Shown in pieces: positions 1 through 64,000 of a stretch of 64,000 nucleotides of DNA. A program made the position numbers and the translations under genes. The notes under the pieces are model-generated. The model saw nothing but the letters and a program-made list of their open reading frames with translations, was not told where the DNA came from and ran no database searches. This stretch comes from a virus: the IMG/VR virus record IMGVR_UViG_3300021387_002242, positions 2,864 through 66,863 of that record, one strand, 5' to 3'. How positions within the stretch are numbered: position 1 is the stretch's first letter; the number at the start of each line of letters is the position of its first letter.

Positions 1-74
1 ACGAAGAACAATACGCTGCGGTTCTGGCCAAACTCGCGTCGAACGATACCGAGCACAGCTCATTTAGGCGTAGG

Positions 75-329
75 TTGGACGAACATGACGAAGCACTCAA
101 AAAGCAGAATGACATCCTTGTCATTTTGGAGCGCCAGAGTAACAACATCGAACGGCTCACAGGCTCGATGAACCGAATGGAAGCCAGTATGGGCAGTATG
201 GACAAGCGGCTCGGAGCCATCGAGCAGGAACCGGCTGACAAGTGGCGCAAGGTAACCTGGGAGATCATCAAGGCCGTACTGCTTGCGGCTGTTGGATTCG
301 GATTGGCTTTTTTCTCAAAGGGAGCATAA
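75..329 (+). CDS. XhlA-like phage lysis-associated membrane protein
   Basis: 84 aa with an N-terminal coiled-coil and a C-terminal TM segment (WEIIKAVLLAAVGFGLAFF), a typical XhlA/hemolysin-like architecture; sits directly upstream of a holin. Confidence 0.5.
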   Translation: MDEHDEALKKQNDILVILERQSNNIERLTGSMNRMEASMGSMDKRLGAIEQEPADKWRKVTWEIIKAVLLAAVGFGLAFFSKGA

Positions 330-344
330 GTAGGAGGGGAATAT

Positions 345-707
345 ATGAACATTGATCTGACAACCATCATCAACGCGATCATCGCACTTCTGGCAGCTCT
401 GGTGACATACAGGGTTGTGCCGTGGATTAAGGCAAGGACGACCAACGAGCAGCAAGCCTATATTAGAGCGTTGGTCAAGGCCGGCGTCTTTGCCGCAGAG
501 CAGATATACAACACTGACGGCATGGGCCGCGAGAAAATGGAGTATGTGAAGAAGTGGCTGCAAAGTCAGGGTTACGACATCAACGTGACCGAGATCGAAG
601 CAGCGGTGAGCGAGTACATCAACCCTCCTGCGACTTCGGTTGTGAACATACCCATGCCTGAGGTAAAGCTAAATCTGGATGTTCCCGTTGATAAGGAACA
701 AAGCTAA
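345..707 (+). CDS. phage holin, LL-H/Dp-1-like Gram-positive family
   Basis: N-terminal TM segment (IINAIIALLAALVTY), then VVPWIKAR, then an amphipathic region, which is the pattern of LL-H family holins; good RBS (aggagggga). Confidence 0.6.
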   Translation: MNIDLTTIINAIIALLAALVTYRVVPWIKARTTNEQQAYIRALVKAGVFAAEQIYNTDGMGREKMEYVKKWLQSQGYDINVTEIEAAVSEYINPPATSVVNIPMPEVKLNLDVPVDKEQS

Positions 708-745
708 TGGTATAATCAAGCCATACTAAGGTAGGAGGCTTGACG

Positions 746-1045
746 ATGGAAAACAAAAGCGAGAGGGACATGGCAATGGTTCCATACTTTGTCCACGAGG
801 GCATAATGGTGCGGTTCGAGCGGACGATCAAGCGGCTGATCATAGCGCTGATAATCGCTGTAGTGCTGATGTTCGCCAGTAACGCGGCATGGCTCTACTC
901 ATGGATGCAGTACGACTACGTCAGCGAGGAAACTGTGACCACTGTGGACAGCGACGGAGATGGAATCGCCAACTACACTGGCGGCGACGGAGGTGTAATC
1001 TATGGCGAAGGTAACGGTACGAAGGACAACCAAGTCTCGGACTAG
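746..1045 (+). CDS. small membrane protein (one TM segment), lysis-module associated
   Basis: ATG preceded by aggagg; TM segment LIIALIIAVVLMFASNAAWLY; Gly/Asp-rich C-terminus. Confidence 0.4.
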   Translation: MENKSERDMAMVPYFVHEGIMVRFERTIKRLIIALIIAVVLMFASNAAWLYSWMQYDYVSEETVTTVDSDGDGIANYTGGDGGVIYGEGNGTKDNQVSD

Positions 1046-1127
1046 GGGCGGCACAAAGGCTACCCGTAGGCGCAGGAAGTAATCGACTACCCCGGCGAAA
1101 GCCGGGGCTTTTTCTTTAGGAGGCAGC

Positions 1128-1394
1128 ATGTCCAGAAAACGACTGGAAATCTACGACGTTTTTCCTCCGGCAGTAATCGACGAAGGAATCAATGCCTGTA
1201 TCAAGGACCGGATACAGCGAAAGATTCTACATTACAAGCTCGTGGACAATTACACCTACGAGGATATGACGGAGCTGCTATACCAGGAAACAGGACGCTA
1301 TTTTTCTGACAGGACTATCAAGCGTATGGTGTATCGAGCAGAAGCAAAACTCTTTCCGCAGCTTCAAATTATCTACAACGGCAAACGTATATGA
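1128..1394 (+). CDS. sigma-70 region-4-like HTH protein (putative late-gene or sporulation regulator)
   Basis: The C-terminal YTYEDMTELLYQETGRYFSDRTIKRMVYRAEAKL matches the sigma-70 region 4 HTH pattern; RBS aggaggcagcATG; followed by a terminator. Confidence 0.45.
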   Translation: MSRKRLEIYDVFPPAVIDEGINACIKDRIQRKILHYKLVDNYTYEDMTELLYQETGRYFSDRTIKRMVYRAEAKLFPQLQIIYNGKRI

Positions 1395-1396
1395 TA

Positions 1397-1436
1397 AACC
1401 CGCCAGGGCTTCGCGCCTGGGCGGGTCTTTTTTATT
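1397..1436 (+). terminator. rho-independent terminator
   Basis: GC hairpin cccgccagggc/gcctgggcggg followed by tcttttttatt. Confidence 0.6.
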
Positions 1437-1551
1437 CGCGCAGAATATGGGATTACAGTGGCTTATTTCACAGGAAATGGAGCTTTCACGCAAAACGTAA
1501 AACGGCCTAAATGGGCCGTTTCTGGGCGTCTGGTGGCATTCTAAATGTGGG

Positions 1552-1734
1552 TTATTCTTCAAGAAGCCAATTTGAATACATATAATCGTGGGTATTATCA
1601 TCCCATTGTACACAGTAGCAGAACGGGCTTATAGACATGACGATGTAACCATGTGTGTCTATCTTGGATTGACGCAGATGACTGAACAATACCGGATTTA
1701 GTTTTACACGCTGACCAGCTTTGTACTTTTTCAT
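1552..1734 (-). CDS. hypothetical small protein
   Basis: 60-aa ORF with RBS, translationally coupled to the gene upstream. Confidence 0.3.
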   Translation of the reverse strand: MKKYKAGQRVKLNPVLFSHLRQSKIDTHGYIVMSISPFCYCVQWDDNTHDYMYSNWLLEE

Positions 1735-1810
1735 GTTTTTCTCCTTTCTGCCCTGCCATCATCAGCACCCGTGGGGCGGTTCGGGTGGACGGCCCGGAGG
1801 CCGTTTCGGC

Positions 1811-2086
1811 TTATCGTCCGCAAACAACCATGATTGCCGCTGCCATTCTGTCCATCCCTGCAGCTACCAGCGCATCAACCTTGATGCTTTGGCTCACACG
1901 CTCGATTGTCTGATTCAGGCTTTCGGTGTGGAATCCGTTGATTCCGTTGAACTGCTTCTTCAGCTTTCCGTCCGTGTCGATGTCCTTGTCCTCGAATGCC
2001 CAGTAACCATCAGCGGCTCCCATGTTCTCCGCCTTGCAGATCGTGAAGCGCCTTCCGACTTCGATGTATTCAGTAACCTTTTTCAT
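1811..2086 (-). CDS. hypothetical protein
   Basis: Start moved to an internal ATG (MKKVTEYIEV...) preceded by the strong RBS aaaggagagag. Confidence 0.45.
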   Translation of the reverse strand: MKKVTEYIEVGRRFTICKAENMGAADGYWAFEDKDIDTDGKLKKQFNGINGFHTESLNQTIERVSQSIKVDALVAAGMDRMAAAIMVVCGR

Positions 2087-2400
2087 CGTTCTCTCTCCTT
2101 TCATCTGCCGGGGTTTAGCCGCCCCGGCTCGGTTCCACATTTGCTTACACTTCCTTAAAACGCTTGATTTCGTCTTCGGTATATCCAACATTCACAGCAT
2201 CGAAGGGGCCGTTAAAGATATAAACCGTGACTTCTTCCATTCTAAGAGTTTTGCAGTTGAAACGTTTTTCCTGTCTGGTCTTGCCGGTGTAGTATCACCT
2301 ATCAAACGAGCTGCCATTCCTGTAAGCTACGTTCTTTCTCAGCATTTCCTTTGTCATTGTACTTACCTCCATGTTGTATGTGTTCCCTTGATCTGGCTAG

Positions 2401-2447
2401 ATAATACCATAGAACTACTGCAAAGTCAAGTTAAATGAATGATAACT
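2401..2447 (-). promoter_or_regulatory. conserved leftward promoter/operator element, copy 1 (TTGACT-N17-TATTAT on the minus strand)
   Basis: Reverse complement reads agttatcattcatttaacTTGACTttgcagtagttctatggTATTAT; one of seven copies. Confidence 0.5.
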
Positions 2448-2589
2448 AAGAAAATAATACTAAGGGATGCAACGCTCGGCCTTGTGCCGGGCGCTTTTTT
2501 TGTTTTTGGGGTAGAGCTGCCCGAAGATGTCCCGAAACTGGCACAACGCTGTCCTGTCGATTCCAGGGCGAAAAACGGATAATTGAGCT

Positions 2590-2739
2590 ATGAACGAGAT
2601 GATAAAGCGCCTTGAAACAATAGGCGTCGATTGCACAGGAATTATAAAGAGCGTGGAGGATGGCCGGGAAGAAGAAGCGCGGGAATATGCGTTGTATCTG
2701 ATCGCGGTCTTTGACGATAGGCATGAGTATCTGGCGTAG
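2590..2739 (+). CDS. hypothetical small protein (49 aa)
   Basis: ATG ORF MNEMIKRLETIGVDCTGIIK..., below the track length cutoff; weak RBS. Confidence 0.2.
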   Translation: MNEMIKRLETIGVDCTGIIKSVEDGREEEAREYALYLIAVFDDRHEYLA

Positions 2740-3109
2740 TTATAATCCCAACCCTTACATGCGGAACACTATCGACTGTGCTGTCAGAGCAGTGGCAAAG
2801 GCTCTTGATACGGACTGGCATACAGCCAAGGCACTGATAGCGGTCAAGGCTTACAACATCGGTGGGATGGATTCTGGCAACGCAACCTGGGGCGAAGTGC
2901 TCCACGACCACGGATTCAGGAAAGCCCTAATACCGGATACATGCCCGTACTGCTATACAGCGGCAGACTTCGCCAGGGACAACCCGCGTGGTGTGTTCGT
3001 GCTTGGATTCGGAAGCCATGTAGCAACGCTCGAGGACGGAATTCTGTATGACAGTTGGGATTCTTCCCGGGAGATTCCCCAATATTACTGGTATTTACCG
3101 GAGGTGTAA
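2723..3109 (+). CDS. hypothetical protein
   Basis: ORF with coding-like composition; start uncertain. Confidence 0.4.
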   Translation: MSIWRSYNPNPYMRNTIDCAVRAVAKALDTDWHTAKALIAVKAYNIGGMDSGNATWGEVLHDHGFRKALIPDTCPYCYTAADFARDNPRGVFVLGFGSHVATLEDGILYDSWDSSREIPQYYWYLPEV

Positions 3110-3112
3110 AGG

Positions 3113-3661
3113 ATGGCAGCTTACAACAATGGATTTCCGATGAACTACCCCCAGATGTACTACCCACAGTTTCCCCAGCAGTTCCAGCAGCAGTATCAAC
3201 AGCCCATGCAGCAGCAACAGCCCCAGCAGACAGTTCCCCAGCAGCCGGCGCAGCAAACGCAGCAGTACCCGGTTGTCCAGGGCGGCTTTGTTCGGGTGAT
3301 GAACGAGAACGAAGCCAGGATGTACCCGGTCGCCCCGGGCAATAGCGTGACCTTCATCAATGAGAACAGCCCGTACTGCTACACCAAAACGGTGAACATG
3401 GGGCAGCTTGACAGGCCGGTATTCGAGAAATACAGGCTGGTGAAGGAGGATGACACGGCGACGCCCGTAGAGGCCCCACAACGGCCCGTAGAAGCGCCCG
3501 CACCCGACTTTAGCAAGTATGCACTCAAGGACGATGTAGCGGCTTTCAGGGCCGATCTGGAGGCCATCAGGAGCGATATAGAGACGTTCAGGGGTGACCT
3601 TTACGGATTGGCTGGGAAGAAGAAAGCCCCAGCGAAAAAGGAGGTAGCTGTCGATGAATAA
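3113..3661 (+). CDS. Q/P/Y-rich low-complexity protein (spore-coat-like)
   Basis: N-terminus NYPQMYYPQFPQQFQQQYQQPMQQQQPQQTVPQQPAQQTQQYP, then a globular part; RBS ggaggtgtaaaggATG. Confidence 0.5.
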   Translation: MAAYNNGFPMNYPQMYYPQFPQQFQQQYQQPMQQQQPQQTVPQQPAQQTQQYPVVQGGFVRVMNENEARMYPVAPGNSVTFINENSPYCYTKTVNMGQLDRPVFEKYRLVKEDDTATPVEAPQRPVEAPAPDFSKYALKDDVAAFRADLEAIRSDIETFRGDLYGLAGKKKAPAKKEVAVDE

Positions 3662-3872
3662 TCCGTTGTTCGGCGGCACACCGCAAATGAGTGGCCAGAT
3701 GGCGAACATCCAGAGAACGATGCAGCAGTTCCAGCAGTTCAGGCAATCGTTCCAGGGCGACCCACGTCAGCAGGTACAGCAGATGCTTAATAGCGGCAGG
3801 GTTAGCCAGGAGCGATATAACCAGGCGTACCAGATGGCCCAGCAGTTTCAGCAGATGATGGGAGGCAAATAA
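3654..3872 (+). CDS. Q-rich small protein
   Basis: 72 aa, QQFQQFRQSFQGDPRQQVQQ...; ATGA start/stop overlap with the upstream gene. Confidence 0.45.
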   Translation: MNNPLFGGTPQMSGQMANIQRTMQQFQQFRQSFQGDPRQQVQQMLNSGRVSQERYNQAYQMAQQFQQMMGGK

Positions 3873-3874
3873 GC

Positions 3875-4087
3875 ATGATTGACCGGATGGAAAAGAAAAT
3901 CGAGGACTTCATCAATTCCATTATGGAGAAGGACAGCATCGACTTCTGCGATTACCAGATACTTGTCGGCGAGATCAACCGGCAGCATGCGAAGGAACAA
4001 GAGGAAAAGATGAAAGCCGAGAACAAGGCCCAGCAAGAACAGTGGCTTAAAACGCTGACTTCGATGGTTGCGGCAAAGGGTAATTAA
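3875..4087 (+). CDS. hypothetical coiled-coil protein
   Basis: 70 aa, K/E-rich; start 2 nt after the upstream stop. Confidence 0.4.
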   Translation: MIDRMEKKIEDFINSIMEKDSIDFCDYQILVGEINRQHAKEQEEKMKAENKAQQEQWLKTLTSMVAAKGN

Positions 4088-4328
4088 AATCGACTTTAGC
4101 TGTAATGAATGGGATGCAGGTTTATTAAAGTAAACCCTTGTCTGCTTTAGTTACAGCAAAAAAACGCGCAGCAAAGGCTCCAATCTTCGCTGCGCGGACG
4201 GTACACCACCACGGACGCGGCGGCTCCCGGACAAAGCCATTATAGCTGTGTTTCCGTGGTGTGTCAAGCGAATACATCCGTCAATGCGCGCAGACGGTTG
4301 TAAATACACATCGAAAGGAAACAATAAT

Positions 4329-5237
4329 ATGGCTCTCGAGAATGAGAATGGCATGGTCATGCCCGTGCAGCCCATGTATGGCAACGGTTATGGCATGAAC
4401 AACGGCGGCTTCGGCTTCGGTGGTGATGGCCTGTGGTTCCTGATTCTGTTCTTCCTGCTGGCTGGTAACGGCGGCTGGGGCGGTTTCGGTGGCGGCTTCG
4501 GCAACAACATCGCGGCTGACGGCGCTGTCCTGTACCCTTGGATGAACCAGTCCAATCAGATCAATGGCGGCTTCCGTGACCAGATGCTGAACACCAGCAT
4601 CAACGGCATCCAGCAGAGCATCACCAGCGGCTTCGGCGACGTGCAGAACAGCCTGTGTGCGGGTTTCGCCGGCGTGAACGCGACCGTGAACGGTGCGCAG
4701 AACGCTATCGCCCAGCAGATGTACGGCAATCAGATTGCCGATCTGGAGCGCTCCTTTGCCGCTCAGACGGCGACCACTCAGGGCATGAACGCGATTCAGT
4801 CTCAGCTGGCTCAGTGCTGCTGCGACAACCGCGCGGCCACGGCTGACCTCAAGTATACCGTGGCGACTGAGAACTGCGCAGATCGCACGGCGGCTGCTCA
4901 GAACACCAGGGACATCATCGATGCCCAGACCCGTGGCACTCAGGCCATTCTGGACAAACTGTGTGCCCTCGAGCTGGACGGCGTGAAAAACCAGCTGGCC
5001 CAGGCGCAGCGTGAGAATGTCGGTCTGCAGAACCAGGTGAACATGGCTGCGTTCCGCGAATCTCAGGCGAACCAGAATGCGCTGATCACCCAGGGCTTTT
5101 CTACTGAGGTTGACGCGCTGTATAACCGGCTCAACTCCTGCCCCGTGCCCACCACTCCCGTGTATGGCCGGACGCCCATCTTCACCTGTGGCGGCAACAC
5201 CATGGGCTGCGGGTGTGCTTGCGGCGGCGTAGCGTAA
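4329..5237 (+). CDS. Gly-rich/TM/coiled-coil/Cys-rich protein (YjcZ-like N-terminus; candidate spore-surface or membrane protein)
   Basis: GYGMNNGGFGFGGDGLWFLILFFLLAGNGGWGGFGGGFG resembles YjcZ-type Gly-rich plus hydrophobic-core sporulation peptides; long N/Q-rich coiled-coil; C-terminal CGGNTMGCGCACGG; RBS aaaggaaacaataatATG. Confidence 0.5.
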   Translation: MALENENGMVMPVQPMYGNGYGMNNGGFGFGGDGLWFLILFFLLAGNGGWGGFGGGFGNNIAADGAVLYPWMNQSNQINGGFRDQMLNTSINGIQQSITSGFGDVQNSLCAGFAGVNATVNGAQNAIAQQMYGNQIADLERSFAAQTATTQGMNAIQSQLAQCCCDNRAATADLKYTVATENCADRTAAAQNTRDIIDAQTRGTQAILDKLCALELDGVKNQLAQAQRENVGLQNQVNMAAFRESQANQNALITQGFSTEVDALYNRLNSCPVPTTPVYGRTPIFTCGGNTMGCGCACGGVA

Positions 5238-5250
5238 AGGAGGGCACACC

Positions 5251-5724
5251 ATGGCTGAGTATGTTTATAACCCTGTGCAGGAAGTTCTGCCTAATCAGAA
5301 CGTACTGCTGCAGGACAGTATTCCTTGCAATCGGGGCTATGTGATTCACCGCAACGGCTCCGGCATCCTTACTCTGCGTGGTTGCGTTAACGGTACCGGG
5401 TGTTTTGCCCGGTACCAGGTTACGGCAAATATGAACATTGCAGTACCGTCTACAGGTACGGTTGGCCCGATCTCTGTTTCTCTCGCCATCGACGGTGAAC
5501 CGATACAGACGAGCAAAGCTATCGTTACGCCGGCTGCGGTTGCAGACGAACCGCCCACGGATAACAACTTCGGCAATGTGACCTCGACGGCTATCATCAC
5601 TGTTCCCCGTGGATGCTGCTATACGATTGCCGTGGAGAACACGTCTGCTGGCCTGACGGCGGCTGATCCTGCTCCTGCGATTCTCGTTAAAAACGCAAAT
5701 CTGACCGTAACCCGCATAGCATAA
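5251..5724 (+). CDS. BclA C-terminal/C1q-like beta-sandwich domain protein (exosporium-like)
   Basis: 157 aa rich in T/V/N/G with paired Cys, ending NANLTVTRIA, reminiscent of the TNF/C1q-like domain of exosporium protein BclA; RBS aaggaggg. Confidence 0.35.
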   Translation: MAEYVYNPVQEVLPNQNVLLQDSIPCNRGYVIHRNGSGILTLRGCVNGTGCFARYQVTANMNIAVPSTGTVGPISVSLAIDGEPIQTSKAIVTPAAVADEPPTDNNFGNVTSTAIITVPRGCCYTIAVENTSAGLTAADPAPAILVKNANLTVTRIA

Positions 5725-5741
5725 CAGGAAGGAGGATAAGC

Positions 5742-6230
5742 ATGGATTATTTGAAGGAAATGCACGAGTTGTGCGAAACCGTCTCCAAGGCCATGGTAAC
5801 GGCCAACGAGAAAATCAGGGCTGCAGGAGGCAAGCTCTCCACCAGCGACCTGGACTATGTGGACAAGCTCACCCACACCCTGAAATCCATCGAGACGACT
5901 ATCGCCATGAAGGAAGCCGAGATGGACGATGGCTACAGCGAGCGTGGCTCTTACCATGACGGTGGCTCTTACCGGAGCTATAACCGGGGCATGAGGGGCT
6001 ACTCCCGCGACGGTGGCAGCTATGACGACGGCAGCTACGACAGCCGTAGCTATGCCCGTGGTCGTGGCCGTTACGCGAATCGTGACAGCATGGGCCGCTA
6101 TTCCAATGACGGGTATTCCCGTGATGGCGACATGATGGAGGATTTGCACGAGCTGATGGACAAAGCGCCCGATGATCGGACGCGCCAGGAGTTCAAGAAT
6201 TTCATCGATAAGATGAAGCAGATGAACTAA
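5742..6230 (+). CDS. RGG/SY-rich low-complexity protein (CotG-like, spore-coat-like)
   Basis: Central repeats GYSERGSYHDGGSYRSYNRGMRGYSRDGGSYDDGSYDSRSYARGRGRYANRDSMGRYSNDGYSRDGD flanked by helical ends; RBS aggaaggaggataagcATG. Confidence 0.5.
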   Translation: MDYLKEMHELCETVSKAMVTANEKIRAAGGKLSTSDLDYVDKLTHTLKSIETTIAMKEAEMDDGYSERGSYHDGGSYRSYNRGMRGYSRDGGSYDDGSYDSRSYARGRGRYANRDSMGRYSNDGYSRDGDMMEDLHELMDKAPDDRTRQEFKNFIDKMKQMN

Positions 6231-6234
6231 AAAC

Positions 6235-6275
6235 AAACCCGCGTAGGCTTGAATGCTTACGCGGGCATTTTTCAC
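6235..6275. terminator. bidirectional rho-independent terminator
   Basis: acccgcgtaggcttgaatgcttacgcggg hairpin with a T-run on the plus side and an A-run on the minus side; separates the convergent + cargo operon from the - accessory operon. Confidence 0.5.
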
Positions 6276-6625
6276 TCGATCAGGGTCGTCCAATCAATGT
6301 CAAGGATTTCCCCGATTTTCATGAGCGTGGTGGTTTTTGGTTTGAATTTGCCGTATTCCCAATATTGGTACTGCTGGACCGGAACACCGAGAGCGTCAGC
6401 CATCATCTGCTGGGTGAATTTCTTATCAACACGCACTTCTGCGAGTTTGGTGTGCGCACGAGTGAACGGAGAAATCCTGTTTGTGGATGACTGTTCGTAC
6501 CATTCGACTACACCAGAAACGCTGTCAATCCAATCCCGGAACTGCTGCACATTCTTGGCGGTGACTTTAGCGTAGAATTCGGATTCGTTGTCCAGCTTGA
6601 CAGAGAAAATATAGTGTCTTTTCAT
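6272..6625 (-). CDS. XRE-family HTH protein with an N-terminal extra domain
   Basis: C-terminal QQMMADALGVPVQQYQYWEYGKFKPKTTTLMKIGEILDIDWTTLIE is an HTH_XRE fold. Confidence 0.5.
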   Translation of the reverse strand: MKRHYIFSVKLDNESEFYAKVTAKNVQQFRDWIDSVSGVVEWYEQSSTNRISPFTRAHTKLAEVRVDKKFTQQMMADALGVPVQQYQYWEYGKFKPKTTTLMKIGEILDIDWTTLIE

Positions 6626-6667
6626 TTGTTCACCCCTTCTGAATTATCGCACAGACCCCACGAAAAG

Positions 6668-7534
6668 TCAACCCACAACCCCGGGCATAATCAGGTTCAC
6701 GGCTTTACCTGCCTGACTGGCTGCCGTGACTATCAATCTCTTGTCGTTCCGCAATGCCTTAATCCAGCTATGGATGTATGCGGCATTGTTTCTGACAGAA
6801 CTATCCGTTTCAAGACCTAGCACATTCATGATCGTAGCGCTGCCCATTTCTGCGACAAGCTCCTCCTTGCTATAGGATTCATCCCGGAAGTGCGTCCCGT
6901 CTTTGATGCGCTTCAAGCGTGAGCTGTGCCCTGTCGAATGGGTCAGCTCGTGGAACGCAGTGGCGTAGTATTCAGCCTCGCCACGGAACTGCTCACGCAA
7001 CGGGAGGACAACCTTGTCCAGGAAGGGAGAGTAGTATGCACGGCCTTGATGTTCATGCTCGACGACTACACCGGAACGGGCAGAATAATCAGCGATCACG
7101 TTCTCGGCTTTTTCAACCGGGTCAAAATCACGAAGGACTTCCTCGTAGTGCTTCGGCTTCAACCCTTCGCAATCGTCGATGTGGAACACGTTCGAGTATT
7201 GCAGGAACGGGATCTGGTCGATGATCGGCTCCCCGTCTGTGCCAAGGACAGCCGCGCCCTTCTCGTTTACCCGGGGCTTCGGTAACATCTTGAAGAACAC
7301 AACGATCTTCGACTTTTCACCCTTCTTTACACGGCCACCTTCTTCCTTACACTGATACCAGGTCAGGTATTCACCCGGAGTTTCAAGCAGCAACTGGTTC
7401 AACAGGCTGTACGGCTTGCCGGTGACACGCTTGATCGCCCAGCTTCCAGCACCCGTCCAAGGGCGATTCCAAGGGATGTCGCCCTGCTCCAGTATCGCAA
7501 TGATTCTATCTGTCACCATTTTATAAACGTCCAT
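6668..7534 (-). CDS. ardC: ArdC-like anti-restriction protein (ssDNA-binding N-domain plus HExxH metallopeptidase)
   Basis: N-terminal DIPWNRPW motif (ArdC-N/DUF1738) and C-terminal FHELTHSTGH zincin motif. Confidence 0.75.
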   Translation of the reverse strand: MDVYKMVTDRIIAILEQGDIPWNRPWTGAGSWAIKRVTGKPYSLLNQLLLETPGEYLTWYQCKEEGGRVKKGEKSKIVVFFKMLPKPRVNEKGAAVLGTDGEPIIDQIPFLQYSNVFHIDDCEGLKPKHYEEVLRDFDPVEKAENVIADYSARSGVVVEHEHQGRAYYSPFLDKVVLPLREQFRGEAEYYATAFHELTHSTGHSSRLKRIKDGTHFRDESYSKEELVAEMGSATIMNVLGLETDSSVRNNAAYIHSWIKALRNDKRLIVTAASQAGKAVNLIMPGVVG

Positions 7535-7784
7535 GCGGCAACCCCTTTCTAAGCGCCCCAGAGGGGCTTTGTGGCGGCTTGTTGGATTCGGTCGAAGAAG
7601 TTATCACGCGGCAGGTGAAGCGCCCAGAGAGGCGCATGTGGAGCGATAAACGCAATCCATCATTTTAGCTTTTTAATTCCATATTTATCACAATCGTACC
7701 ATTCACCTTTGATACAGCAGCGATAGCCAAAGATAGCTCCAGCGGCTTTCGGATAAGGATGTCCCTCAATCACGGGTTCAAGTC

Positions 7785-8204
7785 TTAGCTCCAAGATGTT
7801 TCAGCCCTCCTTTTCTCGTCGGGGCGGGATGTCCAACAGCGCCAACGAATACCATAGTCATTAGCCATAGCAGTCACTACTTCAAGAAGCTGATTTCTGA
7901 CAGTTACAAAATGAATCACTATAACAATACGATCATTTGCGGTGATTAACACATCTCTCAGCAGCCCAACAATGACATCAGGCTTGTCGTTATCTTCAAG
8001 CCATACGATGCTACCATCTGGCAAAGCCACCACTTCCTCCAGCGTCATCACGCGCGGCTCCTGCGCTTTCAGCAGCGCGAGGGCATCTGTCATCGGCGCG
8101 ATAAACCCGCCTTTTGATTCGCATTCAATCTTATACGGGCACGAATCATCACACCCTTTAATGCAAGTTTCCAACCACTTGATAACCTTCTCCACATTAG
8201 GCAT
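7785..8204 (-). CDS. Cys-rich paralog A1 (KVIKWLE...ALALLKAQEP N-module plus QEPRVMTLEE...WTSRP C-module)
   Basis: One of five paralogs; start moved to MPNVEKV with RBS ggagga. Confidence 0.45.
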   Translation of the reverse strand: MPNVEKVIKWLETCIKGCDDSCPYKIECESKGGFIAPMTDALALLKAQEPRVMTLEEVVALPDGSIVWLEDNDKPDVIVGLLRDVLITANDRIVIVIHFVTVRNQLLEVVTAMANDYGIRWRCWTSRPDEKRRAETSWS

Positions 8205-8475
8205 TTTCATATTCCTCCATCGCAGATTCGTAAAAGTTATCAAACGGTTCCATCTCTCCGTTCATGTGCCAGTTAGCAACTCCAAGCCCCGCTCCGTATA
8301 GATCGTCAAAATATGACTTGAAAGCATAAAGGGCATTCAGCATAGCGAGGGCATCTGTTGCTAATTCTCGTGAACAGTTTAATGTTTCTATCCCCCAATA
8401 CGGGCAGTTTTTCATACACCCCGAACCTGTTGCATGTGCTTCCAGACCCTTGATAACCTTCTCCCTGTTAGGCAT
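8197..8475 (-). CDS. Cys-rich paralog A2 (KVIKGLE...AMLNAL)
   Basis: Paralog of 7785-8204 and 32868-33170. Confidence 0.45.
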   Translation of the reverse strand: MPNREKVIKGLEAHATGSGCMKNCPYWGIETLNCSRELATDALAMLNALYAFKSYFDDLYGAGLGVANWHMNGEMEPFDNFYESAMEEYENA

Positions 8476-8776
8476 TCCACTTCACCTTCCTTCTACAGTT
8501 ATGGCAGTAATTCTCCCCATATCCTATATCTATCAAGCAGTTCCCGCATTGCCATGCCGTGCTTGACCGCTTGCAATCTGGTACATAGTGCATGATCGGC
8601 TTCACCGGCTCCTGCGTTTTCAGCAGTTCAAGGGCATCAGCCATCAACTGCGTATTACATGCTATGGCCTTACCATCTACATCATAGGGACAGCCGTCGC
8701 ATGGCCTGGTATTTTGGTTGAGCATAGTTTGAGTGCAACAAGCCAACCCAGAAATCACTTTTTCAAGTTCGTTCAT
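8468..8776 (-). CDS. Cys-rich paralog A3 (KVISGLACC...LELLKTQEP plus a C-terminal Zn-ribbon)
   Basis: Paralog; C-terminal CGNC...CHNC. Confidence 0.45.
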   Translation of the reverse strand: MNELEKVISGLACCTQTMLNQNTRPCDGCPYDVDGKAIACNTQLMADALELLKTQEPVKPIMHYVPDCKRSSTAWQCGNCLIDIGYGENYCHNCRRKVKWNA

Positions 8777-9183
8777 ATCGTACCCCCTAACGCGCTGTAC
8801 AGCGCTGATATTACGTTTGCAGCTTTCCCGTTCCCGAAGAATTCCTGGCGCATAGAAACTACCTTATAGCGATTGTGTAAGAACTCCTTGTCCTGGGATA
8901 TCTTTGTGGGCGAGTAGTCACATTTGAACTCCCGGCAAATAGCAGGACGCACGCTGTAGATCGAACATTTACGCTTCACGTTATCCCTGAAAAAACAGGT
9001 CACGTCAAAGTCCGCTGACACCATCACGTTATGCCTTTCCTTGATGTTGTTAGCCTTGACGTACTTGTGAATACGGCGAAGGTCTTCTGGGCTTACCGGG
9101 AGGAAATCCGAGCAGCACTCACCGCAGTTCGAACAGCGGCCGTGGTCGGTGAAGTCGGTGACGCCGGCAGCGTCGCGCAGCAT
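8773..9183 (-). CDS. YkgJ/UPF0153-family Fe-S (CxxCxxCC) protein
   Basis: CSNCGECCSDF ... CFF ... CREFKC pattern of the 'zinc/iron-chelating domain' family; start set at the ATG right after the upstream stop. Confidence 0.55.
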   Translation of the reverse strand: MLRDAAGVTDFTDHGRCSNCGECCSDFLPVSPEDLRRIHKYVKANNIKERHNVMVSADFDVTCFFRDNVKRKCSIYSVRPAICREFKCDYSPTKISQDKEFLHNRYKVVSMRQEFFGNGKAANVISALYSALGGTI

Positions 9184-9187
9184 ATCG

Positions 9188-9409
9188 TCAATCGAGCCTA
9201 CCACTTGCACCACCCCCGTCCTCAATGTTCGCCTCGCCGGTAAAGATGAATCGGCTGTATTCCTTGCGGTTGTTGCGATCTTCGAGCCAAACTACCAGCT
9301 CAAACAGGTCAAGGTCATTAGCGACTACTTGCACACCGTTGATGTCGAGCATGTTTGTGCGCCCGGTGTCGCGCACTTTGAGAATCTGATCACGAACATT
9401 GCTGGTCAC
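9188..9409 (-). CDS. hypothetical protein
   Basis: GTG start with RBS aaaggggg. Confidence 0.4.
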   Translation of the reverse strand: MTSNVRDQILKVRDTGRTNMLDINGVQVVANDLDLFELVVWLEDRNNRKEYSRFIFTGEANIEDGGGASGRLD

Positions 9410-9426
9410 GATAACGCCCCCTTTCA

Positions 9427-9582
9427 GTCATACAGCCCAAGGCTGCGGTTATAGCGTTCTTCACGCTTCAGGTCGAGGTATTCCTGGTATTCTGACTGAG
9501 CCAGCACGTCCCAATCTTCATAATCGAAACCAGCAAATTGCCAGTCCCACCAATGCTTAAGCTCTGACTTTGTGTCTTTCAT
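9427..9582 (-). CDS. hypothetical small protein (51 aa)
   Basis: MKDTKSELKHWWDWQFAGFDYEDWDVLAQSEYQEYLDLKREERYNRSLGLYD; strong RBS gaaaggagcggaacacATG; below the track cutoff. Confidence 0.35.
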
Positions 9583-9596
9583 GTGTTCCGCTCCTT

Positions 9597-9782
9597 TCAG
9601 ATAGCGTCATAGTTGATCTTGTGGGTATTTGAGGAATAGATCAGAGCACCGGTCGTGACGTTCTTAATAGCTGTGACGGCGGGGTTCGTAGCAAGCGCCA
9701 CGATGCCGGAAAGGCCCAGCTTGAAAACCCCTGATTCCTGGATTCCATCCTGCAGGAAGAATGCCTCAATCATTTTTATCAC
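9597..9782 (-). CDS. hypothetical small protein
   Basis: RBS agaaaggtgataaaaATG. Confidence 0.35.
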   Translation of the reverse strand: MIKMIEAFFLQDGIQESGVFKLGLSGIVALATNPAVTAIKNVTTGALIYSSNTHKINYDAI

Positions 9783-9837
9783 CTTTCTGCCCGATTGGGC
9801 TGCCCACGTAAAATGCCCACGGATGGGCGATAGACTT

Positions 9838-10167
9838 TCAGAATTTGCGGGAGATAAGCTCCATCAATTCATGCGCAGCGGTTAGCAAACTGTCGCCCGT
9901 AATACATACGACGTAAAGTAGACCATAGGGGTCTGCAACGTCAGGGCGCTCCGTTTCCCATACAAAGAAATATTCTTCGCCAGGTGTCAAAATGAATCTT
10001 TCACAATCCCAGGGATTGAACTCCTTGACAATCTCGTCGGTCAGCTTGCTAAATGTGATAAGAATATCCTTACGCCGTCCGTAAGAGCGCACGAGCTTTT
10101 CTAATTCGATGGCGATATGGTAGAGGCTTTCTTGACGATTCGTTGTAACGTTGTCGTTGCTCATCAT
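9838..10167 (-). CDS. hypothetical protein
   Basis: Start moved to MMSNDNV with RBS gaaaggagaatc. Confidence 0.4.
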   Translation of the reverse strand: MMSNDNVTTNRQESLYHIAIELEKLVRSYGRRKDILITFSKLTDEIVKEFNPWDCERFILTPGEEYFFVWETERPDVADPYGLLYVVCITGDSLLTAAHELMELISRKF

Positions 10168-10193
10168 GATTCTCCTTTCTGCCCGTTGGGCGG

Positions 10194-10580
10194 TCAAACG
10201 TCGATGCCTACAGAGTGGTAGGCGTAGAATCCGTTGTTGCGAGTGAAAACCTTGAACCACTGGGTGAACGGTTTGCCGGTGCAATCGTAGGGGCTGCAGA
10301 TCGGCGGGTAGCTGAAGAAGTCCTGGAAGAACTCGGCAGCTTGCTCAACGGAAGTGAAGTCATCAGGCAGCCTTACAAGTTCGATGTACCCGTCGTAGTC
10401 GCCCTTGATGACCTTGCGCTCATAACCGACTTCACGGTGTGAAAACTGGCGCAGCGCCCGCTTGCAGGTCTTGATGAAATCTCGTGCTCGTTCGGGGTTA
10501 TCCACCCGATCAACTTCCTTCTCGAGCATGCGCATCAGGGTGAGGTTGATGCGATAATCGGTAGCGTTTGCGATGTACAT
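10194..10580 (-). CDS. hypothetical protein
   Basis: 128-aa ORF with coding-like composition. Confidence 0.4.
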   Translation of the reverse strand: MYIANATDYRINLTLMRMLEKEVDRVDNPERARDFIKTCKRALRQFSHREVGYERKVIKGDYDGYIELVRLPDDFTSVEQAAEFFQDFFSYPPICSPYDCTGKPFTQWFKVFTRNNGFYAYHSVGIDV

Positions 10581-10596
10581 TCTCCAGTCTCCTTTC

Positions 10597-10767
10597 TTAT
10601 CGCGCCAGGAACGCGGCTGCGATGATCTGAGCGCCGGCGCTGAACATTGCCTGGGTGATTTTGCCCTGTGCCAGCATGGCGTGGTTAGCGGCGCTGGTCT
10701 CCTCGATGGACTTCATCTCGAGCATCATCCGGATGGCCTTCTCGTATTCCTTGACCTGGTTCTTCAT
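10597..10767 (-). CDS. hypothetical small protein
   Basis: MKNQVKEYEKAIRMM...; RBS aggggaaaacc; first gene downstream of promoter copy 2. Confidence 0.35.
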   Translation of the reverse strand: MKNQVKEYEKAIRMMLEMKSIEETSAANHAMLAQGKITQAMFSAGAQIIAAAFLAR

Positions 10768-10799
10768 GGTGGTTTTCCCCTTTCCCTTGATCTGAGACA

Positions 10800-10846
10800 A
10801 TATTACCATAGAAGTATTGCAAAGTCAAGCTAAGTGTATGATAACT
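10800..10846 (-). promoter_or_regulatory. conserved leftward promoter/operator element, copy 2 (TTGACT-N17-TAATAT)
   Basis: Reverse complement reads agttatcatacacttagcTTGACTttgcaatacttctatggTAATAT. Confidence 0.6.
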
Positions 10847-10858
10847 GAGAAAGGCTTG

Positions 10859-11818
10859 TCACGCGATAGCCCCAGCCTGGTCAAGGACATGCAGCATACC
10901 TTCGATTTTATCACGGCAAGCGATTACTTCAAGCCAGGGGCGCGGGATTGCGCCGTAGCCGTAGTAAAGGCCAGCCAGACCGCCAGCAACGGCAGCTACG
11001 GTATCAGTGTCGTCCCCAAGGTTGACGGCGGCGAGAAGGGCCGCTGAGAGCCTGTGAGAGCATGCCAGGCACCACACAGCCGCTTCGAGCGTGTCCACGA
11101 CATAGCCAGAGCTTTTGATCGCGGTGACTGGGAGAGCGGCAAAGGCTTTCACATCGAACAGACGGCGATACTGGTACAGTTCTGACTTATCGTCGAGGCA
11201 AGCGGTATAGAACGCGACGCCATCATCGATACCACGCTGCAGCGCGTCGATCAAACGACCAGGATGATTCACAATTGACTTTGCCAGGAAGTAGTACAGA
11301 CCACAACCAATCCTGGAACGAAGATGGGCATGGGTGAGAGCACTGACGCGGTCGATGGTTGAAATAGCCACACGATCTGGAAGCTCTCTGTCCAGGCACC
11401 AGAGCACAACTGGCATGATACGCATAAGGCTACCGTTCCCGTTGTCTGCTTCGTTTCGGCTGCCACACTGTGTAACATCCGCTCCATCGATGTATCTCTG
11501 GATTGCTTCTCTCGTTCCGCGCCCAACTCCGAAGGTAAAGCCATAAGGTGTGAACGAACCGTCCTGAAGCCAACGACAAAAATTGCACATGATATCATCC
11601 AGATCAATAACACCACGTCGTTTGATGCTTTCAACGGTCGCAATGGTCATGGACGTGTCGTCAGTCCAAGTCCCAGCCGGAAGCGAATACGTGCCGAAAC
11701 CACGCATGTCTCCGACTGAATTCATGGCAAGCTGGGAGCGGTTCATCATCTCAACCGGGCGACCCAGAGCGTCGCCAACGACGACGCCCATGATTGCAGA
11801 TTTCCACATGTTCAGCAT
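10859..11818 (-). CDS. ADP-ribosylglycohydrolase (ARH/DraG family)
   Basis: N-terminal GVVVGDALGRPVE and C-terminal LGDDTDTVAAVAGGLAG motifs of the ADP-ribosylglycohydrolase family. Confidence 0.8.
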   Translation of the reverse strand: MLNMWKSAIMGVVVGDALGRPVEMMNRSQLAMNSVGDMRGFGTYSLPAGTWTDDTSMTIATVESIKRRGVIDLDDIMCNFCRWLQDGSFTPYGFTFGVGRGTREAIQRYIDGADVTQCGSRNEADNGNGSLMRIMPVVLWCLDRELPDRVAISTIDRVSALTHAHLRSRIGCGLYYFLAKSIVNHPGRLIDALQRGIDDGVAFYTACLDDKSELYQYRRLFDVKAFAALPVTAIKSSGYVVDTLEAAVWCLACSHRLSAALLAAVNLGDDTDTVAAVAGGLAGLYYGYGAIPRPWLEVIACRDKIEGMLHVLDQAGAIA

Positions 11819-12283
11819 TTACCATGCTCCCTTCAGATCGTCCGGGAATTTGAATTCGTAGCTGTCGTTCAACGCTTCAACCAGAATGTCACGGTTCAGG
11901 TGGAAGCGTTCGTAGCCTTCGGAGATGGTGTAGAAATACCCCGAGCTTGGCGGCACGATAGGCCGGCCGGCGTTCATGATGTAAACCATCGCCCTGGCAT
12001 TGAAGCGCTTGCTGCCGGGAGTATGCACGCTTACGGACAGGTACTGCTTCCGGTAATACTTCGGATAACCCTCATAGCGGTCGAGACGCTGCTCGTCACG
12101 TTCGGAGATCGCCCAGACGATCACTGGAACTTCGGAGCCTTTACACGGCTCGATGGTGGCATGCACTCGGAATACGAGCTTCCAGTCCTTGAGGGTTGCC
12201 TTGCCGATGACATGCGCGTCCGGGCACCGGAACGCCATCTGAGCGACAGAGAGATTGCTGCCATAAGCCACATAATACTTCAT
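11819..12283 (-). CDS. gamma-glutamyl cyclotransferase-like (AIG2/GGCT fold) protein
   Basis: N-terminal YVAYGSNLSVAQM motif; stop overlaps the ARH start (ATGA). Confidence 0.7.
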   Translation of the reverse strand: MKYYVAYGSNLSVAQMAFRCPDAHVIGKATLKDWKLVFRVHATIEPCKGSEVPVIVWAISERDEQRLDRYEGYPKYYRKQYLSVSVHTPGSKRFNARAMVYIMNAGRPIVPPSSGYFYTISEGYERFHLNRDILVEALNDSYEFKFPDDLKGAW

Positions 12284-12286
12284 AGA

Positions 12287-12499
12287 TTAGTCCTTCCTTT
12301 CAATGGTCATGATAGATTCTTTTGGAGCGATTGGTTCATCGGTGACGTAGAACTCAACGCCGTCAAAATGTTCTGGGTCGAGCTGGACTTCACCGTTGTG
12401 ATAAGCGTCCGAGACGCGCCGGTGGGCTTCGGACGGACTTCTGGCTTCCACGGTGACGATGCGCCGCAGGGTTTCGGTGATGGCGACTTTATACAGCAT
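12287..12499 (-). CDS. hypothetical small protein
   Basis: 70-aa ORF between GGCT and amidoligase. Confidence 0.4.
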   Translation of the reverse strand: MLYKVAITETLRRIVTVEARSPSEAHRRVSDAYHNGEVQLDPEHFDGVEFYVTDEPIAPKESIMTIERKD

Positions 12500-12542
12500 G
12501 GACTTTCTCCCTTCACAGGGCTGGGAATAAACCCAGCCCAGA

Positions 12543-13523
12543 TTAACATGCAGCAGTGGTAGGCTGGTCGACTTTCTGCCTCCAGGCGCAATTCCCGCTC
12601 AGATTCCGCAACAGGATATCCCGCGCCGTCTCGAACTCCTTACCGATGAAGCCCAACCGGAGCAGCCAGCACCGGAAAGCGTACTTCTCGTTCTCGGTCT
12701 GCTGGGGCTTTGGGCTGGCATACTTGACTTCCTTCGCCAACTCGCTCATGGCAATGCACAACTGAATGTAGGCCTTCAGCTCGCCGGCGTGGATGTTGCC
12801 GTACTTGCCATCGTGGGGGTCGGCGAACTGGAACAGCCGGAACTCAATGGTGCCTTTGGTGAAGGAAGCGTGGAGGTTGAGCATATGGTAGCGGCTGTCG
12901 TTGTAGTGCTGATTGCGCCCGACGTTGCAGCGCTGGGAAATATACCAGATATCAGCGAGGGCATCCATCGTCTGCGGCTTCTTGGTGTTGATGTCGGCCA
13001 GGAAGCGAGGGTCGATCACGCGGCAGTAATCGCGGGTACGATTTCGGTCGATACGAATGGCCCGACCGATCTGGCTCTCATGCGCAGCCATGATGTTGAC
13101 GAGGTTTCGCAGCGTCTTAGCGTCGTGATTCCGGCCATCAAGCCCATTCAAGCCGACGTGAATGTGGATTCCGCAGCCGCGCTTCGGGCAGGACTTCGCG
13201 CCATTCTTGCGCAGCTCTCGCAGGAGACCCTGCAACGTTCTGATGTCGTTGTACACCAAGATCGGGGTAACGAGTTCGCACCGCTCGTCGTCCGGACCGT
13301 GGATGGAAACGTCTCGGCTGAACTTCCACTCACGCCCCTGGGCATCGTAGGCGCTCCACGTCATGTACCCGTTGCGGCTGGCGGTGTACTCGTAGCGATT
13401 GGTGCCGAGAAACTCGGCGGCCAACTTGGCAGCGTTCTGACGGGTGATGTTGTTCATCTCGACTTCGACGCCAAAGGTCTGCTGCTTCATGGCGGCGATC
13501 TGATGCAGAGTGGATTCTTTCAT
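12543..13523 (-). CDS. amidoligase (glutamine-synthetase-like COOH-NH2 ligase, Amidoligase_2-like)
   Basis: N-terminal FGVEVEM motif and size match the Amidoligase_2 family; start moved to MKESTL with RBS aaaggagcg. Confidence 0.5.
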   Translation of the reverse strand: MKESTLHQIAAMKQQTFGVEVEMNNITRQNAAKLAAEFLGTNRYEYTASRNGYMTWSAYDAQGREWKFSRDVSIHGPDDERCELVTPILVYNDIRTLQGLLRELRKNGAKSCPKRGCGIHIHVGLNGLDGRNHDAKTLRNLVNIMAAHESQIGRAIRIDRNRTRDYCRVIDPRFLADINTKKPQTMDALADIWYISQRCNVGRNQHYNDSRYHMLNLHASFTKGTIEFRLFQFADPHDGKYGNIHAGELKAYIQLCIAMSELAKEVKYASPKPQQTENEKYAFRCWLLRLGFIGKEFETARDILLRNLSGNCAWRQKVDQPTTAAC

Positions 13524-13561
13524 GGGTAACGCTCCTTTCCGGTGGCTCATTTGATAGTGTG

Positions 13562-13610
13562 ATGTTACATTGTTTATGCTGCAAAGTACACTAAGAAACA
13601 GCTAAATGGG
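13562..13610 (-). promoter_or_regulatory. degenerate copy 7 of the conserved leftward promoter element
   Basis: agctaaatggg ... -35-like TGTACT, N17, TAACAT on the minus strand, just upstream of the amidoligase operon. Confidence 0.35.
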
Positions 13611-13671
13611 ATTGTTGTTTGTGTGTCCTTTTGATGTTACAGACTGTAACACTTTGGGAGCGCACCCCGTA

Positions 13672-13812
13672 TCACCCGACAAAGTGAACGGGGCAGCGGG
13701 CGATGAAATCGCCCAGGGTTTCTTCTTCTTCCATCTCGAACTCGTTGTCGATCTCGGTATAACCGAAGTCGAATGAATCCAGCTTCTCGTAGTACAGATC
13801 GCTCTTTGTCAT
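13672..13812 (-). CDS. hypothetical small acidic protein (46 aa)
   Basis: MTKSDLYYEKLDSFDFGYTEIDNEFEMEEEETLGDFIARCPVHFVG with RBS aaaggggttgcc; lies downstream of promoter copy 3. Confidence 0.3.
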   Translation of the reverse strand: MTKSDLYYEKLDSFDFGYTEIDNEFEMEEEETLGDFIARCPVHFVG

Positions 13813-13861
13813 TGTTGGCAACCCCTTTCTTGGTCGGTGGTGTGTTCCTCTTTCTGGGGTA

Positions 13862-13908
13862 ATATTACAATAGAACTATTGTAAAGTAAAGCTAAATGAA
13901 TGATAACT
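13862..13908 (-). promoter_or_regulatory. conserved leftward promoter/operator element, copy 3 (TTTACT-N17-TAATAT)
   Basis: Reverse complement reads agttatcattcatttagcTTTACTttacaatagttctattgTAATAT. Confidence 0.55.
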
Positions 13909-14229
13909 AAATAGAGAATGGGAGGAAGCGATAGGTGGCTGCCGGGAATGAAAAAACGCCCCGGCGAATGCCAGGACGCAGACATAAGAAAAAGGCCGGT
14001 TGCCCGACCTTATCCCTTCGCTCAATGCGAAGTCCAGATATTGCGGCAGGATTCTCACCTGCACGAAGCCACCACAGCTTCAAATCAGCATCTTCCATAT
14101 AACCGCACAGATGTTGGTTAGTCATTCTGTGGGCCGTCATGGATAAACGGGATTTCACCGTTTCACGGCTATTATGCGTCTGCTTCCGCCACGCAATACC
14201 CCCGCGCAAGCGCGGCCCCTCCAACTACT

Positions 14230-14485
14230 ATACCCAGAGAACAGGCCCGTGGGTTTCTTAATTGGATTGCTTGGATTATAGCATATCCCATCGCGGATGT
14301 CAACTCAATGATGTGCCATGTGCGAGGATTACCCATACATGACCCTAGTTTTACCCTAAACGCCAGTCAATCTGTGTCTAGTTGTGTCGATTCACCCGCA
14401 TATTATAAAGGAAGGAATATAGACAGCAATAGCCAGTATATGCCACAAATTACAGTACCGAACATCAAGCGGTTAAAAGAGTATA
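14230..14485. other. candidate attP region (AT-rich, repeated ACCCTAA motifs) on the 3' side of int
   Basis: Non-coding AT-rich block next to the integrase 3' end; ttttaccctaaacg and gaccctaaataataccctaatc repeats are candidate arm-type sites. Confidence 0.3.
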
Positions 14486-14515
14486 CAAGAAAAAGCCCCG
14501 TAAATACGGGGCTTC
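14486..14515 (-). terminator. rho-independent terminator of int
   Basis: agccccgtaaatacggggct hairpin followed by a T-run on the minus strand. Confidence 0.5.
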
Positions 14516-14552
14516 TGGCGCTTTGAAAGATGATTTGACCCTAAATAATACC

Positions 14553-15722
14553 CTAATCAGCGTTTTTTTGCAGGTACTTGGACAACTTGGATGCTCCATC
14601 CTTGCCCGCGTCTTCGGTGTAAGCCATATAGACATCCAGGGTCATGCTCGCCTTTTTATGGCCCAGGTTGTGCTGTACGGTTTTGACGTCCATACAGGAC
14701 CGCAGAGCGGCAACAGCATAAGAGTGCCGGAGGTCATGCGGGTGTAGCTCTGGAATCCCTATATCCATACCAACGCGGCGAACACAGGTAAAAATGGTCT
14801 TCTCACCGTGGGCTTTCCCATCACGCTGACGGAACACCAGGTCGTGACTCAACTCATCATCACACCAGTCTCCACCCTTTGCTATGCGCTGTTCCGCTTG
14901 CTTGCGGCGTTGATCGCGCAGTATATCTATAGCTTCCTTTGGGAGATGAATCAAACGCTCCTCCTCATATTTCGGCGGGGTTATGCGCTGAATACTAATG
15001 GACTTAGCATGGAGCTGACGCTGGACAAACATTGTGCCGACATCGAAATCAACGTCAGACCAGCGCAGCCCGCGCACTTCTCCGATTCGCAACCCGGTAT
15101 AGAGCATGAAAATCAGCTCGTTCCCGTACCTGGTTTTATTGGCGGCAGCGATGAAGTCTTGGAACTGTGTCCGCTCGATGATGTGGAACTTCTTAACCTT
15201 GCCACGGGAGACGGACACAAGTGCTGCCGGGTTTTCTTTAATCAGCCTGGATTCGATAGCGCAGTTTAACGCGGTTCTCAAGATGCGGCAGTAATTGCTG
15301 ATGGTAACCTGGGACAGACCACGATCTTGCATGGACGAAACCATACGGCGAACGTGGATAGGGGCGAGTTTAGACAGCTTCACGTCACCAATGGTCGGCT
15401 TGAAGTTATGGTTCAATATAGATTTGTACTTGATAACTGTGCGCTCGGAGTTTTCGCCCTGATAATCGGCAATCCAGATGTCCAACCATTGCGAGACAGT
15501 CATTTTTGACGGTTCACGCCAGATGCCGGAATCCAGCTCGTGTAGCTGTGTGCGCAGCTTTGTGGTAACTTCTTTCTCGGTTTTGGCATAAACGGAGCGC
15601 TGCCGGCCATCGGGAGTGGTGTACCTGGCTTCCCAACGGCCATCGGAGCGTTGACGGATGGAACCCATGCCGTTATTCGACCGGGAGTTCTTCTTCTTCG
15701 GCAAAATAACGCCACCTTTCAT
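14553..15722 (-). CDS. int: tyrosine-type site-specific integrase
   Basis: N-terminal arm-binding-like GSIRQRSDGRWEARY, core-binding and catalytic domains with the R...HDLRH...Y pattern (HPHDLRHSYA...LGH...Y). Confidence 0.85.
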   Translation of the reverse strand: MKGGVILPKKKNSRSNNGMGSIRQRSDGRWEARYTTPDGRQRSVYAKTEKEVTTKLRTQLHELDSGIWREPSKMTVSQWLDIWIADYQGENSERTVIKYKSILNHNFKPTIGDVKLSKLAPIHVRRMVSSMQDRGLSQVTISNYCRILRTALNCAIESRLIKENPAALVSVSRGKVKKFHIIERTQFQDFIAAANKTRYGNELIFMLYTGLRIGEVRGLRWSDVDFDVGTMFVQRQLHAKSISIQRITPPKYEEERLIHLPKEAIDILRDQRRKQAEQRIAKGGDWCDDELSHDLVFRQRDGKAHGEKTIFTCVRRVGMDIGIPELHPHDLRHSYAVAALRSCMDVKTVQHNLGHKKASMTLDVYMAYTEDAGKDGASKLSKYLQKNAD

Positions 15723-15724
15723 CG

Positions 15725-16138
15725 TTAATGTTGGGCCAGACTTTCCAGATCGTCACGATACATGTCGATAGCCATTTGTGCGAACTCCTGCGTTACGTCG
15801 AAATAGTCGGCCAATGCCCACGGCGACCAGTAGCCCAGATGAATGGCGCGAAGGACATCATGGTATGGCATCAATAACTCTACAGCGCGTTTATTCGCTT
15901 TGTACTCGCATTTCTCCCAGTTATCGTACAGGGAATAGACGTTGTAGAAGCTTCCAGTCTCTATGTGCCCCAGCTCGTGAGCTAGGGCACATTTTAATTC
16001 CGCATCGCTTTCAAACTTATCAAGGTCTACAAAAACATACCCAGTCTGAAAAACAGCCGCCTTCAATGCCCGCGTGTGTATTTCCACAACCTCAAACCCA
16101 TGAGATGCGATTCTGTCGTAAAGCTCGTAAGTTTTCAC
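15725..16138 (-). CDS. ImmA/IrrE-family metallopeptidase (anti-repressor protease)
   Basis: HELGHIETGSF HExxH motif; adjacent to and co-oriented with the repressor. Confidence 0.7.
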   Translation of the reverse strand: MKTYELYDRIASHGFEVVEIHTRALKAAVFQTGYVFVDLDKFESDAELKCALAHELGHIETGSFYNVYSLYDNWEKCEYKANKRAVELLMPYHDVLRAIHLGYWSPWALADYFDVTQEFAQMAIDMYRDDLESLAQH

Positions 16139-16153
16139 GGCTTTACGCCCTCC

Positions 16154-16546
16154 CTATTGTCGGTTACGTCTGGCAATAATTATGTCTGCCATGGCATTAA
16201 GATCAACTAATTCATCTCTGCTAAAATCTTTCGTTTTCTTATGTACAGCAAATTCGAGCGATTCACGGGTGAGTGGACTTTCTTCTGTTACAAGAGCCTG
16301 GACACCTTCATGCTCTTGTTGGGATTGTGCATCTGGATTGTCGTATGACGCTGGGACCGGTTCGTACCCAAGTATAACTCCGTTCGTTACGCCGAAATAG
16401 TCAGACAGCTTAGTCAGTCTTTCACCGCGCGGGTCTTTCTTCTGGTTCCACCAGTCACTAATAGTGGGCCGAGACACTCCAATGCTAATCGCCAACTGCT
16501 TCTGCAAAATACCTTTTCTATCAGATAATTCCTTTACGCGGTTCAT
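16154..16546 (-). CDS. cI-like XRE-family repressor
   Basis: N-terminal HTH (LQKQLAISIGVSRPTISDWWN); divergent from cro. Confidence 0.7.
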   Translation of the reverse strand: MNRVKELSDRKGILQKQLAISIGVSRPTISDWWNQKKDPRGERLTKLSDYFGVTNGVILGYEPVPASYDNPDAQSQQEHEGVQALVTEESPLTRESLEFAVHKKTKDFSRDELVDLNAMADIIIARRNRQ

Positions 16547-16593
16547 CTGTGTGTCCTCCTTTCATTTATTAGCTAAATGTATTTTAACATAAA

Positions 16594-16619
16594 AAATTAG
16601 CTATTTCAAGAAAAATAAA
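16594..16619 (-). promoter_or_regulatory. PRM-like promoter for the repressor (TTGAAA-N17-TAAAAT on the minus strand)
   Basis: Hexamers spaced 17 bp apart, upstream of the cI RBS. Confidence 0.4.
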
Positions 16620-16642
16620 ATAGCAAAAAGACAATTATTAAC

Positions 16643-16671
16643 TTGACATTCAGCTATCAATGTGATACACT
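16643..16671 (+). promoter_or_regulatory. PR-like early promoter (TTGACA-N17-TACACT)
   Basis: Near-consensus hexamers; a TTAGCTAAAAG operator-like site overlaps +1. Confidence 0.55.
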
Positions 16672-16703
16672 TAGCTAAAAGACAAAAGCAGAGGGGTGAG
16701 ATA

Positions 16704-16907
16704 TTGAATAACATCAAGGGACTGAGAGAAAAGCTGGGCATTACCCAAAAGGCACTGGCATGGGAAGCCGGTGTTTCTGCGCCTTTCCTGTATGATCTGG
16801 AGAATGGCAACAGGAACGCGAAGCCGGAAACTCTACAGCGCATCGCAGACGTGCTGGGATGCACGGTTGAAGAACTGGCTGGTGAGACTGGAGGTGAGAC
16901 TGAATGA
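16704..16907 (+). CDS. Cro-like XRE HTH regulator
   Basis: TTG start after RBS gaggggtgag; LREKLGITQKALAWEAGVSAPFLYDLENG HTH. Confidence 0.6.
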   Translation: MNNIKGLREKLGITQKALAWEAGVSAPFLYDLENGNRNAKPETLQRIADVLGCTVEELAGETGGETE

Positions 16908-17128
16908 CTTTTGAGGAAGTCAACGCCAGAATCAAGAGACTGAACGCGCAGATACGGCAGCGCAATGACTTCCTTGCGGCAACACGCGCGGCAGACCACC
17001 TTCCTGACGGTGATCTGGACACGCTCTATGACACGCTGAAAGCGGAGATCAAGCGCCGGAACGACGTCGACAGTGAGATCTGTGATCAGCTGTACGAGTA
17101 CCGGGACAGATTGGAGGAAATCGCATGA
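16904..17128 (+). CDS. hypothetical protein
   Basis: Translationally coupled ORF. Confidence 0.4.
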   Translation: MTFEEVNARIKRLNAQIRQRNDFLAATRAADHLPDGDLDTLYDTLKAEIKRRNDVDSEICDQLYEYRDRLEEIA

Positions 17129-17322
17129 TTTACAGGTATTACTGCCCAGCTAGACCACCGGCTCCTGGGGCGATTCCCAAAGGTGCCATCAATGTGGAGT
17201 ATTCCGACGATGGCTACATGGTGGACACTGAGGGGTACAGTCACAGAGCGTGGGGTGCGGTCGAGTACGACCGAGAACTGACTGACAGGGAGATCGACGA
17301 CTACGAGTTGGACAAGGCGTAG
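17125..17322 (+). CDS. hypothetical protein
   Basis: Translationally coupled ORF. Confidence 0.4.
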   Translation: MIYRYYCPARPPAPGAIPKGAINVEYSDDGYMVDTEGYSHRAWGAVEYDRELTDREIDDYELDKA

Positions 17323-17331
17323 GAGGCAGCT

Positions 17332-17523
17332 ATGGAGAGCACAGAGCATTACCTTCTTAGTAGGGAGGAAGCATCTGAGCGTTACGGTATTAGCACAAGA
17401 AGCCTTGACAGGCTCTGCAGGGGTGACCAAACCTTCCCGGCTGCAAAGATCGGACGGCGAGTGCTGATACACAGAGACCGTGCGGACGAATGGTTCAATA
17501 AATATTACAATGGGCAAAAGTAA
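17332..17523 (+). CDS. excisionase-like/MerR-type HTH DNA-binding protein
   Basis: LLSREEASERYGISTRSLDRLCRGDQTFPAAKIGRRVLIHRDRADEW is an Xis-type winged helix. Confidence 0.45.
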   Translation: MESTEHYLLSREEASERYGISTRSLDRLCRGDQTFPAAKIGRRVLIHRDRADEWFNKYYNGQK

Positions 17524-17606
17524 ACCGCTCAGGGGCTAAAGCTGAGCGGTTAAGGCAAAAGATGGCAATGGAATAACCATCGTTTGCATTATAGCACAAA
17601 ACGTGG

Positions 17607-17789
17607 GTGAAGTCAATGATCATTAGCGAGAATTACTTGGAAAAACTCGAACACTGCTGGCTGGATGATATGCCAAGATACGAGGAAGAACCCAAGTTTG
17701 AGGATGGCATGACGCTGGCAGAGTATAAGGCAAGTTTCCCGGTTCGATTTGCATCGGAGTGTCCTGAGTGCAAGGGGGTGTACGAATGA
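17607..17789 (+). CDS. hypothetical small protein
   Basis: 60-aa ORF. Confidence 0.3.
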   Translation: MKSMIISENYLEKLEHCWLDDMPRYEEEPKFEDGMTLAEYKASFPVRFASECPECKGVYE

Positions 17790-17989
17790 AAACTGCGGCG
17801 AGATACAATAACAAGCTCGCGGAACAGGATTCTCTGCATTTGAAAATGGCGTATGTGCAGATGCACGAGGCGCTTAATGAGCTGCAGCAGGTATTTTTAA
17901 AGGACAACGTGATCGCGCACATGGTCAAAACATTGGGCGCGATGGAAGACACATTATTCGAGTACGCAGTACCGACAAAAAGGAGGTAA
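17768..17989 (+). CDS. hypothetical protein
   Basis: 73-aa ORF. Confidence 0.35.
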   Translation: MQGGVRMKTAARYNNKLAEQDSLHLKMAYVQMHEALNELQQVFLKDNVIAHMVKTLGAMEDTLFEYAVPTKRR

Positions 17990-17995
17990 AAGAGC

Positions 17996-18946
17996 ATGGC
18001 AAATACGATTAGTTTCCCATTGCTAAATGCTGACCAAATCGAGGTCAAGGTAAAGCAGATTACAGCTAGTGGTGCGGTGCTGTTGTTGTATAAGACAGCA
18101 CGTACTGACAGGGACATCTTGGACGAGATCGTAGGACCGATGAAGTGGAAAGACGATTACAAAGAAATTAAGGGCAATCTCTACTGCGGCATTGCGATTC
18201 TCGACACTGAGCGCAATGAATGGGTTTGGAAATGGGATTGCGGCATAGAAAGCCGCGCAGATGGCGACGGAAACGAGAAGAAAGGTGAGGCCAGTGACGC
18301 GTTCAAGCGGGCTGGTTTCTGCTGGGGTATAGGCAGAGAGCTGTACACAAGCCCATTCACCTTCGCAAAGGTAGATACTGTACAGAGCGAGCGTGGTAGG
18401 GGCTACGAACTTAAAGACAAATTCATGCGATTTGATGTACAGGAAATCGGGTATAACGAGCACAGGGAAATCAATCGCCTGGTCATTGTCAATAGTAAAA
18501 CCCACAACGTAGTTTTTGAATTCGGCACGAATGGGCAGAATCGGCCCAAGCAGCAGCCGAAGCCCAAGGCGAAGGAAGAACCCGCGCAGGAGCAGAAAAC
18601 GGCTTCTACGGGCATTTCTGGGGCCGTAGCAACGCCTGAACAGATTGAGTACATCAAGGCTCACGCCAGCGACGATGACTACATGGATATCATGACCAGG
18701 TACGGCGCGAACCTTGAAAACCTTTCTCAGGCTGACGCTGAGCGTGAGATCGCTGAGATCGATAAGCACAATGAGCCGATGATACCAACATGTGAGCGCT
18801 GCGGCAAGGCGATCACTGGAGTGGCGCTGCCTGACGGCAGCAGGATGACAGCATCTGAGCTTATCGGCAAAAGCAAGCTCACATACAACGGGGTTTACTG
18901 CTTCGGCTGCATGAAGGAATTGAGCCGGAAGAAGAAAGCGGGTTAA
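17996..18946 (+). CDS. Rad52/Sak-like single-strand annealing protein with a C-terminal Zn-ribbon
   Basis: GPMKW ... EASDAFKRAGFCWGIGRELY matches Rad52/22 family signatures; CERCG...CFGC at the C-terminus. Confidence 0.75.
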   Translation: MANTISFPLLNADQIEVKVKQITASGAVLLLYKTARTDRDILDEIVGPMKWKDDYKEIKGNLYCGIAILDTERNEWVWKWDCGIESRADGDGNEKKGEASDAFKRAGFCWGIGRELYTSPFTFAKVDTVQSERGRGYELKDKFMRFDVQEIGYNEHREINRLVIVNSKTHNVVFEFGTNGQNRPKQQPKPKAKEEPAQEQKTASTGISGAVATPEQIEYIKAHASDDDYMDIMTRYGANLENLSQADAEREIAEIDKHNEPMIPTCERCGKAITGVALPDGSRMTASELIGKSKLTYNGVYCFGCMKELSRKKKAG

Positions 18947-18949
18947 TCC

Positions 18950-19648
18950 ATGACGGCAGTGATTGAGCATGTACGTGGGTACATTACAGGGTACGACGAA
19001 AAGCGCGGTGAGCTGATTATCCGAGCGCCGTATACGAACTTTCCCACGTTGGTGAGACGGGAATACCGGGAGGTAGAGATACAGCCCATCGATTCCCGTC
19101 CACTATCGGACAAACAGCGCCGGAGTTGCTACGCGATGATTCGGGAGATTGCTGACTGGTCGGGTGACACGACGGAGGCAACGAAGGAAGTCCTTAAACT
19201 GGATTTCTGGGCCGGGGAACTGCTGGAAATGGCAGATACGATGTTCAGCCTTTCCAATGCTCCAATGAGTGTAGTCGCTGCGTTTCAAAGCTGGTTGGCT
19301 CGATTCATAGTGCGGAACGATGTGCCGACAAAGAAACCGATGCTCGAATACGTGGACGACATCGACGATTACATCTACGCATGCCTGGTGTCAAAAAAAT
19401 GCCCGATATGCGGCAAAAAGGCAGACCTCCATCATGTAACGGCGATAGGGGTTGGAAGGAATAGAGACACAATTATTCATGAAGGAATGGAAGTGCTGCC
19501 GCTTTGCCGGGAGCATCACGGCGAGATTCACAGCATGGGTAAATCGGAATTCTTCAAGCGATATCATCTCAACGGTGGAATCACGGCAGACAAAACCATC
19601 TGCAAGATTTACGGACTGAATACCAAGCAAAGGAGAAAGACATCATGA
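18950..19648 (+). CDS. HNH endonuclease-domain protein
   Basis: CPICGKKADLHH...CREHHGEIH in the C-terminal third. Confidence 0.45.
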   Translation: MTAVIEHVRGYITGYDEKRGELIIRAPYTNFPTLVRREYREVEIQPIDSRPLSDKQRRSCYAMIREIADWSGDTTEATKEVLKLDFWAGELLEMADTMFSLSNAPMSVVAAFQSWLARFIVRNDVPTKKPMLEYVDDIDDYIYACLVSKKCPICGKKADLHHVTAIGVGRNRDTIIHEGMEVLPLCREHHGEIHSMGKSEFFKRYHLNGGITADKTICKIYGLNTKQRRKTS

Positions 19649-20370
19649 AGGTGTGTTGGATAAGCGCCGGGGTTTCATCCTTCATAGCCGGATGGCTGGT
19701 GCGCGATACCGTGGATGAATACATCTACATCGACATAGCCGACCAGCACCCGGACAGCATGAGGTTTATCAAGGATTGTGAAAAGGCACTTGGCAAGCCG
19801 ATACAGATTCTTCGCTCCGAACAGTATCACAACGTAGAAGAATGTATCAGGGTGTTTGGCAGCGTGAGGAACGTTCACAATTATTTCCATCCTTGCACGA
19901 ACTGGCTGAAAAAGCGCGTTCGCAAGCTCTGGGAAGAAGCCCACGCGGACGAGGAAATAACATACGTTTGTGACATGGACATAAACGAGCAGCACCGCGC
20001 CGACAGGCTGGTCGAGGGTATGCCTCAGTTTGAACATGAGTTCCCGCTGATAGACAAGCAGTTGACCAAAGCGGAGGCCCACGGCATCCTTGCATCCCTT
20101 GGTATCAAGCGCCCGGTGATGTACGACATGGGCTACAGCAATAACAACTGTATCGGATGTGTGAAGGGGGGTATTGGGTACTGGAACAAAATCCGTGTGG
20201 ACTTCCCGGAAGTGTTCGCACAACGGGCGCGGATGGAGCGCGACATCGGCAATACCATGTTGCATGACGCAAAAGGCCCGATATGGCTTGATGAACTCGA
20301 CCCCAACCGGGGCAAGATGGCAGATGAAATTATGGACGAGTGCGACATCTTTTGCATGATGCACATTTAA
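19645..20370 (+). CDS. PAPS-reductase/PP-loop ATPase family protein
   Basis: N-terminal WISAGVSS PP-loop variant and overall similarity to phage 'phosphoadenosine phosphosulfate reductase' proteins. Confidence 0.5.
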   Translation: MKVCWISAGVSSFIAGWLVRDTVDEYIYIDIADQHPDSMRFIKDCEKALGKPIQILRSEQYHNVEECIRVFGSVRNVHNYFHPCTNWLKKRVRKLWEEAHADEEITYVCDMDINEQHRADRLVEGMPQFEHEFPLIDKQLTKAEAHGILASLGIKRPVMYDMGYSNNNCIGCVKGGIGYWNKIRVDFPEVFAQRARMERDIGNTMLHDAKGPIWLDELDPNRGKMADEIMDECDIFCMMHI

Positions 20371-20383
20371 GGAGGAATGACTT

Positions 20384-20806
20384 ATTAACAAGGCAATCAT
20401 CACTGGCAGACTCGCCGCCGATCCGGTGGCGCGAACCACACAGAGCGGCGTCAGCTGCAGCACCTTCGACGTTGCGGTACAGCGGCGCTTCAAGGGACAG
20501 GACGGCAAGCGCGAAGCGGATTTCTTGACCGTTGTGGCGTGGCGGCAGACTGCCGACTACTGCAACAAGTACCTGATCAAGGGCAGCAGGGTTGCGGTAG
20601 AGGGCAGCATCCAGAAGCGCAGCTACACGGCGCAGGACGGCTCCACGCGCTACGTCACGGAGATCATCGCAGACAACGTGGAGGCGCTGGGTGGAGCGAA
20701 TAACGACCACGGTAAGCGCCAGGAGCAGAGCGCACCGGAGACGACTGGCAATCACGACCAGGAAGACTTTCAGGAGGTAGACCCCGTGGATGAACTGCCG
20801 TTCTAA
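20384..20806 (+). CDS. ssb: single-stranded DNA-binding protein (apparent ATT start)
   Basis: INKAIITGRLAADPVARTTQSGV OB-fold N-terminus and acidic C-tail DELPF. The canonical N-terminus is only recovered by initiating at ATT 9 nt after aaggagg; the first GTG is at 20426. Confidence 0.75.
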   Translation: MNKAIITGRLAADPVARTTQSGVSCSTFDVAVQRRFKGQDGKREADFLTVVAWRQTADYCNKYLIKGSRVAVEGSIQKRSYTAQDGSTRYVTEIIADNVEALGGANNDHGKRQEQSAPETTGNHDQEDFQEVDPVDELPF

Positions 20807-20811
20807 CAGTG

Positions 20812-20840
20812 AAAACCGGGCGTGAAAACGCCCGGTTTCT
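20812..20840. terminator. bidirectional terminator
   Basis: aaccgggcgtgaaaacgcccggtt hairpin. Confidence 0.5.
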
Positions 20841-21009
20841 AATCCTGGTACTCCGTAATCGGCCCGTTCTTTGCTTCGTAGTCGGCAACGAAGCGCCGGA
20901 TAATGAACTCGTTCAAGTTGTTCACTGACCGTCCCTCCAACTCGGCAATGGCTTTCAACTTGTTATACAGAGATTCTTCGATGCGGATACCGGTCTGAAT
21001 CTTCACCAT
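20839..21009 (-). CDS. ribbon-helix-helix (Arc/CopG-like) protein
   Basis: MVKIQTGIRIEESLYNKLKAIAELEGRSVNNLNEFIIRRFV; RBS ggaggtgacc. Confidence 0.5.
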   Translation of the reverse strand: MVKIQTGIRIEESLYNKLKAIAELEGRSVNNLNEFIIRRFVADYEAKNGPITEYQD

Positions 21010-21140
21010 GGTGGTCACCTCCAAAGTGTTAACTATTGTTATCACTATTATAACACAATGCCGCTGGATTTGCAAGCAACAATTGTTACTATATAATAAA
21101 TAAAACGGTAACAAAAGTTACCATGAAGGGGGCGAGGCAG

Positions 21141-21386
21141 ATGGCAGACATTGATTTTTACATGAACCCGGAAATCATGGATATGTGCAATGACTTGAAC
21201 ATTGAGTATTCACGGTTCTGCGGCATAATGGCAATTTTGGACAGCATCGACAAAAAGCACCCGGACGTTCGGATAAGAAACGCGACGGCGGCAACGCTTC
21301 TCGGCATTGAAGGTAAAATGCCATGCGACTATGATATGTTACTTGGAGCCTTTGACACACTGCGTTACAGCAAGAAAGTGAGGTAG
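21141..21386 (+). CDS. hypothetical protein
   Basis: RBS gaagggggcgaggcagATG. Confidence 0.4.
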   Translation: MADIDFYMNPEIMDMCNDLNIEYSRFCGIMAILDSIDKKHPDVRIRNATAATLLGIEGKMPCDYDMLLGAFDTLRYSKKVR

Positions 21387-21388
21387 AT

Positions 21389-22279
21389 ATGGCAGAATCG
21401 AAGCGTTTTTACTGGTTAAAACTCAAAGAGGACTTTTTTAGGCAGAAAGAGATCAAGAAACTGCGCAAGATCGCAGGCGGTGAAATTTACACAATCATCT
21501 ACCTGAAAATGCTTCTACGGTCAATGAAGGACGGTGGAAAGCTGTATTATGAGGGCATCGAGGACAATTTTGCTGGGGAGCTGGCTCTGGATATCGACGA
21601 GAACGAAGATAACGTGAAAATGACGGTTGCATTCCTCATGGCGAACGGCATTCTCATTCAAAACCGGGAGGACGAATACGAGCTTTTGACCGTAAACGAA
21701 ATGACCGGATCTGAATGTGAATCGGCCCATCGGGTGCGCAGGATGAGGGCGCAACAGGCGTTGTCAGACAGCCAAAATGCGTTACAAAGTAACGGCGATG
21801 TAACGGACAGTAACGTCGCTGTAACAGCGCGTAACACAGAGATAGAGATAGATATAGAGAGTAAGAATAAGAGAAATAGAAAAGAGCTACAGCTACAACT
21901 ACAACATGGTGTTACTGTAGCAGACACGGTTCAGGCTTATGCATCTTCAAACTTACAGCATATGTCACCCGGTAACATTCATGACATGATGGCATTCATG
22001 GAGGACTTGCCCGAGGATTTAATACGGTATGCTATTGACATTGCTTGCGGGCAAGGTAAGCCGCGATGGGCGTATGTTTCTGGCATTCTATCCGGGTTTA
22101 TACGAGACGGCATTAGAACTGTGGGCGATGCGAAATCAGCAAAGGCGGCATGGGAAGCGAAGAAGCATCCCGACATACCTCATGAACAGGTTGAGCGCGA
22201 CCTTTCGGTAGAGGAAATAATGCGCCGGAGCGATGACTGCTCGGTGCCAAAGGAATTCACGCCAATCGGAGGATGGTAA
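21389..22279 (+). CDS. replisome organizer (Phage_rep_org_N) with a DnaD-like C-domain
   Basis: FYWLKLKEDFF...YTIIYLKMLLRSMKDGGKLYY N-domain; C-terminal YAIDIACGQGKPRWAYVSGILSGFIRDGIRTV DnaD/DnaB_2 domain. Confidence 0.75.
   Translation: MAESKRFYWLKLKEDFFRQKEIKKLRKIAGGEIYTIIYLKMLLRSMKDGGKLYYEGIEDNFAGELALDIDENEDNVKMTVAFLMANGILIQNREDEYELLTVNEMTGSECESAHRVRRMRAQQALSDSQNALQSNGDVTDSNVAVTARNTEIEIDIESKNKRNRKELQLQLQHGVTVADTVQAYASSNLQHMSPGNIHDMMAFMEDLPEDLIRYAIDIACGQGKPRWAYVSGILSGFIRDGIRTVGDAKSAKAAWEAKKHPDIPHEQVERDLSVEEIMRRSDDCSVPKEFTPIGGW
21835..21905. repeat. iteron-like GATAGA/GAGA repeats inside the replisome-organizer gene (candidate ori)
   Basis: gagatagagatagatatagagagtaagaataagagaaatagaaaag then (CTACAG/CTACAA) repeats; phage organizer genes commonly embed the origin. 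Confidence 0.3.
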
Positions 22280-22280
22280 C

Positions 22281-23651
22281 ATGATCGCTCACTACGAAGC
22301 GGAGCATAGCGTTCTTGGCGCGATGCTGCGGTCAGGAAAGGCGACAGGGACAGCAATCGAGAGACTACGGCCTGACGATTTCGCTGACCCGGCGAACAGG
22401 GAGATATTCAGTGCAATGCTCACAATCGCACTGAGCAACCGAACGGTAGACCTGGTTACTCTGGATGAGGAACTCGAGCGGCGCGGACGATTGGACGCAG
22501 TAGGTGGGGCATCGAGGCTGATAGAGATCAGTCAGAGCGTACCGAGTGCGGGTAACATCGACGCATACATCGACATCGTCCTCGAAAAGGCGAATCTTCG
22601 GCGGCTACAAGCGATTGCGGAGAGTATCAACCGCAAAACTAATGCGCAGGATTTGAGTGCAGACAAGATCATCGAGCTGATAGAGGGCGCATGCAACGAT
22701 ATCACTACCCGCGCCCAGCAGCACGACAGGGGATGGATAACAGGCGGTGAGGCGGCGCTGTTGGCCTATGAGGCGGCAGAGAAAAAACCAAAGCCGATTC
22801 CAACCGGGTTTGTGGAGCTAGACGATATGCTCTGCGGAGGGCTTATCAAACCAGAGCTGACAATCGTCGGAGCTAGGCCAGGAAAGGGCAAAAGTGCGTT
22901 CTTGCTTGCTGCGAGCATGACAGCAGCGCGGCAGGGATTCCACGTGGGGTATTTCAGCCTTGAGATGAGTGCGCTGCAGCTCGGACAGAGAGCACTCGCA
23001 GCGACGAGCATGGTCAGTATCAGCCGGCAGCGCAAGGGTGAGCTGACGGACAACGACTGGGAACGGCTGAACAACGGGCTGGTGGAACTTACGGAGACTG
23101 GGGTACACGATCATCTGCACATCTATCAGGGGTATGGGCTGACGGTTGAGCGACTGAGTAATATAGCAAGGCATGCGGTGCATCAGGAGAGCATGGATTT
23201 GTTGGTAATCGACTACATCCAACTGCTGCGGACTGTCGAAAAGACGAATGCGGAACATGAACGACTTGGTACGATCTCCAAGGCTCTGAAACAACTGGCG
23301 TTGACGTTGAACATTCCAATTCTCACGGCGGCGCAGGTCAGGCGACAGAGCCAGGACGACAGTAAGAAGGGGGGCAGAGCACCGACACTGGATGAATTGC
23401 GCGGGTCGGGTGATTTGGAACAGGATGCTGACAATGTATTCCTGATTCACAGCCCGGATAACCCGGATGATCCAACGCTCAAACGGGTAGAGGATAAGCA
23501 CCTGGGCATCTGGGAGCGGTCGAGAAACGCGATGGCTATACCATTCACGGTAGAGGTCGCAAAGCAGCGCCAGGGTGCGACAGGGAGAACATGGTGCCTT
23601 TTCAAGCCGATGAACATGCGATTCTATGAGGACAACGCGAATAGGAGTTGA
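22281..23651 (+). CDS. dnaB: replicative DNA helicase DnaB
   Basis: N-terminal DnaB domain (EAEHSVLGAMLR), Walker A GARPGKGKSAFLL, RecA-like C-domain. Confidence 0.85.
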   Translation: MIAHYEAEHSVLGAMLRSGKATGTAIERLRPDDFADPANREIFSAMLTIALSNRTVDLVTLDEELERRGRLDAVGGASRLIEISQSVPSAGNIDAYIDIVLEKANLRRLQAIAESINRKTNAQDLSADKIIELIEGACNDITTRAQQHDRGWITGGEAALLAYEAAEKKPKPIPTGFVELDDMLCGGLIKPELTIVGARPGKGKSAFLLAASMTAARQGFHVGYFSLEMSALQLGQRALAATSMVSISRQRKGELTDNDWERLNNGLVELTETGVHDHLHIYQGYGLTVERLSNIARHAVHQESMDLLVIDYIQLLRTVEKTNAEHERLGTISKALKQLALTLNIPILTAAQVRRQSQDDSKKGGRAPTLDELRGSGDLEQDADNVFLIHSPDNPDDPTLKRVEDKHLGIWERSRNAMAIPFTVEVAKQRQGATGRTWCLFKPMNMRFYEDNANRS

Positions 23652-23655
23652 GAGC

Positions 23656-23796
23656 ATGACACTGAGCGTAAAAACGGCAACTGGAGAGATTCATGCCAGG
23701 GTAAATAGCAACTTGGAAGCCGCGCGGTTTCTGCGGGAGCTTGCAGGATTGGGAATCAAATGCCTGAGCTGGCAGATTGGGGAGGAACAGGAATGA
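23656..23796 (+). CDS. hypothetical small protein (46 aa)
   Basis: ATG ORF directly after dnaB; below the track cutoff. Confidence 0.25.
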   Translation: MTLSVKTATGEIHARVNSNLEAARFLRELAGLGIKCLSWQIGEEQE

Positions 23797-23963
23797 TAGC
23801 AGACTGGATAGCGGCTGGAGCAGCGTTTGGGATAAAGGCGTTTTTTGCGGTGGTGGTATTCATCCTCTGCTGCGGGGTAGCGATTGGGCTGCTTGCGGTG
23901 ATTGCAATGGTATTTGGAGGGGACGATGATGGCAAGGAAGACAAGGGCGGCTGGGACAACTGA
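23793..23963 (+). CDS. small membrane protein
   Basis: Two predicted TM segments; ATGA start/stop overlap. Confidence 0.35.
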   Translation: MIADWIAAGAAFGIKAFFAVVVFILCCGVAIGLLAVIAMVFGGDDDGKEDKGGWDN

Positions 23964-24309
23964 ATCCGATGAGCAGAAACTTCTGTTCGAGTGGATAGAG
24001 TGGGCGAAGGTGAAATATCCAGAGTTAGCATTGTGCTATCATGTGGTCAATGAAGGACGGCGCTCATACGCTACGGGACGGAGGATGGTAGCAGAGGGCC
24101 TACGAAAGGGCGTGCCGGACATTTGTTTACCAGTTCCGAACATGCGATACACAGCGTTGTACATCGAACTTAAGCGAAAAAAGGGGGGACGGCTGAGTGA
24201 TGAGCAGCGTGGATGGATTGACGCACTGAACCGGGTGGGAAATCTTGCGGTAGTTTGTCACGGATTTGAAGAAGCGCGAGACACGATACTGGAATATTTG
24301 AGAAAATGA
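23929..24309 (+). CDS. VRR-NUC domain nuclease
   Basis: PD-(D/E)xK-type motifs VPDICL...YIELK typical of VRR-NUC. Confidence 0.6.
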   Translation: MARKTRAAGTTESDEQKLLFEWIEWAKVKYPELALCYHVVNEGRRSYATGRRMVAEGLRKGVPDICLPVPNMRYTALYIELKRKKGGRLSDEQRGWIDALNRVGNLAVVCHGFEEARDTILEYLRK

Positions 24310-24346
24310 AGAAAGTGTGTCATCGCATATTTTTTTAGAATTATGC

Positions 24347-24375
24347 TTGACTTTTAGCTAATTATATTATACAAT
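24347..24375 (+). promoter_or_regulatory. strong sigma-70-type promoter (TTGACT-N17-TACAAT)
   Basis: Intergenic, just upstream of the RBS of the DGQHR gene. Confidence 0.55.
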
Positions 24376-24411
24376 AAGCAAAAAGAAAAGCTGAAAGGAG
24401 AACGAAATCGA

Positions 24412-25215
24412 ATGGCAATGGAATCCAAGGTAATGACCATCACGCCCGATCAGGCAAGGGCGATGCTGGAAAAGAACATGAAGAACAATCGGCGGCTGAA
24501 TCACGCGACGGTGAAGCGGTACGCTCGGATAATGAAAGCTGGGGGATGGAACCTCACGCATCAGGGTATCGCGTTCGACACCAACGGAGAGTTGATCGAC
24601 GGGCAGCACCGACTGGAAGCGCTGGTCATGGCGAACGTCCCGATCACGATGATGGTCACTTACGGTGTGGAACACATCGATGGCGAGGCATTCACGATTG
24701 ACACCGGAACAAAGCGCACGACGCAGAACATCATGCAGATCAGCGGCATCTGCGACGAGGTCTACAAGCGCATGAGCGGATTTGTGTCGGCTTACATGCG
24801 CATGAAAATCAGGACGAACAGTAGCGCACCGGAAGCGACAGAGATAATCAGCTACATCGACAAGCATTATAACGATTTGGCTAAGATATCCAGCATCATC
24901 GGAGGCAAGGCGACTGGGAGCGCTGGGTGCCGACTGCATACCATAGTCGGAGTTGCGCTGATCGCAGCTTTTTATCGAGGGGAGCCTGAGGATGCGCTGC
25001 GAAAATTCGTCAACGTATACCGGAACAACGATGTCGAATACTGCGAGAACTACAACCCGCGTCACGCGCTTAACCTTCGGGATTGGGTGCGCGGGCATAA
25101 AAGCACGCCTGAGACACTGCAGCGGTGTGAGTGCGCTATATACAGCTTTGCGCACAATCAGACACAAATGAAGCTCTGCGACAGGTACCCGTTTATACCT
25201 GGCGTGGATGCGTAG
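24412..25215 (+). CDS. DGQHR-domain (ParB/Srx superfamily, DndB-like) protein
   Basis: Exact LIDGQHRLEAL motif in a ParB/sulfiredoxin-like N-domain. Confidence 0.55.
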   Translation: MAMESKVMTITPDQARAMLEKNMKNNRRLNHATVKRYARIMKAGGWNLTHQGIAFDTNGELIDGQHRLEALVMANVPITMMVTYGVEHIDGEAFTIDTGTKRTTQNIMQISGICDEVYKRMSGFVSAYMRMKIRTNSSAPEATEIISYIDKHYNDLAKISSIIGGKATGSAGCRLHTIVGVALIAAFYRGEPEDALRKFVNVYRNNDVEYCENYNPRHALNLRDWVRGHKSTPETLQRCECAIYSFAHNQTQMKLCDRYPFIPGVDA

Positions 25216-25229
25216 AAAGGAGAGTAGCG

Positions 25230-25901
25230 ATGGAAAATGTCAAGACTGGTGTGGAGCAGGAATTGGAAAAGGGCGGCGCGATGATGGTCAAAACCGCCAA
25301 GGGCTTCACGGTTGCAACACATGAGGATTTCAACCGGGGCAATGACATCCTCAAGGACATCAAAACTCGCGTAAAGGCGGTCAAGGAATACTGGAAAGGC
25401 CCGAAGGACGCTGCAAACGCAGCCCACAAGGAACTGGTTGCGAAGGAAGCCCAGATGTTGAAGCCGCTCCAGGAAGCCGAGAGCATCATCAAAAAGGCCA
25501 TGCTGGCATACACGACCGATGTAGAGCGCAAGCGCCGTGAGGCCGAGGAAGCCGCTAGGAAAGCGCGTGAAGCGGAGGTCAAGCGGCTGGAGGCTATAGC
25601 AGCAAAGGCCGAGGAACAGGGCGATACGGACACGGCAGAGATCATGCGCGACATGGCAGAGGAAGTGCCGATTGGAGAGATTGCGGCTGCGGCTGCCCCG
25701 GTTGCCAAAGGCTTGTCGGTCAGGACTACGTGGAAAGCGCGAGTGACTGACTCGAAGCAGGTGCCCGCGTATTTCGACGGCTACGAGCTGCGCGAGATCA
25801 ACATTCCGGCGCTGAATGGACTGGCGAGGCAGTACGAGGGCAAGCTGAACATTCCCGGTGTGGAATTCTATCAGGACAGCGCGATATCAGTAAGGGCGTA
25901 A
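25230..25901 (+). CDS. hypothetical coiled-coil protein
   Basis: RBS aaaggagagtagcgATG; central charged coiled-coil. Confidence 0.4.
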   Translation: MENVKTGVEQELEKGGAMMVKTAKGFTVATHEDFNRGNDILKDIKTRVKAVKEYWKGPKDAANAAHKELVAKEAQMLKPLQEAESIIKKAMLAYTTDVERKRREAEEAARKAREAEVKRLEAIAAKAEEQGDTDTAEIMRDMAEEVPIGEIAAAAAPVAKGLSVRTTWKARVTDSKQVPAYFDGYELREINIPALNGLARQYEGKLNIPGVEFYQDSAISVRA

Positions 25902-25914
25902 ATGGGATAGAGCG

Positions 25915-26130
25915 ATGAAAAACTCACCATGCTACAGGAATGGGCACAATTGCCAGATGCGATCTCAGATATGTCACGCACAGTGTAAAGAGTATCACGA
26001 CTGGGTAAATGAGTTAAGGCTGGAGCGCATCGAGGAAAGGAAAACAATGGATGCTGATGCGCATACAAGGAAAACAATCGAACTGAATACCAAGAGGGCA
26101 AACAGCAAAAGGAAGGTGGGACAGAGATGA
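25915..26130 (+). CDS. Cys/His-rich small protein
   Basis: CYRNGHNCQMRSQICHAQCKEYH. Confidence 0.35.
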   Translation: MKNSPCYRNGHNCQMRSQICHAQCKEYHDWVNELRLERIEERKTMDADAHTRKTIELNTKRANSKRKVGQR

Positions 26131-26300
26131 AAGATGGCGAGAAGAATGAGACGAGGAAAGAAGCTATTTGGCAGTATTACACCAACGAAGAAAACCGGCC
26201 GCGCTGGAAATGCTCTGAGTGTGGGAAGATCATCCGGCACGGAGCGCATGAGAAACTATTCTGCAGCCGGTGCGGCAGCCGAATGACACTGGAGAGTTAG
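26127..26300 (+). CDS. Zn-ribbon small protein (57 aa)
   Basis: CSECGKII...CSRCGSRM; ATGA overlap; below the track cutoff. Confidence 0.3.
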   Translation: MKDGEKNETRKEAIWQYYTNEENRPRWKCSECGKIIRHGAHEKLFCSRCGSRMTLES

Positions 26301-26312
26301 GAGGAACAACGA

Positions 26313-26576
26313 GTGAAGACAACTACCATCAACATCAACGTCTACGAGGTAGGCGACGTGATCAGCATCGACCAGGCCAGTCTCAAACTGGTAGCTAAGA
26401 GGGAAAGCATTGGTAAGTCTACGCGGGCGGTGATCATTGCAGTAAACCAGCGGCTCGACAAGCTGTACAGCTACAAGCTGGTGCTGGATAACGGGAAGTC
26501 CTTCACGCTCACACCTGGTGAGCAGGGCAGCGAGAGGTACGTCGGGCATATTGATCTGGGGCTGCTGTTCGGATAA
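26313..26576 (+). CDS. hypothetical protein
   Basis: RBS ggaggaacaacgaGTG. Confidence 0.4.
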   Translation: MKTTTININVYEVGDVISIDQASLKLVAKRESIGKSTRAVIIAVNQRLDKLYSYKLVLDNGKSFTLTPGEQGSERYVGHIDLGLLFG

Positions 26577-26601
26577 AAAAGACCAAGGATGGAGGGTGAC
26601 T

Positions 26602-26838
26602 ATGACTATAGGAGATCGAATCAAATACATTTGCGATCAGAGAGGTCTAACGCAGCGGGAACTTGCTCGTAGGGTCAATGTTACTGAAGTATCGATGTCG
26701 AGATATATCAACGGTTTTCGTGAACCGAAAGCGCACGTTATCGTAGACATAGCGAACGCCTTAGATATCACCACTGATTACATTCTCGGGAGGACGGACG
26801 AAAATGACACGTGCATTAATCATAAAGCAGTACGGTGA
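26602..26838 (+). CDS. XRE-family HTH regulator
   Basis: IKYICDQRGLTQRELARRVNVTEVSMSRYINGFREP; RBS ggagggtgactATG. Confidence 0.55.
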   Translation: MTIGDRIKYICDQRGLTQRELARRVNVTEVSMSRYINGFREPKAHVIVDIANALDITTDYILGRTDENDTCINHKAVR

Positions 26839-27130
26839 CCCACAAATATGCGGCGCGATAGTTGACGGCATGACAAAGCGAGTATACCAGCTCAATGAGG
26901 ATGAGTTAGCGACTGTAAAAGCTGAGCTGGCGAAACTTCGTCGGAAAGATGCAATACGCACGTGGGGCGACGAGATACGCTTTCAAGCGGCCCGCGCGGC
27001 TCTTGCGATAAAATACTCGACTGAGGTGCCAGGGCGGCTGTATGAGGCTATTCTGGGGGCGTGGGGGCTTTTGTGGCTCGGCATATTCACAGCATATGCG
27101 AAACTGGCGGCGTGGAACCGCGAGGCTTGA
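26804..27130 (+). CDS. hypothetical protein
   Basis: ORF overlapping the upstream stop. Confidence 0.35.
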   Translation: MTRALIIKQYGDPQICGAIVDGMTKRVYQLNEDELATVKAELAKLRRKDAIRTWGDEIRFQAARAALAIKYSTEVPGRLYEAILGAWGLLWLGIFTAYAKLAAWNREA

Positions 27131-27133
27131 GCG

Positions 27134-27661
27134 ATGGCAAGAAAAGAGCCGTATACAGCAGCTAGGCAGAAACGCAATCAGCGCAGCTACATGAAAAAAG
27201 TGGCAGAGCATAGATGCGTGACGTGCGGCAAACCGGATGAACGCACATTGAGTGGGCGAGTTTACTGCCAGGAGTGCTACGACAGGCACAAGGCAGGAGC
27301 CAGCCCGAGAAAGCCCAGGACGCCGGCGCAAAGCGAATCAGAAAAACAGGATAAGCGGGAGTGGGAAGCGCGGTGCAAATCGCTTCAAATGTGCGTCAGA
27401 TGTGGCGAAAAAGACAAGTATACGGTAAATGGGCACAGGCTGTGTAAACGGTGCTCTGAGAGAAAGAACCAGAATCAACGCGAACACTACGATCATGAGA
27501 AAATGAGTAGCTATTACAAGGCCAGACGAGACGCATGGCGGCAGCAAGGGTTGTGTACTTACTGCGGCGGCGAAAAAGAGGAACCAAACAAGATGCTCTG
27601 CATTGATTGTCGAGTAAAGGCGAGGATGCAGAGACGAAAGAGGGAGGCAGAAAAACAGTGA
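27134..27661 (+). CDS. triple Zn-ribbon repeat protein (possible regulator)
   Basis: Three CxxC-N15-CxxC repeats. Confidence 0.45.
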   Translation: MARKEPYTAARQKRNQRSYMKKVAEHRCVTCGKPDERTLSGRVYCQECYDRHKAGASPRKPRTPAQSESEKQDKREWEARCKSLQMCVRCGEKDKYTVNGHRLCKRCSERKNQNQREHYDHEKMSSYYKARRDAWRQQGLCTYCGGEKEEPNKMLCIDCRVKARMQRRKREAEKQ

Positions 27662-28185
27662 AGGTAACTTGCATTTACTGGCCGGAGGACCGGGAAAGGA
27701 TGCTGTTCAAGAGATGTGTGTGGGCTACAATGAACCGCGTTTCGGAGCCAAAGGAACTCCCGATGCCCCAGCTCATACGCGATCTGATAAATGCCAGGCA
27801 CAGCCCGATCAGGGTGCTTAACTTCGCGTTTTTGATCGAGGATATACCGTCCAACATCGCAACTCACCTGACCCGTCATGTACACGCGGTGCCGTTCGTT
27901 TCCAGTCTTCGGAATGATCGGCAGAACAAGATAGATGGAGATAATGCACCGCGGAACACTCCGGTAAACATGGTTCTATTCTGCAACTGTGAAGAACTGC
28001 TGACGATAGCGAACAAGCGGCTCTGTTCACAGGCCAGCGCGAAAACTCGCCACGTGGTGAAAATGATGTGCGACGCGGCGACGGAGAAAATGCCTGAGCT
28101 GGAAGGGTACTGTGTCCCGATGTGCGAGTACATGGGGGGAATCTGTCGAGAGATGAACTGCTGCGGCCGGCATCCGAAACGATAA
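27658..28185 (+). CDS. divergent ThyX-like (flavin-dependent thymidylate synthase fold) protein with a Cys-rich C-terminus
   Basis: SPIRVLNFAFLIEDIPSNIATHLTRHVHA...SSLRNDRQ parallels the ThyX core SP.EH..FTF.IeG.SR....QL.RHR.....S.RY, but RHR has become RHV; GTG start overlapping the upstream stop. Confidence 0.35.
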   Translation: MKVTCIYWPEDRERMLFKRCVWATMNRVSEPKELPMPQLIRDLINARHSPIRVLNFAFLIEDIPSNIATHLTRHVHAVPFVSSLRNDRQNKIDGDNAPRNTPVNMVLFCNCEELLTIANKRLCSQASAKTRHVVKMMCDAATEKMPELEGYCVPMCEYMGGICREMNCCGRHPKR

Positions 28186-28203
28186 AAGGATAGGAGCGTG
28201 ATT

Positions 28204-28494
28204 ATGGGCATTTTTCATATAAGCGAGCATGTCAAGGACAACTGCTGGAACTTGCTGGATTCATACGGCGAGATCTGCGTCCACTGCGGCTGCTGCTCGA
28301 AAGACAAAGAAACCAGGTACAAAGGTCGCATTGAGTGTCTGGAAGCGTGGATAGAAGAAAAAGAACATTTCCGGTATTGGAGCGATGATCCTGAAACTCG
28401 GAAGATTCAGGAACGGAACTGTGCAGAAACGCTTCGGCACTTCAAGCGCCAGCTCCGGTATTACAGGAAGAAGCTGCAGGAGGTCACGACATGA
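28204..28494 (+). CDS. hypothetical Cys-rich protein
   Basis: RBS aaaggataggagcg. Confidence 0.35.
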   Translation: MGIFHISEHVKDNCWNLLDSYGEICVHCGCCSKDKETRYKGRIECLEAWIEEKEHFRYWSDDPETRKIQERNCAETLRHFKRQLRYYRKKLQEVTT

Positions 28495-28964
28495 GCAAGG
28501 TGAAATTCAAGCGCAATACTCAATCGAGCCGTGAACTTCGCAGGATAGCCGAGAGGGAGCAGAACCGTCAGCAGCGGCAACAGGCTGTGGATGCGTTTTG
28601 GAAACTCACACCGGAGGAACGACAGCGTAGAATCGCAGATCAGGAAGCATTCAAGCGCATACAGAAAAACGGTATCACGCTTGAGGATTTGAAGAACGCT
28701 GAAACCCAGGGCCAGCAGGACGGGTACATGGCTGGAAAGACGGAAACGTTGAAACTCTGCTATGCGGCTATATGCCTTGCGCTGAACGAGTTGCACGGGT
28801 TCGGGATGAAGCGCTGCAAGGAAGTCCTCAACGCGGTGGATGAAAAGGTTGTGTACGCTCTGAACAGCGAAGAAGAAATCCAAGCGGTCATGGACAAGAT
28901 CGGGCTTGAGATTTCGTTCAAAGATGCTTTTCCAGGTGAGCGAGTGAGTGAGAAAGGGGCGTAA
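28491..28964 (+). CDS. hypothetical protein
   Basis: ATGA overlap with the upstream gene. Confidence 0.4.
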   Translation: MSKVKFKRNTQSSRELRRIAEREQNRQQRQQAVDAFWKLTPEERQRRIADQEAFKRIQKNGITLEDLKNAETQGQQDGYMAGKTETLKLCYAAICLALNELHGFGMKRCKEVLNAVDEKVVYALNSEEEIQAVMDKIGLEISFKDAFPGERVSEKGA

Positions 28965-28966
28965 AC

Positions 28967-29242
28967 GTGGGCGAATGGATAAGCGTCGAGGACAGAATGC
29001 CAGATGAGCATAAAACGATATTCGCACCACTAAAAGGGACAGACAATTGGAAGCCTGGAATGTTCGAATCGATGTCTGACGATGTCAGATGCGTATATGA
29101 GTTTGAGGATGGTAAGCGGATGGTACATCACAGCTTTACCGTCGATGGCAAATGGGATGCGGAGAGAAAGAGCTACCTCAAACGTCGTGTGACACATTGG
29201 ATGGAAAACCCGCAGCTGCCAGAACTGTCGAAGGAGGGATAG
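28967..29242 (+). CDS. hypothetical protein
   Basis: GTG start 3 nt after the upstream stop. Confidence 0.35.
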   Translation: MGEWISVEDRMPDEHKTIFAPLKGTDNWKPGMFESMSDDVRCVYEFEDGKRMVHHSFTVDGKWDAERKSYLKRRVTHWMENPQLPELSKEG

Positions 29243-29243
29243 T

Positions 29244-29447
29244 GTGACGCAAAGGGTTTGCGAGAAGTGCGGCGCTGTAATTAAGGAACCGACTCGCAAG
29301 AATATCATGTGCCTTGAACAGCACTATACACGGTTCCGGCTTTTCAAAAAGAACGACGAATACATGATGGAGCAGAGCGTTGATCTTTGCAACCGATGCC
29401 GTGAATTGTTTGATGAATGGCTGGAAGAACCTCTGAAGGAGGGATAA
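29244..29447 (+). CDS. Zn-ribbon small protein
   Basis: CEKCG...CNRC. Confidence 0.35.
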   Translation: MTQRVCEKCGAVIKEPTRKNIMCLEQHYTRFRLFKKNDEYMMEQSVDLCNRCRELFDEWLEEPLKEG

Positions 29448-29449
29448 CT

Positions 29450-30139
29450 ATGAAACCGATATACGAGCCGCGAGGTAAGGCGAAAGAGTACGGCGACTAT
29501 GCGCTGAATATCTACACAGGTTGCCCGCATAGATGCTTTTACTGCTTCGCGCCGTCTGTGCTACGCCGAGACAGGGAAGCCTTTCACTCCAACGTCCAGC
29601 CGCGAGAAGGTATCGTGGAGGCAACGCGCCGGCAGTTGGAAAAGGAGCAGATCACCGGGAAGCTGATACATTTGTGCTTCACCTGTGACCCATATCCTGA
29701 CGGCTACGACACTACAACCACCCGCGAGATCATAAAGGCGCTGAAGGAATACGGGAATCACGTGCAGATTCTCACCAAAGGCGATGGTACTCGTGACTTT
29801 GATCTGCTCGACGGCAATGATTGGTATGGCATTACGCTGGACTGTGGCACCCGCAAGGTTACGCCGGTTGAGAACTATGGCCTTTCTCATTTGACATGGG
29901 CGCATGACAAAGGCATTAAAACTTGGATTTCGTTTGAACCAGTTCTTAATGCTGAACGCTGTCTGTTAACGCTTAAATATGCAAAAACGTGGGCCGATAA
30001 GGTCAAGATCGGCAAGCTGAACTATCATCCATCGGACATCGACTGGAAGAAGTTCGGCCATGACGCAGAGGCGCTGTGTCAGCAGCTTGGCCTGAACTAT
30101 TACATCAAGGACAGCCTGCGGGTAGAAATGGAGAAATGA
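29450..30139 (+). CDS. radical SAM protein, SplB-like (COG1533 'DNA repair photolyase'-like)
   Basis: NIYTGCPHRCFYCFA CxxxCxxC cluster in the YTGC context typical of the SplB-like radical SAM subgroup. Confidence 0.6.
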   Translation: MKPIYEPRGKAKEYGDYALNIYTGCPHRCFYCFAPSVLRRDREAFHSNVQPREGIVEATRRQLEKEQITGKLIHLCFTCDPYPDGYDTTTTREIIKALKEYGNHVQILTKGDGTRDFDLLDGNDWYGITLDCGTRKVTPVENYGLSHLTWAHDKGIKTWISFEPVLNAERCLLTLKYAKTWADKVKIGKLNYHPSDIDWKKFGHDAEALCQQLGLNYYIKDSLRVEMEK

Positions 30140-30140
30140 C

Positions 30141-30785
30141 GTGGTGGAAAGAGAAAGACCGATACTGTTCAACACCGAGATGGTGCGGGCGATACTGGAC
30201 GGCAGGAAGACGCAGACGCGGCGGTTGGTGAAGAATATCCCGCTGCAAGAGCCGTATTTCGAGGACGTGGACGGAACGCCGTATGCCTGCGACGGGGATG
30301 GTGAATGGCATCTGGCGGTGGAGTTCAGCCCGATTCAGAAAGGCGACGTGCTGTATGTGCGGGAAACTTTCTGTGGGTATTATCTGCCGTCGCCAGAAAA
30401 CTGGCCGGAAGGTCATATGCACTATGAATATAGGGCATCCAATCCGAACGGGAATAAGCGACCGACAGGGCCGGAATACGATGATGCTTGGGAAACACGT
30501 CCATGGCGGCCTTCTATCCACATGCCGAAAGAGGCGGCTCGGCTGTTCCTGCGGGTGACCGGGGTGCGGTGCGAGCGGTTGCAGAGCATAACAAAAGATG
30601 AAATCAATGCAGAAGGGCTGGATGTGCTCGGTAAAACCTTGAATACATCCTTCAGGATGTGGAAAGAACTCTGGGACAGTACCGTGAGGAAGGACGCTAT
30701 GAAGCGTTGGGGATGGGAAGCTAACCCATTGGTGTGGGTGATCGAATTTGAAAGGATTGATAAGGTGAATGAGAGTAAGGCTTGA
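30141..30785 (+). CDS. ASCH/PUA-like domain protein
   Basis: PILFNTEMVRAILDGRKTQTRR is the canonical ASCH N-terminus. Confidence 0.4.
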   Translation: MVERERPILFNTEMVRAILDGRKTQTRRLVKNIPLQEPYFEDVDGTPYACDGDGEWHLAVEFSPIQKGDVLYVRETFCGYYLPSPENWPEGHMHYEYRASNPNGNKRPTGPEYDDAWETRPWRPSIHMPKEAARLFLRVTGVRCERLQSITKDEINAEGLDVLGKTLNTSFRMWKELWDSTVRKDAMKRWGWEANPLVWVIEFERIDKVNESKA

Positions 30786-31203
30786 CAAGGTGATCGAGAA
30801 CAGCGCTGAGAGGCCCGTAAAGGCACCTGTAAGGGCGCATGCACACGATGCAGGGTTAGACCTACATGCGATGCATGGGGGCGTTGTCAAGGCCCAGCAA
30901 AGCGCTACGTTCCACACGGGAGTTCATGTAGAACTCCCACCAGGAACGACTGGGGTATTGCTACCCAAAAGCGGATTGATGACCAAACACGACATCATCA
31001 CGTTTGGGGTAGTAGACGAAGGGTATAGGGGAGAGATTCTGGTTCACATGTTCAACTTCGGACGAACGGACTACAACGTGAACGCAGGTGACAAGATCAG
31101 TCAGATGTTGATTCTGCCTGTGCTTTACGAGCCGGTAGAGGTCGTGGATGAACTGAGCGAGGGTGAACGGGGAGTGCTTGGGTTTGGGAGCACTGGTAAA
31201 TGA
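30769..31203 (+). CDS. dut: dUTP diphosphatase
   Basis: AGLDL, GVVDEGYRGEI and LGFGSTG motifs of trimeric dUTPase. Confidence 0.8.
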   Translation: MRVRLDKVIENSAERPVKAPVRAHAHDAGLDLHAMHGGVVKAQQSATFHTGVHVELPPGTTGVLLPKSGLMTKHDIITFGVVDEGYRGEILVHMFNFGRTDYNVNAGDKISQMLILPVLYEPVEVVDELSEGERGVLGFGSTGK

Positions 31204-31230
31204 TGAACAAATTGATAGGAGGAAAAGAAA

Positions 31231-31548
31231 ATGGCTGGATTTACTGATGTGGTGAAGATCATCAACCGTATGCCTGAGGAACTCGCGGAGGAGATGCGCG
31301 GAAAGCTTTGTACAGAGCCTGAGAGTGTGGAGAAGGAAGTGCTCAGTTGGGCGAAGGAAAACCCGGAGCCGCGCTATCCAACTTGGGCAGAATGGCTCTG
31401 CGAGGTCGGCGTAAGCCGCGTCAGCAGCTACCAGGACGGCAAGGTGATCTACAGCCGGACCAGGAAGTTCTACGAGGAAATGGACGCTGAGACAGCAAAG
31501 CTGCTCGGTGTTGAACCGAAAGCCCAGCACAAGCCCGAGGTGAAATGA
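31231..31548 (+). CDS. hypothetical protein
   Basis: RBS aggaggaaaagaaaATG. Confidence 0.35.
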   Translation: MAGFTDVVKIINRMPEELAEEMRGKLCTEPESVEKEVLSWAKENPEPRYPTWAEWLCEVGVSRVSSYQDGKVIYSRTRKFYEEMDAETAKLLGVEPKAQHKPEVK

Positions 31549-31573
31549 CATGACAAGGAGGAGGAAAAGAAAA

Positions 31574-32461
31574 ATGGACGTTATCAAGGTTGTTGCGCTG
31601 GTTCTGGCGATAATCTTTGTCGGAGCGCTGTTCGTGGATGTCTGTACGCCGGCATTCGGATGGTTTGCAAAGGTCGACTCTGGCTATGTTGGAATCGTTA
31701 CCAGATTCGGGAAGATTGAGGATAAGGTGCTTCCTGCTGGTTTCTACATTACAAGTTGGTTTGAGCACGTGCATCCGATCAACGTGAGGACACAAATCAA
31801 GAGTGGAGAAGTCGTAGCGTTCTCGTCGGATATCCAGCAGGTGACGTTGTACGTCTCTGTTAATTACAACGTGACACCAGACGCGGCGAACACACTGTAT
31901 AGGACAGTCGGAAATGGCTACTTCGGGACGCTCGTATCGCCCAGGGTGAATGAGAACGTGAAAGCGGTAGTAAGCAACTACACAGCGGAGAGCTTGATAG
32001 CGAACAGAGAAAAGCTGAGTGGTGAAATCCTGACGCTGCTCCAGGGTGATATCGCTCAATACGGCATAACAGTCACAACGATTAGTGTGGAAAACATAGA
32101 CTTCACTGACGCATTCGAGACGGCTGTCGAGGCTAAACAAGTCGCAACGCAGGAGGCCCAGAGAGCGAAGACTCTGCAGGAACAGCAGACAATGGAAGCC
32201 AAGCAGGACGCAGAGCGAAAGAAACTGGCCGCCGAAGCCAATGCTGATGTAATAAGGACACAGGCAGACGCGGCAGCTTACGAGACAAAAGTCAAGGCAG
32301 AGGCCCAAGCGGAGGCAAACCGGCTTGTTGCTGAGACGATCACGGATAATCTGATCGACTATATGCAAGCTGAGACTTGGAATGGTCAACTCCCGAACAT
32401 TTACGCGAGCGACGGTGCGCTGCCGATCATAGCGACACCTACTGAGGAAAAACAGGAATAA
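31574..32461 (+). CDS. SPFH/band-7 (prohibitin/stomatin-like) membrane protein
   Basis: N-terminal TM segment then GIVTRFGKIEDKVLPAGFYIT... SPFH core with a long A/E/Q-rich coiled-coil; RBS aggaggaggaaaag. Confidence 0.65.
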   Translation: MDVIKVVALVLAIIFVGALFVDVCTPAFGWFAKVDSGYVGIVTRFGKIEDKVLPAGFYITSWFEHVHPINVRTQIKSGEVVAFSSDIQQVTLYVSVNYNVTPDAANTLYRTVGNGYFGTLVSPRVNENVKAVVSNYTAESLIANREKLSGEILTLLQGDIAQYGITVTTISVENIDFTDAFETAVEAKQVATQEAQRAKTLQEQQTMEAKQDAERKKLAAEANADVIRTQADAAAYETKVKAEAQAEANRLVAETITDNLIDYMQAETWNGQLPNIYASDGALPIIATPTEEKQE

Positions 32462-32535
32462 TTCAGATGCCCGCCCGTGGGCCTTGTACGCGGGCACCAC
32501 AATAATGAGCAGATGGAAAGGAAAGGTGAGACCAT

Positions 32536-32865
32536 ATGAGCGAAATCGGAAACGGGCTTATTCAAATGAACGTGCATCTCGTGATGCAGGAGTACGCAGA
32601 AGCAATGGTTGTTATCGGCATATTCATGGCGATAGTGGCAGCATGCTTCTTGATTATTTATGCTGGCAACAGAAATAGAATTGCAGCTTTTTGTGCGTTC
32701 GGAATTTTGGTTGCAGTAATACTGGTGATAGTTGGAAATAGACAACCGAGGATAAAAGAGGTTAGGGCATGCGTCAATGAGCCGATCTCGCTGGAAAGAG
32801 TTGTCGCGGTTTATGACATAGTCAAGGTTGATGGAAAGGAGCTTGTGCTCCGGGAAAGGAGATAA
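32536..32865 (+). CDS. membrane protein (two TM segments)
   Basis: Hydrophobic segments. Confidence 0.35.
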   Translation: MSEIGNGLIQMNVHLVMQEYAEAMVVIGIFMAIVAACFLIIYAGNRNRIAAFCAFGILVAVILVIVGNRQPRIKEVRACVNEPISLERVVAVYDIVKVDGKELVLRERR

Positions 32866-32867
32866 CA

Positions 32868-33170
32868 ATGATTGACGTTGATAAGGTTATCAAGGGGCTG
32901 GAGTGTATTATATCGTCTGGAAATGCTGGAATGAGAGACGATTGTGCAAACTGTATTTATACTGGTAGTGGAGATTGCCTTGCTCCAGCATTGCGTGATG
33001 CCCTCGCGCTGCTGAAAGCGCAGGAGCCGGTGAAGCCGATACGGTATCAGGAAGGTCGTTGGTTTAAGACGTGGCGTTGCGGCGCGTGTGGAGGCACGCT
33101 TGTATTCCGTAACGGCGAAGATAAGCCAAAATATTGCATAGATTGCGGAAAGGCGGTGAAGTGGGAATGA
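32868..33170 (+). CDS. Cys-rich paralog B1 (KVIKGLEC...ALALLKAQEP plus a C-terminal Zn-ribbon)
   Basis: Paralog of the 7785-8776 triplet. Confidence 0.45.
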   Translation: MIDVDKVIKGLECIISSGNAGMRDDCANCIYTGSGDCLAPALRDALALLKAQEPVKPIRYQEGRWFKTWRCGACGGTLVFRNGEDKPKYCIDCGKAVKWE

Positions 33171-33544
33171 CGATCAAAGAAGCAATTATGACATTAAACG
33201 CAAATGCTGTAATCGCCTGTGAGCGAGCAGGATTTAGTTCGGCGACTGTAAAGATGATTGAGGACGCATTGGACACAATCGAGGATGCGCTTCACGCGCA
33301 GGAGCCGAGGGTGATGACGTTGGAATACTTTGACAACAGTCTAGACAAAGACAGCAAAGGATGTTTGGTAGCATGGGTTGAATATCGGCGGGACGAGGAA
33401 TGGGCCGAGTATTGGGAAGGTACATGCGACGAGTGGTCTGTTATTCGGCGTGATGATTTTTATTCGGGAGAATCGTATCGTTTCTGGACATCCCGTCCGA
33501 CTGACGCGCAGAGGGAGGCGGTACCGTGGAATGCACAAAACTGA
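33167..33544 (+). CDS. paralog B2 sharing the C-module (AQEPRVMTLE...RFWTSRPTDAQRE) with 7785-8204
   Basis: C-terminal module shared with 7785-8204. Confidence 0.4.
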   Translation: MTIKEAIMTLNANAVIACERAGFSSATVKMIEDALDTIEDALHAQEPRVMTLEYFDNSLDKDSKGCLVAWVEYRRDEEWAEYWEGTCDEWSVIRRDDFYSGESYRFWTSRPTDAQREAVPWNAQN

Positions 33545-33921
33545 ACTGCCCTATGCAAGTAGGAACTGTTACCGAAAATTGCGGTGATAGCTGCCCGTGG
33601 AGGACTACGGTGAAACTGTATGACCTGATTTCGAGGGCGGCGGCTTTAGACGCGATTTCTACCGAAGGTGGTTGTGGAATGTGTGCAAGTAGAGTGTTAG
33701 ACATTCCTGCCGTGGACGCTGCGCCTGTGGTGCATGGGAATTGGAAAATCATGTCGCATGGTTTTCCACCTGAACCTTGTACTGTGTGTAGCCATTGCGG
33801 GTTAGACATTGATTATGAAATCTGCAAAAGGATTAAGGCGGATAGCTTTAGCTATACGAGTATGAAGCCAAACTACTGCCCGAACTGCGGCGCGAAGATG
33901 GACGGTGAAGCGGATGGATAA
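33526..33921 (+). CDS. Cys-rich Zn-ribbon protein
   Basis: Multiple CxxC pairs. Confidence 0.35.
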   Translation: MECTKLNCPMQVGTVTENCGDSCPWRTTVKLYDLISRAAALDAISTEGGCGMCASRVLDIPAVDAAPVVHGNWKIMSHGFPPEPCTVCSHCGLDIDYEICKRIKADSFSYTSMKPNYCPNCGAKMDGEADG

Positions 33922-34153
33922 ACTGCAATTCGTATACACAAGCGATTGCGTTCCGGTGGTACGGTGCAAGGATTGTAAATGGCGTCCACACTTTGACCCA
34001 CCAACAAGCAGAGAAGCATGTGATCTTGTTTTTCCGAAGATAGATGACATATATGACGGACCGTGCCCGTGCATGGTTGGCGATAATTATTATTCATGGA
34101 TGCCGGATGATAATTGGTTTTGTGCGAATGGCGAACGGAGGGAGAGCGAATGA
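33905..34153 (+). CDS. hypothetical Cys-rich protein
   Basis: 82-aa ORF. Confidence 0.3.
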   Translation: MKRMDKLQFVYTSDCVPVVRCKDCKWRPHFDPPTSREACDLVFPKIDDIYDGPCPCMVGDNYYSWMPDDNWFCANGERRESE

Positions 34154-34464
34154 CAACGGTAAAAATCGGTGATGCTATCGGTCTTGTCAATAAAGTCCTG
34201 TTCAACATGAAAGATAACAGGGAAAACTATTGGAAACTGAGTGAGGGCAAGGTCAAGTCAATCACGATCAACAGCCGTGGACGGCGCGTCAAAGCAGACC
34301 ATTTCTACACGATGGATGCTGAGGAGATAGAATTTAACACAGAGTGGATGCTTGGAAATGAGCGATTGATACTGATACGCGAACCGTTTATATTGACTGA
34401 CAGTATTCGGAAGCGTGTAGCGGGCTGGATTGAGCGCGAGAATGGAGGGGAGGCTGAATCATGA
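34150..34464 (+). CDS. hypothetical protein
   Basis: ATGA overlap. Confidence 0.35.
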   Translation: MTTVKIGDAIGLVNKVLFNMKDNRENYWKLSEGKVKSITINSRGRRVKADHFYTMDAEEIEFNTEWMLGNERLILIREPFILTDSIRKRVAGWIERENGGEAES

Positions 34465-34679
34465 CACCACAGGAAAAACTTGTGATTGACTACATCCAGC
34501 AGCGCGGGAGCATTACGTCCCGCGAGGCGAGTAACGACCTGGGCATAGATCGCCTTGCCTCGCGCATCAGCGACCTGCGCAAGGGCGGTGTGAACATCGT
34601 CAAGGAATGGGAGTACGGCACGAACCGAAGGGGCGAGAAGTGCCATTGGGCGCGGTACAGGATGGGGGTGAGCGAATGA
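34461..34679 (+). CDS. winged-helix DNA-binding protein
   Basis: LVIDYIQQRGSITSREASNDLGIDRLASRISDLRKGG. Confidence 0.45.
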   Translation: MTPQEKLVIDYIQQRGSITSREASNDLGIDRLASRISDLRKGGVNIVKEWEYGTNRRGEKCHWARYRMGVSE

Positions 34680-34852
34680 TCGCGGTTGAAATGGATATGC
34701 CAGGACGGTGTTTGGAGTGCCCATTGAACAAAAATATGGTTTGCGCTGTAAACGGCAACACAACGTTCGATGACATAATGCGTCCGCGCTGGTGTCCTTT
34801 GCATGAGATCGACATTGAGCGAAACGGTACAGTGCATATTAGCAGAGATTGA
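34676..34852 (+). CDS. Cys-rich small protein
   Basis: ATGA overlap. Confidence 0.3.
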   Translation: MIAVEMDMPGRCLECPLNKNMVCAVNGNTTFDDIMRPRWCPLHEIDIERNGTVHISRD

Positions 34853-34866
34853 TTGGAGGTAAGAAC

Positions 34867-35061
34867 ATGAACACCCGCACACGGCAGAAGATCAAGGCAG
34901 AACTGCGCCGGGAGAACCCGGATGTGATGGCAACAATCCGCGATGAAGGGCCTTGGAGGCAAATTCTATTTGTGCCGCGAAACGAGATTCGGGCGTACAA
35001 GCAGCGATACGGCGACAACATCATATTCTGGGACGAAAAGGAGGAAAGACAATGGAAATGA
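34867..35061 (+). CDS. hypothetical small basic protein
   Basis: RBS ggaggtaagaacATG. Confidence 0.3.
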   Translation: MNTRTRQKIKAELRRENPDVMATIRDEGPWRQILFVPRNEIRAYKQRYGDNIIFWDEKEERQWK

Positions 35062-35699
35062 GGACTTATGACAAGATCGAAACCCTGTATGCTCGCGATA
35101 TTGACGGGACCAAACAACTGATTCCCGGGAAATATCGCAATCCTACGGTCGAATTTCTGAAAGATAACCGGTGGCAATGGACTGAAAAAGTGGACGGCAC
35201 CAACATCCGTGTATTCTGGGACGGGCACAGCGTGACATTCGGAGGCAGGACTGACCGCGCACAGATACCCGCGCACCTGGTTAACCGACTAAATGAGCTA
35301 TTCGGTGGAGAGCAGAACGCGCAGGTATTCGAGCAGATGTTCGGAGAGCTGGAAGTCATTCTCTACGGCGAGGGGTACGGCGTAAAAATCCAGAATGGCG
35401 GCGGGTACATCTCCGATGGTGTCGATTTTGTTCTGTTCGATTTGTACATCAACGGGAACTACCAGAGCAGGGAAAACGTGGAAGGTTGCGCAAAAGCGCT
35501 TGGAGTAAAAGTTGTGCCTATCGTTGGAGAGGGAACACTTGAGGAAGCGGTGGAGTTCGTCAAGAGCCATCCCAAAAGCGTGATCGCCCAGGGCGATATC
35601 GACATGGAAGGTGTTGTGTGCCGGCCGGCTGTTGAGATGTGCGACAGGTGTGGAAACCGGATAATCGTCAAGATTAAGTGGCGGGATTTCAAGAATTGA
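35052..35699 (+). CDS. ATP-dependent RNA/DNA ligase-like nucleotidyltransferase (RNA_ligase family)
   Basis: Motif I EKVDGTNIRV, motif III VLFDLY, motif IV MEGVVCRP and motif V IVKIKW are in the correct order and spacing; RBS aaggaggaaagacaATG. Confidence 0.6.
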   Translation: MEMRTYDKIETLYARDIDGTKQLIPGKYRNPTVEFLKDNRWQWTEKVDGTNIRVFWDGHSVTFGGRTDRAQIPAHLVNRLNELFGGEQNAQVFEQMFGELEVILYGEGYGVKIQNGGGYISDGVDFVLFDLYINGNYQSRENVEGCAKALGVKVVPIVGEGTLEEAVEFVKSHPKSVIAQGDIDMEGVVCRPAVEMCDRCGNRIIVKIKWRDFKN

Positions 35700-35738
35700 T
35701 ATTGAAGTGACGATAGAAAGCTGGGAAAGGGACGAGCA

Positions 35739-36278
35739 ATGGCTGAACTTCGCATATCCGAGATTAACGCCCTCAAATCGGACATCATACGGGATTTTGA
35801 GGCCGTCAAACAACGGCATAAGCCGGGTGTGTTCTCAAAATGGCCGGGAATCCTGGACGGGCTTTTGCGTGACGTTTTAGGTGAAGTCGATTGCTACACC
35901 GAAGCCTACAGCCCGGTCCGGCAGGAACCGCCAAAGCCGCCGCCGTGCGCCCATAAATGGCGCGATTGCGAGTATTGGTACATGGAATTTAAGGCCGATG
36001 ATTCCGTGTTCGACTACAAGATTTTCGAGCCGTATATCTGCATTTACTGCAAAAAGCGCGAGGATAAGGTGCTGCAAAAGGGGACTGAGATCATTACCAA
36101 ATCCCGTTCGGCGAATGACATCATCCGGGAGTTTTACGACAAGTTCCCGGCTCTGCGGCCCCGCGCTATGGTGGAGGACGCTGTAAATGACATGATCATG
36201 GTGGATCGGGAACATTTGCGGATGGTGGACATACTGCACGGCAACGCGCCGATAGACAGCAAGATCGTGCTGAAATGA
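35739..36278 (+). CDS. hypothetical protein
   Basis: 179-aa ORF. Confidence 0.4.
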   Translation: MAELRISEINALKSDIIRDFEAVKQRHKPGVFSKWPGILDGLLRDVLGEVDCYTEAYSPVRQEPPKPPPCAHKWRDCEYWYMEFKADDSVFDYKIFEPYICIYCKKREDKVLQKGTEIITKSRSANDIIREFYDKFPALRPRAMVEDAVNDMIMVDREHLRMVDILHGNAPIDSKIVLK

Positions 36279-36311
36279 TTTTGCGTGACGATGAACTAGG
36301 AGGTAGCAACC

Positions 36312-37313
36312 ATGTATCTGAACAAGTACGACATCAAGGGCGAAACCTACGTGAAGCTGGACGAACTGAACGACTTGATAACATCCGAGCGCAAGGCGAT
36401 AGCCAAGAAGATGAAGCAGCGTCATAGAGACGGTGAGGACAACGGTGGATGGGCTATGGCTCATAGCCAGTTGACCGACTTTGGTCGCAAGGTCAACATG
36501 AGCGAGAACGGCGAGAGCTATGTTATTTTCACTCGCGATCAGGATGGTGACTGGGAGTTTCTGTTGGACGTGATCGAATGGGAGAAGCTGCCCGACTACA
36601 TGAAGAAGGCCGCAGCCAAGGCCAAGGCTGAGTGGGTGACATTTGGCACCAGTGAGATCGAAGAAGCAACGCTCTATGACACCTATGAGGAAGCAGAACA
36701 GGAATTGAAGCTGGTGGTTGAAAAGACAGAGAGCGAGAACTGGCACATGACCAAGAAGTGGATGTTTGATACCGAGAAAAACCGAAATGCCCTAATGGCT
36801 TTGTTCTATGACGGCAACGAGGAAAAAACCGTGGATAAAGCCGAGGCTATCAAACAGGCTGAGAGCGCCATCGAGCGCACGAGAACAGCGCTTGATAAGA
36901 CAGAAAAGCTGCTGGGCGAGTTAAAAGACTGGCAGAGCGAAAAGCCGTCAGAAGCGGCAAAGAAGCCGCCCAAGCGCAAGGCAGGCTGCCCTGCTCGGTA
37001 TACAGTCTGGTATCGCACTGATGAGGACACCACTCAGCACTGCATGGGATTTGTGCGGTTTGAGAAGGGCATCCCTGTGTACACTAACCGTCCGTGCAAG
37101 GCAACGTGGTTTACATGGCGTGGCATGGCTGAGAAGGTCGCGGAGAAGTGCGGTGATGGCTTCGAGGTCGTTGATATGTGGAACCAGATGACCAAAGAGG
37201 AACGGTTGCTCCGCGCTATCTTCCACGAGGACGGCATGGACGGCGAGGACGATGAACCTGAGTATCACGGCGACGGAACAAAGGCAGAGAACGAGGACTG
37301 GGAGGATGAATAA
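36312..37313 (+). CDS. hypothetical protein (charged, coiled-coil, acidic tail)
   Basis: RBS aggaggtagcaaccATG. Confidence 0.45.
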   Translation: MYLNKYDIKGETYVKLDELNDLITSERKAIAKKMKQRHRDGEDNGGWAMAHSQLTDFGRKVNMSENGESYVIFTRDQDGDWEFLLDVIEWEKLPDYMKKAAAKAKAEWVTFGTSEIEEATLYDTYEEAEQELKLVVEKTESENWHMTKKWMFDTEKNRNALMALFYDGNEEKTVDKAEAIKQAESAIERTRTALDKTEKLLGELKDWQSEKPSEAAKKPPKRKAGCPARYTVWYRTDEDTTQHCMGFVRFEKGIPVYTNRPCKATWFTWRGMAEKVAEKCGDGFEVVDMWNQMTKEERLLRAIFHEDGMDGEDDEPEYHGDGTKAENEDWEDE

Positions 37314-37634
37314 ATGGCGGTGTGCGCGGTGACCAGCCACGCCGAACATCGAACTCGTGAGCGCGTCGGTATCCATAAAAAGGCTGTCCGACGCGCTGTA
37401 GCCAAGGCAATCACGGAGGGCATAAAGCGCACGGAAACAGAAGGTTGTCTGAGACGATACCTCGACTGGTTGTATTGGCGCGGAAATGGCGGGGCGAACA
37501 ACATAGTGGTCTATGGTGACAAGGTGTACCTGTTTAACGGGGACATACTTATAACGGTGCTGACCGTACCCACTGCTCACGCAAAACAAGTAGCACGGCT
37601 GATGAAGAAACGGAGGAAAGATAATGGGATGTAA
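37314..37634 (+). CDS. hypothetical protein
   Basis: Start adjacent to the upstream stop. Confidence 0.35.
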   Translation: MAVCAVTSHAEHRTRERVGIHKKAVRRAVAKAITEGIKRTETEGCLRRYLDWLYWRGNGGANNIVVYGDKVYLFNGDILITVLTVPTAHAKQVARLMKKRRKDNGM

Positions 37635-37878
37635 TGATGGATACTGCGAGATCAAGAAACAGGACAAATACCCAGAAAAGCGAGATCTGGATGGTGTGTA
37701 TTTCATGATTCAGCGCGACGGCAGATGGGTGAATGTATGCTTCACGGACATGACAGTCGAAGAACGGGAACAGATGACAAAGGACAGGCCGGCAGAGTGG
37801 TGGAGTAGACTGGCGTGGCACCTTGCAGGTAGGCTCCGGTTGTTCGGTGACCATTTCGATATCAAGGGGGAGGAATGA
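37624..37878 (+). CDS. hypothetical protein
   Basis: 84-aa ORF. Confidence 0.3.
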   Translation: MGCNDGYCEIKKQDKYPEKRDLDGVYFMIQRDGRWVNVCFTDMTVEEREQMTKDRPAEWWSRLAWHLAGRLRLFGDHFDIKGEE

Positions 37879-38129
37879 TGGAAAAATCACAGCGCAAAGA
37901 GCATTGGCACACCAAGATACGTTCTTGTCCTTTCTGCGGTGGCCGCGCGGTTTTGGAGAAAAGCCACAGGGCATTTATTGATGCACAGACAACCAGGGTG
38001 GCTTTTGTCAGGTGTACGCAATGCAATGCCAGGTCTGGCAGAGAAAAGCTGGAAGACTACGGATGCACAGCATCGTCAGCAAGCGCAAACGAAAAGGTCA
38101 TAGCGGCCTGGAATCGGAGGGTGAAATGA
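37875..38129 (+). CDS. Zn-ribbon protein
   Basis: CPFCGG...CTQCN. Confidence 0.35.
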   Translation: MMEKSQRKEHWHTKIRSCPFCGGRAVLEKSHRAFIDAQTTRVAFVRCTQCNARSGREKLEDYGCTASSASANEKVIAAWNRRVK

Positions 38130-38341
38130 ACAAGACAGTTATTGAAGCAGCAGAGGTTCGGCGTGACGCGAACGCATACATCAAGGCGAACAGATTCCTG
38201 GAACTGCTCAAAAAGCATGTCTATGAGATAACCACGCATGGGTTCAGGACACTCAGAGGACAGGCGCTTTCTGGCGACCTGGAAGGGGCCAATAAGGGCT
38301 TATGGAAGATACTCGGAAGAACGGACCGACCGCGCAGGTGA
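38126..38341 (+). CDS. hypothetical protein
   Basis: RBS ggagggtgaaATG. Confidence 0.3.
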   Translation: MNKTVIEAAEVRRDANAYIKANRFLELLKKHVYEITTHGFRTLRGQALSGDLEGANKGLWKILGRTDRPRR

Positions 38342-38361
38342 CGGCCAGGAAGGGGCAAAGA

Positions 38362-38889
38362 ATGGCGAGTACGAGGCCGATCAATTTAAAGGACTGGGGC
38401 ATATCATGGGAGGAATACAAAGAGCTGACGTATTTTTGTTTGCAGTACGACAGAAAGAAAGCTGACGCAGCGGCGCTGCTTACAATCAAACTGTCGACGC
38501 CGACACCGGAAGTATATTTCACGGAGCGCAAGGTGACGCTTTCCAACGGGCAGGAAAAGACGATCAAGGTGAAGCATGGAACTTTCATGCCACACGGGAG
38601 TGGACGAACAAGTGATCCGGTGGCAGCGACGGCAGCAAAGAGGGAACGGCTACTCAATGATGTGCGAATGATCGAACAGGCGGCGATGGCTGCCGGCGAG
38701 TTGGACGATGGACACAGTATCTACGCGGAGTTACTCAGGGCGGTTACAACCAGGGCGGGTGTCCAGGCGGTGATGGCAAACCCAGATAGACGGCCTCCGT
38801 GTGGAAAAAATGAGTTTTACGCGGCGCGTCGCAAATTCTTCTGGATTCTTCGGGAGATGAAATGCGGGGACTTGGAACCGATTGCGTGA
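38362..38889 (+). CDS. hypothetical protein (possible late regulator)
   Basis: RBS aggaaggggcaaagaATG. Confidence 0.4.
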   Translation: MASTRPINLKDWGISWEEYKELTYFCLQYDRKKADAAALLTIKLSTPTPEVYFTERKVTLSNGQEKTIKVKHGTFMPHGSGRTSDPVAATAAKRERLLNDVRMIEQAAMAAGELDDGHSIYAELLRAVTTRAGVQAVMANPDRRPPCGKNEFYAARRKFFWILREMKCGDLEPIA

Positions 38890-39013
38890 TTTCTGGCACA
38901 CTAGAAAGGGGGATTCAACTTGCAGATAGTTCCTATAATTATTCGTTGCGGTTTATCGATAGCCGTGGGTGTCATAGTTGGTAAATGGATTTTGAAAAAG
39001 ATAGGAGACTAAA

Positions 39014-39577
39014 ATGGGAGCAAGATGGAAACACTTTAAAACGGTCTGTAAGCATCGGGCTGTAGTATTTTGCGAATGCAAAGCATGTGGAATCGTCTGG
39101 CGTGGGTTGGTGCATGATCTTTCAAAATTCAGCTCGGTAGAGTTTGGGCCATCTGCTAGGTATTTCCAGGGCGACCGAAGCCCAATCGAAATGGAAAAGG
39201 CCGAAAAGGGATATAGTGCGGCGTGGCAGCACCACAAAGGGCACAACGCACACCACTGGGAATACTGGACGTATTTCGACAAAAACGGCAACGTGGTAGC
39301 CAACAAGATACCATACCAGTATGTGGTTGAGATGGTCTGTGACTGGATAGGAGCCGGGATGGTTTACAGCGGTGATAACTGGAACCAGGGCGCTCCGCTG
39401 CAGTATTACATGGATGTGCGACCAGGGCGACACTTTCATCCCGAGACAGAGAAACTGATACTGCGGTTTTTGCTTTGCATTCGAGACGATGGACTAGAAG
39501 AATTCCACAGGATGGCGCGGTGCCAATCGCCGTATTCGTACTTGAGAGTGGATTATGAGGGGGAGTATGTGCCATGA
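39014..39577 (+). CDS. hypothetical His-rich protein
   Basis: WQHHKGHNAHHWEYW His cluster. Confidence 0.4.
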   Translation: MGARWKHFKTVCKHRAVVFCECKACGIVWRGLVHDLSKFSSVEFGPSARYFQGDRSPIEMEKAEKGYSAAWQHHKGHNAHHWEYWTYFDKNGNVVANKIPYQYVVEMVCDWIGAGMVYSGDNWNQGAPLQYYMDVRPGRHFHPETEKLILRFLLCIRDDGLEEFHRMARCQSPYSYLRVDYEGEYVP

Positions 39578-39849
39578 GGTTGATTGACGCAGATCAACTG
39601 CGAGAAAAAATAGGTTTTCACGTTACAACTATGTCGGTGTGCAGCAGCGTAGAAGAAGCAAATGCGAAGCTGTGCATGAAGAATCGCTGCCTAGAGGATG
39701 TCGAGAACGCGCCTACAGTAGACGCTATCCCGGTGGAGTGGTTGAAGGAACAGGCGAAAGACAACTATGACTATTCTGGCACTTTGATACGTGGTTTACT
39801 TAGTGAGTGGTGGAAGGAGCAGAGGGACGGGAATGGGAAAGAAGCATAA
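39574..39849 (+). CDS. hypothetical protein
   Basis: ATGA overlap. Confidence 0.3.
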   Translation: MRLIDADQLREKIGFHVTTMSVCSSVEEANAKLCMKNRCLEDVENAPTVDAIPVEWLKEQAKDNYDYSGTLIRGLLSEWWKEQRDGNGKEA

Positions 39850-40198
39850 GGCACTGATGGCCGAGTGGCAGGAGAGGCTAGGATTGCAGGACTGGCGAAT
39901 CAAGTTGTGCTCGAAATGCACACCTGGGGAAATGGAAATGGAGAACGTGGCTGGTTGTACGATCTGGACGGAATCAATAAAATCAGCGAAAATACAGATT
40001 CTCGACCCGAAATACTACGGGGACAGGATTGTGCCGTTTGATTTTGAGAAAACACTTGTCCACGAATTGCTTCATTTGAAGCTGAGCCTGGTATCCAGCG
40101 AAGTAGACACGCTGCAAGAACGAGTGACACACCAGATGATCGACGACTTAGCCAGGGCATTTGTGAGCGCAAAGAGGGGGGTGGCACAGCATGTGTGA
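39833..40198 (+). CDS. HExxH metallopeptidase-like small protein
   Basis: LVHELLHL motif. Confidence 0.35.
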   Translation: MGKKHKALMAEWQERLGLQDWRIKLCSKCTPGEMEMENVAGCTIWTESIKSAKIQILDPKYYGDRIVPFDFEKTLVHELLHLKLSLVSSEVDTLQERVTHQMIDDLARAFVSAKRGVAQHV

Positions 40199-40571
40199 AT
40201 TCGGGACTGAAACATTAGGCACTATTCCGCGCGGATGGCAATGCCCTATCTGTAAACATGTATATGCTCCATTTGTAGTGGAGTGCATGCATTGTGGGAA
40301 GAACGATAGCAAAGCTGAAGTCATAGTAGACGTAAAACCGGAACAAAAGCTGCAGGAAAAAGATAACGATCTGACAAACACAGGGAATCCAGGATGGGAA
40401 TTGACGTTTAAGACATGCGAGAAATGCGGTGGGAGAATGTTATATAAACTGGATGAGATGCTCACATCACTGCAGCCGAAATGGATATTCAAATGCCGGG
40501 AGTGTGGACATATTCAGTATGAACCGTATAAGCTGTATTACCCGTTAAGTGAGAACAATGAAAAGAATTAG
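40191..40571 (+). CDS. Zn-ribbon protein
   Basis: CPICKHV...CMHCG ... CEKCGG...CRECGH. Confidence 0.4.
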   Translation: MCEFGTETLGTIPRGWQCPICKHVYAPFVVECMHCGKNDSKAEVIVDVKPEQKLQEKDNDLTNTGNPGWELTFKTCEKCGGRMLYKLDEMLTSLQPKWIFKCRECGHIQYEPYKLYYPLSENNEKN

Positions 40572-41162
40572 GGCAACACAATGCACCCGATACGTGTTAA
40601 TATGCAAATGTGCACATCCGGGGCCACGTCGTCCCGGTGCATTATGCGAGCGGTAGATGAATAGTCCCGCTCACAGGTTGTGCTACCCGGGGACTTTCCC
40701 AAAGCGGTGCTCGGGAGCGGGATTTAAACAAAGAGTGTGGGGCTTTACAGTTTTCACCCATACCGCCTCCTTTTCACGTTGGTGGGGACGGGTGAGGCAA
40801 CAAGAAAACAACGCGACACCGGAGCGCGTAATCTCCGGAGACATGCCGTTGCTGGACAGCTTGCGCCCAGGGGAACCGCCTGGACTGGCTCCCGGTTCGA
40901 CACCGGGGACGGCACCACGTGACTTCTGGCATGGGATTTGTCATTGGTCACCTCCTTTCCAGGCTATAAGCCGAGCCGCATACTTCTTGTTGGGCTTTGC
41001 AGATTCACCAGCAAGCGGTATGGGTGCCCGCCTGTCGTCACCGTGTGGTTTGCCGGGACGATCAAAGGCGGGCTAAAAGGGTAAGAGCTTTGCACGCGAG
41101 CCGAGAGGCAGCGAACCACGCAAGGACATTTATACAGGCCAGAGTAAAGATCTGGCCACGTG
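40572..41162 (+). ncRNA. candidate large structured non-coding RNA (ROOL/GOLLD-like?) immediately upstream of the tRNA
   Basis: About 590 nt, GC-rich with many short complementary segments and no credible ORF (the track ORF 40657-41076 is P/G/R-rich and not coding-like); abuts a tRNA in a prophage, the characteristic context of ROOL/GOLLD RNAs. Confidence 0.3.
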
Positions 41163-41238
41163 GGAGATTAGCTCAGTAGGTAGAGCAGCAGGCCGTTAAC
41201 TTGCGCGTCCGGGGTTCAAGTCCCTGATTTCCCGCCAG
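41163..41238 (+). tRNA. tRNA, probably Asn (GTT anticodon), with encoded CCA
   Basis: Cloverleaf folded by hand: acceptor GGGAGAT/ATTTCCC, D-arm GCTC-AGTAGGTA-GAGC, anticodon arm GCAGG-CCGTTAA-CTTGC, T-arm CGGGG-TTCAAGT-CCCTG, discriminator G plus CCA. Position 33 is C rather than U, which is unusual. Confidence 0.65.
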
Positions 41239-41497
41239 CCCAGTATACAATAGGGTTCCAAGTGTAATGCGCCACTTGAACAAAAAGCACGGGTGTCCCG
41301 GGATAATGCTTGTATGCGGCAAAAGCCCGGGCCGATCTTCAGACGTTGTGGGGTAAACAGCGTCCACCAACACAATGCCGGGTAACGCGAGGGTGTTTAC
41401 ACCAGCCCGCGAGGGTGGTAGTCGCGCCGGATTGTTTAGGCGGTTAATGGCGTACAGAGATACGCCGACCGCCTTTTTTCATGCTGTAGGAGGCTCC

Positions 41498-41610
41498 ATG
41501 AAAATCATACAGAAACCAACAGAGCAGCTTATACCTTACGCGGCAAATGCCAAGCTGCATGATGAAACGCAGATCGCAAATGTAGCGAACAGCATAAAAA
41601 ATGCCCCCGA
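41498..41610 (+). pseudogene. 5' remnant of a ParB-like nuclease-domain gene, truncated by a cassette insertion
   Basis: MKIIQKPTEQLIPYAANAKLHDETQIANVANSIK is about 80% identical at nt level to the 5' end of 41986-43272, then diverges into the cassette terminator. Confidence 0.5.
41528..41599. repeat. direct repeat (about 72 bp, about 80% identical, 26-nt perfect core) with 42016-42087, flanking the inserted cassette
   Basis: aagctgcatgatgaaacgcagatcgc core is identical in both copies. Confidence 0.5.
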
Positions 41611-41618
41611 AGGGGGGC
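41593..41618 (-). terminator. terminator of the leftward cassette
   Basis: cccccgaagggggg hairpin with a T-run on the minus strand. Confidence 0.4.
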
Positions 41619-41620
41619 GG

Positions 41621-41896
41621 TTAGCCAACGTTGGGAAGCCGGTAGGGGTAATGCCCGTACAAAGCACGGTAGGCTTCGGTGTATGGCGCGTAGCCGTGGC
41701 CTTCCAGCAGGTACTGCCGGGTCTTTTCCAGCAGGGCGATCATGAACTCGCGGTGCATGGTGACCGTAACCCGCGTCCGAACCTTCATGGGTTCGACTTC
41801 GTACATACCGAAGTCGGTCATGCCGTACTTCTCGGCGACATTGAACAGGGCGGCAAGGGCATCACGGTGAATGTTGAAGGTGATGGTAGACGTCAT
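41621..41896 (-). CDS. hypothetical protein (cassette cargo)
   Basis: 91 aa, downstream of promoter copy 4. Confidence 0.45.
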   Translation of the reverse strand: MTSTITFNIHRDALAALFNVAEKYGMTDFGMYEVEPMKVRTRVTVTMHREFMIALLEKTRQYLLEGHGYAPYTEAYRALYGHYPYRLPNVG

Positions 41897-41927
41897 GGTA
41901 ACAACCCCTTTGCTTTTTGTTGTAAAC

Positions 41928-41975
41928 AGTATAGCATAAAAAATGATGCAAAGTCAAGCTAAGAGTATGATAAAC
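41928..41975 (-). promoter_or_regulatory. conserved leftward promoter/operator element, copy 4 (TTGACT-N18-TATACT)
   Basis: Reverse complement reads gtttatcatactcttagcTTGACTttgcatcattttttatgcTATACT. Confidence 0.55.
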
Positions 41976-41985
41976 GGGGTATGAA

Positions 41986-43272
41986 ATGAACATAGTCAGT
42001 ATGCCAACGGTAGACCTCATACCGTATTCCGCAAACGCGAAGCTGCATGATGAAACGCAGATCGCTAACGTTGCGAACTCAATAAAACGCTTCGGGTGGC
42101 AACAGCCCATAGTGGTAGACGACAACAATGTGGTCGTCATAGGCCATTGTCGTCTGCTTGCGGCGAAGCGGCTGGGACTACAGGAAGTCCCAGTGACGGT
42201 TGCCAGCGGTTTGACGGATGAAGAAATCCGAGAACTGCGAATCGCAGACAATAAGACCAATGAAAGCGCCTGGAACTGGGAAATGCTGGAACAGGACAGG
42301 GCTGGTCTTGCGTTTGACGGCTTCGAGTTCGAGTGGGTGAATCCGGACGGTGAGGAACCGGCATTCGAGGAACCAGAGGCCATAGAGGATAACTTCGACG
42401 AAGAAGATATTCCCGAAGAATCCGACATCAAATACGGCGATGTTTTCCTGCTCGGCCGGCACAGATTGGTCTGCGGTGACAGCACGAATATTGACGACGT
42501 AAAGAAGCTGATGGACGGAGCACAGGCTGATCTGTTCCTGACAGACCCGCCGTATAACGTGGACTACCATGGCAGCACTGGCATGACGATAGCGAACGAC
42601 AGCATGGAGGATAGCGCGTTCAGAGCGTTCCTCACGGATGCTTTCAGTAACGCAAACCTGGTCATGCGTCCCGGGGCTGCTATTTATATATGGCATGCAG
42701 ACAGTGAGGGCTTCAACTTCCGCGCCGCTATGCGTGAAGTAGGCTGGAAGCTGCGCCAGACACTAATCTGGGTAAAGAATGCCCCGGTGCTAGGCCGCCA
42801 GGATTACCTCTGGAAACATGAGCCGGCACTTTATGCGTGGAAGGAAGGAACTCACTACTTCACCAGCGACAGGACAAACAAAACAGTCTTTGACGACAGA
42901 ATCGACATAAAGAAACTCAAGAAGGAAGAAATGAGAGCGCTTCTTGAGAAAATCTTTGCCGACAGAGTGCTGACGACGGTCTTGTACGAGGACAAGCCGC
43001 TGGTGAACGATCTCCACCCAACCATGAAACCGATTCGGCTCATGGCGCGGTTGATTGCCAACAGTTCACAACCCGGGTGGCGGGTGCTTGACTTGTTCGG
43101 TGGCAGTGGTTCAACGCTGATGGCTTGCGAGCAGCTCGGGAGAACATGCTACACTATGGAACTCTCCCCGACTTACTGTTCCGCAATCATAAAGCGCTAT
43201 ATCAAGTTCACCGGCGAGGATGTGTTCTTACTCCAGGACGGAGAAAAAATACAATATATCCCGGAGGATTGA
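41986..43272 (+). CDS. ParB-like nuclease domain fused to an N6-adenine/N4-cytosine DNA methyltransferase
   Basis: N-terminal ParB-N (IPY.ANAK.H...IANSI..FG..QPIVV...VV.GH.RL.AAK.LG); C-terminal DPPY (LTDPPYN) and FGGSGST AdoMet-binding motifs. Confidence 0.75.
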   Translation: MNIVSMPTVDLIPYSANAKLHDETQIANVANSIKRFGWQQPIVVDDNNVVVIGHCRLLAAKRLGLQEVPVTVASGLTDEEIRELRIADNKTNESAWNWEMLEQDRAGLAFDGFEFEWVNPDGEEPAFEEPEAIEDNFDEEDIPEESDIKYGDVFLLGRHRLVCGDSTNIDDVKKLMDGAQADLFLTDPPYNVDYHGSTGMTIANDSMEDSAFRAFLTDAFSNANLVMRPGAAIYIWHADSEGFNFRAAMREVGWKLRQTLIWVKNAPVLGRQDYLWKHEPALYAWKEGTHYFTSDRTNKTVFDDRIDIKKLKKEEMRALLEKIFADRVLTTVLYEDKPLVNDLHPTMKPIRLMARLIANSSQPGWRVLDLFGGSGSTLMACEQLGRTCYTMELSPTYCSAIIKRYIKFTGEDVFLLQDGEKIQYIPED

Positions 43273-43389
43273 GCCGAAGCACCAGGAGGCCGCAAGAAGC
43301 CGTGTGACGGGCCTAGATTTGAGACAAACAAAGAGACGCCCCCGAGCGAACAAGGCGCGTCAGGGGCGAATGTGGGGCACTGTGAGCCT

Positions 43390-43542
43390 TTAGACGGAGA
43401 ACACAACGTTGTTGGTCTGCGTGTTGACGATTTCTACGACGGACGTATCAAATACGTTGCCGAGCAGGTCAGACAGGACGCGGGTCGAGTAAAGGCCGGT
43501 GTATTCGTCGTAGAAGGTAATCTGGATCTGGGAAGCGTCCAT
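43390..43542 (-). CDS. hypothetical small protein (50 aa)
   Basis: RBS aaaggaggattacccATG; below the track cutoff. Confidence 0.3.
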   Translation of the reverse strand: MDASQIQITFYDEYTGLYSTRVLSDLLGNVFDTSVVEIVNTQTNNVVFSV

Positions 43543-43566
43543 GGGTAATCCTCCTTTCGATTGCGG

Positions 43567-43716
43567 TTAGTCGTCTTCGCTGAGAATTCCGAGTTCAACA
43601 GCGAACCAGAAAAAGTCGGCGTTGCACCTCATGCCATTTGGAAGCTCAATGCTGGCTTCGTTCCTCACCTGGTTTTTGAGATACCAGCGACGCCAGCGGG
43701 TGGGGATTGTGTACAT
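43567..43716 (-). CDS. hypothetical small protein (49 aa)
   Basis: RBS gaaaggaaaccg; below the track cutoff. Confidence 0.25.
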   Translation of the reverse strand: MYTIPTRWRRWYLKNQVRNEASIELPNGMRCNADFFWFAVELGILSEDD

Positions 43717-43746
43717 CACGACGGTTTCCTTTCTGCCCTTATGATT

Positions 43747-44010
43747 TCAAGGGTGGGTGAAGTCCAGGCAATCAAGCAATTGGGTGACGGTAGAGCGCGT
43801 CTTGCAGGTCAGATCTTCAACCAGGCTGATCTTGACGGCGATGCTCTTAAAATCGTTACGGATGGCTTCGACGACCTCGCGGGTCGGATATTCTAGGTCA
43901 GGGCAGGAAAAGAAATTCTGGATATCATCGAGCAGAGAAGCGGCTTTCACCATATCCCAATGGATGGTGGTTAAGATGTCTTCGTAGTCGATCTTGATGC
44001 TGGTTGCCAT
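43747..44010 (-). CDS. hypothetical protein
   Basis: 87-aa ORF in the leftward cassette. Confidence 0.35.
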   Translation of the reverse strand: MATSIKIDYEDILTTIHWDMVKAASLLDDIQNFFSCPDLEYPTREVVEAIRNDFKSIAVKISLVEDLTCKTRSTVTQLLDCLDFTHP

Positions 44011-44061
44011 GGTAGTTCATCCTTTCTACCGGGATTATGGCTCCCGGTTGGTCTTGGTTGA

Positions 44062-44400
44062 TTAGGCGGCGGGGGCGATCTGAGTGTCGCTGTAGACGAA
44101 GTAGGACTGAATCCGGGTGCCCTTCTTGGTGGTCGGGTCGGCAACCTCGACCTTGAAGGTGGCCTCGCTGGTGTGTATCACCATACGGCCCAGCGCTTGC
44201 CAACCGGCCCAAGTGTGATACTCTTCTTCGACACCGGCAGCTTTCGCGGCGGCATCGACGATCTCGGCGTTAGCGGCCTGGACCTTGATCCAAGCCCACG
44301 CGGCGCGAAGCGCGTCCGCAAACGTGGCAGCGGCTTTCTTGCTGGCTTTGCGATACAGGCTCCAAGCCTTGTACATCAGCTTCGACAGATCGTACTTCAT
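44062..44400 (-). CDS. hypothetical protein
   Basis: 112 aa; first gene after promoter copy 5; RBS gaaaggagaaacc. Confidence 0.4.
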   Translation of the reverse strand: MKYDLSKLMYKAWSLYRKASKKAAATFADALRAAWAWIKVQAANAEIVDAAAKAAGVEEEYHTWAGWQALGRMVIHTSEATFKVEVADPTTKKGTRIQSYFVYSDTQIAPAA

Positions 44401-44445
44401 GGTGGTTTCTCCTTTCGTTGGTCGGTGCTCTTTCGTTCTGGGTAC

Positions 44446-44492
44446 ATATTACACTGTATAAAGTACAAAGTCAAGCTAAGTGTATGATAACT
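44446..44492 (-). promoter_or_regulatory. conserved leftward promoter/operator element, copy 5 (TTGACT-N17-TAATAT)
   Basis: Reverse complement reads agttatcatacacttagcTTGACTttgtactttatacagtgTAATAT. Confidence 0.6.
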
Positions 44493-44550
44493 CCTGAAAT
44501 TGCGTTGCTATTCTCACCTTGATAAGGTACAATATACTTGAGGTGATTTT

Positions 44551-44781
44551 ATGGCAATGACAGAGGCAAGGAAAAGAGCGAACAAGAAGTGGAACGATGC
44601 TCATATGAAGGAATTTTATGAGCGGGTGACGATGATCGTTCCAAGGGGCCAGAAGAAAACCATAGAGATGCGGGCAAAAGAAATCGGAACAGGACTGAGC
44701 GGGTACCTGAATATGCTGGTAAAGGCCGATCTTGGTGTGTCCGATGATGAATGGAAGGGCATAGACACAAAGCAGCCATAG
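44551..44781 (+). CDS. small DNA-binding-like protein
   Basis: 76 aa, basic N-terminus; RBS-less but coding-like. Confidence 0.35.
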   Translation: MAMTEARKRANKKWNDAHMKEFYERVTMIVPRGQKKTIEMRAKEIGTGLSGYLNMLVKADLGVSDDEWKGIDTKQP

Positions 44782-44912
44782 GGGCTACGGATAAAAGAAT
44801 AGGCAAAAACGAAAAGGACAGACGTAGTGATGCGCTTGTCCTTTTGTTAGCATAAACAGCAAGATAGATGTGGCGATTGCCGATTGACTATAAACGCTAG
44901 GGGGAGTAAGAT

Positions 44913-45677
44913 ATGGGCAGGGGAAGGAGCGGACGGGTAGCGACCCGGTCAGCGTCGAGAGCATCGACAACCCCAAGGGCACAGCAGCGCATGACACCGC
45001 AGGAGCTGGACGACTTCTTCCAGAGGGCGAGCGACAATGACGTAGACCAGATGCATGTTGCATTGAGGCAGGAGCGTATGGATAATGACAACCGCAGCAA
45101 TGATAACGATGTGCAACGATTCTTTCATTATATCGGCTGGTCTGAAAACACGCCGCAGGCTCTTGATGAAACGCAGTTCCAGGCGGCGTGGAATGCTGCA
45201 GGACGTCCTAAAAAGCTGTACCATTCTGATAAAGATGCGGGTGGTGCAACGGCGCAGGATTTTGCACAGCAGTACTTCGGCAATGGCTATGATTTCAGCG
45301 GCAACCGATATCGCCAATATATTAGCAATGGCTATTATGGCGGTGGTACATACTTTGCAGATAGTGCTATAGACTCAAGATATTACGGAACTAACCAGTT
45401 CCGTGGATTTTTGAATAACAATGCCAAAGTAATAAAGGTCGGTAGGCTGCAATCCCAATACAATGCATATGAAGCGGCACATCCCGCGTTTAAACGAATG
45501 ATGTCAAAAATATCCACAGGATACGGTGGCAATGCTGAAAAACTATCGATTTATGCCGCGATGAAGGGATATAACGTTATCGAAGAAGGTAGCGGATACT
45601 ACGTGGTGCTGGATAGAAGCGCGACTACAGTATCCACAAAGACTAGGAGCACAAGAGGCATAAGGAGCAATTGGTAA
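44913..45677 (+). CDS. protein with an MGRGRSGR Arg/Gly-rich N-terminal module (paralog of the ART-like protein; C-domain unassigned)
   Basis: Shares the N-terminal MGRGRSGR...S/T-rich leader with 45948-46787; RBS gggggagtaagatATG. Confidence 0.45.
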   Translation: MGRGRSGRVATRSASRASTTPRAQQRMTPQELDDFFQRASDNDVDQMHVALRQERMDNDNRSNDNDVQRFFHYIGWSENTPQALDETQFQAAWNAAGRPKKLYHSDKDAGGATAQDFAQQYFGNGYDFSGNRYRQYISNGYYGGGTYFADSAIDSRYYGTNQFRGFLNNNAKVIKVGRLQSQYNAYEAAHPAFKRMMSKISTGYGGNAEKLSIYAAMKGYNVIEEGSGYYVVLDRSATTVSTKTRSTRGIRSNW

Positions 45678-45690
45678 GGAGGAACAGAAA

Positions 45691-45882
45691 ATGGCGAAAG
45701 CTACGAATGGACGGGAACGGAGCGATCAGATGATCTGGCTGCGCAGAGCGGCAGAGGGCAAGCTGCCCAGGGTCACGCCGGAGATGAAAAAGGATCTGAT
45801 GGCTAACAAGGAGCTGCGGCAGCTCGCCGTGAAGAACGGTGTGCTCCCGGCATCGAAGCCGGCGAAAATGACCAAGAAGTGA
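45691..45882 (+). CDS. small basic protein
   Basis: 63 aa, K/R-rich; followed by a terminator. Confidence 0.35.
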   Translation: MAKATNGRERSDQMIWLRRAAEGKLPRVTPEMKKDLMANKELRQLAVKNGVLPASKPAKMTKK

Positions 45883-45895
45883 ACAACCAGGTACA

Positions 45896-45926
45896 CCAGG
45901 CAGGGTTAGACACCCTGCTTTTTTTG
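45896..45926 (+). terminator. rho-independent terminator
   Basis: cagggttagacaccctg hairpin plus ctttttttg. Confidence 0.55.
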
Positions 45927-45947
45927 TGCCCATAAGGCGGTGAGAGA

Positions 45948-46787
45948 ATGGGACGTGGAAGAAGCGGCAGGAGTTCTGGCACCAGGCAGCAGACGGTGAC
46001 GCTTCCAACCTGGGGTGAGGCTTTTGGTGACGGCAACGATTACCAGTCGACCCGTGATGTCGATCACGTTTCAAGAACTGTTACGCGGCGGCTGCAGCAC
46101 GACTGGGATCAGTTCGCGGATGATTATCAGTCTGGCATAACTTCTATGGATGTACAGCGATTGATGAAAGACTACGACCCGTATACGGATTCTTTGTACG
46201 GGTATGTCAGAACATCGAATTCGTTTGCTATAAACGAAAAGCTGTACGACGATCAGAACGTCAATAAGACTGATGACCAGATCTTCACCCGGCGAGATCA
46301 AAGGGGCGTGCTTAGAGATTTGCAGACAGTCCAAACTCTGGACAAGGCGATCAATAGTCATACCACTAAGCGTAATGCCACCTACACGCGGTTCTCTACA
46401 CCGGCAGCAGTTCAAGCGTTGTACGGTTTGAATAACCAGCAGATGTCGATCCTGCAAAATGCCAGGGGCATGAACAATCAACAGCTCAAAGCACTGAATG
46501 ATTCATTTGCAGGTAAAACTAGTTACTCTCGAGCATATACATCTACTTCCGCAAACCGATCTATGAATGCTTTCGGCAACTTGAACGCGCGGCATTCCAG
46601 AAACATGGTGTTCGAAAGAAAGCTGTACATGCCACAGGGTACAAACGCTTTTGCGGTTAAGCAGAACGCGCAAGAGAGCGAGGTCATCTTCGGCCGGCAT
46701 GCGAACACTAGGCTGATGAAGGTCACGGTTGCGAGCGACGGACACATCGTGCTACATGAGATGTTCACCGGTTATAATAGGCATTGA
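45948..46787 (+). CDS. ADP-ribosyltransferase-like effector (R-S-E class) with the MGRGRSGR N-terminal module
   Basis: Y-x-STS (AYTSTSANRS) and Q/E-x-E (QESEVIF) motifs with upstream aromatic-Arg (YGYVR) fit C3/VIP2-type ART signatures. Confidence 0.55.
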   Translation: MGRGRSGRSSGTRQQTVTLPTWGEAFGDGNDYQSTRDVDHVSRTVTRRLQHDWDQFADDYQSGITSMDVQRLMKDYDPYTDSLYGYVRTSNSFAINEKLYDDQNVNKTDDQIFTRRDQRGVLRDLQTVQTLDKAINSHTTKRNATYTRFSTPAAVQALYGLNNQQMSILQNARGMNNQQLKALNDSFAGKTSYSRAYTSTSANRSMNAFGNLNARHSRNMVFERKLYMPQGTNAFAVKQNAQESEVIFGRHANTRLMKVTVASDGHIVLHEMFTGYNRH

Positions 46788-46843
46788 CTTTCTGACGAAG
46801 GTGTGCCATAATCCGTGTGAGGAAACAATAGGAGGAAAACACA

Positions 46844-47029
46844 ATGCCCAGAAAGAATGACGAGAGAGCGGCTACAAAGCGGTTTGTAGACCAGCCGGGC
46901 CAGTGGATCGATACAACCCCGGCAAGCGTGAAGAAGCGCCAGGAAAAGGCGTGGCAGAAGCTCCAGGCGATGCTGAAAGAAAACCCCATCGATACCAAGG
47001 GTACCAGGGGCGGCAGCAAGAAGAAGTAA
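46844..47029 (+). CDS. small basic protein
   Basis: 61 aa, K/R-rich, followed by a terminator; same layout as 45691-45882. Confidence 0.35.
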   Translation: MPRKNDERAATKRFVDQPGQWIDTTPASVKKRQEKAWQKLQAMLKENPIDTKGTRGGSKKK

Positions 47030-47052
47030 AACTCACCGACATTATAACGGAC

Positions 47053-47083
47053 AAAGCAGCGGCATAAAACCCGCTGCTTTTTG
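47053..47083 (+). terminator. rho-independent terminator
   Basis: agcagcggcataaaacccgctgct plus ttttg. Confidence 0.55.
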
Positions 47084-47102
47084 CGCCCTTTGAAATAAAA
47101 CC

Positions 47103-47786
47103 ATGACGATAACAGGAATTGCGGTTGATGCTCTGAAAAGGTACAACAATAACGCAAAGGAACATCCACAGGAGCAGATCGACAAGATCGCTGAGAGCAT
47201 CCGTCAATTTGGTTTCAGGCAGCCGATAGTTGTTGACAGCAGCAACGTGGTTGTTATTGGACACGGACGGCTTCTTGCAGCAAAGGCTCTGGGGATGAAG
47301 CAAGTCCCGTGCGTGGTTATTGACGACCTGACAGAGGACGAGATCAACGCACTTCGCCTGATAGACAATAAGCTCAACGAAAGCAAATGGGACTTTTCCG
47401 CTCTTGAAGATGAACTCGCCACTATCGTCGACATCGACATGTGGGATTATGGATTCGAGCCTTTCAGTGAGCAGGAAATGGAAGCGGCTACGGCGGCATT
47501 TCAGGAGCGCGTAGAAGCCATGGCGCAGGAAACGCGCCCAGACGGCCAGGAAGGGCCATATGAGCGCGGCTACACTGTAGGGCAAAGAGAGACAAGCCCG
47601 TATGCAACGGCAGGAAATTACGGCGTTTCTGGACGTCCAGCGAATCAGCTCCAAGCGACATACCCGCACGACGAATACGGATATGTAGATGAATATGGGC
47701 GGCAGATCGTGGGAGAGCGCAGCCTGATAGAGGCAAACCGGGAGTACCGGTATGTATGCCCACGGTGCAAGCATCGGTTCAACTGA
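47103..47786 (+). CDS. ParB-like nuclease-domain protein
   Basis: ParB-N motifs (AKEHPQEQIDKIAESIRQFGFRQPIVVD...GHGRLLAAKALG); C-terminal Zn-ribbon CPRCKH. Confidence 0.7.
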   Translation: MTITGIAVDALKRYNNNAKEHPQEQIDKIAESIRQFGFRQPIVVDSSNVVVIGHGRLLAAKALGMKQVPCVVIDDLTEDEINALRLIDNKLNESKWDFSALEDELATIVDIDMWDYGFEPFSEQEMEAATAAFQERVEAMAQETRPDGQEGPYERGYTVGQRETSPYATAGNYGVSGRPANQLQATYPHDEYGYVDEYGRQIVGERSLIEANREYRYVCPRCKHRFN

Positions 47787-47797
47787 AAAAACCCAGC

Positions 47798-47998
47798 TCA
47801 GTGCTGGGGCAGGTACACGGGGTATTTACCATATATGGCCTTGAATGCTTCTGCGAACGGAGTAGGGTCACCGGTATCGCAGAGAACTCTAAAAGCCTTA
47901 CGCAAAGCCCGCTGCTTTTTCAGCTGCCGAATCTGCTTGATGGCATCGTAGTTCTGCATTGTTGCGGCCTCCTTTCGGGTCAAGTTAATGGTTTGCAT
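47798..47998 (-). CDS. hypothetical small protein
   Basis: Leftward cassette cargo. Confidence 0.4.
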   Translation of the reverse strand: MQTINLTRKEAATMQNYDAIKQIRQLKKQRALRKAFRVLCDTGDPTPFAEAFKAIYGKYPVYLPQH

Positions 47999-48027
47999 CC
48001 TTTCTTGGTTGTTGAAAACGATGGGGC

Positions 48028-48264
48028 TTAGTCTATGAAGTAAATTCCGTTTTCTTCGTGGAAGCAGGTGTTGCCGAACTCGTTTCTGATGATAAAGTCT
48101 GCATCTTCTTTCGTAGCAGGGAGTTCGACGCCATTCCCATAGATTGCATCACCATCGTGGTTGATGTCGTTTAGGTCGTGGACATAAAGCCCTACATACG
48201 TCTCGCCGTCGTAGATGTACTTGATCTCGGTGAACTCGATGTTGTTGATAATGACAGTATTCAT
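48028..48264 (-). CDS. hypothetical small protein
   Basis: First gene after promoter copy 6. Confidence 0.4.
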   Translation of the reverse strand: MNTVIINNIEFTEIKYIYDGETYVGLYVHDLNDINHDGDAIYGNGVELPATKEDADFIIRNEFGNTCFHEENGIYFID

Positions 48265-48309
48265 TGTGGTAACCTCCTTGATCCGTTGCGTTTCCTTTGG
48301 AACGATTAC

Positions 48310-48356
48310 ATACTACATCAGAAATAATGTAATGTCAAGCTAAATGAATGATAACT
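48310..48356 (-). promoter_or_regulatory. conserved leftward promoter/operator element, copy 6 (TTGACA-N17-TAGTAT)
   Basis: Reverse complement reads agttatcattcatttagcTTGACAttacattatttctgatgTAGTAT. Confidence 0.6.
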
Positions 48357-48367
48357 GCGAGGACGAG

Positions 48368-48883
48368 ATGAACGTAAGGAACATAGACCCGAATGCGGTG
48401 ACGCTCTACGAGAAAAACGCGAAGTTTCACCCGCAGAGCCAGATAGACCGCATAGCAAAGAGCATAGAGCGGTTCGGGTTCAGACAGCCGGTGGTAATTG
48501 ACGGCAACGGCGTGGTGATTGCTGGGCACGGGCGCGTCCTTGCTGCCAGGCAGATCGGGCTGACAGAGATACCGTGCGAGATTGCCGACGACTTGACACA
48601 GGAACAGGCAAAGGCGCTCCGTTTGATAGACAACAAGCTCAACGAAAGCAAGTGGAAGGACAGAGCGCTCAAATTCGAGCTGCTGGACATCTCTCCGGAG
48701 ATCGGCCTGGACGAGTTCGGCTTTGATATGCCTGATATGCTTCCGCGCGACGAATCTACGGATAATGTGCCGTATCAGGACGAGGATGTGCTGCGCGGCG
48801 CTTACGAATATTCTGGAGAGAGTTTCAGCGATGACCAATTCCAGTGCCAGTGCCCGGAGTGCGGGTTCAGATTCAACCCATAA
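48368..48883 (+). CDS. ParB-like nuclease-domain protein
   Basis: ParB-N motifs; C-terminal CQCPECG Zn-ribbon. Start placed after the promoter element, because the ATG at 48344 lies inside it. Confidence 0.65.
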   Translation: MNVRNIDPNAVTLYEKNAKFHPQSQIDRIAKSIERFGFRQPVVIDGNGVVIAGHGRVLAARQIGLTEIPCEIADDLTQEQAKALRLIDNKLNESKWKDRALKFELLDISPEIGLDEFGFDMPDMLPRDESTDNVPYQDEDVLRGAYEYSGESFSDDQFQCQCPECGFRFNP

Positions 48884-48941
48884 ATACCCGTGGAAATGGT
48901 GGCTCAAAGACCTAGATAGCGTCCCGAAAAACGGACACAAA

Positions 48942-49907
48942 GTGTTCAGCTGCTTCTCCTGCGGCGGCGGTTCGTCGATGGGCTATAAGCTGGCAGGTTA
49001 TGAAGTGGTCGGAAACGTCGAGATAGACCCACGGGTCATGAAGCTGTATCAGGACAATCTCCACCCGAAACACCCGTTCTTGATGGATGTTCGGAACTTT
49101 CTGGAAATACCGGATAGTTCGCTGCCTCAAGAGCTTTTTACGCTGGACGTTTTGGACGGCAGCCCGCCATGCAGCACGTTCAGCTTGCTCGGCGAGCGGG
49201 AAGATGCGTGGGGGAAAGAAAAGGTATTCAGAGAGGGACAGGCAAAGCAACGGCTGGATGACTTGTTCTTCTTTTTCATAAAGATCGCGGACAAGCTCAA
49301 GCCCAAGGTGGTTGTAGCGGAGAATGTCGCCGGCATATTGAAGGGCAACTCCAAGGGCTATGTCAATGAGATTATCAAAGAGTTTGACGCGGCTGGATAT
49401 GCCGTTCAGGTATTTCTGCTTGACGCGGCGCGAATGGGTGTGCCCCAGATGCGACAGCGGGCGTTCTTCATTGCCAGGAGAAAAGACCTTGGTCTGCCGA
49501 AGGTTGTGCTGGATTTCAACGAAAAGCCTATTCTTTTCGGGGAGGTACGGACACCGGAAGGTCTGGACTTGCCTCCGAATGGCAAGCTCATAAGGCAGCT
49601 CAAGTACATGAGGCCGACAGACAAGTACGTCAAGGACATCGTGAAGCGGCTCTACGGCGCAGAGACGAACTTCAGCACGACGATCAACCACGATCACTAC
49701 GTTGCACGCACGGTGACGGCCGGAGGCTCGTCGGTACGTGGGTACGACAAGAAGATGTGTACTGACGGCGACTTCGTGAACATGCAGACATTTCCGCAGG
49801 ACTATGACTTCCAAGGTCAGCAGGTACGCTATATCTGCGGCATGAGCGTTCCTCCGGTAATGATGGCCCAGGTGGCAAGCGCAATCAACGACCAAATGTT
49901 CAGGTGA
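48942..49907 (+). CDS. DNA (cytosine-5)-methyltransferase
   Basis: Motif I FSCFSCGGGSSMG, motif IV PPCSTFS, motif VI ENV(AG), C-terminal motifs. No ATG is in frame; the GTG at 48942 is the only candidate start, so the start is uncertain. Confidence 0.7.
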   Translation: MFSCFSCGGGSSMGYKLAGYEVVGNVEIDPRVMKLYQDNLHPKHPFLMDVRNFLEIPDSSLPQELFTLDVLDGSPPCSTFSLLGEREDAWGKEKVFREGQAKQRLDDLFFFFIKIADKLKPKVVVAENVAGILKGNSKGYVNEIIKEFDAAGYAVQVFLLDAARMGVPQMRQRAFFIARRKDLGLPKVVLDFNEKPILFGEVRTPEGLDLPPNGKLIRQLKYMRPTDKYVKDIVKRLYGAETNFSTTINHDHYVARTVTAGGSSVRGYDKKMCTDGDFVNMQTFPQDYDFQGQQVRYICGMSVPPVMMAQVASAINDQMFR

Positions 49908-49911
49908 AAAC

Positions 49912-51012
49912 ATGTATCTGGAAATACGCCGGGTGGAAGACATACACCCATACGAGAACAACCCCAGAATCAACGATGACGCTGTGCGTCCCGTGGTGGA
50001 ATCCATCAAAAAGGACGGATATCGGGCGCGAATCATCGTGGACAAAGACGGGGTTATCATTGCGGGCCATACGCGATACAAGGCAATCCAGCAGCTCGGG
50101 TGGAAGGAAGTCGAAGTGTGGGTGGCAGACGACATGTCGCCCAAGCAGATCAAGGATTACCGAATCCGTGACAACCGCACGAGCGACTATGCTCGCTGGG
50201 ACTTCGAGGCTCTGGAAAAAGAGATTACGCAGTTTCAGCTCGACCCAATGGATTTCAGCTTTGATATGCCGGAGCCGGAGCGAGAGGGCGTAGAGAGCGA
50301 CTACAGACCGTTCTCAGAGCGTGACGATGCCGAACAGATGGTCGATGAAGACCAGGTATCGCGGCTTACGCATAACGTCTTTGAGAATTTCGAGATGGAC
50401 TTCGAGCCGGAATACACCGGAAAGTACGGCATCCCGAAGATGGCACCGACGCAGATGACCGGCGATAAGTTCATGCGGTTCTGCGACTGGCGCGGGGTTA
50501 CAGACCACGAAAAGTACATAGCGCACTTTTACTACGATGACTTCAAGTTCATCAAGGCGTGGCGTGACCCGGATTACTACATCGAGCGCCTAAAGTGGTT
50601 CAAGGCGGTAGTCGCCCCGGATTTCAGCTTGTACACTGATTTCCCGGTGGCGCTGCAGATACTTTCCTGTTACCGGCGACAGTGGGTAGGCGCATACTGG
50701 CAGAGCTTGGGAATAGACGTTATCCCGGATGTGGTCTGGGGCGACAAAGCAAGCTATGAGTTCTGCTTCGACGGCATACCCAAGCACAGCACAGTCGCGG
50801 TTTCCAGCGTGGGCGTAAAGCTGGATGAAGACTGGAATGGCAAGAGTGACAGCTTGTTCAGGAAGGGCTACGAAGAAATGATCAAGCGGCTGGAACCGAC
50901 GACGATCATGTTCTACGGGGACATCCTAGAAGGGCTGGAAGGGAACATCATTCAGATACCGTCATACTACGCACAACGGCGGGATGGAAGCTGGAAAGAC
51001 GTCTACAAATAG
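49912..51012 (+). CDS. ParB-like nuclease N-domain fused to a DUF4417-like C-domain
   Basis: HPYENNPRIN...IIAGHTRYKAIQQLG ParB-N; C-terminal W/Y/F-rich domain resembling DUF4417. Confidence 0.55.
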   Translation: MYLEIRRVEDIHPYENNPRINDDAVRPVVESIKKDGYRARIIVDKDGVIIAGHTRYKAIQQLGWKEVEVWVADDMSPKQIKDYRIRDNRTSDYARWDFEALEKEITQFQLDPMDFSFDMPEPEREGVESDYRPFSERDDAEQMVDEDQVSRLTHNVFENFEMDFEPEYTGKYGIPKMAPTQMTGDKFMRFCDWRGVTDHEKYIAHFYYDDFKFIKAWRDPDYYIERLKWFKAVVAPDFSLYTDFPVALQILSCYRRQWVGAYWQSLGIDVIPDVVWGDKASYEFCFDGIPKHSTVAVSSVGVKLDEDWNGKSDSLFRKGYEEMIKRLEPTTIMFYGDILEGLEGNIIQIPSYYAQRRDGSWKDVYK

Positions 51013-51014
51013 CG

Positions 51015-51380
51015 GTGAACGATATGGGCAACAGCAATCGAAAATATACGACGAAGGTTGATGCACCACACTACGAGCCAACCAACAAGAATGTGAGGCT
51101 TGAAGATTGCTACGATCGGAGCAAATACGACAAGCTTATAAGTTCCATCATGCTATCGGATGTAACGCCGCGAGAGAAAGAGTTTCTTTGCCTTGCAGCG
51201 ACGCGACACTTGGCATTTGACTATAGGGAAATCGCAAACTATTACGCGAACAATGCCAGCGCGACGATGCAAAAGCTGATGGAGGAATCAGCGCTTGTCA
51301 TTATCGACTATGAGGATGCGATAAAGCAAGGCTATGTCAGGCTGTCGAAGCACCTTGAGAGGATAATGGAAAATGCGTAA
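51015..51380 (+). CDS. hypothetical protein
   Basis: 121-aa ORF. Confidence 0.35.
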   Translation: MNDMGNSNRKYTTKVDAPHYEPTNKNVRLEDCYDRSKYDKLISSIMLSDVTPREKEFLCLAATRHLAFDYREIANYYANNASATMQKLMEESALVIIDYEDAIKQGYVRLSKHLERIMENA

Positions 51381-52239
51381 CTATGCTGTATTCATTATCT
51401 CACATGGCAGGAGCGATAACGTCAGGACATATCCGACCTTGCGCAAGCATGGGTATACAGGCCGAATAATCATTGTTATCGACAATGAGGACGAACAGCA
51501 GGAGAAATATATCCGGAGATTTGGCAGCGAGAACGTATTCATTTTCGACAAAAAAGCAGAAGAGGCCGAAATGGATACAGCCGATATTTCTGGAAACATG
51601 CATTGCGCTGTGTTTGCGAGGCATTACTGCTTTAAGCTGGCAAGGGAGTTGGGCTTTGACTACTTTATCGAGTCAGATGATGACTATGTTCGCTTTGCTT
51701 ACAGGGAAGAGCAGGACGGCAAGCTGAAAGAATACCATTGCTACAAGCTTGATGAAGTGTTCGAGGCAATGTTCCAGTTTCTTGACGATACCAACGCACT
51801 TTCAGTCGCACCGGCACAGGATGGAGACTATCTTGGTGGAGCAAAAAGGCCATTCTGGATTAACCGAGTGAGCCGAAAGTGCATGAATCTGTTCTTTTGC
51901 CGAACAGACAGACCGATACACTTTGTTGGGAGAATCAACGAAGATGCGACAACATACACCAGATATGCACAGGTTGGCGAGCTGTTCTTTACGGTGGCTG
52001 ATTGGTGCTTGAAGCAAATGCCGACCCAGCTGCAAAGTGGTGGAATGACAGAGGCTTATCTTGATGTTGGCACATACGTCAAATCATTCTATACGCTGAT
52101 GTTCAGCCCATCCTGCGTGACGATATTCGCAATGGGCTGCAACAATGATGATGACGGTAATTACAGGCTGCACCACAGGATAAACTGGCGAAAATGCACG
52201 CCTATGATTATCAGCGACAAGTACAAGAAGCCGATATGA
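51373..52239 (+). CDS. glycosyltransferase-like protein (GT-A-type DxD motif)
   Basis: Rossmann-like N-terminus FIISHGRSDNVRTY and an ESDDDY DxD motif. Confidence 0.35.
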   Translation: MRNYAVFIISHGRSDNVRTYPTLRKHGYTGRIIIVIDNEDEQQEKYIRRFGSENVFIFDKKAEEAEMDTADISGNMHCAVFARHYCFKLARELGFDYFIESDDDYVRFAYREEQDGKLKEYHCYKLDEVFEAMFQFLDDTNALSVAPAQDGDYLGGAKRPFWINRVSRKCMNLFFCRTDRPIHFVGRINEDATTYTRYAQVGELFFTVADWCLKQMPTQLQSGGMTEAYLDVGTYVKSFYTLMFSPSCVTIFAMGCNNDDDGNYRLHHRINWRKCTPMIISDKYKKPI

Positions 52240-52258
52240 AACGGCGAAAAAGGCAGGG

Positions 52259-52732
52259 GTGAACATTGGACGTGGAAGGTTTAGAAATAGGGCAAGAAAC
52301 GCGAGAAGTCGCGCCGGTACAAGCAGGGCTGCTGCTGTCAGAGTAGCAAACAACTACGGGACACTTGTTCACACATACGGTGATGGTACACGTCGATATG
52401 AAAAGGCCGAAACGGTATCGTCTGCAAACCTGAACGATGAACAAAGAAACTGGATCGGCGCAATGAGTAATGTCGTACAAAGTGACATTCGTGATGCTAT
52501 AGCCGCAGACGGCGCAAACCCGTCGAGAATCGATATTGATTTGGATAATGGACGTGTTACTGCATGGGTAAATGTTTCGCGTCAGGCATCTCCTAGCGGA
52601 CTAGCGAAAGCATATTACGACATCGACTATGACTTCACAGTTAGAACAAGAGTTAAGGCTGACGGCACTATCAAACGCGACAATGTTTATAAAGGATTAA
52701 GACTTAGACTGGTAGGCGCAACCGCATACTAA
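52259..52732 (+). CDS. protein with a GRGRFRNRARNARSRAG Arg/Gly-rich N-terminus (third member of the RG-leader set)
   Basis: GTG start; the N-terminal leader resembles the MGRGRSGR module; lies directly upstream of the terminase genes. Confidence 0.4.
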   Translation: MNIGRGRFRNRARNARSRAGTSRAAAVRVANNYGTLVHTYGDGTRRYEKAETVSSANLNDEQRNWIGAMSNVVQSDIRDAIAADGANPSRIDIDLDNGRVTAWVNVSRQASPSGLAKAYYDIDYDFTVRTRVKADGTIKRDNVYKGLRLRLVGATAY

Positions 52733-52764
52733 AACACCCAAGGAACAAAAGGGGGCGACTAACG

Positions 52765-53307
52765 ATTGCACGGACAAAGAAACTTGACTGGAACGCAATA
52801 AAGGCGGAGTACATCGGCGGTGGAATAAGCCAAAGGAAGTTAGCCAAGAAATACGGCGTTTCAGAAACCACGCTGATGAAAAAGGCCAACGCTGAGGGAT
52901 GGGCGACGCTGCGTAGGGAAGCAGACAGCAAAAGTGCAGCACTCGCACAGCAAAGGACAGCAGATGCAGCAGCGAACAACGCGGTGAAGCTCGAAAAGGC
53001 TCGGGGGCTGTTGATAGACAAGATTCTATCAGCAATCGAGCAGATGCCCAAACACGGTGGAACGCATACCAGGCAGAGCCAAACAGACAAGGAAACCGGC
53101 AAGCAAATGTCGATTGATTATGATCTATCAGCTCTGGTTTCCGCGTTTGAAAAACTCACTACGGGCACTACTGCAGACATTGAACGCCAGAAACGATTCG
53201 TTGAGGAAAACAACACAACGCTCATGGGCTATGCGGATTTGTTCTCACGGCCGGCGAGACAGCGCACGATAGAAGAACTGGAAAGGGGCAAGGATGTATC
53301 AGATTGA
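52765..53307 (+). CDS. terS: terminase small subunit (apparent ATT start)
   Basis: N-terminal HTH DWNAIKAEYIGGGISQRKLAKKYGVSETTL is typical of TerS; it is only recovered by starting at ATT 9 nt after aaaggggg; the first ATG is at 52876. Confidence 0.5.
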   Translation: MARTKKLDWNAIKAEYIGGGISQRKLAKKYGVSETTLMKKANAEGWATLRREADSKSAALAQQRTADAAANNAVKLEKARGLLIDKILSAIEQMPKHGGTHTRQSQTDKETGKQMSIDYDLSALVSAFEKLTTGTTADIERQKRFVEENNTTLMGYADLFSRPARQRTIEELERGKDVSD

Positions 53308-54613
53308 ATACGCCCCACTGAACCAGAAGCAGATCGACTACATCCAGCGGACAAGGAACTGCTGGATGAACGTAGCCGAAGGTGGCAAACGTGCCGGTAA
53401 GAACATCATCAACCTTATCGCGTGGGCTGGCTGCATTGAGAAACACCCGGACAAGCTGCACCTGGCAGCGGGGGTAACAATCGCCCAGGCGAAGATGAAC
53501 ATACTGGACAGTAACGGATTCGGTCTGCGGTTCATGTTCGACGGGCGAAGCCGGGTAGGAAAGTACAACGACAAGGAAGCCATCTACATTCAGTGTGGCG
53601 GGGTTGAAAAGGTTGTAATTTTCGCGGGCGGCAGCAAGGTAAGCGATGCGCCACTGATCAAAGGCTCGTCTTTTGGTACGGTGTATATCAGCGAGGTCAA
53701 TGAGTGCCATCCGGACTTCGTGAAGGAAGCACTCTCGCGAACGCTGGCAAGTCGGGACAGGAAAATATTCTTCGACCTGAACCCTAAACCGCCACGGCAC
53801 TGGTTCTACACGGAGCTGCTGGATGACTGGATGGATAAATGGGAGCGCGGCGAAGACACGCGCTTTAATTATGGTCATTTCACAATTCTGGACAACATGT
53901 CGCTGTCGGATGCGCAGATCAGGGAAGCGCTGAACACCTACAACAAGGGTAGCGTCTGGTACAAGGCCGACATACTGGGTGAGCGCACAGCGGCCAGCGG
54001 ACGTATATACACGTCCTACGACTACGATGACACAGCGATATCTCCCGAGGAAATCAGCAAGATGCAGTTTGCCGAGCTGACGGTAGGCGTTGACGTGGGC
54101 GGCACAGACGCTACGGCGGCGACACTGACAGGGCTGACCATGGGCTACGACAAGGTGGTACACATCGACGGCATGTATCACAAACAAGGCATCGACAATA
54201 AGATGACCGAGGAAAAATACGCCAGGATGGTTGTGGACTGGCTTGTGCCCTGGGTGAAGGTCTACCCGCAGATCGGCACGATTTACGCGGACTCTGCGAA
54301 CAAGCTGTTCAGGACAGCTCTAAAAAACGAGCTGGTACGCCGGGGAATGTCCCGGTTCTCGGTTGTAGCCTTTGATAAGTCGGACGGCATTCTGGAGCGC
54401 ATAGAACTCTCGGAGATGCTTCTCAACCAGGGGCGCTACAAGATCAATCGGCGCATGGAAAGATGGCACGAGGCGTACCAAAACGCCGTGTGGAGCGATA
54501 AGGAATACGAGAAGGGCGAGTGGGTGCGCGTGGATGATGGCAGCTATCCTGTAGACTGTCTGGATTCCGCAGAGTATTCACTGTACCCATTGAAACGGTT
54601 CCTGATAAAGTAA
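53294..54613 (+). CDS. terL: terminase large subunit
   Basis: Walker A-like AEGGKRAGKN, an ATPase plus RNaseH-like nuclease domain layout, about 440 aa. Confidence 0.7.
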   Translation: MYQIEYAPLNQKQIDYIQRTRNCWMNVAEGGKRAGKNIINLIAWAGCIEKHPDKLHLAAGVTIAQAKMNILDSNGFGLRFMFDGRSRVGKYNDKEAIYIQCGGVEKVVIFAGGSKVSDAPLIKGSSFGTVYISEVNECHPDFVKEALSRTLASRDRKIFFDLNPKPPRHWFYTELLDDWMDKWERGEDTRFNYGHFTILDNMSLSDAQIREALNTYNKGSVWYKADILGERTAASGRIYTSYDYDDTAISPEEISKMQFAELTVGVDVGGTDATAATLTGLTMGYDKVVHIDGMYHKQGIDNKMTEEKYARMVVDWLVPWVKVYPQIGTIYADSANKLFRTALKNELVRRGMSRFSVVAFDKSDGILERIELSEMLLNQGRYKINRRMERWHEAYQNAVWSDKEYEKGEWVRVDDGSYPVDCLDSAEYSLYPLKRFLIK

Positions 54614-54624
54614 GAGGTGGTATT

Positions 54625-56178
54625 ATGGCTGACTTCACGTTCATGACACCGGAACAGGCGTGGAAGATGCGGGTGGATTACCGGGAGAAATACTACCGGG
54701 AGCACATCGCGTCCTACAGCGGCATACATTCCGAGCTGAGCGCGACATCCGAGGAAGGTATGTTCTGGCGGCGCAAGAGTAAGTGCCGGATGCACGTGCC
54801 TGTGGCGGCAGATATCGCGGCGATCAGCGCAAACCTTCTGTTTTCGGAGGAACCGCAGTTCGCTTGTTACGATGAAGCGACCGAGGACAACGAAAGCAAG
54901 CAGCAGCATCGGCTGGATGAACTGGTCGAAAAGAACAATCTGCATGGGAAGCTGAACGAGGCAGCCGAGAGTTGCGCGGCATTGGGCGATGTTTACCTGA
55001 AGCTGAACTACCGGAAGGACGAAATCGACTACCCGATACTGAGCGTCGTCCCGGCAGATTCAGCATGGCCAGAGTACATACTCGGGGTTTTGAAGGGCAT
55101 CCACTTCTTCAGCGTCCTCAAGCATGACTTGCAGAGCGGGAAAATTACCCGTGTGTACGAGCTGTACCAGCCGGGAAAGATCACAATGGCGGTGTATGAG
55201 GGCAGCAGGGAAAGCTTGGGCACTCGCCAAAGTGACGCTGTGCTTGAACAGTACGGATTCGAGAGCGAGATCAAGACACCGGTTGATGACATGCTCGCCG
55301 TCCACATCCCGAACATGAGGCCGAACAGGGTATTCAGGGATATGGAGATGGGGCGCAGCGATTACGACGGGTTGCGAAACCTCATGGATTCTCTGGATGA
55401 AACATATTCAAGCTGGATGCGCGATATTCGACTGGGCAAGGCTCGGACAATCGTCCCGGCAGAGTACCTGAAACGCAAGCCGCAGGAAATGCTGGATGGA
55501 CTGGCGCAGAGCGCGTCGTGGGAGTTCGACCCGGATGTCGAGAGTTATGTCACCATAGATATGACGGATTCCAACGGCAACATACCCGGCATAACTATGC
55601 AGCAGTTTCAGATCAGGTCAGGCGAGTACGCTGCGACCTGCATGGAGCTGCTCCGAAATATCGTCACCATTGCCGGTTACGCGCCGCAGAGCTTCGGTAT
55701 GGATATCAGTGGCATGGCTCAGTCGGGTACGGCGCTGCATATCCGGGAAAAGAAGTCCTACGACACCAGGGGCAAGAAGCAAACCTACTGGAAAGCACCG
55801 CTTGAGCAGATCATGACGGCGATGATTCATCTGGACAATAAGCTGTGGCCCGAAGCTGGCTCGGACGCTGACGACCGGGTGAAGGTACGGTTCGCAGATT
55901 CGTCTGCAAATGATATCTCCACAATGTCCAGCGCTCTGCAAATGCTGGCATCGGCTAATTCCGCATCCATCGAAACCCGTGTGGAGATGCTGCATCCCGA
56001 CTGGACAAAGAAGCAGATCGCCGAAGAAATTGAGCGCTTGAAGCTGCCCGAGCGCATGAGCCTGATGACGGCCGGCGTAATCAGCCCCGTTGAAATGAGG
56101 GCGTACTACCTGGGCGAAACGCCGGAAACAGCAGCGCAGGAACTGGCAGCAATGATGCCCAATGAGGAAGAAAAATAA
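54625..56178 (+). CDS. portal protein (SPP1-like)
   Basis: 517 aa directly after terL, with typical portal size and position. Confidence 0.6.
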   Translation: MADFTFMTPEQAWKMRVDYREKYYREHIASYSGIHSELSATSEEGMFWRRKSKCRMHVPVAADIAAISANLLFSEEPQFACYDEATEDNESKQQHRLDELVEKNNLHGKLNEAAESCAALGDVYLKLNYRKDEIDYPILSVVPADSAWPEYILGVLKGIHFFSVLKHDLQSGKITRVYELYQPGKITMAVYEGSRESLGTRQSDAVLEQYGFESEIKTPVDDMLAVHIPNMRPNRVFRDMEMGRSDYDGLRNLMDSLDETYSSWMRDIRLGKARTIVPAEYLKRKPQEMLDGLAQSASWEFDPDVESYVTIDMTDSNGNIPGITMQQFQIRSGEYAATCMELLRNIVTIAGYAPQSFGMDISGMAQSGTALHIREKKSYDTRGKKQTYWKAPLEQIMTAMIHLDNKLWPEAGSDADDRVKVRFADSSANDISTMSSALQMLASANSASIETRVEMLHPDWTKKQIAEEIERLKLPERMSLMTAGVISPVEMRAYYLGETPETAAQELAAMMPNEEEK

Positions 56179-57259
56179 GAAACAGCGGTTGTCTGACGTA
56201 GTCGCGCGGTTTGATGAAGCCAATCGATTCTATATCCGGGATCTGGCTCGTCAAATCGCAGCGATACGCGATGACGAACTCGCTGATATTATCGCGCTGT
56301 TCGCCGCGTTGAGCGTGAACATGGCAGCGGTCAATGCTCAGATCGACAGGGCGGTCGACCAATCAGCGAAGGACATCGGTCGGATATACGACCAAACGAT
56401 CAAGGATGTCTACGCTGACCAGAGATACAGCCGTGCATTACGCGACACTCCACTGTCTGATGAAGCCAAGCGCAGTATAGAACAGCGCAAGGCGGCCGTA
56501 GTGCGCGAGACAGGCCGCGTGATGCGCCGTTTGACAAGGGCGAACAACGTGTCGGACACATACCGACAGGCAGCAAATAAGGGCGTTATAAGCCTTAGAA
56601 GCGGCCTAGGGAACTACGACGGGCTGATGCGTCCGACTTTGAGGAAGATCGGGCGTGTTGGATTGCAGGTGATGGGCGACGACCTGAAAAACCACAGCCT
56701 GGAAAGCTACGTTGAGAACTGCATCGAGGACGGCATCCAAGAGATAACGCAGTACGCGAACGACGTGATCTCCGAAGAAGTGAAGCTGGACGCGGTCGAG
56801 ATCAGTGTGCATGAAGACCCGGCCCCCGACCATGAACCATTTCAGGGGCACATCTTCATGCGGGGTGAGTTCAACAAGCTACAAAACCACGAGGACTTCA
56901 CTGACATCGACGGTGAGCGGTTCCCGGCGCAGATTCGAGCGATAGGCGAACTGAACTGCCGGCATCTGGCCTTCGGTTTCTCGTCGAAATACGGTGTGCG
57001 CAGGTACAGCAAGCGTCAGATCCGGGACATGGAAGCCCGAAACAGGCGCGGGTGCATCATCAACGGCAAGCACTACACGCTGTATGAGGCGCGACAGCTG
57101 GCAAACAGGCTCGCAGCCGAGAGGGAACGCCAGGAAAACGTGCAGCTTGCGGCCCAGGTTGCAGGTGATACCGTTCTGGGACGGGAAGCAACTGAAAAAA
57201 TCAAGATCGTAGAAGAACAACTGGCTGACGCCTCAAAAGCCGTTGAAAACAGCAAATGA
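56162..57259 (+). CDS. minor head protein, MuF/SPP1 gp7-like
   Basis: Position after the portal; C-terminal F-like region. Confidence 0.5.
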   Translation: MRKKNKKQRLSDVVARFDEANRFYIRDLARQIAAIRDDELADIIALFAALSVNMAAVNAQIDRAVDQSAKDIGRIYDQTIKDVYADQRYSRALRDTPLSDEAKRSIEQRKAAVVRETGRVMRRLTRANNVSDTYRQAANKGVISLRSGLGNYDGLMRPTLRKIGRVGLQVMGDDLKNHSLESYVENCIEDGIQEITQYANDVISEEVKLDAVEISVHEDPAPDHEPFQGHIFMRGEFNKLQNHEDFTDIDGERFPAQIRAIGELNCRHLAFGFSSKYGVRRYSKRQIRDMEARNRRGCIINGKHYTLYEARQLANRLAAERERQENVQLAAQVAGDTVLGREATEKIKIVEEQLADASKAVENSK

Positions 57260-57549
57260 ATGATAAATCAAGGGTAGAGCGACAGACAAGCGAATTCATG
57301 GCACACAAACCGCGTCAGACGGCCAGAAACGGGCCTGTCGCGCGGTTTTGACATACATTCGAGAGCGTGGAAGGGCGAAGAAAAAACGCCCATAAAAGGC
57401 TGTACAGGCCGAATTACAGACATAGCAGAAATTAGAGCGTCCGAGAGGGCGCTTTAATTATACATTTGTCCGAAATGACGATAAACTACACAACCCAAGC
57501 AGAAAGGCACTGCGTGAACAAACTGAAGGGTAGAAAAGGAGAGATTCAA

Positions 57550-58215
57550 ATGACCAGGAACGACATCAAGGCACTGTTCCCCGACGCGACAAAGGAAGCC
57601 ATCGACCAGCTTCTGGACATCAACTCGTCCGACATCGGCAAGGCGATGACCAAGAGCCAGACGGCGCAAGATCAGCTCGATGCCAGGATTAAAGCCCAGG
57701 ACGAGCAGATCACAAGCCTGACAGACCGCGTCAAGGCGCTGACGGCTGATGTGACCCAGAGGGACGAGACGATCAGGACGCTGACCGACAAGCACTCCGG
57801 GGAGTTGACCACCCTGAATGAGCAGCTCAAGGCTGCGCAGGAAAAGGCAACGGTTGCCGATTCACTTACGGAACAGGTGACCAAGCTGACGCAGGACGTC
57901 GCCGACAGGGATGCGACAATCGCCAAGACGACCAAGCAGTATCTGGTGCGGGATGCTCTGCGCGGGATGCATGCGCGGAACGTGGATGTGCTCCTGCCGC
58001 TTTTGAACCTCGACAACATCACCGTCAAGGATGACAACACCCTCGAAGGTTTCGACGAACAGATGAAGCCCATCCAGGAAAGGGATGCCTATCTGTTCGA
58101 GACAAACACCGGGGCGCAGCGAGCTGGCGCTGGCGCAAGCCCCGACGTGGGCGACGGTGCGACACCCAGCTCTGTGGTAAACCAGGCGATTCGACAGGCT
58201 GCCGGTCGCCGCTAA
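57550..58215 (+). CDS. scaffolding protein
   Basis: Long heptad coiled-coil; RBS aaaaggagagattcaaATG; immediately upstream of the MCP. Confidence 0.55.
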   Translation: MTRNDIKALFPDATKEAIDQLLDINSSDIGKAMTKSQTAQDQLDARIKAQDEQITSLTDRVKALTADVTQRDETIRTLTDKHSGELTTLNEQLKAAQEKATVADSLTEQVTKLTQDVADRDATIAKTTKQYLVRDALRGMHARNVDVLLPLLNLDNITVKDDNTLEGFDEQMKPIQERDAYLFETNTGAQRAGAGASPDVGDGATPSSVVNQAIRQAAGRR

Positions 58216-58247
58216 ACCAACGAACAAAACAAAAGGAGTGAAACATA

Positions 58248-59225
58248 ATGGCTTACGACAACATCATCACCCGTAGCGGAGCCGAGGCTCTTATTCCCGA
58301 GCAGGTATCCCGTGAAATCATCCAGCATGTACCCCAGCAGTCCACCTTCCTGCGTCTGGCCAATCAGATGCCGAACATGACCAGCAAGCAGACCAAGATT
58401 CCCGTCATGACCGGCAACGTGGACGCGTACTTTGTGACCGGCGACACCGGCCTGAAGGACACTTCCCTGATGAGCTGGGACAACGTCTACATCACCGCCG
58501 AGGAACTGGCCGTCATCGTGCCCATTCCCGAGGCTGTGCTGGACGATGCCAGCTATGACATCTGGGGCCAGGTTCAGCCCCGAATCGAGGAAGCGTTCGG
58601 CAAGGCTATCGATGCTGCTGCCTTCTTCGGCACCAACAAGCCCAGCTCCTGGCCGACTGGTATCGTTCCCGGCGCGGTTGCGGCTTCTCAGGCGAAGCAG
58701 ATCGGAGCCGATCTGTACCAGGACATCAACGGCGTCGGCGGCGTTGTGGCGATGGTCGAGGACAAGGGTCTGCCCGTGACTTCCTACATCGGCGCGGTTC
58801 AGCTGCGTTCCATGCTGCGCGGCGCTGCTGATGACAACGGTCAGCCCATCTTCCGTCAGGCGTACTCCAACGGTGCTGCGGGCGGCATGACCTACGATCT
58901 GAACGGTGTGCCCGTGGAGTTCCCGGTGAACGGCTCCTGGGACGCTACTCAGGCGCTGCTGCTGGCCGGCGACTTCTCTCTGGCCCGTTACGCCATCCGT
59001 CAGGACATCACATACAAGCTGCTGACCGAGGCTTCCATCACCGATGCCACCGGCAAGGTCATTTTGAACCTGGCGCAGCAGGACTGTGTCGCTCTGCGTG
59101 CGGTGATGCGTCTGGGCTGGGCGCTGCCGAAGCCGATCCACCGCGTGGGCGGTACTACCTACTACCCCTTCGCCGTGCTGACTCCCGCTTCCGGCAACGA
59201 CAACACTGAACCTGAAAACCCTTAA
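58248..59225 (+). CDS. major capsid protein (HK97 fold)
   Basis: 325 aa; position; strong RBS aaaggagtgaaacataATG. Confidence 0.7.
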   Translation: MAYDNIITRSGAEALIPEQVSREIIQHVPQQSTFLRLANQMPNMTSKQTKIPVMTGNVDAYFVTGDTGLKDTSLMSWDNVYITAEELAVIVPIPEAVLDDASYDIWGQVQPRIEEAFGKAIDAAAFFGTNKPSSWPTGIVPGAVAASQAKQIGADLYQDINGVGGVVAMVEDKGLPVTSYIGAVQLRSMLRGAADDNGQPIFRQAYSNGAAGGMTYDLNGVPVEFPVNGSWDATQALLLAGDFSLARYAIRQDITYKLLTEASITDATGKVILNLAQQDCVALRAVMRLGWALPKPIHRVGGTTYYPFAVLTPASGNDNTEPENP

Positions 59226-59506
59226 TCGCCGATAGCTCGCTATCCGGGCTAACTATCGGCAACTTGTCGCTGTCGCCTTCGTTCAGCAAGGACGTGACCT
59301 CTTACGCGGTTACTACGAGCAACAACCAGAACAAGGTGACGGCGACACCCACGGATGAGAACGCTACTGTCGAGATCAGCCTGGGCGTGGCCCCGATTGA
59401 GAACGGCACAGCTGCTACGTGGGCAACCGGAGAGAACATCCTGACCGTGAAGGTGACGAACGGCAGCGCAAGCACCACATACACCGTTACGGTGACCAAG
59501 GAGTAA
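59216..59506 (+). CDS. Ig-like (Big/cadherin-like) C-terminal extension of the MCP, reached by a -1 programmed frameshift
   Basis: Slippery heptamer A_AAC_CCT immediately followed by the MCP stop TAA. The -1 frame then encodes LIADSSLSGLTIGNLSLSPSFSKDVTSYAVTT..., a canonical Ig-like domain start. Confidence 0.45.
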   Translation, partial: KPLIADSSLSGLTIGNLSLSPSFSKDVTSYAVTTSNNQNKVTATPTDENATVEISLGVAPIENGTAATWATGENILTVKVTNGSASTTYTVTVTKE

Positions 59507-59518
59507 TGAGGTGAGACA

Positions 59519-60082
59519 ATGGCACAATATCTAACCTACGACGAATACGTGGGCTACGGTGGAACGATGGATGAAGCCGATTTCACGTTGGCAGAGTTCA
59601 AGGCCCGTAGTCGAATAGACCGGCTGACGATGTGCCGGGTACAGGGCATGTTTGAGGTGCCGGAAGAAGTCAAGATGGCTATCATGTGCATCATCAAGGT
59701 AGACAGCCGATACAGCGCAGACGCCCAGGCGAATAACGCCATTGTCTCATCCTACTCCACGGACGGCTACAGCGAAAGCTATGGTGGAGCGGGCGAACAA
59801 ACTGCTGCAGCAGAGAAAGCCCTCAATAGTCAGATCAAACAGATGCTGTTCGGTGTGACGAATGACGAAGGTGTTCCGCTACTCTACCTTGGCCTGGACA
59901 ATGCCGTAGTATCTGCCGGTAGCTCCAAGTATACGGAGCTGAAAGCAGAAATTGCAGACCTGCGCCGAGACATGAACGAGAATATCGATTCTCTGCGGAC
60001 GGATGTCGATAATGACATGACCGATCTCAGGGGCGATATTGAGGACAACTACATCGGCGTCGGCAAGGAAGTGGTACCGTGA
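59519..60082 (+). CDS. head-tail connector/adaptor protein
   Basis: Position after the MCP; gp6-like N-terminus, coiled-coil C-terminus. Confidence 0.45.
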   Translation: MAQYLTYDEYVGYGGTMDEADFTLAEFKARSRIDRLTMCRVQGMFEVPEEVKMAIMCIIKVDSRYSADAQANNAIVSSYSTDGYSESYGGAGEQTAAAEKALNSQIKQMLFGVTNDEGVPLLYLGLDNAVVSAGSSKYTELKAEIADLRRDMNENIDSLRTDVDNDMTDLRGDIEDNYIGVGKEVVP

Positions 60083-60489
60083 AGCTCTGCGACCAGACAA
60101 TAACGGTTTTCAACCGGCGACAGGAAGAAGAAACAGGCTACGACCTGTATATTCCAACGGTCATCAACGGCGTTTCATGGTTCTGCCGGATAGAGGCCGC
60201 GGTGAACAATGGGCTTCAGGCGGCGAATATGTTTGTTATTCGCATCCCGATTGATGCAGACACCATGGGGCGGGAGTACACCGACCCTGTGAGCTACAAA
60301 AACGCGGGCAGCGTAGACAACATGTTTACTCTCGCCAATGGCGATATCATCGTCAAGGCGGCTGTAGCAGTTGCGCCAATGACACCGGCAGAGCTTCACG
60401 CGGCCTACAACGATTGCTGTACCATCGTGGGCGTGACCGATAACCGGCATGCACCCAACGGCAAGCATTTCAAGGTGGTGGGCAAATGA
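60079..60489 (+). CDS. head closure protein
   Basis: Order in the structural module. Confidence 0.4.
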   Translation: MKLCDQTITVFNRRQEEETGYDLYIPTVINGVSWFCRIEAAVNNGLQAANMFVIRIPIDADTMGREYTDPVSYKNAGSVDNMFTLANGDIIVKAAVAVAPMTPAELHAAYNDCCTIVGVTDNRHAPNGKHFKVVGK

Positions 60490-60878
60490 GCATAGATGTG
60501 CGGCTGGAGGGCGATTTTTCAATCGGTGGTCTGCTTGCAGCATGTGGGCTCCAGGATGGCGGCCCCGTACAAGCGGCAGTAGATCGGGCTGTGATTAATT
60601 ACTCGAAACCGTACTGGGCATGGGACACCGGTCAGCTCGCCAACAGTGCTAACGATTGCATAGGAACAGGGCGGCTTGAATACTATCGGGCTTCGGATGA
60701 CGGAGAATACGAGTGGATAGCCCGCGACATGTACTACGGCGTTAGGCAAAACGGGGAAACGTTCAACTACCACAAGGATGTCAACCCGCTGGCTGGCCCG
60801 TTCCCGGTCGAACGAATGGTCGCCGATCACCTAAATGACATCTTGGAGGAGGCGAGACAGAGTGCCAGACATCAATAA
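60486..60878 (+). CDS. HK97 gp10-like neck/tail-completion protein
   Basis: Order in the structural module. Confidence 0.4.
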   Translation: MSIDVRLEGDFSIGGLLAACGLQDGGPVQAAVDRAVINYSKPYWAWDTGQLANSANDCIGTGRLEYYRASDDGEYEWIARDMYYGVRQNGETFNYHKDVNPLAGPFPVERMVADHLNDILEEARQSARHQ

Positions 60879-61302
60879 CACCGAAAAACTTCGGCTGTGG
60901 TTGCGGGCATGCCCGGTCGTCGCCAAATCCAACACTTTCGGAGCTGATTACCTGGGCGAGAACGCAACGGAATACGCGTTGATGTCCGTACCCAGTAATT
61001 TACGCTACCGGGAGAATATTCTCGGGGAGAGAACTCTGCTTGAGAAACAGGAGCAGAACTTCATATTTGCGGCGAAAATCCCGTATGGAAGCGACATAAG
61101 GCAGAACCTTGCCAACCTGGGCTTCTTTCAGGATGTCGCTGACTGGATTAAGCAGCAGAATGAAGCGAAGAACTTCCCGGAGTGGAACGATGGCCCGATT
61201 GTGGGCATCGAGGTAACGAACAGCAGCGCACCCGTGCAATACGGAGCAGACGCGGCCCGTTACCAGATACAACTCAAAGTGACATACAGGACAAAGGAGT
61301 GA
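60862..61302 (+). CDS. tail completion protein
   Basis: GTG start after RBS ggaggaggcgagacaga. Confidence 0.35.
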   Translation: MPDINNTEKLRLWLRACPVVAKSNTFGADYLGENATEYALMSVPSNLRYRENILGERTLLEKQEQNFIFAAKIPYGSDIRQNLANLGFFQDVADWIKQQNEAKNFPEWNDGPIVGIEVTNSSAPVQYGADAARYQIQLKVTYRTKE

Positions 61303-61308
61303 TAAAAC

Positions 61309-61824
61309 ATGGCTGAGGCTATCGTCGGCAAGATCGCACGAAAGTATATGGCCCATTTCCTGGATACTACATTTGGTGGTACGACCGCCAGCTGGTACCG
61401 TCTGGGCAAGTACCTGGAAGAATACAACGTCGACATGAACCCGGACACCGAGGTCAACAAGAACATCCTCGGCAATACCTACTTCAACCACAACGGCTAC
61501 GAGCCTTCCGCGGACGCTGATCCGTTCTACGCTGAAGTCGGTGATGCTCTGTTCGAGAAGCTGCAGAACATCATCGACACTCAGGCTACGGATGACAAGT
61601 GCAAGACCTATGCGCTGGAAGTCCATCTGTGGGATGAAAAGTCCACGACTGGTACTTTCGTCGCGTACCGTCAGGAGTGCTACGTGGTGCCCACCAGCTA
61701 CGGCGGTGACACCAGCGGCTACCAGATTCCCTTCACCGTCAACTACGTTGGCGACAAGGTGAAGGGTACCTTCACGGCCGCCAGTGGCAGCACCCCGGCG
61801 AGTTTTGAGCCTGATTCCCTGTAA
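61309..61824 (+). CDS. major tail protein
   Basis: 171 aa; position; followed by a strong terminator. Confidence 0.55.
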   Translation: MAEAIVGKIARKYMAHFLDTTFGGTTASWYRLGKYLEEYNVDMNPDTEVNKNILGNTYFNHNGYEPSADADPFYAEVGDALFEKLQNIIDTQATDDKCKTYALEVHLWDEKSTTGTFVAYRQECYVVPTSYGGDTSGYQIPFTVNYVGDKVKGTFTAASGSTPASFEPDSL

Positions 61825-61831
61825 CGAACAA

Positions 61832-61863
61832 AGCCCCGCGTCTTTATGGCGCGGGGTATTTCA
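61832..61863 (+). terminator. rho-independent terminator after the major tail gene
   Basis: ccccgcgtctttatggcgcgggg hairpin. Confidence 0.45.
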
Positions 61864-61881
61864 TTGATAGGAGGCACAACG

Positions 61882-62358
61882 ATGACTGACGATATCAAGA
61901 GCATGAGCATGGCAATCACGGTTGATGACGGCAGCCGCCGCGTCCCGATTCTGAATACAGACGGAGAGGAAATCGGCTCCTTCCGATTCCACCCGACCGA
62001 CATCGGCATTGTCGACCGCTTCAACCGACTGGCCGAGACGTTCAACAGCATCACCGAACCCCTGCAGAATGTGCCTGACGAAGACGGTGACGGAGTGGAT
62101 GAGCAGCGCGTAGAAGCCCTCCAGGAGGCCGAGAAACGCCTCTACAGCGCCGTCAACGAATTGTTCGGGGGAGATATGGCCGGCGCGTTCTTCGGCAAAA
62201 TGCACCCTTTCAGCCCCGTAAACGGCATGTTCTACTGCGAGGCTGCGCTGGCGGCGGTAGGCCAGTACATAAACCAGCAGTTCGACGCAGAGACGGCGAA
62301 GTTCTCCAAGCGCGTCGAAGCCTACACCAAGAGGGCAAAGGGTCGTGGGAAGAAATGA
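61882..62358 (+). CDS. tail assembly chaperone-like protein
   Basis: Position between the major tail gene and the tape measure gene; acidic. Confidence 0.4.
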   Translation: MTDDIKSMSMAITVDDGSRRVPILNTDGEEIGSFRFHPTDIGIVDRFNRLAETFNSITEPLQNVPDEDGDGVDEQRVEALQEAEKRLYSAVNELFGGDMAGAFFGKMHPFSPVNGMFYCEAALAAVGQYINQQFDAETAKFSKRVEAYTKRAKGRGKK

Positions 62359-62975
62359 GCGACAAGAAAACGCTGATTGCAATCCCGGCAATGAGCATGT
62401 GCCCGGTGCCTTTCGCATATTCGCTGGCAACGCTGCGGCGAGATTGCCCGAGTAAGATAAGCATTATCTCCGGTGCGGCTGTGCATGAGGCGAGAAATGC
62501 CCTTGCGATTGAAGCAATCGACAACGGCTGCGACAGAGTGCTATGGCTGGATTCGGATATGGTGTTCGATGATGACTTGATGATTCGGCTGGGCGAAGAT
62601 CTGGACGCTGGCTGGGACATGGTCTGTGGGATTTATTTCAAGCGACGGCTGCCGATCACACCCGTCATTTACAGCGACATCAACGGAACATCCGGAGGAA
62701 CCGAAACATACAAGGAATACCCGAGGGACAGCTTGTTCCCGATTGCGGGTTGTGGTTTTGGAGCCGTTATGACAACCACGGCGTTGCTGAAAGAAGTCGC
62801 GGACGCATACGATACTCTGCCATTTACGCCGATGCCGAAACTCAGCGAGGATTTATCGTTCTGCTGGAGAGCGAAAATACTAGGCGCGAAGATTGGCTGT
62901 GACAGTCGGATAAAGGTCGGGCACGTCGGGCAAATCACATTCGGAGAGCAGATGTACCACCGGAGTGAAAAATGA
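62355..62975 (+). CDS. GT2-like glycosyltransferase embedded in the tail module
   Basis: ARNALAIEAIDNGCDRVLWLDSDMVF matches the GT2 family (A-R-N ... D-x-D) core. Confidence 0.5.
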   Translation: MSDKKTLIAIPAMSMCPVPFAYSLATLRRDCPSKISIISGAAVHEARNALAIEAIDNGCDRVLWLDSDMVFDDDLMIRLGEDLDAGWDMVCGIYFKRRLPITPVIYSDINGTSGGTETYKEYPRDSLFPIAGCGFGAVMTTTALLKEVADAYDTLPFTPMPKLSEDLSFCWRAKILGAKIGCDSRIKVGHVGQITFGEQMYHRSEK

Positions 62976-63544
62976 TCTTTGATTTACCGAAAACCGTTGA
63001 TATCAATGGACGAGAGTGGGAGATCGCGACAGATTACCGTGACATTCTGGTAATCCTTTCGGCCTTCGAAGACCCAGACCTCACAAATGAGGAAAAGGCG
63101 TTTGTGTGTCTGCATAATTTCTACCTAGACTTCGAGCAGTTGCCCCGGGAACAATACCAGGCGGCCTATAACGCGGCTATGGAGTTCATCGACCACGGGA
63201 GCAGCAATGACAAACCAAGCCCGGTAAAGACAATGGACTGGGAGCAGGACGCACCGTTACTGTTCCCGGCCCTAAACCGGGCGGCTGGGTTTGAGGTTAG
63301 GAACGTGGAGTACATGCACTGGTGGACGTTCATCGGGTACTTTATGGAGATTAAGGATTCCACTTACGCAACCGTGCTCTCGCTTCGGCAGAAGAAAGCC
63401 AGACATAAGAAACTGGAGAAATACGAGCTGGAATACTGGAACCAAAACCGCTCGATTTGCGTGATAAGGCATAAAGAGACGGCAGATGAAAAGGCAGCAG
63501 CCGAAGCCGAAAAGGCACGACTTGAAGCTATACTGGGGGGATAA
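62972..63544 (+). CDS. Gp15-like tail assembly protein
   Basis: About 190 aa; position immediately before the tape measure gene. Confidence 0.45.
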   Translation: MIFDLPKTVDINGREWEIATDYRDILVILSAFEDPDLTNEEKAFVCLHNFYLDFEQLPREQYQAAYNAAMEFIDHGSSNDKPSPVKTMDWEQDAPLLFPALNRAAGFEVRNVEYMHWWTFIGYFMEIKDSTYATVLSLRQKKARHKKLEKYELEYWNQNRSICVIRHKETADEKAAAEAEKARLEAILGG

Positions 63545-63546
63545 TA

Positions 63547-64000
63547 CATGGCAGATGCAAGCATCATCATTGATACCAAGCTGGAAAACCGGCAGTTCGT
63601 CGCCGGCAGCAAGGAAATGCTGCAAGCCATTAATTCTTTCAAGCGGTCTACCATTCAGGCGGGCAAGGATATGCGGGCGTCTGTGTCCGGCTACGGCACG
63701 GCTATGCGGGCCAGCATCAAGGCAAACCGGGAAGCCCGTGCGTCCATGGAGGAATTACGCCAAAAGGCACGAGAGCTTGAAAAGGCGCAGGAACAGCTCG
63801 GCAAGGCCAAGGTTGCTACTGACAAGTACAAAGAGCTGCTGAACAATATCAAGGCGCTGCGTCAGGAGCACGACAGGCTCGCAGAGAAACGGGCACAGAT
63901 GGAAAGTCTGGGCCGTGATATGTCTACGCCTTACAAAAAGCTGCTGAGTGATATCGCTTCTATCCGGGCTGAGATGGATAAAACAAAGGAAGCGATGATA
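63547..64000 (+). CDS. tape measure protein (N-terminal part; continues beyond the window)
   Basis: Coiled-coil-rich ORF with no stop before the window end; follows the chaperones. Confidence 0.6.

Follow-up and report, generated by a model that had tools for sequence, protein, structure and literature searches.

A repeated promoter and upstream box head leftward accessory units of a temperate gut phage and share a sequence word with its immunity region

The window analysed here is a 64,000-nt stretch (positions 2,864 to 66,863) of the IMG/VR virus record IMGVR_UViG_3300021387_002242, from a phage genome of ~76 kb. Six copies of a promoter-like element lie on its minus strand at the coordinates given in an earlier note on this DNA, and pattern searches match these positions and nowhere else. 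A 30-mer search returned five matches at up to three mismatches (none expected), and the 18-bp box gave seven (0.11 expected), namely the six elements and a site on the PRM side of the cI/cro region. The search also took in the other ~12 kb of the phage genome, where no additional copy turned up. The degenerate seventh copy described in the same note is real as well. The copies are:

E1, 2401–2447, minus strand: box 2430–2447 (AGTTATCATTCATTTAAC), -35 TTGACT 2424–2429, TG-extended -10 TATTAT 2401–2406
E2, 10800–10846, minus strand: box 10829–10846 (AGTTATCATACACTTAGC), -35 10823–10828, -10 10800–10805
E3, 13562–13608, minus strand: degenerate copy that keeps ATTTAGC (distal position) and ACTTTGCA and has lost the -35 hexamer
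E4, 13862–13908, minus strand: box 13891–13908, -35 TTTACT 13885–13890, -10 13862–13867
E5, 41928–41975, minus strand: box 41958–41975 (GTTTATCATACTCTTAGC), -35 41952–41957, -10 TATACT 41928–41933, 18-nt spacer
E6, 44446–44492, minus strand: box 44475–44492, -35 44469–44474, -10 44446–44451
E7, 48310–48356, minus strand: box 48339–48356, -35 TTGACA 48333–48338, -10 TAGTAT 48310–48315

The units under these elements differ in length and content. E1 precedes a unit (2372→1552) that includes a hammerhead ribozyme, and E2 a long operon (10767→6272) with DUF5049, CxxCxxCC, ArdC-N/MPTase and terminal HTH genes. Downstream of E3 lies an operon (13523→10859) with amidoligase, DpnD-PcfM, GGACT and ADP-ribosylglycohydrolase genes. 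E4, which has two minus-strand terminators (14011–13992 and 13979–13956) just upstream, precedes a 46-aa ORF (13812→13672); E5 forms a unit of promoter, 91-aa gene (41896→41621) and terminator; E6 heads four small genes (44400→43390), and E7 genes of 78 and 66 aa (48264→47798). A leader, CAGATCAAGGG at 2385–2395 in E1, is also found after E2 (10784–10794) and E6 (44430–44440). The terminators of three units are:

6234–6251, minus strand: terminator-like site past the final gene of the E2 operon, overlapping a plus-strand terminator (6238–6265)
41603–41618, minus strand: intrinsic terminator of the E5 unit, GCCCCCCTTCGGGGGC followed by a T-run
47792–47808, minus strand: intrinsic terminator of the E7 unit

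The statement that the element drives every leftward cassette was too broad. The RHH gene (20839–21009, minus strand) has its own promoter without a box, no box accompanies the minus-strand consensus promoters at 4267 and 14303, and the only copy ahead of the amidoligase operon is the decayed one. The identifiable cargo consists of ArdC-N with a metallopeptidase (MPTase), Amidoligase_2, GGACT, DpnD/PcfM, ADP-ribosylglycohydrolase and DUF5049; the small cassette proteins had no match in PHROG. Judged on the identifiable part of the cargo, the genes appear to be of anti-restriction or establishment type.

The elements are, as had been claimed, sigma-70/sigma-A-type promoters at the head of minus-strand units. 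The 18-bp box AGTTATCATWCAYTTAGC (-53 to -36) is followed by a -35 hexamer (TTGACT, TTGACA or TTTACT), a spacer of 17 nt (18 nt in E5) and a -10 hexamer (TAATAT, TATTAT, TAGTAT or TATACT), which is preceded by TG in several copies; a Shine-Dalgarno sequence and an ATG lie 35–60 nt downstream of each element. Conservation begins abruptly at AGTTA. Pairwise identity among the copies is 0.86 in the box, 0.89 in the -35, 0.73 in the -10 and 0.63 in the spacer, whereas upstream it is 0.28, the random level; the box is thus conserved, under a constraint as strong as that on the -35 hexamer and above that on the spacer.

The box contains two TTAKC words in phase, TTATC from -51 and TTAGC from -40, 11 bp apart. 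Across 19 promoters of three phages, all TTAGY words within 60 nt of the -35 begin at -39/-40 or -50/-51, apart from two TTAGT words, which begin at -55 and belong to window copies. CI-type dimers do not usually bind direct repeats spaced by a single helical turn, and a strict helical register is more typical of activators or RNA polymerase-contacting proteins; both observations weigh against the control by CI or Cro proposed below, as do the word positions, which fall within 1–2 bp of alpha-CTD minor-groove positions. The last point, which extends to repeats at -40, -51, -61 and so on, suits a reading of the box as a promoter-strength element (UP-like alpha-CTD docking or phased bending) with no dedicated regulator, its likeness to immunity sites being fortuitous and its identity among copies a result of recent duplication or gene conversion. 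In its favour, A+T makes up 72% of the box in a 52% G+C genome, the relative L030 has A/T-tract UP-like sequences (A6T7 tracts) at the box position, and a single ancestor could account for all copies. We nevertheless regard this reading as very unlikely. Read directly, the box misfits the UP consensus; the G and C of TTAGC were kept while the spacer diverged, so that homogenisation alone is insufficient; and an identical 8-mer occurs at PR and PRM downstream of the -10, where UP function would be senseless. Moreover, one copy in a relative is a full 16-bp palindrome, and the boxes are phage-specific, clear palindromes flanking the -35 and lying in the spacer in L034 and L024. As read here, the box is neither spacer nor generic UP element.

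The 8-mer in question, [AT]CAYTTAG, which lies proximally in the box, is half of a 16-bp palindrome (ACAYTTAG joined to CTAARTGT, or AATTAGCTAATT) and recurs exactly at two operator-like sites, at PR and PRM. Two occurrences in the 157-bp cI/cro gap correspond to P(≥2) = 0.0005 in composition-matched shuffles, or to P ~0.005 after correction for ~11 possible windows, the 8-mer having been picked post hoc. The proposed link between the box and the immunity region is supported by this common core (P ~5e-4 before correction), but the count of three cores in the gap was only partly right: exact TTAGCTAA is present at 16569 and 16671, and the third gap site (16597) is a variant, ATTAGCTAT. Elsewhere in the 64 kb there is one more exact TTAGCTAA, at 24354, where it falls within a plus-strand promoter's spacer. 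The relevant sites and genes are:

16565–16580, no strand assigned: PRM operator-like site, TTAGCTAA at 16569–16576
16593–16608, no strand assigned: middle operator-like site AAAAATTAGCTATTTC, overlapping PRM -35 TTGAAA (16609→16604)
16667–16682, no strand assigned: PR operator-like site, ACACTTAG directly followed by CTAAAAGA, overlapping PR -10 TACACT (16666–16671) and the +1 region
24347–24375, plus strand: promoter TTGACT-17-TACAAT with TTAGCTAA at 24354–24361 in the spacer, upstream of a ParB-like gene (24412–25215)
16154–16546, minus strand: CI-type repressor, 130 aa, HTH_3; leading candidate for box binding
16704–16907, plus strand: Cro-like HTH_3 protein, 67 aa, TTG start; alternative candidate
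6272–6625, minus strand: HTH_3 protein, 117 aa, final gene of the E2 operon; rival candidate, as autoregulator

The left half of the PR site is identical to the E2/E6 box, and the PRM -10 TAAAAT (16586→16581) is followed immediately by a half-site, ACATTTAG (16580→16573, minus strand). The palindrome appears to mark candidate operators at PR, PRM and the third promoter at 24347. Among the candidates for box binding, the CI-type repressor is the most probable and Cro a possible one; the repressor gene is followed by those for an ImmA-like M78 peptidase (15725–16138) and a tyrosine integrase (14553–15722).

Related phages bear on this assignment. In phages whose CI helix-turn-helix domain is similar, the operators are AATTAGCTAATT palindromes; the switch region of L026, which resembles this phage in the CI N-domain and in Cro, contains three AATTAGCTAAWT palindromes, of which one falls in the PR spacer. 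In L023, with a ~60% identical CI helix-turn-helix domain, TTAGCTAA is found in the switch region and again at 18332, upstream of the same ParB-like gene as the window promoter at 24347. At least 11 promoters of the family occur in the relative with 83% TerL identity (L008, L023, L036), each with TTAGY from -40 or -51; most of that relative's sites are at -51, clear of the -35, and one copy is a perfect 16-bp palindrome, ACACTTAGCTAAGTGT. L028 has six TTAGY words in phase from -40 to -93. In L037, whose repressor is unrelated, 20.8 kb contain three copies of the 8-mer GTATTAAA: one lies in the switch region and the other two in separate accessory boxes. L024 has GTTAT/ATAAC words in switch region and boxes alike. 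In these two phages the box word co-varies with that of the switch region. By contrast, L034, L032, L074 and L033 have one CI helix-turn-helix domain in common, with the operator ATAG-N7-CTAT, and their accessory promoters have different boxes unrelated to it; control by CI is therefore no general rule of the family.

That clade (L034, L032, L074), with the same CI yet different boxes, favours the view that the boxes are operators of some other regulator encoded in the regulon, which would produce a self-limiting burst after entry. Precedents are the Reg576 regulon of establishment genes on the Bacillus pumilus conjugative plasmid p576, which is experimentally proven (Val-Calvo et al. 2018, PMC6294495), and ArdK with the CUP elements (PMC6289460). 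First among the candidates is the HTH protein of 6272–6625, orthologues of which, with variable recognition helices, come after the ArdC gene in at least seven related phages; L032 and L035 pair the same terminal HTH with similar boxes. The RHH protein (20839–21009) and the Xis-like HTH_17 protein (17332–17523) are further candidates, proteins of these two types being a better match for phased direct repeats than CI dimers are, and the palindromes around the -35 and in the spacer in L034 and L024 also agree with this view. However, the recognition helices of the terminal HTH are nearly identical in L074 and L024, whose boxes differ, and the word in the promoter of the RHH gene itself is GTAAC-N4-GTTAC instead of TTAGC. 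In the window and its closest relative, furthermore, the box word is that of the cI/cro operators and the 24347 spacer, which is not expected for an unrelated regulator. We consider such a regulator unlikely.

The earlier note placed the site at about -45, suited to activation, and saw the cassettes as a repressor-co-regulated lysogenic-conversion regulon. The model for such a reading is lambda CI, which activates PRM from OR2. The boxes do share the immunity-operator half-site, and, across rearranged boxes of three phages, the TTAGY words closest to the -35 stay in strict helical register with it (-40, -51, with further turns in L028), a face-of-helix dependence typical of activators. Most sites in the 83%-TerL relative are at -51 without overlapping the -35, and lysogen-expressed morons are usually oriented opposite to lytic operons. 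Neither claim finds support, however. In the window copies the half-operator dyad, at ~ -36.5, falls on the -35 hexamer. The promoters come close to consensus, in several cases with a TG-extended -10, and should need no activator; the cargo that can be identified is of a type needed at entry and not in a lysogen. The tested analogue is a repressor system: the p576 operators, directly upstream of the -35 in extended -10 sigma-A promoters of ardC-type genes, repress (PMC6294495). Activation by box-bound CI in the lysogen is accordingly quite unlikely, and the effect of box occupancy is more likely to be repression of early genes, since a dimer at ~ -36.5 would sit over the -35 hexamer and the promoters should work unaided. 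In the window copies just one half of the operator is present, the -35 hexamer taking the place of the other, so that binding of a symmetric dimer is not assured.

We are evenly divided on the reading that we prefer, binding of CI (or Cro) to the boxes with joint, most likely repressive control of all units. Each element would be the self-contained expression head of a backward-pointing accessory unit, made of a strong promoter for host RNA polymerase (sigma-A/sigma-70 type) and the 18-bp upstream box, with or without the conserved leader. This head may have spread by duplication or recombination to six units and the decayed seventh copy. On naked incoming DNA the units, as early genes of 'establishment' or anti-restriction type, would be expressed immediately, until a DNA-binding protein from the immunity region occupied the boxes and jointly shut them off, CI in the lysogen or Cro later in infection.

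Judging by their own terminators and by the different slots and cargo seen in relatives, the cassettes behave like morons. A lambdoid moron is a promoter–gene(s)–terminator unit set between two genes that neighbour each other in relatives, and the E5 and E7 units are clean examples. In classical morons, however, the promoters are individual and unrelated and expression typically comes from the prophage, whereas here one promoter-operator head is reused, lysogen expression is doubtful and the cassettes show no clear difference in composition. The suggestion that the element serves as a recombination boundary gains indirect support, in that the 83%-TerL relative has cassettes in different intergenic slots and with different genes.

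Similar regulons are known from phage P1 and from plasmids. The C1 operators of P1 and the stoperators of Cluster A mycobacteriophages are many dispersed, asymmetric sites for one immunity repressor, by which immunity control reaches accessory operons far from the switch region, as proposed for this phage. Stoperators, however, lie within transcribed regions and block elongation, whereas the sites described here are upstream of or over the -35 of a conserved promoter, and the repeated unit is the entire promoter, not the operator alone. The likeness to p576 (PMC6294495) extends further: both elements have several sigma-A promoters with a TG-extended -10 before an ardC-type gene and small uncharacterised genes, units transcribed opposite to the main operon, a short direct-repeat motif directly upstream of the -35 with extra copies otherwise arranged at some promoters, and a single element-encoded protein over all promoters, as we infer for the phage. 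The p576 repressor, however, is an RHH protein with the motif TTATCCC at a 9-bp period, whereas the phage motif is TTAKC at 10.5–11 bp; it is a half-site of the phage's own cI/cro operators, in a temperate phage, while the p576 system is plasmid-borne and experimentally proven. The CUP (conserved upstream) elements of the IncN plasmid pKM101/R46, with ArdK (Delver & Belogurov 1997, cited in PMC6289460), are likewise repeated upstream sequences with an operator before anti-restriction and other leading-region genes, and the bound repressor also governs its own gene; they differ in lying in a plasmid leading region, in Gram-negative hosts, in their sequences and protein family and in having no link to a lysogeny switch. 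The PeSL (promoter-early stem-loop) cassettes of T4-type phages (Arbiol et al. 2010, PMC2839356; PMC4122927) also place many near-identical strong sigma-70-like early promoters beside small non-essential ORFan genes in plastic regions, and recombination between copies shuffles their cargo among close relatives, much as the cassettes described here vary in slot and cargo. PeSLs, however, combine a promoter with a terminator stem-loop and no repressor operator, whereas a stem-loop accompanies only some copies in this phage, which is temperate and has every copy antisense to the main transcription. Headed by near-identical promoters whose boxes carry the word of the phage's own operator-like sites, the accessory genes of these units are probably switched together.

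The window belongs to a temperate siphovirus-like phage whose immunity module lies on the minus strand in the order CI (an HTH_3 protein, 16154-16546), ImmA-like M78 peptidase and tyrosine integrase, with Cro (16704-16907, plus strand) divergent from it, and whose plus strand carries the replication, ParB/methyltransferase, terminase and head genes. Seven copies of a ~47-bp promoter-plus-box element, E1 to E7, head minus-strand accessory cassettes.

Copies of the element and the units they head
2401-2447, minus strand: E1; small ORFs and a hammerhead ribozyme
10800-10846, minus strand: E2; 4.5-kb operon with DUF5049, CxxCxxCC, ArdC-N plus MPTase-PolyVal and a terminal HTH_3 gene
13562-13608, minus strand: E3, degenerate, with ATTTAGC and ACTTTGCA retained and the -35 hexamer gone; decayed head of a unit with Amidoligase_2, DpnD/PcfM, GGACT and ADP-ribosylglycohydrolase
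13862-13908, minus strand: E4; 46-aa ORF
41928-41975, minus strand: E5; 91-aa ORF
44446-44492, minus strand: E6; four small ORFs
48310-48356, minus strand: E7; two small ORFs

The repeated element described at these sites in an earlier note was borne out by pattern searches of the window, as six minus-strand promoter copies and the degenerate E3. The 30-nt core had five matches at up to three mismatches (none expected) and the 18-bp box had seven (0.11 expected), of which six are the elements and one is a site within the cI/cro gap, the intergenic immunity-switch region with PR and PRM. No further copy was found in the 12 kb of the ~76-kb phage genome that lie outside the window. In the minus-strand reading, the box AGTTATCATWCAYTTAGC occupies positions -53 to -36 of each copy and is followed by the -35 hexamer TTGACT (TTGACA in E7, TTTACT in E4), a spacer of 17 nt (18 nt in E5) and a -10 hexamer that reads TAATAT, TATTAT, TAGTAT or TATACT, often directly preceded by TG. 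The six copies score 9-10 out of 12 against TTGACA/TATAAT with spacers of 17 ± 1 nt, as expected of sigma-70/sigma-A promoters. A Shine-Dalgarno sequence and an ATG follow 35-60 nt further on from each promoter, and their position is the one feature that supports a predicted start ~7 nt 3' of the -10 hexamer. When the copies are aligned, the likeness starts abruptly at AGTTA and fades past the -10.

The E5 and E7 cassettes are clean promoter-gene-terminator units (terminators 41618-41603 and 47808-47792, respectively) and the E2 operon ends at a terminator-like site (6251-6234), so that these three have a promoter and terminator of their own, as morons do; the ends of the E1 and E6 units are less clear-cut. 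The G+C content of the units (45-55% vs 50-52% in the flanks) showed no clear compositional difference of the moron type, and ten cassette proteins had no match in PHROGs. A type II hammerhead ribozyme (RF02276, 41.2 bits vs a gathering threshold of 37) lies at 1747-1811 on the minus strand between the ORFs 2086→1811 and 1734→1552, inside the E1 unit, whose polycistronic RNA may therefore cleave itself. Small paralogues ending in Y(R/K)A(L/I)YG.YP.Y.P are found in separate E-headed cassettes, at 41621-41896 and 47798-47998 (both minus strand) and in a related phage (locus L008, 1465-1600, minus strand). Three tandem small Cys-rich genes of the E2 operon (7785-8725, minus strand) and two plus-strand genes (32868-33544) share the motif (E/D)KVIKxLE...DALA(L/M)LKAQEP and thus represent one small-protein family encoded on both strands. 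An ADP-ribosyltransferase (ADPrib_exo_Tox, 45948-46787, plus strand) is encoded in the window along with the ADP-ribosylglycohydrolase (10859-11818, minus strand) of the leftward accessory operon. Just downstream of the E5 terminator are ~900 bp with no convincing ORF (40572-41497), where tRNA-Asn(GTT) is located (41162-41237, plus strand).

The view that the element drives every leftward cassette proved overstated, as the box is missing from a gene for a 56-aa RHH-like protein (20839-21009) and from two consensus promoters at 4267 and 14303. The RHH unit (20839-21130, minus strand), which is conserved in relatives (L023 14673-14852, L024 12540-12716), has its own TG-extended promoter, surrounded by GTAAC-N4-GTTAC-type palindromes, and its own terminator. 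The promoter at 4267→4239 (minus strand), a 12/12 match of the form TTGACA-17-TATAAT, lies between plus-strand genes and is followed ~40 nt on by a strong terminator with a 12-bp stem (4196→4165); the unit is a candidate small RNA. The second 12/12 promoter, with TG (14303→14275, minus strand), is downstream of the integrase gene; with terminators at 14011-13992 and 13979-13956 it would yield a ~270-320-nt transcript close to the likely attachment site.

Comparison of six copies by segment gave mean pairwise identities of 0.86 for the box, 0.89 for the -35 hexamer, 0.63 for the spacer, 0.73 for the -10 hexamer, 0.43 for the first 25 transcribed bases and 0.28 for the sequence upstream of the box. 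Thus, conservation of the box is as strong as that of the -35 hexamer, whereas the spacer has drifted, a pattern that recent duplication or gene conversion alone does not explain. A single-strand (Frpo-type) promoter or hairpin was rejected, since DNA folds of the six elements had z-scores from -0.96 to +1.06, indicating no structure; Rfam had no match over the elements. The UP-element consensus of A/T tracts at -57 to -38 is not matched either: on direct reading the box fits poorly (4/9 for the proximal subsite). The G and C positions of the box are conserved, and A/T tracts at that position are seen only in the relative L030.

The box shares its words with the immunity switch. The sequence TTAGCTAA occurs three times in the whole window, twice in the cI/cro gap, where a variant of it is also present.

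Occurrences of the box core outside the elements
16569: TTAGCTAA, directly past the PRM -10
16597: variant ATTAGCTAT, over the PRM -35
16671: TTAGCTAA, overlapping the PR -10 and +1
24354: TTAGCTAA, within the spacer of the plus-strand promoter that precedes a ParB-like gene

At the PR site (16667, plus strand), ACACTTAG is an exact match to the proximal box 8-mer [AT]CAYTTAG and the same sequence as in E2 and E6; at the PRM site (16580, minus strand), the 8-mer is matched again by ACATTTAG, which may be compared with TCATTTAG in E4 and E7. At least two such matches in the 157-bp gap have a probability of 0.0005 in composition-matched shuffles, or roughly 0.005 once the choice of the stretch within the box is allowed for. 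The core that the earlier note saw in both the boxes and the cI/cro region is therefore upheld (at the uncorrected P of 0.0005), and the boxes have this 8-mer in common with the PR and PRM sites, as CI/Cro operators should. A DarA_C (defence against restriction) protein is encoded at 17125-17322 (plus strand), among the first rightward early genes beside Cro, so that anti-restriction-type functions are also expressed from PR.

Unlike a classical operator, the window boxes have no dyad symmetry: each consists of one half-site and the core, and the -35 hexamer stands in place of the other half. In related phages, loci of which bear L-numbers here, the symmetric form can be seen. The switch region of L026, which has a similar CI N-domain and Cro, contains three AATTAGCTAAWT palindromes; one of these falls within the PR spacer. 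L023, whose CI helix-turn-helix domain is ~60% identical, has TTAGCTAA at two places, its switch region and the sequence preceding the orthologous ParB-like gene, and one accessory promoter of the same phage contains the perfect 16-bp palindrome ACACTTAGCTAAGTGT (L036 12236-12251), the one copy in this relative with operator-type symmetry. Judged by their sequences, the L026, L023 and L036 sites would define the operator. Since the window carries the half-site of these palindromes, its box can be read as one good half-operator plus core, in which the second half-operator appears to have been replaced by the -35 hexamer, with the dyad at about -36.5.

We infer the identity of the binding protein from such comparisons, which favour CI or Cro in this phage. 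The evidence consists of words that switch region and boxes have in common, both in this phage and in the relative closest to it, together with two more distant cases. L037, which has an unrelated repressor, contains the 8-mer GTATTAAA at only three places within 20.8 kb, namely its switch region (P 0.02, uncorrected) and two accessory boxes, with one copy each; in L024, GTTAT/ATAAC words are found in the switch region and boxes alike, which lends weak co-variation support. Against CI control as a general rule, L034, L032, L074 and L033 have one common CI helix-turn-helix domain and the operator ATAG-N7-CTAT, whereas the accessory boxes of these phages differ both from each other and from that operator.

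The HTH_3 protein encoded at the end of the ArdC operon (6272-6625) is a rival candidate: its gene is conserved in this place in at least seven phages, with variable recognition helices, and L032 and L035 have both the terminal HTH and the box type in common. However, L074 and L024 have the recognition helix in common but not the box, and the identity of the box word with the cI/cro sites speaks against an autoregulated repressor internal to the regulon. An RHH protein or a Xis-like one, such as that encoded at 17332-17523, would suit the phased direct repeats, although the promoter of the RHH gene itself is without the box word. GTTATCA was discarded as a link to the RHH promoter, being a common word (17 copies). 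CI or Cro continues to be the favoured binder in this phage.

A family of similar promoters was found in related phages. JGI Ga0394155_0000188 (60.5 kb; 83% TerL identity; covered by L008, L023 and L036) has the same design, in which small cassettes on the minus strand are interspersed with syntenic ParB/methyltransferase genes on the plus strand, and at least 11 promoters of the family, whose core TTGACWTTG.TAC..TTTTGTGGTAT and leader CAGWTCAAGGG resemble those of the window; in most copies the TTAGC word is shifted 11 bp upstream. TTAGY pentamers were tabulated for 19 promoters of three phages: that of the window, this relative and L028 (85% TerL identity). Those within 60 nt of the -35 all start at -40/-39 or -51/-50, except for TTAGT at -55 in E1 and E4; beyond 60 nt there is a TTAGT at -69 in E1 and another at -62 in the relative's L008 6424. 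One L028 promoter has six in-phase TTAGY words, at -40, -51, -61, -72, -82 and -93. The distal word of the window copies is TTATC, at -51.

More distant members of the family keep the promoter and leader and have different upstream and spacer sequences: A/T tracts in L030, two ATAACGTTAT palindromes in L024, two CATC-N3-4-GATG palindromes in L025/L034 (repeated in a second copy), a 15-bp direct repeat in L037 and further box types in L032, L035 and L074. The leader, yCAGWTCAAGGGAAC, begins ~5 nt after the -10 (in the window, 2385-2395, 10784-10794 and 44430-44440) and is found in more than eight phages (L008, L024, L025/L034, L028, L029, L030, L032, L035, L036, L037 and L074), a wider distribution than that of the box; its conceivable roles are those of an operator at +1, an initial transcribed sequence or a 5' stabiliser resembling an SD sequence.

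Exact element patterns had no matches in viral_contigs (two patterns) or genome_contigs (one pattern), and the four in metagenome_contigs all came from the same phage at 100% identity, with no independent relative among them; this phage is found at about 100% identity in several metagenomes, with those behind SRR873601, ERZ12302816 and ERZ28612940 as examples of gut samples that contain it. The looser TTATCA-N4-YTTAGCTTGAC gave mostly single chance matches in unrelated contigs and one true relative. A pattern scan of viral_contigs revealed no relative of the CI protein, a large protein collection contained only four homologues of it, and GenBank phages included no close relative (TerL <60% identity), the sole nucleotide matches being to the amidoligase gene of Acutalibacteraceae phages. 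NatCom_991 was rejected as a relative, being a different phage in which the element is absent. L001 encodes a 75% homologue of an E6 gene within an operon lacking the element. An automated k-mer screen of 30 further loci for dispersed operators was too noisy.

The earlier proposal that a repressor bound at about -45 activates these promoters in the lysogen fared less well. The promoters are near consensus, several with an extended -10; the window copies have their dyad over the -35 hexamer; the recognizable cargo is of the anti-restriction or establishment type; and the analogous promoters of plasmid p576, with repeats abutting the -35, are repressed (PMC6294495). If some protein binds, we therefore consider repression distinctly more probable than activation, and as regards expression of the cassettes in the prophage, too, the sequence would argue more for repression. 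Activation or a mixed mode, as the less probable alternative, would fit the strict helical register of the TTAGY words and those sites of the relative that have only the -51 word and are clear of the -35. On a more speculative and rather improbable reading, promoter, phased half-operator and leader would make up a portable expression head, in use among a large group of phages of gut Clostridia, that captures small ORFan genes and moves them between intergenic slots; an immunity protein would polymerize along one DNA face on TTAGY words one turn apart and touch RNA polymerase, repressing at -40 and activating or fine-tuning from -51 and beyond; the regulon would then be graded and position-coded, and linked to the lysis-lysogeny switch.

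The plus-strand genes of the window and the 83%-TerL relative are syntenic but the cassettes are not. The genes for C5-MTase and ParB-DUF4417, which abut in the window (49907/49912), have two cassettes between them in L008; the E7 slot is occupied there by an FtsK-like gene; in L023 the E6 genes are part of the main accessory operon; and the gene for the small YG.YP.Y.P protein is on the opposite side of its ParB neighbour. Like morons, the cassettes are thus inserted between genes that are neighbours in related phages. Beyond the E5 cassette, the 5' end of the adjacent ParB-N6/N4-methyltransferase gene is present a second time as a ~105-bp duplicate (about 80% identical; 41498-41600 vs 41986-42090), which resembles a scar left by cassette insertion or by recombination among ParB paralogues; the window has five ParB_N-type genes, at 24412, 41986, 47103, 48368 and 49912. 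These differences in slot and cargo, along with the E5 duplicate, fit moron-like gain and loss. By analogy with T4 PeSLs (PMC2839356), they would be compatible with recombination at the repeated heads; comparison of the window with the relative demonstrated no breakpoint inside the element. Stem-loops are found upstream of E1 (2473-2493), E4 (13956-14011) and, weakly, E7 (48418-48435), and there are none by E2, E5 or E6. Thus, the PeSL composite of early promoter and terminator stem-loop in every copy is not seen here. The resemblance to morons and PeSLs is one of evolutionary behaviour.

In regulation, the element recalls the Reg576 and ArdK-CUP establishment regulons, where several promoters have a common operator at or beside the -35; here there are six copies, with ArdC-N/MPTase and amidoligase among the cargo. 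In p576, ardC and its neighbours are served by four sigma-A promoters with an extended -10 and dual direct repeats right upstream of the -35; Reg576 represses these promoters, resulting in a transient burst of expression after entry (PMC6294495). The dispersed C1 operators of phage P1 and the stoperators of Cluster A mycobacteriophages offer functional resemblances. By sequence or protein family, the element is outside the Reg576, ArdK/CUP, P1 C1, stoperator, moron and PeSL kinds; it is best described as a reused promoter head, with a box of helically phased immunity half-operators, at the start of antisense accessory cassettes. The principle of this neat architecture is already established in other systems.

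If this is true, the immunity switch is extended to at least six dispersed antisense units, and a single repeated promoter-operator head times a set of anti-defence-type and ORFan genes. That would tie phage biology to the entry regulons of conjugative plasmids (Reg576, ArdK/CUP). The TTAGY register nearest the -35 and the leader, present in more than eight phages, are possible search signatures for accessory and anti-defence cassettes in metagenomic phages, and, with sites, candidate proteins and predicted starts defined, the element provides an entry point into the scheduling of 'establishment' genes by uncultured gut phages.

Follow-up and report, generated by a model that had tools for sequence, protein, structure and literature searches.

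Do the co-directional genes beside the integrase of this phage form one multi-enzyme system, or are they separate cassettes that happen to share a place in the genome? In the window, by which we mean the whole 64,000-nucleotide stretch of viral DNA analysed here, 17 or 18 minus-strand ORFs occupy positions 6272-13812, tightly packed and with several start/stop overlaps. The run from 13812 down to 6272 is found both in the ORF list and in a separate assembly of this phage whose genes were called independently, confirming the leftward block of the original prediction, and the predicted domains were all matched in Pfam (Amidoligase_2, GGACT/AIG2, ADP_ribosyl_GH, CxxCxxCC, ArdcN with MPTase, and HTH_3). 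The integrase adjoins the block in all assemblies, and a bidirectional terminator-like hairpin (6234-6265) separates it from the rightward cargo genes. We favour, with a probability of about 0.6, the reading that the integrase-to-HTH interval is a hypervariable slot for accessory genes ('morons') in a temperate phage infecting Clostridia of the gut or rumen, filled with independently promoted, separately acting cassettes rather than with one system. These would be a trio of amidoligase, DpnD and GGCT genes, an ADP-ribosylglycohydrolase (ARH), a unit read from a promoter termed P2, and a self-promoted HTH gene, and they may serve counter-defence, superinfection exclusion or host fitness.

The trio is the sole multi-gene unit of the block that is conserved across phages. 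Its first gene (12543-13523, on the minus strand like all genes described here) encodes an Amidoligase_2 carboxylate-amine ligase of 326 aa (Pfam Amidoligase_2, E = 6e-49; PHROG 2443, 5e-102), whose start had been placed at 13550 and is most likely 13523 instead, where GGAAAGGAG is followed by ATG. The AF2 model of this protein (pLDDT 87) found its best Foldseek matches in the gamma-GCL domain of GshF, glutamine synthetase, Dop and gamma-GCS, and it models as the glutamine-synthetase/gamma-glutamylcysteine-ligase/PafA-Dop fold; residues G18, E20, E22, H120, H122, E227 and R229 are invariant in 27 homologues. There follow a DpnD/PcfM-like small protein (12287-12499, 70 aa; Pfam 1.7e-17) and a gamma-glutamyl(amine) cyclotransferase-fold protein, GGCT (11819-12283, 154 aa; Pfam GGACT 6e-13, AIG2_2 6e-7; PHROG 2520, 1.6e-38), in which, on alignment with human GGCT, the motif YGSNL and the LDxxEG Glu are conserved. 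Among 82 viral amidoligase loci, GGCT lies 3' of the amidoligase in 79 (79 of the 80 that have downstream sequence), bearing out the predicted association of the two; a DpnD-like gene sits between them in 71, with the order amidoligase, DpnD, GGCT held in 69 of those 71. The Pfam description of PF12224 mentions an amidoligase-AIG2 association. It was likewise a computational observation of Iyer et al. (2009), according to the passages of PMC11318856 and PMC11945000 that refer to it, and the trio is an already known association.

Given the amidoligase fold and the chemistry of GGCT-fold enzymes, the writing and erasing of a gamma-glutamyl-type amide would therefore be the likeliest activity. 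To our knowledge, all characterised members of the glutamine-synthetase/gamma-GCL/PafA-Dop fold activate a glutamate gamma-carboxylate with ATP and join it to an amine, and GGCT-fold enzymes convert gamma-glutamyl amides to 5-oxoproline and the free amine. On the basis of fold and family knowledge, the amidoligase would write such an amide in an ATP-dependent manner on some amine, for which protein lysines, amines of the cell wall or of polyamines, and small metabolites are candidates; GGCT would erase or trim it as a cyclotransferase, and DpnD may be an adaptor or partner of the pair. A non-glutamyl carboxylate is also possible as the amidoligase substrate.

Directly after GGCT comes an ARH of the Tri1/DraG/Lmo0067 type (10859-11818, 319 aa; Pfam ADP_ribosyl_GH 1.4e-69). 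Its structural relatives include PDB 8za7 (2e-64), Tri1 (6dre, 9e-41) and DraG (2woe, 2e-26); Lmo0067, Tri1 and DraG are its closest relatives, with NCBIfam scores of 169 bits for Tri1 and 122 bits for DraG that are both below the equivalog cut-offs, and the invariant metal-binding Asp/Thr residues are D16, D53, D54, D270, T271 and D272. The GGCT and ARH genes were thought to overlap by ATGA; instead they abut, TAA-ATG, and this TAAATG junction places the ARH in close translational coupling with GGCT. No ADP-ribosyltransferase (ART) was detected in the window, leaving the ARH an orphan. In relatives, its neighbours are arginine-type ARTs or NAD-salvage-like genes: locus L094 has two ADPrib_exo_Tox ARTs 3' of the ARH, and in L093 and L253 a nucleotidyltransferase and an NMN transporter adjoin it. 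The enzyme would most likely remove ADP-ribose from arginine residues, put there by ARTs that belong to host defences, to rival phages or to toxins.

The second part of the block opens with five small ORFs (9424-10767) of 56 aa (10597-10767), 128 aa (10194-10580), 108 aa (9838-10164), 58 aa (9597-9773) and 52 aa (9424-9582), for which no family was found in Pfam or PHROG; the 56-aa ORF has a 59% homologue in L008. Next are a DUF5049 protein (9188-9409, 73 aa; Pfam 4.4e-24; PHROG 8677) and a YkgJ-like CxxCxxCC metal-binding protein (8773-9225, 150 aa; Pfam 2.5e-11; PHROG 32498, 1e-35), whose motif reads CSNCGECC and for which no PDB relative was found. The CxxCxxCC domain of the original prediction is thus present, and its 'Fe-S' label was an assumption, the Pfam label being 'zinc- or iron-chelating'. 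The three tandem Cys-rich genes (7785-8776; alignment A1), encoding 102 aa (8468-8776), 92 aa (8197-8475) and 139 aa (7785-8204), are indeed paralogues, 24-35% identical; at the N-terminus they have in common a Cys-containing domain, about 57 aa long, that follows the pattern EKVIKGLE..C..CPY....DALALLK.QEP. No Pfam model matches this domain; a profile search with it returned 2,719 clusters at E<=1e-3, and relatives were found in the accessory regions of L093 and L253.

The block closes with an ArdC homologue (6668-7534, 288 aa; Pfam ArdcN 2e-21 and MPTase-PolyVal 1e-37; PHROG 7245 'anti-restriction protein', 1e-67) and, as its last gene, an HTH_3 (Xre/Cro-type) protein (6272-6625, 117 aa; Pfam 3.6e-10). 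ArdC joins an ssDNA-binding ArdC-N domain to a zincin metallopeptidase with HELTH, and it aligns over its full length with R388 ArdC (6i89/6sna, 1.6e-42) with HExxH kept; it may protect incoming DNA against restriction. A counter-defence flavour, as originally proposed for the whole block, is plausible for two genes, ArdC by this full-length match and the ARH by its likeness to Tri1 and DraG.

The regulatory sites also point to several units. A pattern search allowing 3 mismatches found a promoter element 6 times, on the minus strand only, against 0.01 matches expected by chance, and the 6-copy family is present in related phages too. Two matches fall in the block region (10800-10833 and 13877-13906), each followed on its 3' side by an SD and then an ORF. 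Copy P1 (13844-13914; repeat family D1/D2, alignment A2) has the box GTTATCATxCAxTTAGC, a -35-like TTTACT and then TAATAT. It is the predicted promoter of an acidic 46-aa ORF (13672-13812; D/E = 13/46 residues), called both in the ORF list and by the independent gene caller; this ORF has no family match and no homologue among the 82 related amidoligase loci. P1 probably drives the amidoligase cassette as well. The two promoter copies claimed earlier hold in part: the copy near 10800 is real, and the 'copy 7' placed directly 5' of the amidoligase (13540-13600; alignment A2, row preAmid) is only a degenerate one, missed by the 3-mismatch search, the good copy lying upstream before the 46-aa ORF. 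P2 (10782-10852) reads TTGACT, 17 nt, TAATAT with an upstream TG. A predicted second transcription unit begins there, and P2 would drive the small ORFs, DUF5049, the CxxCxxCC protein, the three Cys-rich paralogues and ArdC. No terminator was found between the ARH and P2, and long read-through transcripts are possible for that reason. A further promoter-like site (6671-6643; TTGACT-17-GATAAT, upstream TG) precedes the HTH gene, which would be transcribed from it; the block is therefore not the single operon that had been claimed, since consensus matches predict at least three sigma-70-like promoters within it, two of them copies of the 6-copy element.

We then have the neighbourhoods, sampled as 82 amidoligase-centred viral loci, 80 viral, 80 genome and 80 metagenome loci centred on the ARH, and 80 centred on ArdC. 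ARH, ArdC and HTH occur in 1/82 amidoligase-centred viral loci, and none of the 82 carries YkgJ or Cys-rich genes, so that the expected conservation of gene order in related phages fails for all but the trio. The trio in turn was found in 3 of 80 viral, 0 of 80 genome and 0 of 80 metagenome ARH-centred loci and in 2 of 80 ArdC-centred ones, the latter having the same int ... ArdC-HTH frame with differing contents. L008 lacks 7660-10580, L093 carries the NTase and PnuC in place of the block middle, and HTH homologues stand after ArdC or at the region end in L008, L093, L253, L173, L174 and L176. From these counts, therefore, the integrase-to-HTH interval is a hypervariable slot. Elsewhere in the window, a moron at 44065-44400 has a homologue that sits in the accessory slot of L008, and cassettes therefore move.

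The cassettes could instead serve the lysogen rather than the infecting phage, by superinfection exclusion or host-envelope modification, which we regard as possible though doubtful. The amidoligase and GGCT would here modify the cell wall or a surface receptor, and the ARH would give immunity against the ADP-ribosylating toxins of competitors. The moron position near the putative attP fits this, as do the predicted strong host-type promoters, with an extended -10 and no need for a phage factor. Tri1 serves as the immunity protein to an ART toxin of a T6SS (PDB 6dre, NCBIfam naming), and related modules in phiEco32 and LUZ24 have been read as peptidoglycan or receptor modification (PMC11945000, PMC11318856). 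However, the block proteins matched no PADLOC defence model save a generic HTH, ArdC is an invader-side function, and in most phages the trio is found immediately ahead of the terminase, among early or DNA-modification genes, rather than in a lysogeny slot.

It is unlikely, too, that the amidoligase, DpnD and GGCT trio and the ARH together make up one functional cassette of four genes that edits two side-chain marks on one target, in which the ARH would strip ADP-ribose while the ligase adds an amide mark and the cyclotransferase takes it off, for example blocking re-modification or repairing a lesion inflicted by a defence. Five other, diverged phage loci repeat this order of four genes, the ARH lying immediately 3' of GGCT, abutting or with one small ORF between, in the window, L008, L093, L253/L254, L255/L256 and L094. 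Identities among these loci are 50-61% for the ARH and 56-78% for the amidoligase, and by pairwise identity the trio-linked ARHs are not mutual nearest relatives. The order and the TAAATG coupling could mean functional coupling of the ARH with the trio rather than mere co-inheritance. An analogous linkage is published for Firmicutes, where R2K ATP-grasp peptide ligases, of a fold unrelated to the amidoligase, sandwich an ADP-ribosylglycohydrolase (PMC4431377). Against this, 81 of the 82 amidoligase loci are without an ARH, the trio is missing from 77 of 80 viral ARH loci and from all 80 genome and all 80 metagenome ones, and ARH neighbours elsewhere belong to NAD and ART biology, not to ligases. 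Moreover, the linked loci all look to belong to a single phage lineage and share its int ... HTH slot, and vertical co-inheritance therefore suffices; the four-gene variant appears lineage-restricted in phages.

Improbable, in our view, is a role of the trio in nucleotide or DNA modification, adding or trimming an amino acid on a modified base and so shielding phage DNA from restriction. It would fit the common setting of the trio, where ParB-N6/N4 and C5 DNA methyltransferases immediately precede it, a protein with an Nmad4 (nucleotide-modification-associated) domain is close by and the terminase follows, but no hydroxymethylase, kinase or glycosylase was seen as a partner, the trio of the window lies 30 kb from the methylase-like ParB/DUF4417 genes, and the fold relatives of the amidoligase use amino-acid or protein carboxylates.

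Hardly credible is the original prediction that the 7-kb block as a whole works as a single, integrated multi-enzyme system of counter-defence: its genes all run in one direction, closely spaced and in several places with overlapping starts and stops, and the identifiable functions all fit conflict biology, but the single module is largely refuted by the neighbourhood counts, with gene order beyond the trio not conserved and the block middle swapped wholesale in close relatives (L008, L093), and it is contradicted by the at least three predicted internal promoters.

Between the 46-aa ORF and the amidoligase, a perfect inverted repeat, TGTTACAGTCTGTAACA, can be read at 13635-13651 with no T-run 3' of it; an operator and an RNA hairpin are both possible roles for it.

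The block is an unbroken run of 17-18 ORFs on the minus strand (13812-6272), and its gene calls were matched by an independent gene caller in another metagenome assembly of the same phage (ENA ERZ12302816). It is flanked by a holin gene (345-707), a tyrosine integrase gene (14553-15722) and an ImmA/IrrE-HTH pair (15725-16546), with unannotated plus-strand cargo genes nearby, and these surroundings are those of a temperate phage. When the domain calls were checked by HMM search, every domain named in the original prediction was supported by Pfam, with PHROGs in agreement: Amidoligase_2 (12543-13523, E 6e-49), GGACT/AIG2, hereafter GGCT (11819-12283, E 6e-13), ADP_ribosyl_GH, hereafter ARH (10859-11818, E 1e-69), the YkgJ-like CxxCxxCC protein (8773-9225, E 2.5e-11), ArdcN plus MPTase-PolyVal in the ArdC homologue (6668-7534, E 2e-21 and 1e-37) and HTH_3 (6272-6625, E 4e-10), all on the minus strand. 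Among the ORFs that had been passed over as small and nameless, five indeed have no match in Pfam, PHROGs or NCBIfam, whereas two on the minus strand belong to families, DpnD/PcfM (12287-12499, 2e-17) and DUF5049 (9188-9409, 4e-24).

Some details of the gene layout had to be corrected. GGCT and ARH had been described as overlapping by ATGA, but the junction reads TAA-ATG and the genes abut. The amidoligase gene is present, with its start most likely at 13523, behind GGAAAGGAG, and not at the 13550 originally taken as the edge of the block. As for the promoter copy placed in front of it, a degenerate copy does lie directly before the amidoligase, while the well-conserved copy (13877-13906) precedes a 46-aa ORF (13672-13812, minus strand). 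This ORF, the first in the amidoligase transcription unit, is strongly acidic (13 of its 46 residues are D or E), and no homologue was found in related loci; after it comes a perfect inverted repeat, TGTTACAGTCTGTAACA, at 13635-13651, and TGTAACA is found again in the degenerate promoter copy.

The promoter element itself is not a chance pattern: a search with its 19-nt core returned six matches, all on the minus strand (2416-2434, 10815-10833, 13877-13895, 41944-41962, 44461-44479 and 48325-48343), against 0.01 expected, and 65-85 nt beyond each copy there is a Shine-Dalgarno sequence followed by an ORF. The element is also present in three related phages (L008, L093 and L253). Its layout, a GTTATCATxCAxTTAGC box, then TTGACT, 17 nt and TAATAT, is that of a leftward family of six near-identical copies; three of them sit in the otherwise rightward early/middle region, each with a Shine-Dalgarno sequence and a small ORF behind it, and from the one at 41944 transcription would run in antisense into the plus-strand ORF 41375-41962.

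Within the block, promoter-like sites are predicted at 13877-13906, at 10800-10833 and at 6643-6671, the last being a separate promoter in front of the HTH gene (TTGACT-17-GATAAT with an upstream TG). Judged by these consensus matches, what had been taken from the promoter copies to be a single operon therefore comprises at least three predicted units: the 46-aa ORF, amidoligase, DpnD, GGCT and ARH; then five small ORFs, DUF5049, the CxxCxxCC protein, three Cys-rich paralogues and ArdC; and finally the HTH gene alone. A bidirectional hairpin (6234-6265) ends the block. An accessory cassette, or moron, elsewhere in the window (44065-44400), behind another copy of the element, has a homologue inside the accessory region of L008, which together with the presence of the element in relatives suggests that promoter-gene cassettes move around.

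Gene order was surveyed from three sides. The amidoligase-centred survey covered 82 viral loci, whose relatives of the window protein are 58-78% identical. GGCT follows the amidoligase within 2 kb in 79 of the 82 (of the three others, two are truncated contigs), and a DpnD-like gene lies between the two in 71, in a fixed order in 69 of those 71. The remainder of the block did not travel with them: ARH, ArdC and HTH were present in 1/82 amidoligase loci, and no locus had the CxxCxxCC or the Cys-rich genes (0/82). The ARH-centred scan of viral contigs yielded no loci with a single-sequence query, three with a two-sequence alignment and 80 with a 23-sequence alignment; the trio of amidoligase, DpnD and GGCT was within reach in 3/80 of these viral loci, and in 0/80 loci of species-representative genomes and 0/80 metagenome loci. 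ARH homologues elsewhere occur in plain chromosomal settings, beside a relaxase or beside a macro-domain gene. In the 80 viral loci centred on ArdC the trio was found twice and ARH once. The closest ArdC relatives (67-75% identity) keep the frame of an integrase, about 6 kb and then ArdC, followed in most by HTH, with differing contents in the interval.

By these comparisons the trio is the only conserved multi-gene unit of the block, and since gene content is conserved for the trio alone while the contents of the interval vary, the interval from the integrase to the terminal HTH gene is therefore read as a hypervariable accessory slot. The expectation that gene order would be conserved in related phages thus holds for the trio (GGCT 79/82, DpnD 71/82) and fails for the rest of the block. 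The association of amidoligase with GGCT in phages was confirmed: GGCT is adjacent and co-directional, with only the 70-aa DpnD gene between them in the window, and the pairing recurs in 79/82 loci. The idea of one multi-enzyme system was not borne out, given that the content beyond the trio is not conserved in the three surveys and that at least three promoters are predicted. For annotation, the block should accordingly be catalogued as a hypervariable slot of separate cassettes and not as a new multi-gene counter-defence system. What is new here is modest, namely a minimal, relocated, single-copy trio, an ARH extension that recurs in one lineage, and the integrase-to-HTH interval as a swap-in slot.

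In most relatives the module lies after DNA methyltransferases and before the terminase, and two amidoligase paralogues (76/82 loci), two GGCT paralogues (62/82) and DUF4314 accompany it. Compared with these Firmicutes phage relatives, the window has one copy of each gene and lacks DUF4314, the trio has moved beside the integrase, and ARH has been added. Further copies of the amidoligase or GGCT, or a DUF4314 gene, were sought in the rest of the window and rejected, as none was found. Most phages of gut Firmicutes, Ca. Heliusvirales records among them, carry the module in duplicated form (for instance L039, 8710-12830, and L171, 6704-11538), in the order divergent amidoligase paralogue without a Pfam match, Amidoligase_2, DpnD-like, two tandem GGCT and DUF4314; the module is not treated in the Heliusvirales paper.

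The evidence for the individual trio proteins is as follows. The amidoligase scores 167.5 bits against PF12224 (cut-off 22), covering profile positions 2-244 of 245, and matches PHROG 2443 at 5e-102. Eight residues are invariant in 27 homologues (G18, E20, E22, E83, H120, H122, E227 and R229), and the AF2 model (pLDDT 87, pTM 0.88) has as its best Foldseek matches the gamma-glutamylcysteine-ligase domain of GshF (3ln7, 1.3e-5), glutamine synthetase, the depupylase Dop (7oxy) and E. coli gamma-GCS (1v4g). The predicted fold is thus of the glutamine-synthetase/gamma-GCL type, and its central sheet carries conserved acidic and histidine residues. By sequence search neither the amidoligase nor DpnD has a significant match in the PDB. 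GGCT scores 49.9 bits against PF06094 (cut-off 22.8), and in alignment with human GGCT the YGSNL motif is kept and the Glu of LDRYEG falls on the catalytic Glu of LDEQEG.

The GshF gamma-GCL domain, glutamine synthetase, Dop and gamma-GCS activate a glutamate gamma-carboxylate with ATP, and GGCT and GGACT cleave gamma-glutamyl amides with a free alpha-amine to 5-oxoproline. From sequence and model we infer that the amidoligase and GGCT together would make a gamma-glutamyl-type amide on some amine and remove it again or trim it, with DpnD serving as a partner of the pair. A protein search returned about 8,000 homologues; among the matches listed, identity is 65-78%, also where the remaining proteins of the phages compared are far more diverged. 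In phages of human-gut and rumen Firmicutes few accessory modules are as widespread or as well conserved as the trio, and in the window, as a minimal single-copy version with its own host-type predicted promoter beside a Tri1-like ARH and ArdC, it offers a compact test construct. Recent literature retrieved with "amidoligase" contained no experimental work on Amidoligase_2 or trio function; Klebsiella CfmP was ruled out as a relevant paper, its enzyme being an ATP-grasp.

ARH scores 235 bits against PF03747, with the metal-binding Asp/Thr residues of GDALG, WTDD and GDDTDT invariant in 23 homologues, and its PDB matches are Listeria Lmo0067 (8za7, 2e-64), for which the literature search found no papers, Tri1 (9e-41) and then DraG. 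Its best NCBIfam models are Tri1 (NF041672, 169 vs 490 bits) and DraG (TIGR02662, 122 vs 337), so by profile score it is related to both and a member of neither equivalog; hydrolysis of ADP-ribosyl-arginine is its likely activity on sequence grounds.

The order amidoligase-DpnD-GGCT-ARH was found in three of six contexts of close ARH homologues examined in a large protein collection, with ARH directly after GGCT or one small ORF away, and L008 and L094 have the same four-gene order. It might be argued that in one lineage of temperate Clostridia phages the trio and a translationally coupled (as predicted) Tri1/DraG-like ARH form a four-gene side-chain editing cassette, in which ADP-ribose is stripped and a gamma-glutamyl-type amide written or erased on the same target, belonging to the host or to the phage. 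Such a cassette would counter ADP-ribosylating immunity, and would be a second, independent ligase-ARH pairing beside the ATP-grasp case of Burroughs et al. 2015. The loci have diverged (ARH 50-61% identity, amidoligase 56-78%), and the trio-linked ARHs are not each other's nearest relatives by pairwise identity. All of them look like one phage lineage, having in common the integrase, the terminal HTH and the Cys-rich paralogues, and co-inheritance is therefore the simpler explanation of the shared order. We consider the four-gene cassette improbable, at roughly one chance in seven, and keep to separate cassettes within a slot.

The neighbours of ARH in relatives point to NAD and ADP-ribosylation biology, as far as gene content can tell. 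In L094 (12316-13857) ARH is followed by two ADPrib_exo_Tox genes, which are NAD:arginine ART-like; in L093 (6952-8167) and L253 (7952-9167) an NMN transporter and a nucleotidyltransferase resembling cytidylyltransferases stand beside it, and in L258 (5206-6267) a Macro-domain protein neighbours the ARH homologue. The possibility that ARH serves as an antidote to an ART encoded in the window was also considered; tblastn with the two L094 ARTs finds none, and a profile search, which covered the block and a set of cargo ORFs, detected no ART domain. By these searches the ART-ARH pairing is found in L094 and not in the window.

These features can be set against known systems. Iyer et al. 2009 (Mol Biosyst 5:1636), as cited in PMC11318856 and PMC11945000, described from computational work an association of Amidoligase_2 with AIG2 in mobile elements of Firmicutes, and the likeness is that the window has the same two families in the same order. 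Phage records and genome papers routinely annotate the pair as 'amidoligase enzyme' and 'gamma-glutamyl cyclotransferase'. The Pfam description of PF12224 also mentions the AIG2 association.

The LUZ24/phiEco32-type module, named for peptidoglycan or peptide modification, comprises a COOH-NH2 ligase, Amidoligase_2, a class-II glutamine amidotransferase (GAT-II), ATP-grasp and GGCT, and is predicted to act in amide ligation (PMC3890496, PMC11945000). The block shares with it Amidoligase_2 and a GGCT-like protein, but a Pfam search of the block proteins found no GAT-II, ATP-grasp or COOH-NH2_lig, and the LUZ24/phiEco32 phages are lytic with proteobacterial hosts, from which the window phage differs. 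L008, whose accessory region comes closest to the slot in the window, encodes upstream of its amidoligase a 208-aa protein beginning MCIICVSPKG (about 6202-6828, plus strand), which by eye looks like an N-terminal-nucleophile/class-II amidotransferase-type start; it has no homologue within the window. Class-II amidotransferases are a partner family of proteobacterial amidoligase modules.

The predicted structure of the amidoligase is closest to the enzymes of the gamma-glutamyl cycle and of the Pup system (GshF, glutamine synthetase, PafA/Dop, with human GGCT/GGACT on the cleaving side), and the pairing of a ligase with a cyclotransferase parallels the making and breaking of gamma-glutamyl amides. 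However, the resemblance to the gamma-glutamyl and Pup ligases is distant and at fold level only (TM about 0.44, 8-15% identity), the amidoligase is far smaller (326 aa), and DpnD is a small folded protein and no Pup-like tag. In Firmicutes, R2K.2/R2K.3 ATP-grasp peptide ligases sandwich an ADP-ribosylglycohydrolase, which was read as protein modification (Burroughs, Zhang & Aravind 2015, PMC4431377). Here too an amide/peptide ligase gene is directly linked to ARH in Firmicutes and their phages, but the ligase is glutamine-synthetase-like where theirs is an ATP-grasp, and the R2K system lacks GGCT and DpnD. Tri1 (the Serratia ADP-ribosylarginine hydrolase immunity protein), DraG and Lmo0067 belong to the same family as ARH, with the metal-binding residues kept; unlike Tri1 and DraG, the window ARH is phage-borne and has no cognate ART, DraT or Tre1 neighbour.

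The ArdC homologue can be aligned from end to end with R388 ArdC (6i89, 1.6e-42), its HELTH falling on HEATH so that HExxH is kept, and it has, by alignment, the architecture of an ArdC-N ssDNA-binding domain with a C-terminal zincin peptidase. Both domains and the HExxH are common to ArdC of the IncW plasmids R388 and pSa. The combination of ArdC-N with MPTase is classically that of conjugative elements, in which ArdC-N is common, being rare in phage-type polyvalent proteins (PMC5512222); the window ArdC is phage-encoded, and co-delivery with DNA as in conjugation is not evident. Against PADLOC-DB 2.0 the block proteins were unmatched save for a generic HTH similarity of the 117-aa protein. 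The YkgJ-like protein, which would bind Fe-S or Zn, scores 44.6 bits against PF03692 (cut-off 23) with the motif CSNCGECC, and neither it nor the DUF5049 protein has a significant match in a PDB sequence search.

The three Cys-rich genes (7785-8776, minus strand) are true paralogues, as had been proposed, with a common N-terminal domain of about 57 residues by alignment. This domain is unmatched in Pfam, PHROGs and NCBIfam, yet a profile search (E<=1e-3) gathers 2,719 clusters at 50% identity, a large family that carries no name. Members of the family are small proteins, and a C-terminal YG..WRCWT.RP motif is frequent in the longer ones.

By megablast against the phage collection the block gave three short matches only, all within the amidoligase, the structural half of the window was unmatched, and the portal protein has at most 50% identity to any in the collection, which by these comparisons holds no close relative of the window phage. 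Upstream of the block, a consensus-perfect predicted promoter (TTGACA-17-TATAAT with an upstream TG, 14303-14275, minus strand) is followed by about 300 nt with no convincing ORF and by terminator-like hairpins at 14011-13992 and 13979-13956. The stretch 13956-14303 (minus strand) folds far better than shuffles (z = -4.1), matches no Rfam family even at E<=1, and is essentially unique to the window phage, the sole exception being a 79-nt match in the related locus L174. Lying between the integrase and the accessory block, it is a candidate ncRNA of the phage and may overlap attP; Rfam matches in 13500-14700 at permissive E-values were rejected as terminator-like chance matches.

Elsewhere in the window there is a phage-encoded tRNA-Asn (GTT) gene (41162-41237, plus strand), an internal repeat (41516-41599 and 42004-42087) and four paralogous ParB_N-type N-termini (41986-43272, 47103-47786, 48344-48883 and 49912-51012, plus strand) that match a ParB_N/DUF4417 protein of L094, the last along its full length. 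A type II hammerhead ribozyme (1747-1811, minus strand; Rfam RF02276, 41.2 bits vs a gathering threshold of 37, E 5.5e-5) lies immediately downstream of a 126-aa minus-strand ORF (1811-2191), and the promoter copy at 2416-2434 is located a few hundred bases upstream of the ribozyme on the same strand.
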